Shown: piece by piece, positions 1 through 35,340 of the stretch | Layout of the letters: each line of letters begins with the position of its first letter | Position numbering within the stretch: the stretch's first letter is position 1 | Source of the DNA: Kipferlia bialata | Taxonomy: Eukaryota | DNA length: 35,340 nucleotides | Reading direction: 5' to 3' | Assembly: GCA_003568945.1 (NCBI GenBank) | Contig: BDIP01000001.1 | Location: 1-35,340, forward strand | Program-made: the position numbers and the translations under genes | Notes under the pieces: generated by a model | What the model was told of the DNA's origin: nothing | Seen by the model: only the letters and a program-made list of their open reading frames with translations | The model's database searches: none

Positions 1-49
1 TTCTTTTTTTTTCTGGATTTTTTTCCCCCCCCCCCCCCCCCTCACCCAG

Positions 50-771
50 TGCTGGATACCTTTGGAGGCAGGGTCCATGACGGAGTGTCCCTCAGCAACG
101 GAAGGGCAACCGCATGTGCAGAGGTGGGGAACTGTAGAGTATATATATATGTGACGTATGTTGTATGAGAAGACAGAGTAGTGTCTGTCCTCCTGTGCCT
201 TCTGACCCTAGGTGACTAACGACGGTGTCTTCAGAGCTGCCCTGGGTGCCAGGCGTATCTCTCTCTCTCCCTCCCTCCCTGGCACTGTCTCCTTCTCAGT
301 CCGTATCGATGCTTCAGGTACATTGACCCCTTTATATACCATACACACTAACCCTCCCTGACCCCCTAGGTGGTGTGGTGCGTGTGGGTGTGGCTAAGCC
401 CAATGTGGACCTGGAGGACGGGTGGAGGACAAAGCAGGTGAGACTTCGTGTGTATAGATATATAGACCCTAAGTCCTCACCCACCTGACCCTTAGGCCTG
501 GGGCTTCTTCGGGTTCAATGGCAAGATCTACTTTGCCGGCAAGAGACGTGACTATGGCCCCATGTACAAGGGGGGGGACGTCATCACAGTGACCCTCGAC
601 AGAGAGACACGCTCCATGCGCTACACCCTAAATGGCAAAGACCTGGGTGTGGCCTTCTCCAAGCTGCCCATGACTGTGGTGCCCTTCATCGAGTTTGGAA
701 ACAGGGCAGACACTGTCTCATTCATTGAGCAGGGCGAGGTGGAGGTGGCAGAGGAGGAGGACGAGGCATGA
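50..771 (+). CDS. SPRY/B30.2-domain protein, 3' part (4 exons visible, 5' end outside window)
   Basis: Spliced translation ...GVVRVGVAKPNVDLEDGWRTKQ|AWGFFGFNGKIYFAGKRRDYGPMYKGGDVITVTLDRETRSMRYTLNGKDLGVAF...PFIEF matches the SPRY pattern (GDvIgv.lD.....f..NG..lGvAF). GT-AG introns; TGA at 769-771. Confidence 0.85.
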
Positions 772-1117
772 GGGTCTAGTAGAGTGTATGAGGGTGTGGT
801 ATTGTAACTGTAGTCAAATAGAGACACATCTTGTAACGATCTATTGGAGCAACCGACCGCTTGAGGCTATGCCACATAGTGCCATACAAATGATGGGGTC
901 CATGTGAAGTTCTACTCTATCACGACCCAATTCGGCTGCGATTACATAAGAATAGTGCTGTCATCCAAGCAAGGCCCTCGCAATCTCAGGTCCAACGATT
1001 CCATGTGTATTGGAGACGACTATGTGGGGAATGTCACCACTCCCTATTCTCATGGGCCACATGCGTCATCGAGTTGTGATGCACTCAAGTCTGAGTGAGG
1101 TACGTATCGATACCCCT

Positions 1118-3008
1118 CTACCGCTGCATGGGCTTGGACACAACAGGGAGAGCACCGGGACGTGTGTCCTGAGGGTGGGAGAGGTGCCAGTATACATATA
1201 TATACATATACACAACTCACACATGTCTGTCCCCTCACCTTGGTGTTTACGATGTATCTCTCCCCGTGTCTCTGTCTGATGTGGGCAGGTAGGGCCAGAC
1301 CCCCGGAGGCAGGCATGAAGAGCTGGGTGACACCCTGCATACCAGAGGGAGAGAGAGAGGTGACCAGGTGGACATGGCCCAGGGGGGACACGCTCCACAC
1401 AAGGCCCACCCCCACAACACCAGCCTCACCCACCAACAGTACGGTCTTGCCTGGGGTGAGGGAGTGGGTATAGAGTGTATGAGCAGTGACACCCTCACGG
1501 TATGTACCCCACCTGCTATTGATGCCGCTGTGTCTGCCCCTGCCATGTCTCTGGATGATGACTGGGTCTGGCCTGCAAACACCACAGACACAGAGGAGAG
1601 AGGGCACCTGGGGGGTGGGGGTGGGGAGGGGGGGGGGTACCATATATTGGCCTATGAATAGATATAGTATCACTAACCTGTACGCCGGCAGTCTCCCGAG
1701 CCCTGCCCATGGGCCATTGGACATGGGGCAGAGGGAGGGGTCTAGCCGTCTCAGGAGAGAGATGTCACGGACGGCCCGGGCACGCTTGGAGCCCTAGGGG
1801 TTAGGTATATCCTTACACTCACACTAATGAGATGTAGACTCCGAACCTTAGCTGCCTCACAGTCCAGGAGAACGCACCCGGATGGCAGCATGAGGGGGCT
1901 CAGCCTGGGGTGGGGGGGGGGGGGCAAGTCAGAGGATAGAAGAGAGTAGGATAGTACCCACGCACCTCCTGCTGCCCTCCTGCTGGAATGCACTCATGGC
2001 GGATGGGTGCCTCATCTCCACAACGGCCTGGGGGGACACTGCTCGGATCAGGGTGTCCAGGGCCTCAGACCCAAACCCAGTGTTCCACCCGTGTGCGTTG
2101 ACTACTAACAGTGCAGAGGGTGGGACACGGGTCAGGCACTCCTCAACGATGCTGAGGGTCAGGGGGAGTACTGAGAGAGAGGGGGGAGGAAGAGACATAT
2201 ACGCTACAAGAAGGAGTACAGGGTCTGCTATATACCTAGCATGCACCATGGGCTCCTCCCTGGGCGTGAGGTGTCCAAAGGGCAGACACACCACTGGGGC
2301 AGTGGACATGGAGGGGGCAGAGGAGTAGGGGGAGGTGAAGGGGGGGAGGGCGAGGGTGGCCTTGAACACAGACACGCAACACTGCGGCCCCCACTCACTC
2401 TGGCCGGGGTCTGCGTCTAGGATGTACACGTCCTGTCCGTGTGTGCTCAGCATCACATTGACCAGGGTCCTGGGGTCAGAGACACGGCAGATGTGATACA
2501 CAGTATATACACATCTATTACACATATATCATCACGCACCTGACAAATGCACTCTTTCCGGTGGATGTTGACCCAGTCACCAGTACCCTCTTGGGCAAGG
2601 TGGAGGTGGGTGCAGAGGGAGTGGGCTCCGCTGCAGTATCAGTCGCCACTGGGGTGGTCATATCCACATCGCCTCCCACAGGTGTCACCTCAGCAGTCTC
2701 CTTCTCCCTCTCTGCCTCTCTCTCTGCCTCCTGTGTGCATAGTTTGTGGCACAGACCCAGCCAGGCACTGGGGTGAGGGGTCTGAATGATACGATATGTA
2801 TACATACATACAAGAGACTTGGGAGGTGTATATGTACGTACCCAGCTGGCACCGGTGCATCGTTAGATATGCCAAAGGCCGCAGTGTCCTTGGCTAGGGA
2901 GTACTGCTTCCTGATCTCCTCGGGGGGGTGAGACACCCTGGGAGTCAGATAGGAATACTGCTAGCAGAATACAGGATAGGGGGGGGGGGGGGGGGGGGGG
3001 AGGGAGGG

Positions 3009-3043
<35 letters not shown>

Positions 3044-3625
3044 GCGGGAGAACATATGCAATTCCAACATCCAATAGAAAACACAATGACACCTTGTGCA
3101 TTGGGCATGTGGGTATCTGTCTAGCTATATAGATGTGTATACATACCTGTGCATGGGGCATGTTGGTATGGCCGGGGCAGGGATAACAGGCTTGACATCC
3201 ACCCTCACCCTCTCTCTCAGTGGAGGGTATGCACCAGGCTCAGTCTTCACTCTCTCTCTCTCTCTCTCTCCCCTGTCTCCCTGGCTGTCTCTAGACGGTC
3301 TAGAGGGTCTAGAATGTCTAGAGGGGGTGGAGGGGGTGGAGGGTGTAGTATCTCTGACAGAGGGAGCCTTGGCAAGAAGTCTATCTCTCACCAGCACCCT
3401 CTCCCCCTCTCTCCCTTGGGTACTGCGACCAGTCTGTGGGCTACTCACCCTCTCCTGCTTCACAGCAACCTCCACATACCCACGCTTGAGGGAAGGCTCT
3501 CGGGGTTCTCTCTCTCTAGGGTATGGATCTCTTGATGATCGAGGGTCAGCAGGTCCCAATCCCCTATGTCTCTCTCTCAGGGGCGGCTGTCTCTGTCGCT
3601 CCCTGCCTCTCCCTCCCCTGTCCAT
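1118..3625 (-). CDS. NOL9: Polynucleotide 5'-hydroxyl kinase Nol9/Grc3 (Clp1-like P-loop family), about 10 exons
   Basis: Walker A RVLVTGSTSTGKSAFVR|TLVN, Walker B YILDADPGQSEWGP, LLVVNAHGWNTGFG, and C-terminal GVGLVWSVSP..HVHLVT. Exon phases join consistently. ATG 3625, TAG 1118-1120. Confidence 0.85.
2979..3043. repeat. Long poly-G tract within a Nol9 intron
   Basis: About 65 nt of G with sparse A. Confidence 0.85.
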
Positions 3626-3872
3626 ACGTCCCCAGATATCCACAATCAAGGGGTATGATTACAGTGCCAAAGAAGAGCGAAGATGGATCGGACAAGATCA
3701 ATCTGAATTGACACCGATCATCTTGGAAACAGCCCAACCTTGTTCACATTGATACCCTCTCCTCTACAGTAGACAGAGAGATATCGGGTCCTCCCAGAGC
3801 ACACCAGGAGGGGGTGGGAAGCCACAAACCCCGAGGCTCTCCCACCGACGGAAGAGCAGTGACAGGGTGTCC

Positions 3873-6800
3873 ATGGATACCAGAGGGAGTGGGGCCGGCC
3901 TAGACCCAGGCCTCGACTCTATCCTCCATCCACCGGCAGATCCGGCACCCAAGAGCGCCCCCAAGCCCCCTGGCGTGCCTTCTGAGCAGCGGGAGGGAGT
4001 TGTATCCTCCTGGAGCACTGGGAAGATACTCTCCCCCCCCACCCACGCCCCAGTAGCCGCTGGGCTTGGTGTTGTGCCCTTCTCACACTCTGGCAGACAC
4101 ATAGGCCACACACACCTGCCCGGCATGTCGCCATATGACACACCCACCTCTGTCACTGAGGCAGAGGGTACTAGTGTCCCCGCCAGTGAGGGTGCTAGTG
4201 TACCTGCTAGCGAGGGTGCCTCCAGTGTTGCCAGTCCCGTTGTGAGTGGGTGGTACAGTGAGACCAGCACTGAGGCAGTCACTGAGTGGAAGACGGAGGG
4301 GTCCAGTGGTGTGGTCACCCCCCTGTCTGTGGTGGATGTGCCATGGCAGATAGTGACGCCATACTACACTGCTACGGCATCCGGGACAGCAGAGGTACAG
4401 CATATATATGTATGGCCACTCTCTGTACATACCCACGCGCCGCGCCCTCCCCCCCCCCTACTATGTACATGATTGTGTTTCTTCGCAAGAGAGTGTGACC
4501 TGGGCAGCCCCCCCCCCCCACTCCACACACACACACTCTCTTACTTTCTCCTGTTTTCCTCACCCTCTAGGTCACCAACCTCCGTGTGCCCACCCCCACA
4601 CCAGAGGCACTAGCCAAGGTATGCATCCATGCCTCTGTTACTATCCATCACTTACACTCTCTATATACTATGTCTCTCTGCTTTTACCCAGGCCAGGGAG
4701 GGCTTTGCCTCAACATCCACAGGGGCACACCCTATTAGTGCTAGTGCCCCTGTCCCTGACACCACTGCCAAGGTATCAGTGATAATTATATATGAATAAT
4801 AATAAAATTATATGTATACCACCGTTAGTCCAGTCCAAATCTCCATCCCCCCTCGTCTTGTCTGACCCCCAGTCCTCCCCTCCCCCCTGGCTGTCCAAGG
4901 CCATGCAGGAGGACAGTCCTGTTCCTGATGGCAAGGTGTATATATATATATATATACATATATGTATATATACAGATAGATGTGTGTATTAGTCCAAGGC
5001 CATGCAGGAGGACAGCCCAGTGCCAGGGGGAAAGGTATATTTACTCAGACACTGTTATTCGCATTGCCTATGTATGGAACTACCCCCAGGTCACCCCTTC
5101 CCTGGAGACCTTCCTGACCTGTGACCCAGGGGAGGCAGCACAGGAGGCGGTGGAGCAGGGTATGCATTTGTATATATAATGTATATACATGATAGAGTAT
5201 ATATGTGTATACTTGCTGACCCAGGCCCTCTACCCAGTGACATCACCATGGTGTCTGCTGGCCATGACCTCAGCATAGTCTATGGGGCAGGGCAGGGGGA
5301 GGCAGAGAGAGAGGGGGACCACCCTAAGGTACACCCTCCCTGTAGTCATATACTGTCACTGACACTATCTCTTCATCTCTTTGTATACTCCAAAGGTACT
5401 CTGTTGTAGGGTGTTACACACAAACTATGCCTTACCTCCAGCCCACTGCCACCCCCCCTGGCAAGGAGCATGACTCAGAGGTGTGTATAGACTGTGTTTA
5501 TATAGTATATATGTGTGTATGATTGGTATTGTGACATATACAGCCTCCTACCCTTGGCAAGGAGCATGACTTAGAGGTACACATTGTGTGTTTGGTATAG
5601 AGTGCATTCATTCACGTCTATCCAGTGTGACTACAGTTTGAGGGTCTTACCCCCAGGTGAGTGACGCTGCAGCAGAGGCAGTTGCAGAGGCAGAGAGGGA
5701 GAGGGAGAGAGAGAGGGAGAAGACAAAGGCTCCTGCCGCACCCCTGACCCCCCCTGGTCTCTCTGTCTCCCCAACTTTTGAGACCAAGGGAGAGGCTGAG
5801 GGAGAGGGAGAGACTGTCCCCAAGACAGAGGATGTGGCAGAGAGAGTGGTACCTGTACCCAAGGCCAAGGGCAAGGCTAAGTCTAGGGCCAAGACCAAGC
5901 GCAGGGTGCTAGGGAAGGGCAAGAGACCCCCTGCCCCTGTCAGGGTGGAGGAATCACCACCTGCACCTCCTGCAAAGAGGTATGTGTACATATATACTAT
6001 ACAATATATAGTATATATAGTGTTATATACTCATATATATGTGTATGTCTTTGACAGTAGGACCAGGCCCATTAGAAGGGTTGTGCAGAAGATGCTGGAG
6101 AAGAGGGAGAGAGAGGCACAGGCCAAGAGGGAGAGAGAGAGAGAGACCCTGGAGAGAGAGATGTCCCAGGAGGCTGATGTGGATGACATTGTGCTAGAGG
6201 AGGAGGAGGAGGAGGAGGTCAAGGCCATTCCCATCCCAAGGTGGGTATTAATCGTGTAGCTTCATGAAATTATGCACTATACACAAGTACAGGACCAATG
6301 GCTCTATATGGATGTGTGTATACTTACATATCTATGTGTATATATACCCCTAACCCCAGGGCCAAGAGGCCCAAGAAGGAGAGGGGCAGGGCCAAGACTA
6401 AGAAGAGAAGCCCGGCAAAGAGACGCCCAGGTTTGTGTCCTATTACGGACTGTCTATATACCCCTCTGCCTTACATACTAATATCCAGGCATGCGTGGCC
6501 GTAGCTCTCTGGCCACCACCAGTGCCTCCCCCTACGTGTCTGCCCCTCCCTCCCCCTACGAGCCCTCTGACACTGAGACAGACTACATTGAGGTATCACA
6601 CGGACCCGCCAAGTGCGAGGCAGCACTGCTCAAGGTACATATTTACTCGGGTACTCATTATGTCAAAACTTTGGGGTTGACGTGACCAATCTGAATTAGT
6701 GGTCGTCTCTTTCTCTCTCTCTCTCTCTCTCATACCCTAGGAGTGGCCTGACCACTCTGAGTATGTGGTTGTCTCTTTCTCTTTCTCTCTCTCTCTCTCT

Positions 6801-6964
6801 TTCATACCCCAGGAGTGGCCTGACCACTCCGAGTATGTGGTAGTGTCCAGGGCAGACATGCCAAGGAGACTCCTCAAGAGATGTGCAGACCTGGCAGAGG
6901 AGCACACAGGTAGGGGACTCTCTCTCCCTCTCTCTCCCTCTCTCTCTCTAAATCCCTGCCAGTC

Positions 6965-6999
<35 letters not shown>

Positions 7000-8062
7000 C
7001 TCACTCCTAGGCCAGTGTGCCAGTGTGGATGACCTCCCCCCTACCAAGAGACTGTCCCATCATCAGAACATGTTCCTCTTCAGAGTGCAGGAGTCAGGTA
7101 CTATCTCTCTCTCTCTCTCTGTCTATATCCTCACCAACAAGTTTCCCCTCCAAATCCATGCACTCATCTCTCTCTCTCTCTCTCTATACTTAATGATATG
7201 TATTAGTGTATACTAACTGTAGGCCTCCCCCGCACTGACAGACACCCCTCCAAGGCCATGCACTCTGACCCAGCTGCATTCTGGGACAGGGTCAGGGGGT
7301 ACATTGCATTCAGGTACGATGTACCTGAATACACCTGGATATAGAGCCCTATGTAGTACCTAACACACCCCCTCACCCCCAGGTTCATTGATGAGTACGG
7401 CTTCACCAGGGCATACATCATCGAGTGCCATGTCAGGAATGAGTACAGGAGGTATGGATAGTGCAATACCCCATCTCTGTATATATATATAGTATGTATA
7501 CATACACTTGTATATTGTTACCAGCGCAGTGTCAGGAATGAGTACAGGAGGTATTCGAAGTATACATACTCTCTCTCTCTATCTGTATGTCTATTCATTC
7601 TCCATTCAGTCTTCTACTCTCACTTCAGACAGAGCCATGGCTCTAAGATGATGGATGCCATGGATATGATCTCTCTCTCTCTCTCTCTCTCTCCATACAT
7701 ATACCCATATGCAACACCTGATATGCAGGCAGAGCCATGGCTCCAAGATGATGGATGCCATGGAGTTCTCTTTTCTCTCTCTCTCTGCATTCTATCAGTG
7801 TATATATATTCACACTCTGATATGTAGGCAGAGCCACGGGTCCAAGATGATGGATGCCATGGAGGTGATAGTCAGGGACCTCGGTATGGACCAGGTGGGT
7901 AATCAGGTCTCTCTCTCTCTCTCTCTCTCGCTGTCTCTCTCTTGCTGTCTCTCTTCCCCTGCCTAACCCAGGTTGCCCTCACTGTACACAACGACAACAA
8001 GGCAGGAGTGCACTTCTACAACAGGTACTAGGGAATAGCGTATTTGTATGTTTTATGTACTG

Positions 8063-8104
<42 letters not shown>

Positions 8105-8203
8105 ACTGATGTCAGGCTAGGCTTTGTGCCTGCCTTTGAGAACCCAGACGATGACCCCACCTGCACATACACCATCATGAGCAAGGATGTGCCAGTGGAG
8201 TAG
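3873..8203 (+). CDS. Multi-exon protein with long low-complexity N-terminus and C-terminal GNAT acetyltransferase domain (Naa40/NatD-like)
   Basis: Spliced C-terminus RVRGYIAFR|FIDEYGFTRAYIIECHVRNEYRR|QSHGSKMMDAMEVIVRDLGMDQ|VALTVHNDNKAGVHFYN|RLGF resembles Naa40 (F..FRFD.E...lYcYEiql....RrkGlGk.LM...VmLTVf..N..A..Fy). Upstream exons are phase-compatible. TAG 8201-8203; start codon less certain. Confidence 0.75.
4164..4235 (+). repeat. Coding tandem repeat, 3 x 24 bp (EGTSVPAS/EGASVPAS/EGASSVAS)
   Basis: Directly visible in the sequence and in the translation of exon 1. Confidence 0.8.
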
Positions 8204-8961
8204 GCTTAGGGACTTTGTTAAAGGGAGTGAGTGCACTGTGTGGTAGAGTCAAGGCTGTGCATTGGACATGCTCCAGAGGGTGATACACCATCATGAGCTA
8301 GGATGTGCCGGTGGAGTAGACTAGGGGATATACAAGTGGAGGAAGGTGGGGTGTACCTCTATTGTAAGTGGGGAGACATCCCTAATGACTAGTCTAATAG
8401 ACACTGAGGCAGCAGAATCAGTGACAATGAGTGGAACCGTCTATTCATTTACCTCCTTTCACTATAGACATGTGCAGGTCCATCAATATATCATATAGCC
8501 TGTCACGGCAGAAGACTGGAACAGCTTGTCATATCTCTACACAGATGCTACATGGACGCAAGTACATAATGAGGACAGACGTCCAAGGACACGCCCCCGG
8601 CCCTACTCAGTATCACACCACTGCAGCTGATGACTAGCGTCACAGCAGCATCGTGCAGGTACAACCGGTCACAGGCAAATAGGGGAGACTCTCGAGGTAT
8701 CAGATCACTGGTGGAGGTCACAGGGGACATGGGTATGTATCCTCCTACTAGGACGTATCCTGAAGGGGTCTCGAAGAGAGACTCGGTCTCGTCAGGGGTC
8801 CAAGACACACAAATGGCATCTACTCAAGGCCTCACTCTCTGACAATGAGGGTCCCGCAATGGCAGCGTCTACTCGTAGTGCCGCCCTAATGTCTGAGACA
8901 AGAGCAGAGCACATCTCAATGTGGAACAGTCCACAGTGATGAAAGCACTCTCTGTCTCTGC

Positions 8962-10103
8962 CTACTCGAGTGCCGCCCTGATGTCTGATGAGGACAGCTT
9001 GCCCCCTCCCTCTGCTCCCACCACAGGGATGGACACGACGGTGCAGGGGGGGAGAGAGAGGGAGAGGCGGGCGGCATCGACCATCGACACACAGCCCTGG
9101 GGGTGAGGGGGTTAGAGGCACTGGAGAGAGAGATGGGGTTGAGACTGAACCCTACACTGTATGCACCACTTTCCCTACCTTTGTCTCCTCTGACACTACT
9201 AGGTACCGTATCTGTGCGTCTGTGCCGACTGGGCCAAGGGCAGAGTGCAGGGGGAAGGGCACACACGACACGGGGGAGGAGGCATCATCCAGACAGGCCA
9301 TGTATGCAGAGACAGACTGGGCCCTGACAGCCCATGGCTCGAGGTGGTGGGAGTGGGACTGGGGTCAGTGATCCATATATATTGTATACCAACATGACAA
9401 TACACATATATACACTATCCATATATAATATGTGGTGGGAGTGGGAGTGGGACTGGGGGTGAGTGATCCATAAATATAGTACGCCAATATAACAATACAC
9501 ATATATACACTATCCATATACATTATGTGGTGGGAGTGGGAGTGGGACTGGGGGTCAGTGGAGAATTAGTGTGCTATATATATTTTGATTGGATATCCAT
9601 TGTATCTATATACGATATAGGTGGTGGGAGAGAGGACTGCGAGTCAGGAGCAGTGATCCATATACGACTCTCTGACAACCTATATGTATAGATTCAATAT
9701 ATGATGGTGGCGGGACTGGGGGTATCAGTGAGAGAGTGGTACCGGTGTCCAAGAGATGTGACTGTGATGGATACCTTGTTGCCGGTGAGAGCAGACTCGG
9801 ACACCCCCACAGACACCGATGCCTTGCACCCCCTATCCAGCAGACACCGTGCCAGGGCATGGGCTGCAGAGAGGAGGCGTCTATGGCCATCATGGAGATG
9901 GTCAAAGGTGCCCCCGACTGCAACAACAACAGGCAGGGGGGAGGGGGTATCCAGAGTCACCCCACATGCAGCAAATGATGATGCAATGTCATCTGGAGGT
10001 TAGAGTGGTAGGCGTATCGCAGATACATACTCTCTCAACAATACCGGTACCGATACCGAATAGTATCAAAATCATACTAGGTACCATTATGAGGGCCAAC
10101 CAT
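8962..10103 (-). CDS. Phosphopantetheine adenylyltransferase (eukaryotic CoaD/Cab4-type, HxGH nucleotidyltransferase), 4 exons
   Basis: MVGPHN|DDIA...VAVGGTFDHLHDGHRRLL...VGVSESALTGNK|SHSHHLEPWAVR...GPVGTDAQIRYLVVSEETK|GC...GKLSSSDIRAALE*. All hallmark PPAT motifs are present (GGTFDxLHxGH, LVVSEET, KLSSS). Confidence 0.92.
9343..9730 (-). repeat. Five degenerate ~90-bp tandem units spanning the PPAT intron-2 acceptor and exon start
   Basis: GGTGGGAGTGGGACTGGGGGT[C/G]AGTG-like core at about 9343, 9440, 9535, 9620 and 9705. Neighbouring intronic sequence (caatacacatatatacactatccatata) is also repeated. Confidence 0.85.
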
Positions 10104-10256
10104 GTAGATAGCGCAAAAACTAACCTGTGGAGAAAACGTTATCCCGTGACGGGGCCTGGAGATCAACAAGCATCACTGAAGGAGAGAGTGAACCTCAGAG
10201 TCTGACTCTCGAAATCGCAAAAGGGTTTGGGTTGAAGTTTTTGTTTGGCCAGCCAA

Positions 10257-11280
10257 ATGCTTGAGCCGGGCAAGTACTCACTTCTGACTTGCCGCATTCC
10301 AGCTCAACTCGAATGTGAACGAAGCTCTTTCCTTTTGTTAGAGATGATCACAGTGCCAGCCAGCTTCAGCACAGTGTTTGTACACCTCCTAGGCCAGGAC
10401 ACAAGTGCTCCCCAGGGTCCTGTGTCTGTTCCACCAGAGTTTAGCAACTTGGAGAGTCTTGCTGCCGTGTCATGCCTTTTATCTCGTTGTGTTCCTGCTG
10501 CAGCGCTCACCCCGTCGACTATCACTGCTGGCTTGATGGTCTACCTTACACAGAGTGCCCACAGGTACGTTATAGTGTATATGTGAGTGAGTGAGTGACA
10601 TGTATAGTATGCCGCATTTTGTAGTTAACGAGTCCTCTTACCCTAGTCTTTCCATGGGGGACGTCATCAAGAACCTGCTACCCGTGCCGTACAGGGCCTG
10701 CTACCCCAACGAGCTCTCCTACCGCCATGCCTTCAACGCCTGGATCACCCAGGTGTACCGCCCCCACCGTGCCTTGATGGACGCCATCCAGGAGCGGGTC
10801 TTCAACCTCGATGTCTCCGAGGCCGAGATCGAGGCCGAGGGCAACAGGCTCAAGGCTGCCGGCATCGGTCTGGACTGGAAGACCCCCCGCCCCACCCCAT
10901 CTCCCTCTGCCCCTGCCCCTGCCGTCTCCGTGGTCCGGACCCCAAGGAGGTCATCAACCCCGAGGAGGTCGAGGCCGGCCCCCATCGAGACCTCCTGCGC
11001 CGCCGAGGTCGACTCCCCCGCCACCCCCCAGACCGTGACCAGGGGCCGCCACGCCCTGCCCGTGACGCCCTCTGCCCGCTCTACCCGTGTCTCAGGCCGC
11101 TCCCCCATGGGCCGGTTCCTCTCTCGCACCACCTCTGTCTTCGGGGGTGTGACCTCCCGGGTGGTGTCTGCCCTGTCCCCCAGGTCCAAGGGTGCTAGCA
11201 GGCACAGGGCCATGGACCTGTCAGGGGGTGCAGTGACACCCACAAGGAGGCCAAGGGCAAGGGGCCTCAAGGTGATGTAG
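10257..11280 (+). CDS. Hypothetical protein, 2 exons (intron 10565-10646), C-terminal S/T-P-x-R-rich disordered tail
   Basis: ATG 10257, a GTACGT...CCCTAG intron joining two ORFs in frame, strong C/G3 codon bias in exon 2, TAG 11278-11280. Confidence 0.7.
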
Positions 11281-11745
11281 GCCGTGGGCAGTGTTTGTGT
11301 GTAATAGATTATCAGTATTATGAGTTAACGTCACTGAGGAGAGACAGAGTGGGCATAACGAGTCTATTACTGTTCAGCTTCCGATATGATTCATACATCA
11401 CAACGACCAATATCGGATAAGAATAGGAGGTGATGAAGGCGGTAGTACATCCCTGGACGTCCCAGAGGTACCTCAACACGTATCTACATAGATACACGGA
11501 GGAGACTCAGGACCAACCCATCTGAACATCGGGAGGGTGCTTGTCCTATTCACCCCTAGGGTATCCCAGGGACTAGCCAATACACTGCCCACTGTCTCTG
11601 GGTCCTGTCCGCGACGTGTCCATGACAGGACGGGAATGGAATATTGAATACACTCTGGGTGCTAGTGTTCCAGGGAGGGAAGCAAGTAAGAGATATCCCC
11701 CCCCCTCTCTCTCTCTCTCCCAGCCCATCGGTCTGTCCCTCACCC

Positions 11746-13778
11746 TCACTGAGTGCACTGGCTGCGGGGTATGTACTTGGGGGGGTTGGTCACAGACCGG
11801 CCATCCCTAGGGTTGATACGCATATAACTATCAATCTATATATATGATGTTAATATATAATGCCCCACCTTGTGTTTAGTATGCAGTCCAGACAGAATGG
11901 CTCCTCTGAGGATAAGGACACAGACACGCAGGTGGGGGGTCTCTGGCTGCCCTTCTTGGAAGCCCCCTTGCCCCCCTTGCCCTTGCCACTCTTGCCACTG
12001 ATGAGGTCTAGCACCCTGCTCTGGGCCCTGGCCACACTCAGCCTAGGGTAAGGAAGAGAGAGAGAGAGGGAGAGAAAGAGAGAGAGTCCCCACACTGCTC
12101 TGGGCCCTGGCCACGCTCAGTCTAGTGTGAGAACGACTTACATACACAGACACATACATATATATGGAGAGAGAGATACCTTGCTGCGAGTAGGAGCGAT
12201 GGCCCAGCCGCACACCCCGCCTTGTCCTCCTCCTCACTCCTAGCACTCCTGACGGGTATCCTGCCCCTGCCTGTCTCTGTGTCTAGGCGTCTGGCAGCGG
12301 CACAGTCCTCTGGGTATCAGATAGATACTCTATCTACAGATATATAAATGCCACTCACTCTTTGTGGGCCTAGACGCAGCTATTAGCCACGTCGGGGGTG
12401 CCACCACGGTGGGGTCAAAGGTGTTCTCTGCCCCCCCTCCCCTGCCGACCCTTCCATCGTAGTCATGCACCGTATCAGGAACGGCAGAGGGTGCGACAGG
12501 GAGCTGGCCCCTAGAGTGAGGAGGGAGAGGGATATGTAAAGGGAGAGAGAGTGGAGACTATACCTCCCGACCCTGATGAGGTCATTGAGGTCCCTTGTGA
12601 ACTGCTCCACCACTGTCCTGGGCTTGGGGACACTGCCCTTCTTGATGCCCTGCCTGGTGTTCCACACAACCTGGGGGTCAATAGATATGGAGGGTACTTT
12701 TAGTACAACAACATTACACAAACTGGGACACAAGCACAACTTGCATGTAATTGCTATATACACAAGACACACCTTGGGAGTGGGCACCCATGCAGCATTG
12801 GCAGCCACAGAAAGGTCTCCGTTATTGACCTGGGGATCAGATGGAGACAATAGGAGCAAGAGTCACTAGGAAACCATCCCTCACCTCGAGTGCCCTCTCC
12901 CTCAGGTCCATGCATATCTCTGGGTTCTTCTTGCCCTGGCCTATCAGCCAGCACACCCTGTCCCTCACCTCGGGCAGCATCGACAGACGGGCCTGCGGTC
13001 AGGGTCACATACACACTCAGACACATACACTGTCCGCACATTATTATCAATGGGAAGCGTTGGTACACGTACCACATCATCTGCGCTGCCCAGCCTGTGG
13101 TTGGTGTGTGCCGAGCACATGCTGCCAATGACCCACTGGTGGGGGGGGACACCGTCCAGGCGTCTCTCCACCATGATGGAGTGGCAGCAGCCCACAGCAG
13201 TGTACCCAGAGTGGCCAGTGTGGTGGCCTGAAGAGTGAGAACAGAGACCAGTATCGGGAGAGTGGTAAGCATGGCTGACCCATTGTCACAATATGAATAC
13301 TGGCCTCACCTTCAGGAACTGCCTTCAGCTCTTGAGAGCTCTCAGCTGTGAGGGCAGCAGTAAGAGAGCCAGCATTGAAGGATGCCCCAGCGTTCTTGCC
13401 TCCTGACAGGTCAGATACGGAGGATAGAGAGAGAGGGACTGCAGAGAGCTGAACCAGAGATGCTATACGGACAATGATGAACACATGGTCCCCACCTGCT
13501 TTAGCAGTGATGCGGGGTACTCCAGACCTGAAGCAGTTCAGAATGATCTTCTGGTCCTTCTTCCGCTGAGTGCGAGCTATTCCCCTCCGGATGGTGTACT
13601 GAACATTGTATTGCTTCTTCACACTGACGAGCCAATCATGGAGAGCAAGGTATGGGTTCGCCGCGTCATATGGAAGCGTAATTGGGAAGGACGGCCCGTC
13701 CTCACACACCATCCCATTCTGAGGCACCATCCTTAGCCTATAAGGACGTCTGTCTATCTCACGGCCATAGGGTCCCAT
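11746..13778 (-). CDS. FAR1/AFT-like (WRKY-GCM1 superfamily, Mutator-transposase-type) zinc-finger DNA-binding protein, about 10 exons
   Basis: Spliced: ..KQYNVQYTIRRG...KIILNCFRSG...GYTAVGCCHSIMVERR....QWVIGSMCSAHTNHRLG..ARLSMLPEVRDRVCWLIGQG, i.e. the C.R.G / GC / W / HxxH pattern followed by the helical segment seen in MULE proteins. No DDE core seen. The 3' end is uncertain (TGA 11746-11748, or a further exon to about 11560). Confidence 0.65.
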
Positions 13779-13873
13779 TTTCGGTCAAATACGAAAGATT
13801 TTCGACGGAAAATCTGAGATGGTCTCAAGTTCTCGTGGCCCAGGAGAGACTAACCTCTTCAAAGCACGACAAC

Positions 13874-14672
13874 ATGGGCTGCGGATCTTCTACCCCTACC
13901 ATCGACGCCCTTCTCCCCAAGTCCACCAACCAGTACGTGTGGTTATATATTATAGGGATCAGGCCCAGTTACAGGAGGAGACACTCAGTGTACTGTATGT
14001 ACTGTATTTTCTCACACTCAGGGTAGTGCTCTTCAATGGAGAGGAGGAGACTCTGGCCATCCTGAGGACTGCAGTCGCTACCCGTACGTGCTATATGTGA
14101 TATATTTACGGTTTAGTGGCTGTGTGTGCGATGTTTATATATAGATCTGTTGATGCTCACCCTCAGGCACTGATATGGCCATCACTGAGCTGGTTGAGGT
14201 TGGAGAAGGAATCACCCCTGTTACCGACACAATGGGTATCCCTACCGCCGTCATTGGTCAGGAGGCCCGTGTTATTGTTCCCTGCCCACCAGGCACTGCT
14301 GCCCCCGCCACTGGAGAGTGGGTGGTTGTCAGTGGCACTGCCGGCAGTGAGGCCGACATCTTTGTCTCCCTCAAGGACTTCATCGTGCCAGAGGTTGTGG
14401 ACAAGGTAGAGGATATCGTTGCCCCCACTGAGGAGGCTGCCCCCGCTGAGGAGGTTGCTGAGCCTGTTGTGGAGCCTGTCGCTGAGGAGGCTCCAGTTGA
14501 GGAGGCTCCAGTTGTGGAGGCCCCTGTTGAGGAGGTTGCTGAGGAGGCCCCAGTGGAGGAGGCCGTTGAGGAGGCCCCTGTGGAGGAGGCCCCTGTAGAG
14601 GAGGCTGCTGAGGAGGCTGCTGAGGAGGCCGTTGAGGAGGAGGCTGAGGCTGTTGAGGAGGCCGCCGAGTAG
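13874..14672 (+). CDS. Small protein with MGCGSS N-terminus (predicted myristoylation and palmitoylation) and acidic EEAPV-repeat tail, 3 exons
   Basis: ATG 13874 MGCGSS; introns 13933-14021 and about 14084-14166 restore the frame into ORF 14175-14672. E/A/P/V repeats at about 14430-14669. Confidence 0.8.
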
Positions 14673-15371
14673 AGCCTAGTCCTAAGTATATAGTATTAGC
14701 TTATGAGCCGCTTGCTCATTCTACCATGGTGTTTTCGGATACCACAATGTAACAATAGAGGATCCCCTTGATTCTGTCTTTAATAAACGGAAGAGCTCCA
14801 AGCTCGGACTCGGGCCAAGACCCATTTCAACCATCCTAAAGAATGACTGGTCCATAGTCTCACTGCTCACCACACCTTCCAGGTATCACGGCTTTCTTTG
14901 AGGCTGAGAAACCCGTGCAAAAGAACAGCACCGGAACATCAGTATCAGTAGTAACCGCATCAGACCTAAATCCTAGCGCACCCCAGTGTGGCAGCAGCCT
15001 CTTCGAAGAGGGTGTCAATGGACTGAACCCTCGAAATTGATCTGACTGATCTTGTTTTTGCATGATAGCCTTGAAGGGGTCAAACATAGGGAGGCAGGCC
15101 ATCCTAAACAATGGAGCTTCCACAATCTGTCACACAGGAGTGCTTCTATCACTGGATCCCCGTGAGCGACGACCACAGTAACCTGTAGCCATGGCAAGTC
15201 TGAGAGTATTTCAAAAACATTGTTTTTGAGCTCTTCTATTTGGGAATTGCAAATGAACCGATGGGAAAAACAATGTTTTCTGGTTGACGAGCAAGGGTTT
15301 TTGCTAGAGTGAACAGAGCGAGCACCGGAGCCAGCCCCAGTGGCAGTGTTGGTTTTCTTGCGGAAACACAG

Positions 15372-15516
15372 GTACTATCACTATATGAGTCAGTGGGGAG
15401 GTGTTATAGTTATATAGAGTGGGTGTGTGGAGGTATGGTAGGGTTTTCTTGGTGTTTGGTTGGTTTTGGGTGGGTGTGGGGAGGGATGTGGTGTGGTGTT
15501 GCTGTTTTGACCCCAG
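15372..15516 (+). other. 5'-UTR intron of RPL9, ending 1 nt before the ATG
   Basis: CAG|GTACTA donor at 15372; TTTTGACCCCAG acceptor matching the local consensus ends at 15516; ATG at 15518. Confidence 0.7.
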
Positions 15517-15517
15517 A

Positions 15518-16078
15518 ATGCCCCTTTGCGCCACCGTCAAGACTGAGATCCCCGAGGGAGTGACCGTTGAGGTCAACAAGCGCCTTGTGCGTGTCACCGG
15601 ACCCCGCGGAGTCGTGGAGCGTAACTTCAAGCACACCTCCCTGGAGATGACCCTTGAGGGAAACACCGTCTCCGTCAGCTCCTGGTTCTCCAGGAAGAGA
15701 GACGCTGCTCTCTGCCGCACCATCATCTCTCACATCGAGAACATGGTCACTGGAGTCACCAAGGGATTCCGTTACAAGATGAGGCTTGTGTACGCTCACT
15801 TCCCCATCACTGCCAACGTCTGTGACGCCGGTGCCCGTATCGAGCTCCGTAACTTCTATCACGAGACCAAGATCAGGTCCGTGCCCATGCTCCCCGGTGT
15901 GACCATCTCCATCTCCACCACCCCCAAGGATGAGCTTGTGCTCGAGGGAAACGACATCGAGAACGTGTCCCTGTCCGCCGCTCTCATCAACCAGTCCATG
16001 AAGTGTGCCAACAAGGATGGACGTAAGTTCCTTGACGGTGCCTACGTTTCCTTCCGCGGAACCATGGACCAGCTCTAA
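15518..16078 (+). CDS. RPL9: 60S ribosomal protein L9 (uL6), intronless CDS
   Basis: IPEGVTVEVNKRLVRVTGPRG, GVTKGFRYKMRLVYAHFPI, KDELVLEGNDIENVS, NKDGRKFLDGAYV are diagnostic of eukaryotic uL6. Highly biased codon usage. Confidence 0.97.
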   Translation: MPLCATVKTEIPEGVTVEVNKRLVRVTGPRGVVERNFKHTSLEMTLEGNTVSVSSWFSRKRDAALCRTIISHIENMVTGVTKGFRYKMRLVYAHFPITANVCDAGARIELRNFYHETKIRSVPMLPGVTISISTTPKDELVLEGNDIENVSLSAALINQSMKCANKDGRKFLDGAYVSFRGTMDQL

Positions 16079-16465
16079 GTCGCAACGCAGTAAATGCAGT
16101 CTTTGAGTTGTTTGTGTTATTGTTTTGAAGAGACTCTCTGGTTTGAGTTCAGTAAGGGAAAGGTGTTGTGGCCTCACAGTCATCTCCCACATTATTTGCT
16201 TTAAAGGCATGGTGTCATATGGCTCTCCGACCTGGGCGGAGTTTAGATACTATGGATATTGATGATGTGAAGGATACCCAATACTGAGTAAACAACTCTA
16301 CTATCGTCAGAACAGGTGATCAGGATGTGTAGAGGTCAGTGATGTATAGGGGATTGTAGCAAAGAGAATACTCTGAGGAACACGGAAGCAATCAATAGAG
16401 TGGAGAAGACAATCCAGAACAGTGCTGAAACACACATAGGCCAGTAGGGCTAAAATACACACAAT

Positions 16466-17141
16466 TTACTTGTTCAGCTCCTCATATATCTCACCAATTT
16501 CCATCATATGGGTCTGTACCATCCCTGCCAGGTTCTCCAGCTCAGCCAGACGCATGGCAGAGGGGTCATCGGCCAGGGCCATCAGCCTGTGCAGAGTCTT
16601 CTGGTAGTTCTTCTGGTCCGACCGCTTGCTGTACACACTCTCCATCAACACGTCTGGAAGCACAGTCTTGGGGATCATCGGTGGCTGGGGGGTCATCTTC
16701 ACACTCCGAGGCTTCTTCCTCACTGACCTCAGACGGTCACCACCCACTCCAGGTGTGTGCTCTGGCTCTACCTTCTGGATGTATCCCACTGCAGGGAACT
16801 CTGCGTCATTGTGGTACAGAAGAGACATCCGTCCAAGCTCATGCAGTCTCTGGTTGCCAAAGGCAGCTGCAATCTCATCAGCAAACCTGTCCTCGGGAAT
16901 ACTAAGGAGGCGAGCAATCTCTGGTAGCTTCTCCATCTTCGCCAGCATCTGGTGGGAGTTCGCCCTGAAGGCCCTCACAACTGCTGAGAACGCAGAAGCC
17001 TCTAAGAGTGAGGGAAGGAGTGAAAACAGGAATTGGAAACACATGTCAGGTCGCAAACTGAGTCTCAAGGCCTCCCAACGTACCAAACTCCCGAATCTCC
17101 CTCATTGCTTCATCTGCAACGGGATCATTGCGCGGCGCCAT
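16466..17141 (-). CDS. ENT (EMSY N-terminal) domain protein, 2 exons (intron 17002-17083)
   Basis: MAPRNDPVADEAMREIREF|EASAFSAVVRAFRANSHQMLAKMEKLPEIARLLSIPEDRFADEIAAA matches the ENT consensus (i+.lE.eAYssVlrAFrAqs...K..lL.eLr..L.Is.e.h..ei). Confidence 0.8.
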
Positions 17142-17408
17142 GCACTGATTGAGCTAGAGCCCTCTCTCCCTTCTTAGGTCTAGGTGGAAAGGCTACCTCA
17201 AAGAGGCAAAAACACAGCATACCTTAAGGGTGCAGTTTCTCAACAAAATGCCACACCCTCAATGTCAGTCTGACTGCCATATACTGGCAAAGAACACGGC
17301 TGTTCCACCTCTCAGAGCTCTCTAGCAAAACCCTGTATACCTAGTTGGGGTAGAAGACCACAATTTGGAGCACCTTGAAGAGTTTTGGGTGCTTTACGTC
17401 CATCTGAG

Positions 17409-19847
17409 ATGTATCCCCAGTATGGTTCGTCCTATGATCCGTCATTACCTAGTTATATGGCCCCTGTACCGGACACACAGCCTACTAGCAACATCCTGTA
17501 CCGAGATGACCCAATGCCGTACAGTTCTGCGTACAATCCGTTCGGATCCGTGCCGGCTGATCCCTACCTGCAGCCTATTCAGCTGAGTGACTCCCCCCCT
17601 GAGCCCTATCTCCCCTATCTCCCACCCCCTGTGTCTACTGGTGTGCCAATTCCACCTTCTGGACCCATTCCCCAGTACTCCCCCCCCGCAGCCCCTCCCG
17701 CTTTCCCCCTCTCCCCCATTGAACTGCCCCAGGGCTCCCTCCCCACCTCGGCCCCCTTTGCTTCCCGGGCCTCCTTCGGGGGGTACCAGCCAGGCTACCC
17801 CGTGAACCCAGCAGGGTTCAGGTACTCTGGTCCCCGGCTGGACCCCCTTGGGATTGAGGCCCCAGCCCCTGCCCCTGCCTACACCCAGCCCCAGTTCATG
17901 TCCCGGTACAGCCCCCATACCCAGGGCACCACGGGGGGCATCAAGCCGCTGGCCAACACATTCAACCCCCGCGCACCCCCTCCCACATTCCCCCAGCCCC
18001 AGCCAGGGGCACAGTTCCCAGCGCATGTGTCGTATGGGTCCAGGGTGGAGGTATGCCTCACCATATATGAATTGTATTGTACTCTCTCTCTCCCTCTCTC
18101 TCTATGTGTATGCTTAGTGTTTGTGGGTGCCCCAATATCTACTATAATAATAACCCCAGGGTGTTGTGGGCCAGGCTCCATGTATATCTGTGTCTTCATA
18201 TATATATATATATGTATATATATGTACACTACCCTGTTGTATATATATCCATAACCCCAGGGCGTTGTGGGCCATGGCTCCATCGGGTCCCGGTTCCTCA
18301 TTCCCAACTCAGAGGGACTCAGGGGCAGGAAGCAGGGCAGGGACATTGGGGACTACAACCCAGAGGTATATATACACATATATATATAGTCATATCATTT
18401 ATATATACACGCATATATATAGGGCAGGAGGCAGGGCAGGGACATCGGGGACTACAACCCAGAGGTAAGAAGTACATATATATACACACATATATACATC
18501 ATGTATCCTTGTCTTGTATAGGACTGGAAGCAGGCCTTTGCCTAGCTGGTGGATCACCCTTACTCTCCCCCCCTCCCTCCCTCTACTCCAAGTATATTTG
18601 TTATCCTCGCTAAATCAGGCCCGTGCCCAGCTCCTGGCTCCCTCCCTCCATTCCACCTATATTTGTAATTGGTTTATCTATAATAATAATCCTCTCTGTA
18701 ATCCCATCTATAATCGTATCTGACTCAGGCCCGTGCTCAGCTCCTGTCCGACTTCTATGCACACAGGACACACCGCATACACACCAGGGAGATCAAGTGA
18801 GTGCGCCTTACTCTTATTGGTGCTCATATACCTGAGTTATTCTCAGTATATTTGTATTCGTCCCTCTGTGTACTCTCTGTGTGTCTTACCTCATATACAC
18901 AGTCCCTCTCTCACTGCCAGGTATGCTGTGAGGCAGAAGCTGGCTAGCAGTGACACTATCACTATCATATCATACACGTTCTATTTCTATAGTCCTACAT
19001 GTCATATCATATCATATCTCTCACTGCCAGGTATGCTGTGAGGCAGAAGCTGGCAAACTCGAGGGTCAGAGTGAAGGGAAGGTATGGGTATCACTCTCAT
19101 AAGTGAATATGCATATAGTATGTGGGTGTGTATGCATTTCCTGACCCCCAGGTTTGTGCGTAAGGGTGAGGAGGCCGAGGTCAAGGCCGAGAGGGAGAGA
19201 GAGAACCAGCCTGTCAAGCCAGAGCCCCAGCAGAGGCACACCAACCCGCCCACTCAGGTATAGTCCCCCTACACACCATCCTATAGCTCTATATGCATTG
19301 GTATATATGTATCTGACGTGTCAGGACGCCAAGCGCTCCCACCGTGAGTACGAGCCCCCATCGGCCTCTCAGTCCCCCACTGGCTCTGAGAGCACACAGG
19401 GGGAGAGAGAGGGAGGGGACGGGGCAGGCCAGGTGGATCTGGAGGATCAGCTCAACATCGTCAGCGTCATACCAAGGTATGTATATCACTTAGACATCCG
19501 TGTGTCAATATATGTGCTACTCGCTAACTATTCCAACTCTGACCCCCTAGGAATGTGCCCACCAAGGCCTCCCTCTCTGCCTCCTTCATGCGCCTGTCCA
19601 TCAGTCTCTCATCGCTACCATTCACAGGCGCCAAGAGGGGACTGGCAGAGCGCTCAGTCTCTCAGGTAGTATATATCCACAGTGACCATATCCCCAGTCA
19701 CCATACTGTTTATGAGTGTATCTATTGTGTGTGACTGACCCCCAGGTTGCAGTTGGCCCCCAGTCTGCCACTCCCTCCCTCTCTGACGTCGACTCCATGA
19801 CAGTGCCCTTCGAGACAATAGCAGACGTCGTCATCGAGGATGACTAG
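17409..19847 (+). CDS. CCT-motif protein (CONSTANS/CO-like/TOC1 domain) with Pro-rich N-terminus, about 8 exons
   Basis: Spliced IGDYNPE|ARAQLLSDFYAHRTHRIHTREIK|YAVRQKLANSRVRVKGR|FVRK matches CCT (iG.YspeeR...i.ry..KR..R.f.+.IkY..Rk.lAdsRpRv+GRF). TAG 19845-19847. Confidence 0.85.
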
Positions 19848-20172
19848 ACCTATGGTAAACAGATTGTCCGAAGTCGAGGCTCCTGCATTCATTGCAGGCT
19901 ATGTCTCAAACGGTGTGTATTGATGAACAGTGTCCTTTATTTCCCTTTTGTGGTTTTCTCTCTGCGTTTGTGTCAGAGGGTGTTTCGGTTAGTTTCTGTG
20001 ATGGAATAGATTTCTTTTGTGAGGGCAAGTGGTGACTGATGTGATAGATCTATTGAGGATCATCAAGTGGACGAATTGGAAGAAATCGTAAAAGGGTGCA
20101 GCCCCAAAACCAATCAATGTGTTTGATTGGAAATGGTATCGGTCTCCTTTCCTGCGTCTGCTCTCTACTGTG

Positions 20173-20566
20173 ATGGGACTTCGCTCGTTTCTGAGTCGCA
20201 GGCGGGCCAGCAAGGTCCAGAAGAGCCTGCGGTCACCCGCGGCCCTTGCCATACGGGGTGTAGATGAGGTTATGTCTGGGCAGGTACTGACGGGTGGCAT
20301 TGGTCGTACACACACAGTGTGTGTGTCCCCAACTGTAGAGGGGGAGAGCGAGCATGCACAGACCCCGCCCCTGGATGCCGAGGAGGAGATGGACGTGTTC
20401 ACACTGGAGGGCACCGAGGGAGGGCCAGTGGGTAGGCCAAGTGCCGGAGAGAGAGAGAGAGAGACAGACTCAGCAGAGGTGACAGAGGCCGATGGTTCAG
20501 GTGGGGTAACTGGTGTATGTAGCAATATCCTTATTCCTTTATGTATTGTTGGTGTTCTATCATTAA

Positions 20567-20614
<48 letters not shown>

Positions 20615-20615
20615 T

Positions 20616-20648
<33 letters not shown>

Positions 20649-21539
20649 TCCACTGTTTCATTATCTGAACCCACCCACCAGGCCAATGGCAATAGTCTCT
20701 GTCTTCCCTTGTAAATATGGGTGTCTATGTATCTGGTCTCACTGTGTATTTCCTCTCTCTCTCTCCCTCTCTTCATACAGACTCTCACCACTTTCCTGAA
20801 TTACCCTGTCTCTGGCTCTCTCTCTCTCTCTCTCTCCCCCTCTCCCTCCATCTCTATATACTCACACCAGTGACATTAATACCCTACCCTTATCATGTCC
20901 TCCCTTCCTCTCTCTCTCTATCCCTCTCTTCGATCAAGACTCACTGCCTAGACGTGATGTCCCTAGCTCTCTCTCTCTCTCCCTCCCTCCCTAACCCCAG
21001 TGGCATAGACACCATGTCCCCTGTGCCTGGTCCCTCTCTCTCTCTCTCTGTAATATATAGATACACATTTCTTATCTCAGTGGCATTGACACCATGTCCC
21101 CCGTGCCTTATCCCCCCTCCCCTCCCTATATATATGTATACTATATACTCTATACTAGGATATACACATATATTCTTATCTCAGTGGCATAGACACCATG
21201 TCCCCTGTGCCTGGCCCCTCCTCCCCTCCCAGACACAGGGTGGTATTAGTGTCCAATGAGACACTGGTACCCACAGCAGAGAGGAGGTATGCTCTGTCTG
21301 TCTGTGTCTGATTATTATCTATTACCTCTACTCCCGATGTGATGTATGTATCTCTTCACAATCCTGATTCTCGGGAGTGACTATGTTCTCCTTTCTTAAC
21401 CCTCTATGCACATTGCCGACCTGTTGGTAACAACGCTGATAAGCAGCTTCCTCTCTCTCGCTCTACATGTGCATAGTATAATGTCTGACCCGAGTCGTCC
21501 TGTTGACAATAACAATGCTGACAAGGCCATCAAGGCCCT

Positions 21540-21576
<37 letters not shown>

Positions 21577-24500
21577 ATATATATTTCATGCATCTGACTC
21601 CTAGCCGTCCTGTTGACAATAACAACGCCGACAAGGCCATCAAGGCCCTCCTTCGCATGATGTGTGAACAGCTGGACGGGGTCAAGGTCCTAAGAGACAA
21701 GTGAGTGACTGAGTGTGTATATACATACTCTTAGAGTACCATTCACCCCAGTCGTCAGCTAGGCCCGATGCTTCTAGTCTTCGACAGTATATGAACATTA
21801 GTACATCTATATATGGATTTGGATACATTGGGGTAGCCTTTCCCCCTCACCCCAGGCGTCAGCTAGGCCCCATGCCCCTAGTCTTTGATGTCCTGTACCC
21901 TTTATCCAGGACAGACACATACAACTGGACACCGGCACAGCTCACAGAGTGGAGGTATGGATACAAGTACATACAGTATATACTGTGGTCTTGACAACTA
22001 TAAATGTAAGGGTACAGTTCACACTATGACCACATCTTCTCTGAACACCCACACAGCTCACAGAGTGGAGGTATGGATATGTGACTTGATTGCAGTATGG
22101 ACAAAACTACCAAGTGCTTATTGTTGTTTCTTCTCTATTATTTGTGTATTATGTATATTACTATTGTATATATCTGTTTCTTTACGCTGCCTCCTTCTCT
22201 TTCTGACCCTAGGCAGGACCGAGGCTACTCCAGGCCCCTGATACCCAGGAAGCACATCGAGGTAGGGGACAGTTATATACCTATATATACTATTACTCCC
22301 TTATAGTATATGCAAATAGAGGTAGGGGACAGTTATGCATATATATATAGTATATAGGTTGGAGACAGGGTAGCACCACCTCTCTTCACCCACCCATGAA
22401 GAGTGTGATACTGACTAGGATAATATGAATATGTAAGTATAAGAGTGGGTGTGTATGTGTAAGTATCTGACCCCAGGACACTCTTCACGAGTACCGGCGG
22501 ATGCTGCAGGAGAGGGAGAGAGACACCGAGGCAGGGGGAGAGGGAGAGAGGGATAGAGACCTGCTAGACGAGGGGTCTGACTATGAGGGTATAGGCGAGG
22601 GTGCGGAGAGGGAGAGAGAGAGAGACATGGACATGGACATGGGCCTTGTCTCTGGTGTCTCTCCCACTGTGAATAAGGGTCCAGGGGCAGTGACACAGAC
22701 GGACAGAGCACTCACCAACACAGACATCATCATGTTGTTTAATAGGTCGAGGTGTGGGATCTACGCATTGTATGAGTTGATCCATTTCCTTTTGTGTATA
22801 CATACACCTCACCCCAACTCCCTGTATATAACCTCATCCCCTCCTTCAAAGAGGTGGTCACAGAATATGGCAGTATATACAATGTCACATACTCTATCAC
22901 TTTCTGTAGAGACGAAATTACTCTTTTCCTAACCCCCAGTTCTCTCCTCCCCTCCTTCACTGACGGTCTGGTCTCCTTTCTGTTCATGTATATATATATA
23001 TATATTCGTCTCTCACCCTAGCTCCCTCCTCCCTTCCTTCCCTGATGGTCTGGTCACCTTCCTGTCCATGTTCCCTAGGTGCAGGACACATCTCACGGTG
23101 GTGTGCCACAAGACACTGACAGAGGTATTTATGCTATGTATACTAATGATATGGTATGCTTAGTAAGTAAAGATATATGGGTGGAGATAATGTGTATAGT
23201 GTCTATTGCACACCTGACCGTGGTGTGCCACAAGACACTAACAGAGGTATGTATAAGATATATATAGATGTACACATGTGCATTTTTGTTTATGTATACC
23301 CATCCCACCCCAGACCCCCCTGCTTGAGCTGACCCGTACCTGTGAGGCCATGTGCATACCACTCACACTCGTCAACAGCATAGGTACATTGATGTATAGT
23401 ATGTACAGAGTACAGTATACTCATATACTCATATATATATTGTGGACTGTGTTTCGGCTTCCAGTACACAATTCTCTACTCCAGCCTTTCTATTCATCCA
23501 TATATGTACTCTCTAACTACTCATTCCACCAGCCCTCTGTATATACTCACCCGTCAGCCCACCTTGACAGGCTGTGCTCCAGTGTGCTGTCCTCACACAC
23601 AGCCAGGGCATCGGTGCAGACAACACTGAGAGGGGCACTAGGTATATAGGGACATATATATATATGTATGAGAAATATATTTACATTTATATGAGTGTAC
23701 AGCAAGGGCATCGGTGCAGACAACACTCAGGGGGGCACTAGGTACGGTTGTATATATATATATGTATGTAAACATATATAGAAGTATACACTCAGGGCAT
23801 GGTAGTTGTATGTATAATATTTACACAAGACATGTATTTGTATGCCCTCTCACTATCAGTTGTTGGGTGTGCCACCGGTGCCAATGCCGTCCCCCTAGAG
23901 ATCATGGGCCCTGAGGGGGTATTGGAACAGCTGGTGGGGAAGGGGGCAGAGGTGGGGATTTACAATAACTGATACTACACTAGATAGGTATATAGGTACA
24001 CTACACAGTATATATGTATATATACCATGGGGTGCTGGAACAGCTGGTGGGGAAGGGGGCAGAGGTATGGGTATGAGTATATAGTTATACTATGCACTCC
24101 TATCTCTTCTTTCCTCTGTAAACCAGTGACATAGTTAGGTTGTGTCTCCCCCTTACCCTCAGACTTCTTCTGGACCCCGACCCCCTCTCCCCTCCCACCT
24201 CTCTGCCCATGCGTCCACCCATGCCTCCATGGCACAGGCATCTGCATACACAGACGACCACTCCTACAACGATATGGAGATGTCACACAGTCACAGCGTG
24301 ACACATAGGGGGTCAGAGAGGGAGAGGGAGAGTAGACATGGCAGGAGAGAGAGGAGGGAGAGTGGGGGTGTGCCTAGTGCTGGGTCCAACCTTCCCACTC
24401 TTGAGATGCAGGTGGCGGAGCAACTAGGGTACGCAGTGGCTCTCTCTCTATCTCTCCTTCTCTGTCTCCTATCGTATCTCTAACCCTCTAGCTGTGCGTG

Positions 24501-25003
24501 TATACTGCTGGTCTCCACCAAGGCAGCCCTCAAGCCAGCACTCGACGCAATAGGTACAGTTGGGTGAATAATGGTGTTTTCAGTGGATATTCTGCGAATA
24601 GTAGAGCAGGATGAATATAGCCGTATTCATAGTAATGGTGTATCTCTGATCCTCTAGGCCGTGCAGCAGACAGGGGCGGTGAGGCCGGTGCTGTGCTGCG
24701 AGTGGATGTGTGTGGACAGGAGATAGACTGGTGGAAGCAGGTACAGACATGTATGTGCATATATACATTCCAGGTTGAGCAGCACCTGTGTCCCTTCTAT
24801 ATATCTCTCTCTGTCCCTCTGTGTCTTTACATTCGTATATATATATCGTTACATTCGTATATAAGTATCCCCCTCATTGATAGGTTGAGCAGCACCTGTG
24901 TGGCAAGCACCTCTCTGCGGTGTGTGTGTACAGGGACAGTGTGGTGCCTGTGGTGCTGTCGGTCAGGGAGAACGACATATCGGTGTCCATCATACCCACG
25001 TGA
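20173..25003 (+). CDS. Large hypothetical multi-exon protein (about 14 exons); one exon probably missing near the poly-C tract at 20568-20646
   Basis: A phase-consistent chain of GT-AG exons runs from 21185 to TGA 25001-25003. Exon 1 (ATG 20173) does not join in phase to 21185. No domain recognised. Confidence 0.6.
20568..20646. repeat. Long poly-C tract
   Basis: About 80 nt of C with a few T. Confidence 0.85.
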
Positions 25004-25512
25004 GACACGGGGTGTACGGCCTATGGGACAGGCTCCCAGGTTCTGGACTGCTCCATTGTACACCATCAGTATAAGCCAAACAGATAGGGAGACTGTGTTA
25101 TTGCTGGTCCGACCCCTGATTAGACACAGATGGATACGTCGGGTGATACGGAATGAGTATCCTTCCGGTGGACACTGATATTGCTGGATGGAGTGGGTAC
25201 TTCATCATTGGTTCCTGGTGTATGGCGACCCCCATCGCCGCTCTGGTTGTCTCCCCAGCACCGCATACAGCTGTGGTGGCGTCACTTGGTCTATCCAGTG
25301 ATGGGGGGATGGCTATGGTCACATATGTATGGGGTGATGCATATAACAGGTGTCGTTCACCGACTCGGCCGGTATGTCTCCGACATAACATACATCCATG
25401 TTGCATTGGTTTCCCACACAATGCAATAGACAAGGATGAGTGATCATTGATCTGTATAGACCACATGTTCTTCCCCTTGATTAGGGAGGCTATTATATGA
25501 CACTTTAATATT

Positions 25513-25652
25513 GTGGATGCAGTGGCTGAACGGTTATTCTCGACACTATTGTGTCGTTGCCCCGTGCAAGTCTCAGTATATAACTGGACATTGATCAGAC
25601 GGTTCACCGCCGTACCTGACCGTAGGTGGTTCGATTCCACCCGTCCGCACCA
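25513..25652 (+). ncRNA. tRNA-like element: canonical T-arm, 3' acceptor strand, discriminator and encoded CCA, but non-canonical 5' part
   Basis: GGTGG-TTCGATT-CCACC (25625-25641), CGTCCGC (25642-25648), A, CCA (25650-25652). GTGGATG at 25513-25519 can pair with the acceptor strand using two G-U pairs. Confidence 0.4.
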
Positions 25653-25759
25653 TTTATATATACACTACACTGGGTGTATATGCACGATTTCTTGAGGGAA
25701 TCATTGAAGCTATAGGCCATGGGTTCAATCCTCTGACTTTTTGCTCTCCGACTTGTGTG

Positions 25760-25805
25760 GATCGGTCACCGATCAGCCACACCGATTCGGTGTGGCTGAG
25801 TTTTT
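25760..25805. promoter_or_regulatory. Overlapping perfect palindromes followed by a T-tract, upstream of the Ubl gene
   Basis: GATCGGT-C-ACCGATC (25760-25774) and TCAGCCACACCGA-T-TCGGTGTGGCTGA (25773-25799), then GTTTTT. Confidence 0.45.
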
Positions 25806-25933
25806 GGTATCGAGGTCTACACCCTTTTCAGGTGTTTGCCAAAAGGGTTCACCCAACGTGATAGTCGTGTAGTGGAACCGTGTATGGCCTCTTCAGGATT
25901 ACCCACACGCGTCTCTTTAACCAACCAGCGACA

Positions 25934-27849
25934 ATGACCATCGGACTTCTGCTTCACAACGTGAGGGACCCTGTCCACATGATCAGGGTGGACTGTGCTA
26001 CTTTCAAGACACCAATGGATGTCCACAGGTACTAGTTATGACCTCCTTTCCCCCATACACGATGTTTGTTCCACTCATTTTAGTGCCGTGTCTACCCTTA
26101 TGCGTGACCACGACGTGACTGTCTACTGCAACGGCATAGTGGTGGATACCCATACCACTGAGTCTTCCCTTCAGGAGGGGGCCATATGGGGTTACTCTGC
26201 AGTACCCACCGCCACCGACCCATCTCCAGAGGTCACAGGAGCCACAACAGGGTTCTACACTCTCACAGTGCGTACCCTCGCTGGAAGGTCTCTCCCAATA
26301 GGCTTACCAGAGGGTGCCACTGTCGCTGATCTGAAGTGGGCCATCGCTGCCCGGGAGGGAACTAAACCATCCCAACAGAGACTGATATTTGCTGGAAAGC
26401 TGTTGGACTCGGCACACACTCTTGATCACTACAACATACAGTCTGGTGCCACACTACACCTCGTACTACACCTCAGGTAAGGAACCACTGGGGTACTCAC
26501 TACTTCCATAATGGAAGTACGCAATATTGTACTCTACTGGCCATGCCCGTAATACTCCTAATATCTAGGGGAGGCCTGGGTGCACCCCATGCGGATCTGA
26601 AGTCAGACGCACTGACATTGTCAACGTCATACGACTGTGAGGACAGTGTACCAGGCGAAGACGTACGTGTTATGTAGTGTTCCGTTGTTTAGCAGTTACT
26701 GTCTCTCGATCTGGTTTCACGGCATTTGTGTATGACTGCATCACGGGACTATCCCGTATATCGGCGTAATGACTCCAGGTAGGGGAGGGACTGACCATTG
26801 AGGGAGTGTGTCCCAACACTGAGTGCAAGGCACTGGGACGCCGGGTAGGGTTCTACCAGCACAAAGACACCTTCCAGTTAGGCAGAGGTATGAAATTTAC
26901 AACACACTTAGACACCTCATCCTCCAGTGTTATTGCAACTTACTCATTGATTCTCTCACACCTAGATGTCACTGATTGTGTGTGCCCCCTGTGCCGCTGC
27001 CCCATGCGTCCACTAGTGGTAGGGGTGCTGGGCAGTACTATGGAGGTGTCAGGTGGAGTATCCGAAGTAGGATGTAGTGAATGGTAGACGCAATACACAT
27101 ATAGCATCCTGTCTCACTCCAGTCTTCACCCCTGGCACATCCGTCTCCCCTCCATCTTGCACAGTGTACCCACCAGTAGTGGGAACAGACGACATCTACA
27201 GCCGTTTCCCCCTCTCTCGTCTGGGGGTTGTCCCCAAGGGAGCTGTGGTCAGGTGCTACTGTACCAAGTGTCGCTATGACAAGAGAGAGCTAACGTGCCT
27301 GTGGTGTGCCCAGTCAGTGGAGGGCGAGGGGGAGAACAAGAGTGCAGAGGGGTGGTGCTGCTGTGACCGGCACAGAGAGATGGTGAGTAGTACAGGAGAT
27401 TATTGTGAATCTTTCAATAGCTGCGTATTCATCAATCAGTGGACGTGTTCCAGGCTTCAAGCTCTCTGGGGCCGTTACTTGACCAATTCCTCTCTATGCA
27501 TGTCTCTTCTATTGGCTGACCCCAGGTCCATGCCAGGTGCTACAAGCAGATGATACCCTCAACTACCAGTGGGAACATAGGTGGTCAGTGCAAGGTCTGT
27601 GCCCTGTGTGTCAGTGTGTGTGGGGGTGAGAGTGCCAGTGTGTTCTACCAGGAGGAGGATGCAGAGGAGGTCAGTCACGATCATCATTCTCCAATGAACA
27701 GTATGTACTGATGTTCATCCAATGGGGTAAATTGTTCCTACTCACCCCAGGCTGATGTTATTGGGCAGGGTGGCCTACCCCCTCAAACTGGGGCAATTGA
27801 CCAAGAATCGGTGGGGGTGGGCATGATGGTAAAGCAGCCAGTGTGCTAG
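25934..27849 (+). CDS. Ubiquitin-like (LRGG) + Cys-rich zinc-ribbon + RING/PHD-like protein, 8 exons
   Basis: [10 protein letters not shown]...[29 protein letters not shown]...[22 protein letters not shown], then [15 protein letters not shown]...CPLC, then CLWC...[15 protein letters not shown]...CKVC. TAG 27847-27849. Confidence 0.8.
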
Positions 27850-28552
27850 GGATGTTGGTGCCCCGCTTTGGTGTTTCGCATATTCAATAGAGGCAGAGCT
27901 TACAATATATCCCACCCAGAACCATTGCTAATATACCAAATAGCGACAGGTTGCGAGCACGATTGTGATCTCATACACCATACTGGTCATACTTGCTGTG
28001 ACATTATTCTTTATTCGGATACTCCCTCACCCTGACCTGAGTATGTTCTCTCTACACAGCAGTGTGTGGCAAACCTTCATTCTAAACCAAGGCTCGAAGG
28101 GTACAGCGGCTGTGCCGCACAGTCACACAACAGTAGCCTCAGCGAAATGCTCTTGTTTAGTAGTTCTTGTATAGTAGATATGTCATGCAGAATTGGACTA
28201 CTCGTCGGAACTGTGAGTGTACCGCATTGGCGTTTGTAACATGTAGACACAATACCACTACACCAGCGCTATCGTCTCTTAGACAACAGAGACTTACTCA
28301 CTCACACTCAATTCCCAAGCAAGTGAGGTCCGATCCTTTTACAGCTTGTTAACAGAGATATTTAGTCATGTACCTGCCGACAGAAGAATCTCTTGGACAT
28401 CTTGTCTCTACAGGCTTGTAGACTACAGTGACTCTCTTTGGCCCACTACAGTCCCACCTAAGTACATTGTGAGAAAGGTGTGCATCTCCTCTAGTCCTCC
28501 CTTTCAACATCAGTACTTGATACTACCTAGAGTGTCTGTTCGAAACTCTTAC

Positions 28553-29521
28553 ATGCGTGTCAAGTGGGTGCCTCTTCGCCTAAGAGATGCCGATATTGAG
28601 GGAGGTATAGTGCAGACCCAGCCAAACCAGGTCATGTTTCTGACCCTGGATGAGACCAACCTGCCTAGTTTTACAGTCACCAGGCTAAGCAACGGCAAGT
28701 ACAAAACCTCTAGGGGTGAAGAGCGCACATGCGTTGATGACCTGGTCGTTGCCGCTCACGTTGGGGAGGTGTGTGTGCTACGGGAAATGTCACTTGACGA
28801 CTGTAACGGAGATGTATGTCCCATGTATATGAACATTCTTCCGGTGGACACCCTTAAGTGGTCGGTCTCCGTACTACACAACCCTCCCCACCCATTTGCT
28901 GTGAGACACTCATTCACCCTCAGTGGCTGCTGGTACCTGATGGGATATCGGCTGGAGGATGGAAAGAACGTCGCTTGCATTGAGGTCCTGGATCTATCAA
29001 CCCGTACATGGAGAGACTCCTCAGTATTCACTGTCTCTGGCCGGTACACAGCCCATAGCGTCTGGGGTGACACAGTCTACCTATGCAATCAGACAACCCA
29101 ATCCATAGACACGTTCACTCAGTCACACGGGTTCCAGCCACTCTCTCCAGTCCCTTTCAAGCCAGGAGCCCACTTCTGGTGTACCAGCATTGTAGCCTTT
29201 GAGCGCCACCTCATCCTGCTTGCCGCGGAGGTTGGCGAGAGACACGAGTGGAGTCACCTTCGTGTATACTGCATGTGTCTCGTCTCTGGTGAGTGGGTGT
29301 ACTGGGGCAGACACCGCACCTCATCAAGACGTGGCACTGCACCAACAGAGCTTGGAATCTTCCCCCGATTCCTGGGACTGTCCATGGGACCTTCGACCCT
29401 ACTGGTGGTCATGCGTACAGACAGTGAAGAGGAGCGTCTGTCGCAGGCAAACACTGCTGAACTGACCTTCCCCCCAGGAGATGATGTGGTGTCAGCAGCT
29501 CAGTGGCAGATAGAGGGGTAG
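28553..29521 (+). CDS. Intronless divergent Kelch-like beta-propeller protein
   Basis: Blade-like repeats (SFTLSGCWYLMG, EVLDLSTRTW, SVWGDTVYL, YCMCLVSGEW); clear paralogue of 30031-31077. Confidence 0.75.
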   Translation: MRVKWVPLRLRDADIEGGIVQTQPNQVMFLTLDETNLPSFTVTRLSNGKYKTSRGEERTCVDDLVVAAHVGEVCVLREMSLDDCNGDVCPMYMNILPVDTLKWSVSVLHNPPHPFAVRHSFTLSGCWYLMGYRLEDGKNVACIEVLDLSTRTWRDSSVFTVSGRYTAHSVWGDTVYLCNQTTQSIDTFTQSHGFQPLSPVPFKPGAHFWCTSIVAFERHLILLAAEVGERHEWSHLRVYCMCLVSGEWVYWGRHRTSSRRGTAPTELGIFPRFLGLSMGPSTLLVVMRTDSEEERLSQANTAELTFPPGDDVVSAAQWQIEG

Positions 29522-30030
29522 GACGTACCCGTATGGGACAGGTGACAATGAATGGGTGTAAGTTACACCGTGGAACGCTATTTAGACCCGATGCGTATAA
29601 ATGGAGTGTCAGGTGTCGCCAGGTAGGGTCAGATGACAAGGAGAGAATATAGGGCGAAAGAACACTATGTGAGTATCTCTAGAGCTCAACAGGGGAAGTG
29701 TGATTGACTCACAGCTTGGCTGTAGTAATCTTCTAACTCCATACTTGCACAGGTCTTACACTTGTAAGAGTATGTACAGGTTGGTACACAGTGTCAATGT
29801 GCTGACAATGGGCTCTATTTACATCTTCCCTTCACCATACTTGGGTTATCCAGGCCAAAATATACAAATATTCAGCCGCAGTCACACCTTACCGTACCAC
29901 TCTCACATGGTATTCTTTATGATAAGGTTGCGTCTATGAATACAGTTTCTTGGTATTAGTTGACTGAAAAGAGCACCTGCGGCCCGCCACTACACCTCGT
30001 AATATTGGACTCTCAATTCTCTCTCCCCCC

Positions 30031-31077
30031 CTATTGTCTCCTCTGGTGGTCCGGGTCCATCACGTTCCACCTCCCAGCAGACTCATAGTCATCCCCGGGG
30101 GGTAGCGTAACAGTGCCAGTCAAGTAAGTGGGCATCATCGTTGGGGTAGTGTTGACAAAGAACAGGACGCCTCCTCCTATGTGAGCGCAGAAGCCAAATT
30201 GTACTTCAGTCTCGCTATCCATCGCTGGATACTCAGTCCACTCCTGGGACACCGATGAATAGGAGAATATCCTGACCGGGCCATGCTCGTCCTCTCCGTC
30301 AGCATCCTCTGTAGCCCTCAAGAAGAAGTGGCGTCCAACCGTCACCATATCGGTCACGTACATCATCTCGGGAATACCACCCATGCTCTTGAACCCTTCT
30401 CCCTCCCCGTAGGATACCAGAGTGAAAGCGTCGTATTTGTAACCTATGAAGTAGGGAATATCACCCACCACAGTCCCGATGCCTAACCCGGGGGGTATCC
30501 CTGTCTCTAGATCAAGCTCACCCCACTCGTTTGATAGGGTGTCGTATGTCAGTATGGTGTTCTTGGTGTGCTTGTCATCGCGCAGCTCCTCATTGGGTAC
30601 ACCCACTACTTTGGTGGAACTACCCACTATGTACCAGATGTCGCCCAGAACAAAGGAGAGCGCAGGCTCCATCCGAACAGGTACCTCAGAGGCTGGATAG
30701 ACTGTGCACTCTCTGGTGTCAAGAGAGAGAGCCACCACACTGCCCTCACTTGTGAACTCTGAGTATCGCAACTCGTCTGATCCCCAATGAGCTGACATGA
30801 ACATGTATATCCTGCCTCCGATATGGGCCATACACCCACTGACCACAGGGTCTCGGAAGGGCAAGACTATCACCTCTTCTCCCAATGTACCATCACTCTT
30901 CCTAGTGACAATAACACACGCTATTCTCGTGTTCTCCAGCGGTATGGCATCATCAGGATGGCCTTCCCTCTGTAAGCCTCCCACAAACGCAACCTGATTC
31001 TCAGATATCTGCACAATTGCAGTTGGGTCAGATATACGCGCCTCTAAGGACACAAAGGCCCAGGATATATGCGCCAT
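30031..31077 (-). CDS. Intronless divergent Kelch-like beta-propeller ORF (may be the last exon of the gene starting at 32027)
   Basis: AHIGGRIYMF, SFVLGDIWYIVG, TYDTLSNEW, FSYSSVSQEW. Shares the C-terminal motif PPGDD..SA..W with 28553-29521. Confidence 0.78.
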   Translation of the reverse strand: MAHISWAFVSLEARISDPTAIVQISENQVAFVGGLQREGHPDDAIPLENTRIACVIVTRKSDGTLGEEVIVLPFRDPVVSGCMAHIGGRIYMFMSAHWGSDELRYSEFTSEGSVVALSLDTRECTVYPASEVPVRMEPALSFVLGDIWYIVGSSTKVVGVPNEELRDDKHTKNTILTYDTLSNEWGELDLETGIPPGLGIGTVVGDIPYFIGYKYDAFTLVSYGEGEGFKSMGGIPEMMYVTDMVTVGRHFFLRATEDADGEDEHGPVRIFSYSSVSQEWTEYPAMDSETEVQFGFCAHIGGGVLFFVNTTPTMMPTYLTGTVTLPPGDDYESAGRWNVMDPDHQRRQ

Positions 31078-31305
31078 TCTGCCCTCTCTCTCTGCCTCTC
31101 TCTCTGGCTGTCTCTCTGTGTCCGAGGGGATTAGACAAGGCCTGAAAGTGAGGATATATCGGTGAGAAAGAAGGATACATACTTTCACGTACATATATAC
31201 ATATACACTGACACATCACGTGGAGATACGCAAGGAGTACTTATAGGGAGGGGGATACTACATAAGTGAATAGAGGGGATAAGATGTAGGTGGTGATACA
31301 CGAAA

Positions 31306-31349
31306 GGGGGGGGGGGGGGGGGGGGGGGGGGGGGTGGGGGGGGGGAGAG

Positions 31350-31388
<39 letters not shown>
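31306..31388. repeat. Long poly-G tract
   Basis: About 80 nt of G with sparse A/T. Confidence 0.85.
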
Positions 31389-31389
<1 letters not shown>

Positions 31390-32027
31390 GAGAGAGAGAG
31401 ATATGAGTGTGGATCCAAAGTCGGGGGAGGCAGTCTGAGGGTAATGGAGAGATGTAGATATACTCATAGACATAGAGAGAGACTAACCAGTAGTTACAAA
31501 CTATACCTGTGACTGGGAGGGTGTGGCTGGGTTGGAGTGGGATCTGAAGTGGGGTCTCTGGGGGCTGGAGGGAGAGAGGCTGGAGTCACGGGTCAGCTGG
31601 GACCTGGGGTGAGAGTAATACATATTTACATGCCTCTGGGATATAGAGTAGAGGATTCACACATGTCACAGCATGTATCTATACAGAGTAGAGTGTACCT
31701 CTTGGGGGGTGTCTTCTTGGCCTTGCTCAGTGGCACGAGGGGTACATCGGGCCTAGGGGTGAGGGCTATCTACAAACAGTAATAGAAGCACCAATAACGC
31801 ATCTCCCTGCATATCCACCCATAATATGTACCTAGGCTCCACTATCTGGCCTATCCCTGCCTCGGGGGGAGAGAGAGCAGAGAGGGGGGCCTTTGCAGAC
31901 GCCTCGGACAGGTCTTCCTGGTATAAGAACACATATACATCACAAATATGGGCAAAGAGGGTGAGGGGGGGTATATGAGGTCCATCTGTACCTGTGGGGG
32001 GGAACCAGCTTCCATTTCGGCAGACAT
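31390..32027 (-). CDS. Ser/Pro-rich hypothetical protein, 5' exons; continuation is lost in the poly-G tract
   Basis: MSAEMEAGSPPQ|EDLSEAS...EPR|PDVPL...KKTPPKR|SQLTRDSS...SQSQ|TASPDFG with phase-consistent GT-AG introns. Confidence 0.6.
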
Positions 32028-32264
32028 ATGGGCTGGTACACCGTGAGAAGCGACGAAGCAGGCGGCAGGTGCTGCGTTGAGCTGTTGACGTCTGCTAATG
32101 GCTCCGATTGCAAGTATACAGTGATTGGCATCTTGATTGGTTACTGTAGAGATGCATCTCTGTAATGGCACGTTTAATACGTTTGAACCTTTACTCACAA
32201 TCGTGATAGATATTAGCTACCCTTTGGCTATTGAACAACTAGATGTCTTCCTGTCACACTTAGC

Positions 32265-34641
32265 ATGGCCCATACGACTGTGACGCTGCGGAAGGTCCCT
32301 CTACCCTGTCATGGCTGTTTCTATGACTGTGGCACTGCACTGCTGTCGGATAGATCAGTGATGGTGGTGGGGATGAATGAGAGGTGTGTCGGTATTGATT
32401 CCATATATTGTATATACCATACTATATGTCAGCTAATTGTCTGCATAAGAATCTTGTGATTAGAGTATTGCAGGAGCAGGCACAAGTCAAATAATCACAT
32501 TTGAGTGTTAACCCCCCCCCCCCCCTGAATTGTTCTGTAAATACAACACCTCGTTACAATTCCAAATCCTCGGACCCAACTATAGCAACATATACTTGTT
32601 GTCAATGGTCTCTCTCTCTCTCTCTGTCTACTCCCCCCCCCCACCATCTCTCTCGCAATTCTTCCCCATAGGGAGATTGAGCACGGTGACACACACCGCC
32701 ACCCCTGTGCCATCATATCCCTATGCACTGAGGGAGACACCCTGACACTACAGGCTACCCCCAGCCCTTCCCCTGTCAATCCACTTGTGTATGGCTGTAT
32801 AGTGGCTAGGTATGGGCTGAAGAATTCATGGATGTCTCTTTGTTTGCAGTTGGGCTCTGGGTATACTTCATTAGACATATAGATATATTAATTTTTAGAA
32901 ATATGTGCAATCGTTCTACCCTGTGTCACTAATACATTGATCATTCTCCCCCTCCCACCCTAGGGTAGGCCCGCACGTGTATGCGTTTGGCGGGTTTGAC
33001 GACTGGTCTGATGTGTTTGTCAGTGAGCTGCACCGATACACAGTTGACACAGACACGTGGGAGACAGTGGGGGGGCTGGACGCTAAGGAGGTTTGTACTA
33101 GTGCATCATACATCTACACTGTATATATATATATATACATAGACTGTGGACTCAGTCACCTGGGAGATTGTGGGGCTGTGGTCGAGAGATGTGTGGTATC
33201 TTTCACCTATATTCACAAATACATAGTATACTAGTACCAGGAAGTTCAGACATTGAGCCTCAATGATTGGGTTGAAGAACATACTCTTGTGACTGCAGAC
33301 TTGACTCACTCAGGTGAAGGCACGGATTAACTCGGGAGATTCCCTGGAATACTCCCTACATGGAAACACATGGCCTGTTCCTAGGTACAGTGCAATATGA
33401 ATGTGATCTCAAAACACTCCTGATACAATGTGTATCTGCACAGGTTACCCAGGAGGAGAATCCGCTGAAGACTCTTGAGCTTAGCTGTTCTCACCGCCAG
33501 GGGGGGTTGGGAGTATGAATGTGTTGGTGTGGGAGGACTGTTTATGGTGTCAGGTATGTATATGTAAACGTACAGGTTAATATTAGTGGCTATACCACTC
33601 CCACCCTCTAACTAGCCAAGGTGGTACAGACAACGACGGAGCTATTCTCCATGACACATGGGTGTATGACCCATCCACTGCGGTGTGGACAGAGGTATGA
33701 ATGTATACATATATACATGTGTGATATAGTAGGTGTGTATCTAGGCACATGCTGGTGTTGCCCTCATTTGGGTATTTTCGGCGCCCTATACCACGTACAT
33801 ATCATATATATAACGTTGACCTGGCTGGACACCCAAATCAGTCTCAGTGGATACCAGTCCATTGTGCCAGAATCAGTACTAGTGCTAGTATTAGACTTTG
33901 TATGATACTACCATTCAGGTGGACACCGGTGGTACAGTGTCTTGCCCAGATGAGGACCAACAGTATACCCTGATAGGTATGGGTGGCAAGTACCCAACAT
34001 TCAAAGAATGAGTAAGAACTTGCTATTTCAGTCTGATTCTAGGCGAATGTGAGTGCTTTGGGCACATATATCGGACATTCCACCTCTATGAGTACTGTAA
34101 AGCAGCAACAAGCGCAGCTGAGCCTGTAGAACAGGGATATGTTGGGGTTTGGACCACCACACCTACTCCAATCAGCGTCACAAGCGCAGTGGTTCTTACT
34201 CTACCCAGGTATACTGAGTGATAAGATAATTCCTTTGTACAGTATATATGTAGGCTACTTACTGCTCTTTCAGAGTATTTGACACCGTGATACAGTGTGT
34301 AAGAGGGCAGACACCATACTGAAAGTGAGCGCGACTCTCCCTCTCATCCCAGGACACGCATTCTGCTTGATGGCAAGGGTACCTACCACTGCCTAGATAC
34401 TGTATCTGGGGAGTGGTCCCCTGGGGCCGCGCCAGTACTCGAGGGAGCCGTCTCGAGGTGTGTGTGCATATCGATAGCTTGTTTCATTTGCCATACATGA
34501 TTGTGTGTTGCCAATACCAGCCGGGCCTTCTCCGAAGGCTCGGTCTGCATGTTCGGGGGAGAGTGGTCCATGTATGGGGTCTGTCATACCGCTGCTGGTA
34601 CGATGCTTGTCACAGTATCGCAGGAGGAGGATATCGTGTAG
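32265..34641 (+). CDS. Intron-rich Kelch-repeat protein
   Basis: VGPHVYAFGGF...SELHRYTVDTDTW, HDTWVYDPSTAVW, HCLDTVSGEW in spliced exons. TAG 34639-34641; some 5' exon borders uncertain. Confidence 0.72.
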
Positions 34642-34920
34642 TGGCATGTGTCGTCCCGACAGTGAGTGCTTCATTCTCGGAAAGTGCCCGAGTGAGCGCA
34701 CCATGCACTTCTGTACAGAAGTCTAAGATCATTTGGGAGCAAGACGAAGTGCAATATATACAGTCACTGTACTTAAGGTACTTGAGGTGAAGGGTGTAGA
34801 AGAGCCAGCAGAAACACACAAAACCATCTGGACCCTTTAGTCCTACACGCTTCACTCGCCCTGCTCTAACTGACGTCAATTACGTTGATATCATACAGTA
34901 GGAGAACACACACACACTGT

Positions 34921-35270
34921 ATGTCTCGCCTATCGAAGACAGACCTGATGGACGGTGTCCACCCCTATCTGTGTCTGTCCTATCTAGGGTGTGAAGATCT
35001 AAAGTTTTTCAGCTCTCCTGTGCAGATTGGAAGGTAAGGGTACACGTACAATGGAGTGTTTAGTAATTGGTGCCGGGACAATGATAGCCGAGGATAGGAA
35101 ACACATATATTATATAGATACTCTTTCCATAGCATATATCTGTGTATATGTGCTACATTGGGGTGAAGTCTGTATAAATGTTAGTAACCTGTTTACAAAT
35201 TCTTGACCTCAGGTGGCGTCTAATGTCCGAGAGAGAGGCATACCACATCACAGAGAGGCCAAGAGATGAG
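34921..35270 (+). CDS. 5' exons of a hypothetical protein truncated by the window end
   Basis: ATG 34921 MSRLSKTDL...QIGR, GTAAGG donor, TTGACCTCAG acceptor, WRLMSEREAYHITERPRDE, then a GTATCA donor. Confidence 0.55.
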
Positions 35271-35340
35271 GTATCAGATACTAGTACTTGCATGTAGTAC
35301 GTGCCCTCCCCCCCCCCCCCCCCCCCCGCCCCCTCCCGCC

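What the first reader, a model, noticed from the sequence alone, without database searches (positions are those of the whole stretch)
3091..24901. Pervasive 'exon-edge echoes': introns carry partial copies of the neighbouring exon boundary, mostly ~100 bp away
Seen: in six genes, about 25-45 nt of an exon end plus its GT, or an AG plus the exon start, is repeated inside the adjacent intron. Approximate positions: 3091/3145; 4894/4993; 5458/5554; 6741/6813; 7430/7530; 7629/7729/7828; 9343-9730 (x5); 12016/12096; 18160/18261; 18324/18423; 18619/18729; 18921/19031; 21001/21081/21185; 21416/21495/21605; 21751/21856; 21936/22050; 22940/23022; 23089/23211; 23599/23699; 23916/24029; 24773/24884. Spacing is mostly 90-120 bp (several are 99-100), close to the length of the simple introns here. 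Established: tandem duplication across splice sites is a recognised route to intron gain or expansion. Inference: at this density it looks like a systematic, length-quantised process that builds longer introns from repeated boundary modules, each a decoy splice site.
Basis: partly seen in the sequence, partly recalled or inferred. Interest (0 to 1): 0.85.

Follow-up and report, generated by a model that had tools for sequence, protein, structure and literature searches.

The report
Fossil alleles inside Kipferlia introns
In the free-living protist Kipferlia bialata, about a quarter of the introns in this stretch hold a second copy of the neighbouring exon's edge about 100 bases away, and the copies differ from the real exon mostly at silent codon positions, so they are likely leftover pieces of very different alleles brought in by recombination, which would point to hidden sex and extreme diversity in this group.

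Summary
Real, not misassembly. The window is Kipferlia bialata. All 21 listed loci exist. 18 of 54 introns in six modelled genes carry an echo (null at most 6 of 2862); 0 of 19 further introns do. Read-built DNA contigs bridge 9 of 15 pairs at flat depth, and RNA contig lengths fit one copy per edge. Two echoes lie at stop codons. Best reading (0.55): echoes are pieces of strongly diverged alleles, kept and refreshed by unequal recombination; no second allele was seen directly. Spacing is concentrated (median 99, range 53-122), not quantised; no intron gain. Decoy sites score like true sites, yet the outer site is used, as in human F7 IVS7. The scan noted similar exon-end copies in a sea-urchin gene (e1-7787398). 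Ten paper searches found no report for Kipferlia. New variant of a known kind.

The parts
1240..3600 (-). Gene Z, CLP1 P-loop family protein (modelled 1240-3340; upstream end approximate), 8 introns modelled, 1 with echo
   Evidence: open frame with GT-AG introns; PF16575 on one exon
3093..3169 (-). Donor echo: exon end 3147-3169, copy 3094-3116, d=53; copy has one extra base before its GT
3873..8203 (+). Gene A, GNAT acetyltransferase (KIPB_000003), 17 introns, 4 with echoes plus a stop-codon echo
   Evidence: model equals database protein P0122 over 558 of 558 residues compared; Pfam
4893..5036 (+). Donor echo: exon end 4893-4935, copy 4992-5034 + GT, d=99; 5 synonymous, 2 non-synonymous differences
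5455..5578 (+). Donor echo: 5455-5480, copy 5551-5576 + GT, d=96; both differences non-synonymous
6684..6848 (+). Acceptor echo: copy 6741-6775 of exon start 6813, d=72, intron part nearly identical; weaker older candidate at 6684 (7 of 9 third positions differ, 1 of 18 others; chance not excluded)
7145..7264 (+). Older echo of exon-interior 7245-7264 at 7145-7164, d=100, acceptor lost
7431..7869 (+). One 376-nt intron with a donor echo (7431/7530) and two acceptor echoes (7629, 7729; true site 7828)
8167..8319 (+). Stop-codon echo: last 37 coding bases with TAG copied 116 bp downstream
8870..8988 (-). Stop-codon echo of gene B, d=92; both substitutions synonymous, one extra base near the stop
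8962..9978 (-). Gene B, cytidylyltransferase-like protein (likely phosphopantetheine adenylyltransferase; label recalled from motifs)
9343..9730 (-). Acceptor array: true site 9358, four copies near 9452, 9547, 9636, 9715; two copies carry an in-frame 6-nt extra repeat; a 95-nt unit is 91% identical
12012..12123 (-). Acceptor echo in gene E (11870-13730): copy 12091-12121 of exon start 12042, d=79
17409..19847 (+). Gene C, 7 introns, 3 with echoes
   Evidence: open frame; RNA contig length 332 = 332 modelled
18150..19054 (+). Four echoes in gene C: acceptor 18160/18261, donor 18323/18422, acceptor 18619/18729, acceptor 18921/19031 (38 identical bases)
21185..25003 (+). Gene D (KIPB_000012), 12 introns modelled, 8 with scored echoes plus one short one
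   Evidence: model equals P0121 over 495 of 495 residues; RNA contig lengths 349 = 349 and 146 = 146
20998..21230 (+). Acceptor triple 21001/21081/21185 upstream of the modelled part of gene D
21416..21888 (+). Acceptor echoes 21416/21495/21605 and 21752/21856
21925..22353 (+). Donor echoes 21925/22041 and 22252/22312
22930..24066 (+). Acceptor echo 22940/23022; donor echoes 23087/23209, 23599/23699, 23916/24029 (9 of 9 donor-echo differences synonymous)
24772..24901 (+). Acceptor echo 24774/24884; RNA contig uses the outer site

Best explanation
Many long introns hold a second copy of the adjacent exon edge with its splice site, and these copies are likely pieces of other, strongly diverged alleles that unequal recombination would place and refresh there. 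Shown: the copies are in the DNA, the main mRNA uses the outer site, and copy and exon differ as two protein-coding alleles do. Inferred steps: (1) a roughly 100-bp duplication across a coding/non-coding edge is tolerated when the second copy falls in the intron or 3' UTR, because the site nearest across the exon wins; (2) K. bialata recombines between haplotypes about 25-30% apart at silent sites, with introns too diverged to pair; (3) the echo is then a homologous target, so a misaligned crossover between an echo and another allele's working exon edge rewrites the echo from the splice-site end, swaps the intron flank, adds or removes copies (arrays of 3 and 5) and sometimes promotes an echo to working edge; (4) between exchanges the echo decays neutrally for a short time (pN about 0.03, two nonsense changes). 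How the first duplication arises is not shown.
For: 47 of 60 mismatches at codon position 3 (6/7/47), 43 synonymous, pS 0.27, pN 0.031. Robust: 42 of 54 without the copy that shares changes, 42 of 54 in the genes with independently confirmed frames, third-position majority in 14 of 18 echoes that have mismatches; at most 0.001 in 12 decay simulations with transition and GC bias. Five further nucleotide-found echoes outside that count give 2/1/9 over the codons compared. Homology covers the exon part and the splice signals and then stops; the spacer is alignable to its counterpart in only 5 of 19. Synonymous differences run both ways (18 GC-to-AT, 14 AT-to-GC), non-synonymous ones lean to AT in the echo (12 to 3; Fisher P 0.19) and lie further from the splice site (P 0.09): both trends fit, neither is significant. 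A toy model reaches pS 0.24-0.27 with pN 0.03 only at allelic divergence 0.25-0.3. K. bialata keeps Spo11, Mus81, Msh3, PolQ, XPF and Rad10 (PMC8516963 supplement rows); metamonads lack NHEJ, fornicates lack Rad51A and have two Dmc1 (section 8). In the hypervariable fungus Schizophyllum, crossovers prefer exons (PMC4209137 passages).
Against: No second allele was seen: no other letters in runs X1 and X2, one database protein per query and clusters of one member, no relative above 55% among 15 metagenome loci. The silent divergence needed exceeds the 0.20 reported for Schizophyllum as exceptional (PMC4576712 abstract), so cross-lineage exchange may be needed. My paper searches found nothing on sex or diversity in K. 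bialata. One echo (5455/5551) has only non-synonymous changes. The result rests on 60 mismatches in one window. The model does not by itself explain the peak near 100 bp or the uneven density (8 of 12 introns in gene D, 0 of 19 elsewhere). Poorly alignable spacers could also reflect fast microsatellite slippage.
Confidence: 0.55

Rival explanations
1. Crossover scars made in one step: each echo is born when a break or crossover joins two diverged haplotypes (for example after hybridisation) with about 100 bp of overlap, one side running into the intron and the other starting inside the exon; no later refreshing is needed.
For: Same silent-site signature; unalignable spacers in 14 of 19; even divergence across echoes (chi-square 21 on 22 df); no NHEJ, PolQ present.
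Against: Arrays of 3 and 5 copies need repeated events at one intron; some units are near-identical including the intron part (6741/6813, 9361/9456); the flap-trimming nucleases XPF-Rad10 and Msh3 are present.
Confidence: 0.15
2. The echoes are translated at times through an unrecognised alternative or stepwise splicing route, so selection acts on them directly.
For: pN/pS 0.12; 22 of 22 decoy sites keep GT or AG and score like true sites; 5 of 13 RNA depth bins exceed the one-copy model by more than 5 units; the spliceosome is reduced and no snRNA candidates were found (PMC6679479 passages).
Confidence: 0.1
3. One reading: same-molecule tandem duplication across splice sites, then neutral decay of the intronic copy.
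For: Head-to-tail geometry, wrong-side controls 0 of 96; 5 of 19 spacers alignable; known route (PMC4974935 passages).
Against: Predicts pN/pS of 0.5 or more and at most half of mismatches at position 3; observed 0.12 and 47 of 60 (P 5e-8 and 6e-6). A 38-base identical run sits beside a much more diverged spacer.
Confidence: 0.07
4. Echoes are frozen older versions of the exon because exon silent sites mutate about eight times faster than intron DNA.
For: Would give the silent bias without any polymorphism.
Against: The intronic spacers are the most diverged part; 23 of 60 differences are transversions, with no CpG-type signature by inspection.
Confidence: 0.05
5. Assembly artefact: two haplotypes or strains joined in tandem, which would also give silent-site differences.
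For: The published draft genome of this species is a short-read assembly (PMC5874029 section 7); X1 may be the source reads; no long reads seen.
Against: Separately assembled 31-mer contigs run through both copies in 9 of 15 pairs with no other letters at full depth; most pairs share no exact run over 28 bases (21 of 23), so the path needs real reads.
Confidence: 0.03

Closest known systems
Human F7 intron 7 37-bp VNTR with 5' pseudo-sites (Borensztajn et al. 2006, PMC1557585; abstract read)
   Same: The repeat unit spans the exon-intron border; later copies are functional-looking donors that stay silent while the first is used.
   Different: F7 is one minisatellite of near-identical units. 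Here there are many unrelated two- to five-copy cases, on donor, acceptor and stop-codon edges, with copies diverged at silent sites.
[quoted passage not shown] 2016, PMC4974935; passages read; Gao and Lynch 2009 seen only as cited there)
   Same: Local head-to-tail duplication of intron/exon structure carrying splice signals.
   Different: No new intron or exon results here; the mRNA keeps one copy and the existing intron grows.
Exon-restricted crossing-over in hypervariable Schizophyllum commune (PMC4209137 passages; PMC4576712 abstract)
   Same: Proposed here too: recombination between haplotypes over 10% apart, confined to conserved exons.
   Different: The word 'duplication' does not occur in that paper; for K. 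bialata the diversity is inferred from echoes, not measured.
Exon-centric proximity rule in splice-site choice (PMC9225289 passages)
   Same: Under exon definition the sites nearest across the exon win, which is the outer site used here.
   Different: Described for long-intron genomes; K. bialata has 50-120-nt introns, where the intron-centric rule would favour the echo.
Introners (Gozashti et al. 2022, PMC9860276; term search only)
   Same: Systematic shaping of many introns in a protist.
   Different: Echoes are copies of each gene's own exon, not a dispersed family; Kipferlia is not mentioned in the main text.

Membership tests
Boundary-spanning tandem repeats with pseudo splice sites (F7 IVS7 type) | Unit spans the exon-intron border, head to tail | tested here: met
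   20 of 108 edges, wrong side 0 of 96
Boundary-spanning tandem repeats with pseudo splice sites (F7 IVS7 type) | Pseudo-sites intact but mRNA uses the outer site | tested here: met
   22 of 22 keep GT/AG; contig-level RNA evidence for genes C and D only
Boundary-spanning tandem repeats with pseudo splice sites (F7 IVS7 type) | Many near-identical whole units (minisatellite) | tested here: not met
   mostly two copies; spacer alignable in 5 of 19
Boundary-spanning tandem repeats with pseudo splice sites (F7 IVS7 type) | Copy number varies between individuals | not testable with these tools
   no second isolate found
[quoted passage not shown] | Duplication creates a new spliced intron from the two copies | tested here: not met
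   RNA lengths equal one-copy models; no good partner site at the inner ends
Tandem duplication followed by neutral decay | Copy-versus-exon pN/pS of about 0.5 or more | tested here: not met
   0.12
Tandem exon duplication with mutually exclusive splicing | Whole exon copied with both splice sites | tested here: not met
   14-50 bases of exon with one site
Recursive splicing (ratchet points) | Branch point plus AG directly followed by GT inside the intron, with intermediates in RNA | tested here: inconclusive
   donor echoes end in AG|GT because exon ends do (49 and 51 of 54) but lack a clear branch motif by eye; 2 of 13 acceptor echoes start with GT; intermediates not testable on contigs
Introners | Similar introns at unrelated sites | tested here: not met
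   non-adjacent matches 1 and 6 of 2862; no long-range repeats to 2.5 kb
Unequal recombination between diverged alleles | Copies differ like selected alleles | tested here: met
Unequal recombination between diverged alleles | Donor alleles exist in the population | not testable with these tools
   none found

The most novel reading that the evidence does not exclude
In this NHEJ-less, Rad51-less, Dmc1-only lineage, recombination between haplotypes at or beyond the highest silent-site diversity known leaves and renews ~100-bp copies at coding edges across the genome, so one homozygous genome archives thousands of fragments of other alleles, reveals cryptic sex, and owes most of its intron length above ~130 nt to this process.
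Probability: 0.35. Interest if true: 0.88.

Novelty: new variant of a known kind. Interest (0 to 1): 0.72.

Why it matters
If the window is typical, a large share of the 124,912 introns reported for K. bialata (PMC5874029) would carry such copies. That would (1) give a concrete mechanism for intron lengthening, (2) let diversity and recombination in a fornicate, the group of Giardia, be estimated from a single genome, and (3) supply thousands of natural duplicated-splice-site experiments in a reduced spliceosome that picks the outer of two equally strong sites. The codon-position test used here is cheap and can be run on other polymorphic species.

Tried and rejected
No whole genome is held, so nothing is genome-wide. 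No RNA holder is on record as RNA; X2 is RNA by guess and by its spliced contigs; X3 and X4 gave 1 and 0 laid contigs. RNA junctions for genes A, B, E and Z were not obtained, so echo use there is untested; frames of A rest on P0122, those of B, E and Z on open frames and motifs. The joint table was filled with repeat noise and cut, so minor isoforms could not be seen. In-frame micro-exon idea: several AG-echo-GT lengths are multiples of 3 (8 of 16 with such a site), but the partner sites are weak; rejected. cDNA origin: echoes continue into intron signals, not into the next exon (3093 is ambiguous); rejected. Paralog source: one hit per query (only longer proteins searched, weak evidence). 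Missing flap nucleases: rejected (one supplement file was unreadable). Conspecific alleles in metagenomes: none among 15 loci. Frame-preserving spacing: 7 of 28 multiples of 3, no excess. The candidate old echo at 22830 was misregistered and is not counted; the candidates at 6684 and 22830 have P about 0.01 among 108 edges, so about one false hit is expected. Paper searches found no report of these echoes or of a silent-site bias in intronic exon-edge copies; the library lacks most subscription papers.
Full report
Organism and genes. Exons of two genes hit database proteins named Kipferlia bialata KIPB_000012 and KIPB_000003 at 99-100% identity, with no other hit. I modelled six genes (Z, A, B, E, C, D; 54 introns, all GT-AG, open frames). 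Models A and D equal the database proteins over 558 and 495 residues. For C and D the lengths of RNA contigs between displayed pieces equal the modelled exon sums at three of three spans (332, 349, 146). Reading frames for most echoes were therefore fixed independently of the echoes.

The observation. All 21 loci are present. A masked self-comparison gives 29 hits at 45-130 bp, none in three block shuffles, and 5 at 130-2500 bp. Anchored at splice sites, 9 donor and 11 acceptor edges in 18 of 54 introns have a copy in the adjacent intron; non-adjacent pairs reach the same score in 1 and 6 of 2862, wrong-side pairs in 0 of 96. These genes were picked for their echoes. Nineteen other introns read by eye have none, so the window-wide figure is about 18 of 73, unevenly spread (gene D 8 of 12, A 4 of 17, C 3 of 7, B 1 of 2, E 1 of 8, Z 1 of 8).

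Not an artefact. The strongest rival is tandem joining of two haplotypes. Contigs built separately from 31-mers of run X1 carry both copies for 9 of 15 pairs in 17.3-25.1 kb, with no other letters, at depth 472-531 (one contig 367); a 2141-base contig spans five pairs. Contigs break at the two pairs that share 38 and 31 identical bases, as real repeats would make them. X1 may be the source reads, and no long reads were seen.

Anatomy. A unit is an exon part (median 33 nt, 14-50) plus a spacer (median 70 nt); spacing is median 99, range 53-122 (the 28 spacings were listed by hand). Similarity runs through the exon part and the splice signals and then stops; the spacer aligns with its counterpart better than with unrelated introns in 5 of 19 cases. 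All echo introns are at least 137 nt and only 3 of 36 echo-free introns exceed 125 nt, but five echo-free introns of 143-225 nt lie in other genes. Two of nine stop-codon edges and none of seven start edges have echoes, so the common factor is a coding/non-coding edge. Decoy sites keep GT or AG in 22 of 22 cases and score as well as true sites (matrices were built from the same true sites).

The key result. Among 23 scored copies (717 aligned bases) there are 60 mismatches: 6, 7 and 47 at codon positions 1, 2 and 3; 43 are synonymous (pS 0.27, pN 0.031, ratio 0.12). If a copy had been identical at birth and then decayed, it would change at all positions while the exon changed at silent ones, giving a ratio of at least about 0.5 and at most half of the mismatches at position 3. 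That is rejected (P 5e-8 and 6e-6), also with transition and GC biases, without the copy that shares changes, and in the frame-confirmed genes alone. Five more echoes found at nucleotide level and left out of that count give 2/1/9 over the codons compared. Length differences are in frame in the gene B copies and at 21416, out of frame at 3093 and at the gene B stop. So copy and exon diverged mostly while both were coding; a short neutral phase followed (two nonsense changes; non-synonymous changes lean to AT and to the inner end, neither significantly).

Mechanism. Two coding versions of one exon edge are either paralogs, co-used copies or alleles. No paralog was found. Co-use lacks a splicing route and cannot cover the stop-codon cases. 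Gene conversion between the two neighbours alone gives equal silent and replacement differences (my reasoning, not a call). Alleles remain. A toy model matches pS and pN when alleles are 0.25-0.3 apart and the copy has been free for 0.01-0.02 substitutions per site. I therefore infer that a duplication across a coding edge is tolerated because the outer site wins (exon-centric rule, PMC9225289 passages), and that misaligned crossovers between the echo and other alleles' working exon edges refresh it, swap its intron flank and change copy number. This explains persistence, sharp homology limits and arrays. The toolkit exists: Spo11, Mus81, Msh3, PolQ, XPF and Rad10 are listed for K. bialata (PMC8516963 supplement rows); NHEJ and Rad51A are absent, Dmc1 is doubled (section 8). 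Against it: no second allele was seen, the divergence needed is above the 0.20 of Schizophyllum (PMC4576712 abstract), and neither the 100-bp peak nor the birth step is explained. One-step crossover scars give the same signature and are the nearest rival.

Comparison and novelty. It works like the F7 IVS7 pseudo-site repeat for splicing (PMC1557585 abstract) but is not a minisatellite; it is not intron gain (PMC4974935 passages), exon duplication or an Introner (PMC9860276, term search). The genome paper reports intron number only: 'duplicat' occurs 0 times in it (PMC5874029 passages and sections 7, 12). PMC6679479 (passages) covers the spliceosome. Ten searches found no report of the echoes. 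Unchecked notes of this scan describe exon-end copies in a sea-urchin gene; none exist for this genome. Verdict: real; a new variant of boundary-spanning duplication, whose silent-site signature is the surprising part; interest 0.72, limited by one window and no population data.

Noticed in passing
window, 54 modelled introns: Exon ends are almost always AG before the GT (A at -2 in 49 of 54, G at -1 in 51 of 54), and acceptors often read as a branch motif followed by a C run and AG.
   Followed up: partly
20184-21185: The link between the open frame at 20174-20505 and the exon at 21185 is unresolved; one RNA contig leaves the genome at about 20506 and another has 97 unplaced bases before 21185. 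The 20680-20960 stretch may hold more decayed echoes or a small exon; the database protein starts only at the ATG near 21198.
   Followed up: partly
18573-18666: Purely intronic duplication with offset 65 interleaved with the 110-offset acceptor echo.
   Followed up: no
14420-14670: Glu/Ala/Pro/Val-rich coding repeat of 12-27-nt units in a small two-intron gene.
   Followed up: no
15350-16078: Ribosomal protein L9 gene with one intron near the start; next-best full-length database relatives are only about 55-59% identical.
   Followed up: partly
2979-3042, 20568-20646, 31306-31388, 35304-35337: Very long G or C runs inside introns; lengths may be unreliable in short-read assemblies.
   Followed up: no
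25930-27850: Multi-exon gene with a ubiquitin-like domain followed by Cys-rich segments; no echoes.
   Followed up: partly
28553-29521 and 30000-31077: Two long intron-free open frames on opposite strands in an otherwise intron-dense region; the first has no Pfam hit, the second was not tested.
   Followed up: partly
5442-5480 and 5544-5576: The echo of this 39-nt exon is preceded by an AG that would make a 33-nt in-frame whole-exon copy, but the acceptor scores poorly.
   Followed up: partly

Follow-up and report, generated by a model that had tools for sequence, protein, structure and literature searches.

How do introns come to hold near-copies of the edges of their own exons that differ from the working sequence mostly at silent positions? 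The question is raised by Kipferlia bialata contig BDIP01000001.1, of which a 35-kb stretch (35,340 nt, the window) was analysed as one sample. The host gene, gene G, is located at 21185..25003 on the forward strand, in a model of 13 exons from 21185 on:

21185-21286, 21605-21700, 21856-21954, 22213-22261, 22477-22751, 23022-23124 and 23314-23383, + strand: exons 1 to 7
23558-23641, 23860-23951, 24163-24428, 24492-24553, 24658-24740 and 24884-25003, + strand: exons 8 to 13, open frame to TGA

The reading frame is fixed by a 2056-nt RNA contig that matches 9 of the exons as pieces and whose length fits the remaining ones; it comes from a run presumed to be RNA, and it shows GT..AG joints. No Pfam match was found for the protein in 11 of 11 exons scanned singly (14 of 15 such scans overall were without a match), and the gene is therefore left unnamed. 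An echo is defined here as a spliced-out near-copy of an exon edge, about 100 bases off, differing mostly at silent positions. Those of gene G, together with its sub-threshold matches, are:

21001..21036, +: far acceptor-side echo of 21185-21220; 1 synonymous difference, AG kept
21081..21126, +: near acceptor-side echo of 21185-21230; 3 synonymous, 3 non-synonymous; offset 104
21416..21445, +: degenerate, older echo of the exon start at 21605; 14.4 bits, below threshold and uncounted; 3-nt deletion, AG lost
21495..21539, +: acceptor-side echo of 21605-21649; 3 synonymous, 0 non-synonymous; offset 110; fades into (TC)n
21752..21784, +: acceptor-side echo of 21856-21888; 3 synonymous, 2 non-synonymous; offset 104; skipped by the RNA joint 21700>21856
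22041..22070, +: donor-side echo of the exon end 21925-21954; 1 synonymous, 2 non-synonymous (one TGA); offset 116; GT kept
22312..22353, +: short donor-side duplicate of 22252-22293 (10 exon nt plus intron start); offset 60; sub-threshold, uncounted
22940..22989, +: acceptor-side echo of 23022-23071; 5 synonymous, 3 non-synonymous; offset 82
23209..23246, +: donor-side echo of 23087-23124; 4 synonymous, 0 non-synonymous; offset 122
23699..23741, +: donor-side echo of 23599-23641; 3 synonymous, 0 non-synonymous; offset 100
24029..24064, +: donor-side echo of 23916-23951; 2 synonymous, 0 non-synonymous; offset 113
24774..24791, +: acceptor-side echo of 24884-24901; 18 nt identical; offset 110

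An anchored scan of the modelled genes of the window, which exclude those at 10.3-11.3, 16.5-17.1 and 25.9-35.3 kb, identified an echo at 22 of 117 exon edges, about 1 in 5. Echoes cover 14-50 nt of exon, always of one edge only, at offsets of 53-122 nt (median 101; 95-122 in 17 of 21) in a scan reaching offsets up to 900. They were confirmed in genomic DNA as head-to-tail direct duplicates whose intron portions are only weakly homologous. Arrays of two to four units are present, the older units being more degenerate, and the 21001/21081/21185 array shows patchwork similarity among its units. Echoes in the other genes are:

4992..8319, +: seven echoes in gene A (NAA40-like acetyltransferase, KIPB_000003), with ends or starts at 5034, 5576, 6741, 7550, 7629, 7729 and 8319
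9361..9560, -: acceptor-side array in gene B (cytidylyltransferase-like); 95-nt units, two of them 90% alike, intron DNA included
12091..12121, -: acceptor-side echo in gene C; 2 synonymous, 1 non-synonymous; offset 79
18160..18944, +: four echoes in gene D (18160, 18422-18464, 18619, 18921); 3 synonymous, 1 non-synonymous
3094..3116, -: donor-side echo in gene E; 2 synonymous, 1 counted as non-synonymous (one-base shift before GT); offset 53

The gene A echo at 8319 lies beyond the stop codon. Echoes were found at two stop codons too (8283-8319 and 8877-8896), which suggests that a boundary of conservation acts as the trigger.

Over 23 echo-exon pairs (769 nt) there are 47 synonymous and 20 non-synonymous differences, a synonymous share of 47/67 (70%), with 51/67 at third positions; three pairs are identical over 18-24 nt. 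This count leaves out the gene B array (three 15-17-nt matches, a slippage unit), because its register is ambiguous, as well as the 14.4-bit match at 21416, gene H, whose model is ambiguous, and the final exon of gene C and of gene E. Also outside the count is gene I, with a model off by one base, its 5 scanned edges being echo-free. The frames of genes B-E come from open-frame continuity alone. A first-pass annotation had described the echoes of gene G as differing from the exon almost only at synonymous sites, listing 13 codon differences in four pairs. All 13 are present where it placed them; the 12 within aligned echoes are synonymous and the 13th (CTC/CTG, 21650) falls at an alignment break. 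The bias is real, although 'almost only' overstates the 70% of the full set, and the same region contains three pairs that were not cited (21752/21856, 22041/21925 and 22940/23022) with 7 amino-acid changes. The cited pairs were the cleanest subset; the 15 uncited ones are still biased (26/42 synonymous, P 0.009). The chance expectation of about 25% synonymous used at that stage was too low. For an echo that decays everywhere and an exon that drifts at silent sites the neutral null is 38-49%, against which 47/67 gives P 7e-8 to 4e-4, and with one echo per edge the share is 42/60 (P 5e-5). Simulated neutral decay with the same trimming attained 70% in 0/400 cases at each of three divergences (51-90 differences) and in 2/400 at a divergence giving just 27 differences. 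Two echo-echo comparisons show 4 synonymous differences near the edge and 4 non-synonymous at the far ends. The echo-exon pN/pS is 0.165 (95% bootstrap 0.09-0.25), where neutral decay would give at least 0.5. Echo and exon both passed most of the divergence time as coding sequence, and the core inference of the first-pass annotation, protein-level selection on both copies, is borne out by this ratio of 0.17.

A low ratio could also be reached without alleles, if the silent sites of exons changed severalfold faster than stranded or mutationally cold echoes, these being frozen snapshots of the same lineage. Such a difference in rates is improbable as the explanation. It needs no hyperdiversity, and none was observed. 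It also draws on the high GC content of third positions (G or C at 190/259) and on an extreme null with C>T/G>A changes only, where the expectation rises to 58%; P is 0.024 even there, and C>T decay of GC-rich third positions was rejected as accounting for the whole bias. Transversions make up 17 of the 47 synonymous differences, which counts against the frozen snapshots, and divergence is greatest in the intron DNA adjoining the echoes, therefore stranded DNA is not cold. We know of no process that would make exon silent sites change three to five times faster than the neutral DNA beside them.

The duplicates could be produced by an assembler that concatenated two haplotypes, the more so as the offsets, near 100 nt, are similar to the length of short reads and the assembly was built from short reads with SPAdes (PMC5874029). 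However, a single 2141-nt unitig spans 21812-23952 with no differing letter and has four echo-exon pairs inside, including echoes 22041, 23209 and 23699. Another of 142 nt links 23924-24065, from the exon copy into echo 24029, and a third runs over 21064-21211 without differences, bridging near echo 21081 and its exon. Since unitigs bridge echo and exon in this way, the pairs are not an assembly artefact; the unitigs are independent of assembly scaffolding, the DNA run being perhaps the assembly's own source. Echo 21495 is not joined to exon 21605 by a single unitig because a (TC)n run intervenes. Depths are alike for echoes and exons (422-498 throughout), instead of the half depth over echoes that the first-pass annotation had named as counting against its inference. 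Concatenation, one of its three options, is refuted wherever a single unitig bridges the pair and can be considered exceedingly improbable in general. The sole disagreement between unitigs and assembly is in the opposite direction, a unit missing from the assembly:

21758..21861, +: collapsed 104-nt unit, likely twice in the genome and once in the assembly; 84 nt identical

Here an 84-nt unitig has a depth of 1002 between neighbours at 477 and 487, a 20-nt junction carries 4 other letters, and an 80-nt unitig (depth 557) carries 7; the lengths give a period of 104 and the letters sum as 3+3+1. The number of units is thus still changing.

Echoes might instead be held under purifying selection because they still form part of the protein in some minor or stage-specific isoforms, a reading that is very unlikely. 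Splice dinucleotides (AG/GT) are kept in echoes at 43 of 44 positions, and AG is found just upstream of three donor-side gene A echoes, both of which speak for this reading. Nevertheless, the echoes are skipped in the one RNA contig, consistent with their first description as non-coding; four bins over echoes, including bin 23640-23776, have an RNA depth of 0, and the RNA joints connect a single donor with a single acceptor across an entire echo array. This evidence is one data set, and contigs drop rare forms. The NCBI protein of gene A, identical to the model save one residue, lacks echoes 5034 and 5576. The echoes are moreover partial exons with one splice site, some of them interrupted (TGA in 22041, TAG in 8283, a one-base loss after 18173). 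Mutually exclusive or tandem-included duplicated exons were rejected on similar grounds, as the echoes span 14-50 nt of one edge and are absent from the RNA contig and the annotated protein, where rare isoforms would be missed. Two ideas on splicing were also discarded: branch-point strength as the chooser of the acceptor, a branch-like motif being present in 4/13 echoes vs 4/12 used acceptors, and recursive splicing, most echoes being without an initial GT.

Known duplications at splice sites resemble this pattern in part. In the Rogers model of intron gain (vertebrate ATP2A1; PMC3265369) an exonic AGGT is duplicated into a new intron, and as here an intragenic duplicate with splice signals is spliced out and the protein is unchanged. 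In K. bialata, by contrast, an existing edge is duplicated, the number of introns is constant, the intron becomes about 100 nt longer, and the divergence of the spare copy is of coding type. Rogers-type gain was rejected, since the RNA joints use a single donor and acceptor around the array and the duplicates hold an existing edge. The 37-bp VNTR of human F7 intron 7 (PMC1557585) has a repeat unit across the exon-intron boundary with silent downstream donor copies, and is a precedent for tolerated donor-side echoes. It is a single locus of identical short minisatellite units affecting donors only, whereas here 22/117 edges carry diverged copies and acceptors are as frequent as donors. No description of such echoes was found in the titles and abstract openings searched, subscription papers lying mostly outside that search. 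Internal gene duplication was reportedly treated by Gao and Lynch in 2009.

The two remaining options of the first-pass annotation concern the origin of the coding-type divergence. Cycles of duplication, collapse and conversion in one clonal lineage, swapping which copy is the working edge, agree with the arrays of two to four units, their degenerate older members and the changing number of units. The pN/pS simulated for them is 0.42-1.01 (median 0.65), at least 0.42 in all 343 parameter sets, and none of the 10000 bootstrap replicates of the observed ratio came up to 0.42; the simulation was simple (36-nt units, up to 5 units, sequential fixation). Clonal cycles thus have very little probability. 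Capture from divergent alleles or homeologues is the best fit, by inference: donor alleles and a second strain were not found. No bubbles are present in the unitigs over 21.0-25.0 kb, the sequenced DNA being homozygous there, and complete exons with echo variants, another proposed check, were absent at 80% likeness from DNA and RNA contigs. For two exons in 21590-22250 no second haplotype or paralogue was identified at 80% likeness (5 of 5 records accounted for). A search with the ribosomal L9 encoded in the window returned the organism's own record and relatives at most 59% identical among the best 120 of 1376 matches, and in metagenomes L9 matches of 36-55% identity in 15 of 126 candidate stretches. 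The k-mer peaks of K. bialata were interpreted as diploid in the genome paper (PMC5874029).

The preferred reading, which we favour with modest confidence, is that each echo-exon pair represents two divergent alleles joined by break repair. Repair templated by a divergent homologue would start in the conserved exon, synthesis would run on into the non-matching intron, and end joining would complete the event, leaving a tandem duplicate of about 100 bases across one exon edge. Unequal crossing-over between divergent homologues would give an identical product, indistinguishable here. The splice dinucleotides, nearly all kept, and the intron flanks of the copies agree with this: the flanks show 24.3 matches in 40 nt vs 22.0 for unrelated introns, and only 7 of 24 exceed the 95th percentile of the latter. 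Coding sites are young and flanks old, the pattern expected of two alleles. The ratio of 0.165 is near the allelic ratio of Schizophyllum commune, 0.12-0.13 (PMC4576712). Non-synonymous differences are biased from exon GC to echo AT (14 vs 4, P 0.03), a bias that the synonymous ones do not present (20 vs 15), and this too speaks for the allelic reading. On the other hand, the model requires an allelic synonymous divergence of about 0.16-0.32, at or above 0.20, the top within-population value found in the sources consulted.

One rival had been overlooked by the first-pass annotation, ordinary duplication followed by allelic recombination. Tandem duplicates of the same allele, identical at birth, would be followed by crossover or conversion in a hyperdiverse recombining population that replaced the working exon. 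The same pN/pS is predicted and echoes would still be fossil alleles, with no special mechanism of birth. The 84 identical bases of the collapsed unit and the 90%-alike 95-nt pair indicate that same-allele copying occurs too, and the three difference-free pairs and the patchwork array also show copying and exchange among units. With conversion confined to exons, however, near-identical flanks are predicted and 17/24 are not above the 95th percentile; fast microsatellite slippage after a same-allele birth could scramble them. Uniform same-allele duplication would leave 7-18 recognisable 100-nt duplicates in intergenic DNA and none was found in 6654 nt (planted duplicates recovered in 59-60 of 60), a test assuming hand-drawn boundaries and duplicate tolerance of intergenic DNA. 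The mix of identical and diverged pairs also predicted is not apparent, synonymous counts being without overdispersion across pairs (chi2 20.6, df 22; low power). This origin is therefore unlikely, though it is the rival to which we give most weight.

Joining of divergent alleles has relatives in known repair. Tandem duplications from failed SDSA annealing and Pol theta joining occur in C. elegans helq-1 and brc-1 mutants (PMC8654963) and are likewise direct head-to-tail duplicates of a template-copied stretch. There the copies are identical, of about 100 bp to 10 kb with a median near 1 kb, in repair mutants; in K. bialata they are tightly near 100 nt, at exon edges only, in a wild-type genome and with allele-like divergence. 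These sizes lie at the low end of the published range, and larger duplications would break genes in K. bialata. PMC8516963 lists Dmc1 (4 gene ids), PolQ, Spo11 and XPF for K. bialata but no Rad51A, and gives metamonads as lacking NHEJ; Dmc1 stabilises mismatched heteroduplex (PMC6719624). Schizophyllum commune (PMC4209137, PMC4576712) offers silent divergence of about 0.2, replacement/silent ratios of 0.12-0.13 and exchange favouring conserved exons, the crossovers of hypervariable species being located in exons (PMC4209137). Those were equal crossovers found by genome comparison, whereas here divergence is inferred within one genome and the alleles are unseen; word searches of PMC4209137 returned no mention of unequal exchange or duplication. 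As a tentative extension, in which we have less confidence than in the joining of alleles itself, K. bialata may repair breaks by mismatch-tolerant Dmc1 alone and may have hybridised repeatedly with strains 20-30% divergent at silent sites, homologue-templated repair erasing heterozygosity and leaving a 100-nt scar for each tract that overran an exon.

Sex is debated in the group of Giardia. If the allelic reading is true, very divergent alleles have recombined in a free-living relative of that genus, the question becomes testable from one genome, and echoes are a hidden record of outcrossing inside it. The odd repair kit, Dmc1 without Rad51A and PolQ without NHEJ, would then be tied to a visible genomic signature. 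Echoes also offer a mechanism of intron growth, 18 of 21 modelled introns above 130 nt holding one while the echo-free introns (n=35) have a median of 78 nt, and they pose the question of how a reduced spliceosome bypasses an intact upstream acceptor AG. If hybridisation is the source, most long introns would consist of fossil alleles piled on one another, and intron length in this genome would be determined by the process. A single haploid-like assembly would then contain thousands of allele pairs, so that diversity, outcrossing and selection could be studied with no second isolate.

The echoes, spliced-out near-copies of one exon edge lying about 100 nt away in the adjoining intron or 3' flank, form a solid pattern across the 35 kb. 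All 117 exon edges of 7 modelled genes (57 acceptors, 55 donors and 5 stops) were scanned because hand-picking of pairs was to be avoided, each edge being aligned, with the edge as anchor, to the intron or 3' flank beside it. An echo of at least 18 bits was identified at 22 edges; in 5986 controls, where edges were compared with non-adjacent introns, the rate was 0.03%. Over the whole window, at offsets of 45-260, all matches of at least 30 bits lay at an exon edge, within an echo array or within one coding repeat. The latter (14441-14672, end of gene I), the sole repeat above 30 bits away from exon edges, is rich in Glu, Ala, Val and Pro with units of 12-15 nt. The part at 25.9-35.3 kb, whose genes are outside the modelled set, holds hardly any echoes, a point against the mechanism favoured below. 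A weak donor-side echo of that region (33036-33072 and 33139-33175, offset 103, 27 bits) is in a gene that we take to be kelch-like by its motif.

Acceptor-side echoes are placed upstream of the exon and donor-side echoes downstream, and two are found past stop codons. Measured to the nearest echo, offsets range from 53 to 122 nt with a median of 101 (17 of 21 fall within 95-122), and AG or GT is retained at 43 of 44 positions. Introns with an echo (18) measure 137-416 nt and those without (35) 28-215 nt, median 78. Echoes often trail off into runs of (TC)n or (TA)n that their own sequence has seeded. Arrays of 2-4 units exist, the distant units being usually more degenerate. Inspection by eye suggests that weak and far more ancient copies of the 21185 exon start go on through 20770-20990, upstream of 21001 (e.g. 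at 20871), so that this long intron may be a stack of five or six units. The echoes past stop codons, one with a new TAG and the other with a one-base insertion, are the following:

8877-8896: echo of the last codons, 3' flank of one of two convergent genes
8283-8319: echo of the last codons, 3' flank of the other convergent gene

The window is a eukaryotic contig with dense introns and a GC content of about 50%. The genome of the free-living fornicate Kipferlia bialata is described as having 124,912 introns; it is a short-read assembly with two k-mer peaks taken as diploid (PMC5874029). Gene A (3873-8203) is an NAA40-like acetyltransferase with a long, low-complexity N-terminal region. One of its exons matches NCBI protein KIPB_000003 (UniRef name N-alpha-acetyltransferase 40) at 100% identity, and the 18-exon model equals this protein except for one residue, owing to a NAGNAG acceptor at 6058/6061. 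Gene B (8962-9992, minus strand) is cytidylyltransferase-like (PF01467, E 6e-4, narrowly below the cut-off), and its motif GGTFDHLHDGH suggests a phosphopantetheine adenylyltransferase. The ribosomal protein L9 (uL6) gene at 15518-16078 lacks introns, although the genome is intron-rich, and its closest relatives among the matches listed are at most 59% identical. At 18729-19180, gene D carries a short basic motif, presumably CCT domain-like, and a Pfam scan of one exon gave no match. Gene G (21185-25003), the site of the pairs first noted, has 13 modelled exons giving a single open frame, consistent with a spliced 2056-nt RNA contig. (GA)n microsatellites within exons encode ERERER runs (e.g. 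22510-22625 and 6105-6150), and C or G tracts 60-80 nt long at 20569-20647, 2978-3042 and 31306-31389 are possibly ill-resolved in the assembly.

Concatenation of haplotypes in the assembly, one origin proposed by the first-pass annotation, is contradicted by single unitigs bridging echo and exon at even depth. In DNA run X1, possibly the assembly's own source, a 2141-nt unitig spans 21812-23952 with no differing letter and contains four echo-exon pairs, a 142-nt unitig connects the 23916/24029 pair, and unitig depth is 422-498 over both echoes and exons. The 21495/21605 pair, with a (TC)n run between the copies, is unbridged by unitigs. The single discrepancy between unitigs and assembly runs in the opposite direction: a unitig of 84 nt with depth 1002 and another of 80 nt with 7 differing letters fit a loop of period 104; the assembly therefore likely lacks one 104-nt unit at 21758-21861, and the youngest echoes may be concealed by short-read collapse across the genome. 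For the exons of 21590-22250, neither a second haplotype nor a paralogue was found at 80% likeness. That echoes are non-coding agrees with the RNA contig, whose joints 21700>21856 and 21954>22213 (both GT..AG) skip them, and with the annotated gene A protein, from which echoes 5034 and 5576 are absent. Minor splice use of echoes is possible, since contigs drop rare forms.

Acceptor choice commonly follows the first-AG rule, to which the silent upstream acceptors with intact AG are contrary, and this weighs against the mechanism favoured below. A branch-like motif is equally common at echoes (4 of 13) and at adjacent used sites (4 of 12). Silent downstream donors have precedent (PMC1557585), and PMC6679479 mentions no more than a reduced spliceosome.

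The 13 codon differences behind the earlier claim that echoes of 21495..24064 differ from exons almost only at synonymous sites are all present. The bias is real over 23 pairs (769 nt, 14-50 nt each, the gene B slippage unit excluded), but the wording was too strong, because three pairs inside those coordinates, carrying 7 replacements, had been left out. The count is 47 synonymous and 20 non-synonymous differences, with 51 of 67 at third positions. Under a null where the echo decays at every site and the exon drifts at silent sites only, the expected synonymous share is 38-49% (excess P 7e-8 to 4e-4). The synonymous count is 25 of 35 in the RNA-checked gene G (P 0.002), 22 of 32 in the other genes (P 0.002) and 26 of 42 in the 15 pairs uncited by the annotation (P 0.009). 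The bias is weakest beyond 30 nt from the edge (9 of 15, P 0.22) and weak too under an extreme null allowing C>T/G>A only (P 0.024). Neutral simulations with the same trimming, 400 runs per divergence, never reached the observed share at three of the divergences and reached it in 2 runs at the lowest.

Pooled pN/pS of the window pairs is 0.165 (bootstrap 0.09-0.25). Cycles of duplication, collapse and conversion within one lineage, also proposed earlier, gave simulated values of 0.42-1.01 over 343 parameter sets, outside the observed interval; in a single lineage with one working edge at a time, replacements accumulate in the other copy. For the greater part of the divergence, therefore, both copies must have been coding and on separate chromosomes, which bears out the suggestion of protein-level selection on every copy. 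When the divergence is partitioned between allelic difference and subsequent decay, the alleles come out 0.16-0.32 apart at silent sites, and the age of the echoes is 0.003-0.038 substitutions per site. Replacements run GC->AT in the echo (14 vs 4) and silent differences two-way (20 vs 15), consistent with what decay atop allelic difference would produce. An allelic origin, by either allele route, is what we consider probable, with some room for doubt. Capture from divergent alleles, the remaining earlier proposal, is likely as to origin, but the donor alleles themselves were not seen: at this locus the sample is either haploid or homozygous, and a search of proteins and metagenomes yielded no second strain.

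The favoured route is birth of the pair from two alleles. A duplicate identical at birth and separated later by allelic recombination remains as a rival, which gains support from the identity of the collapsed unit over 84 bases and from one 95-nt pair 90% alike. The preference for two-allele birth rests on three observations that count against later separation: the intron flanks are unalike (24.3 matches over the 40 nt beyond AG/GT vs 22.0 in unrelated introns, whose 95th percentile is exceeded by 7 of 24 flanks), differences across pairs show no overdispersion, and the intergenic DNA, delimited by hand (6654 nt), yielded no 100-nt duplicates against 7-18 expected, with planted duplicates recovered 59-60 of 60 times.

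For two-allele birth, the preferred route, itself testable, would be break repair that invades the homologue within a conserved exon and copies from there into the non-matching intron; the extended strand, unable to re-anneal, would be finished by end joining, leaving a tandem echo. Tandem duplications by this route are published for C. elegans repair mutants (PMC8654963), and in a hypervariable fungus exchange is reported to favour exons (PMC4209137). K. bialata is listed with Dmc1, PolQ, Spo11 and XPF and without Rad51A, and metamonads as lacking NHEJ (PMC8516963); Dmc1 is reported to stabilise mismatched joints (PMC6719624). Unequal crossing-over would lead to an identical product and would fit equally.

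Gao and Lynch (2009) reportedly described intragenic tandem duplicates removed by splicing, identical copies giving new introns. Spliced-out duplicates of this kind are identical copies that make new introns (PMC3265369), whereas the exon-edge copies here bear allele-like divergence, of which the accessible text of the literature searched held no report for K. bialata or other species. A silent divergence of 0.20 is given as the record reported (PMC4576712). The divergence needed here equals or exceeds it, which weighs against the favoured mechanism and makes inter-lineage hybrids or lost homeologues a better candidate source than ordinary polymorphism.
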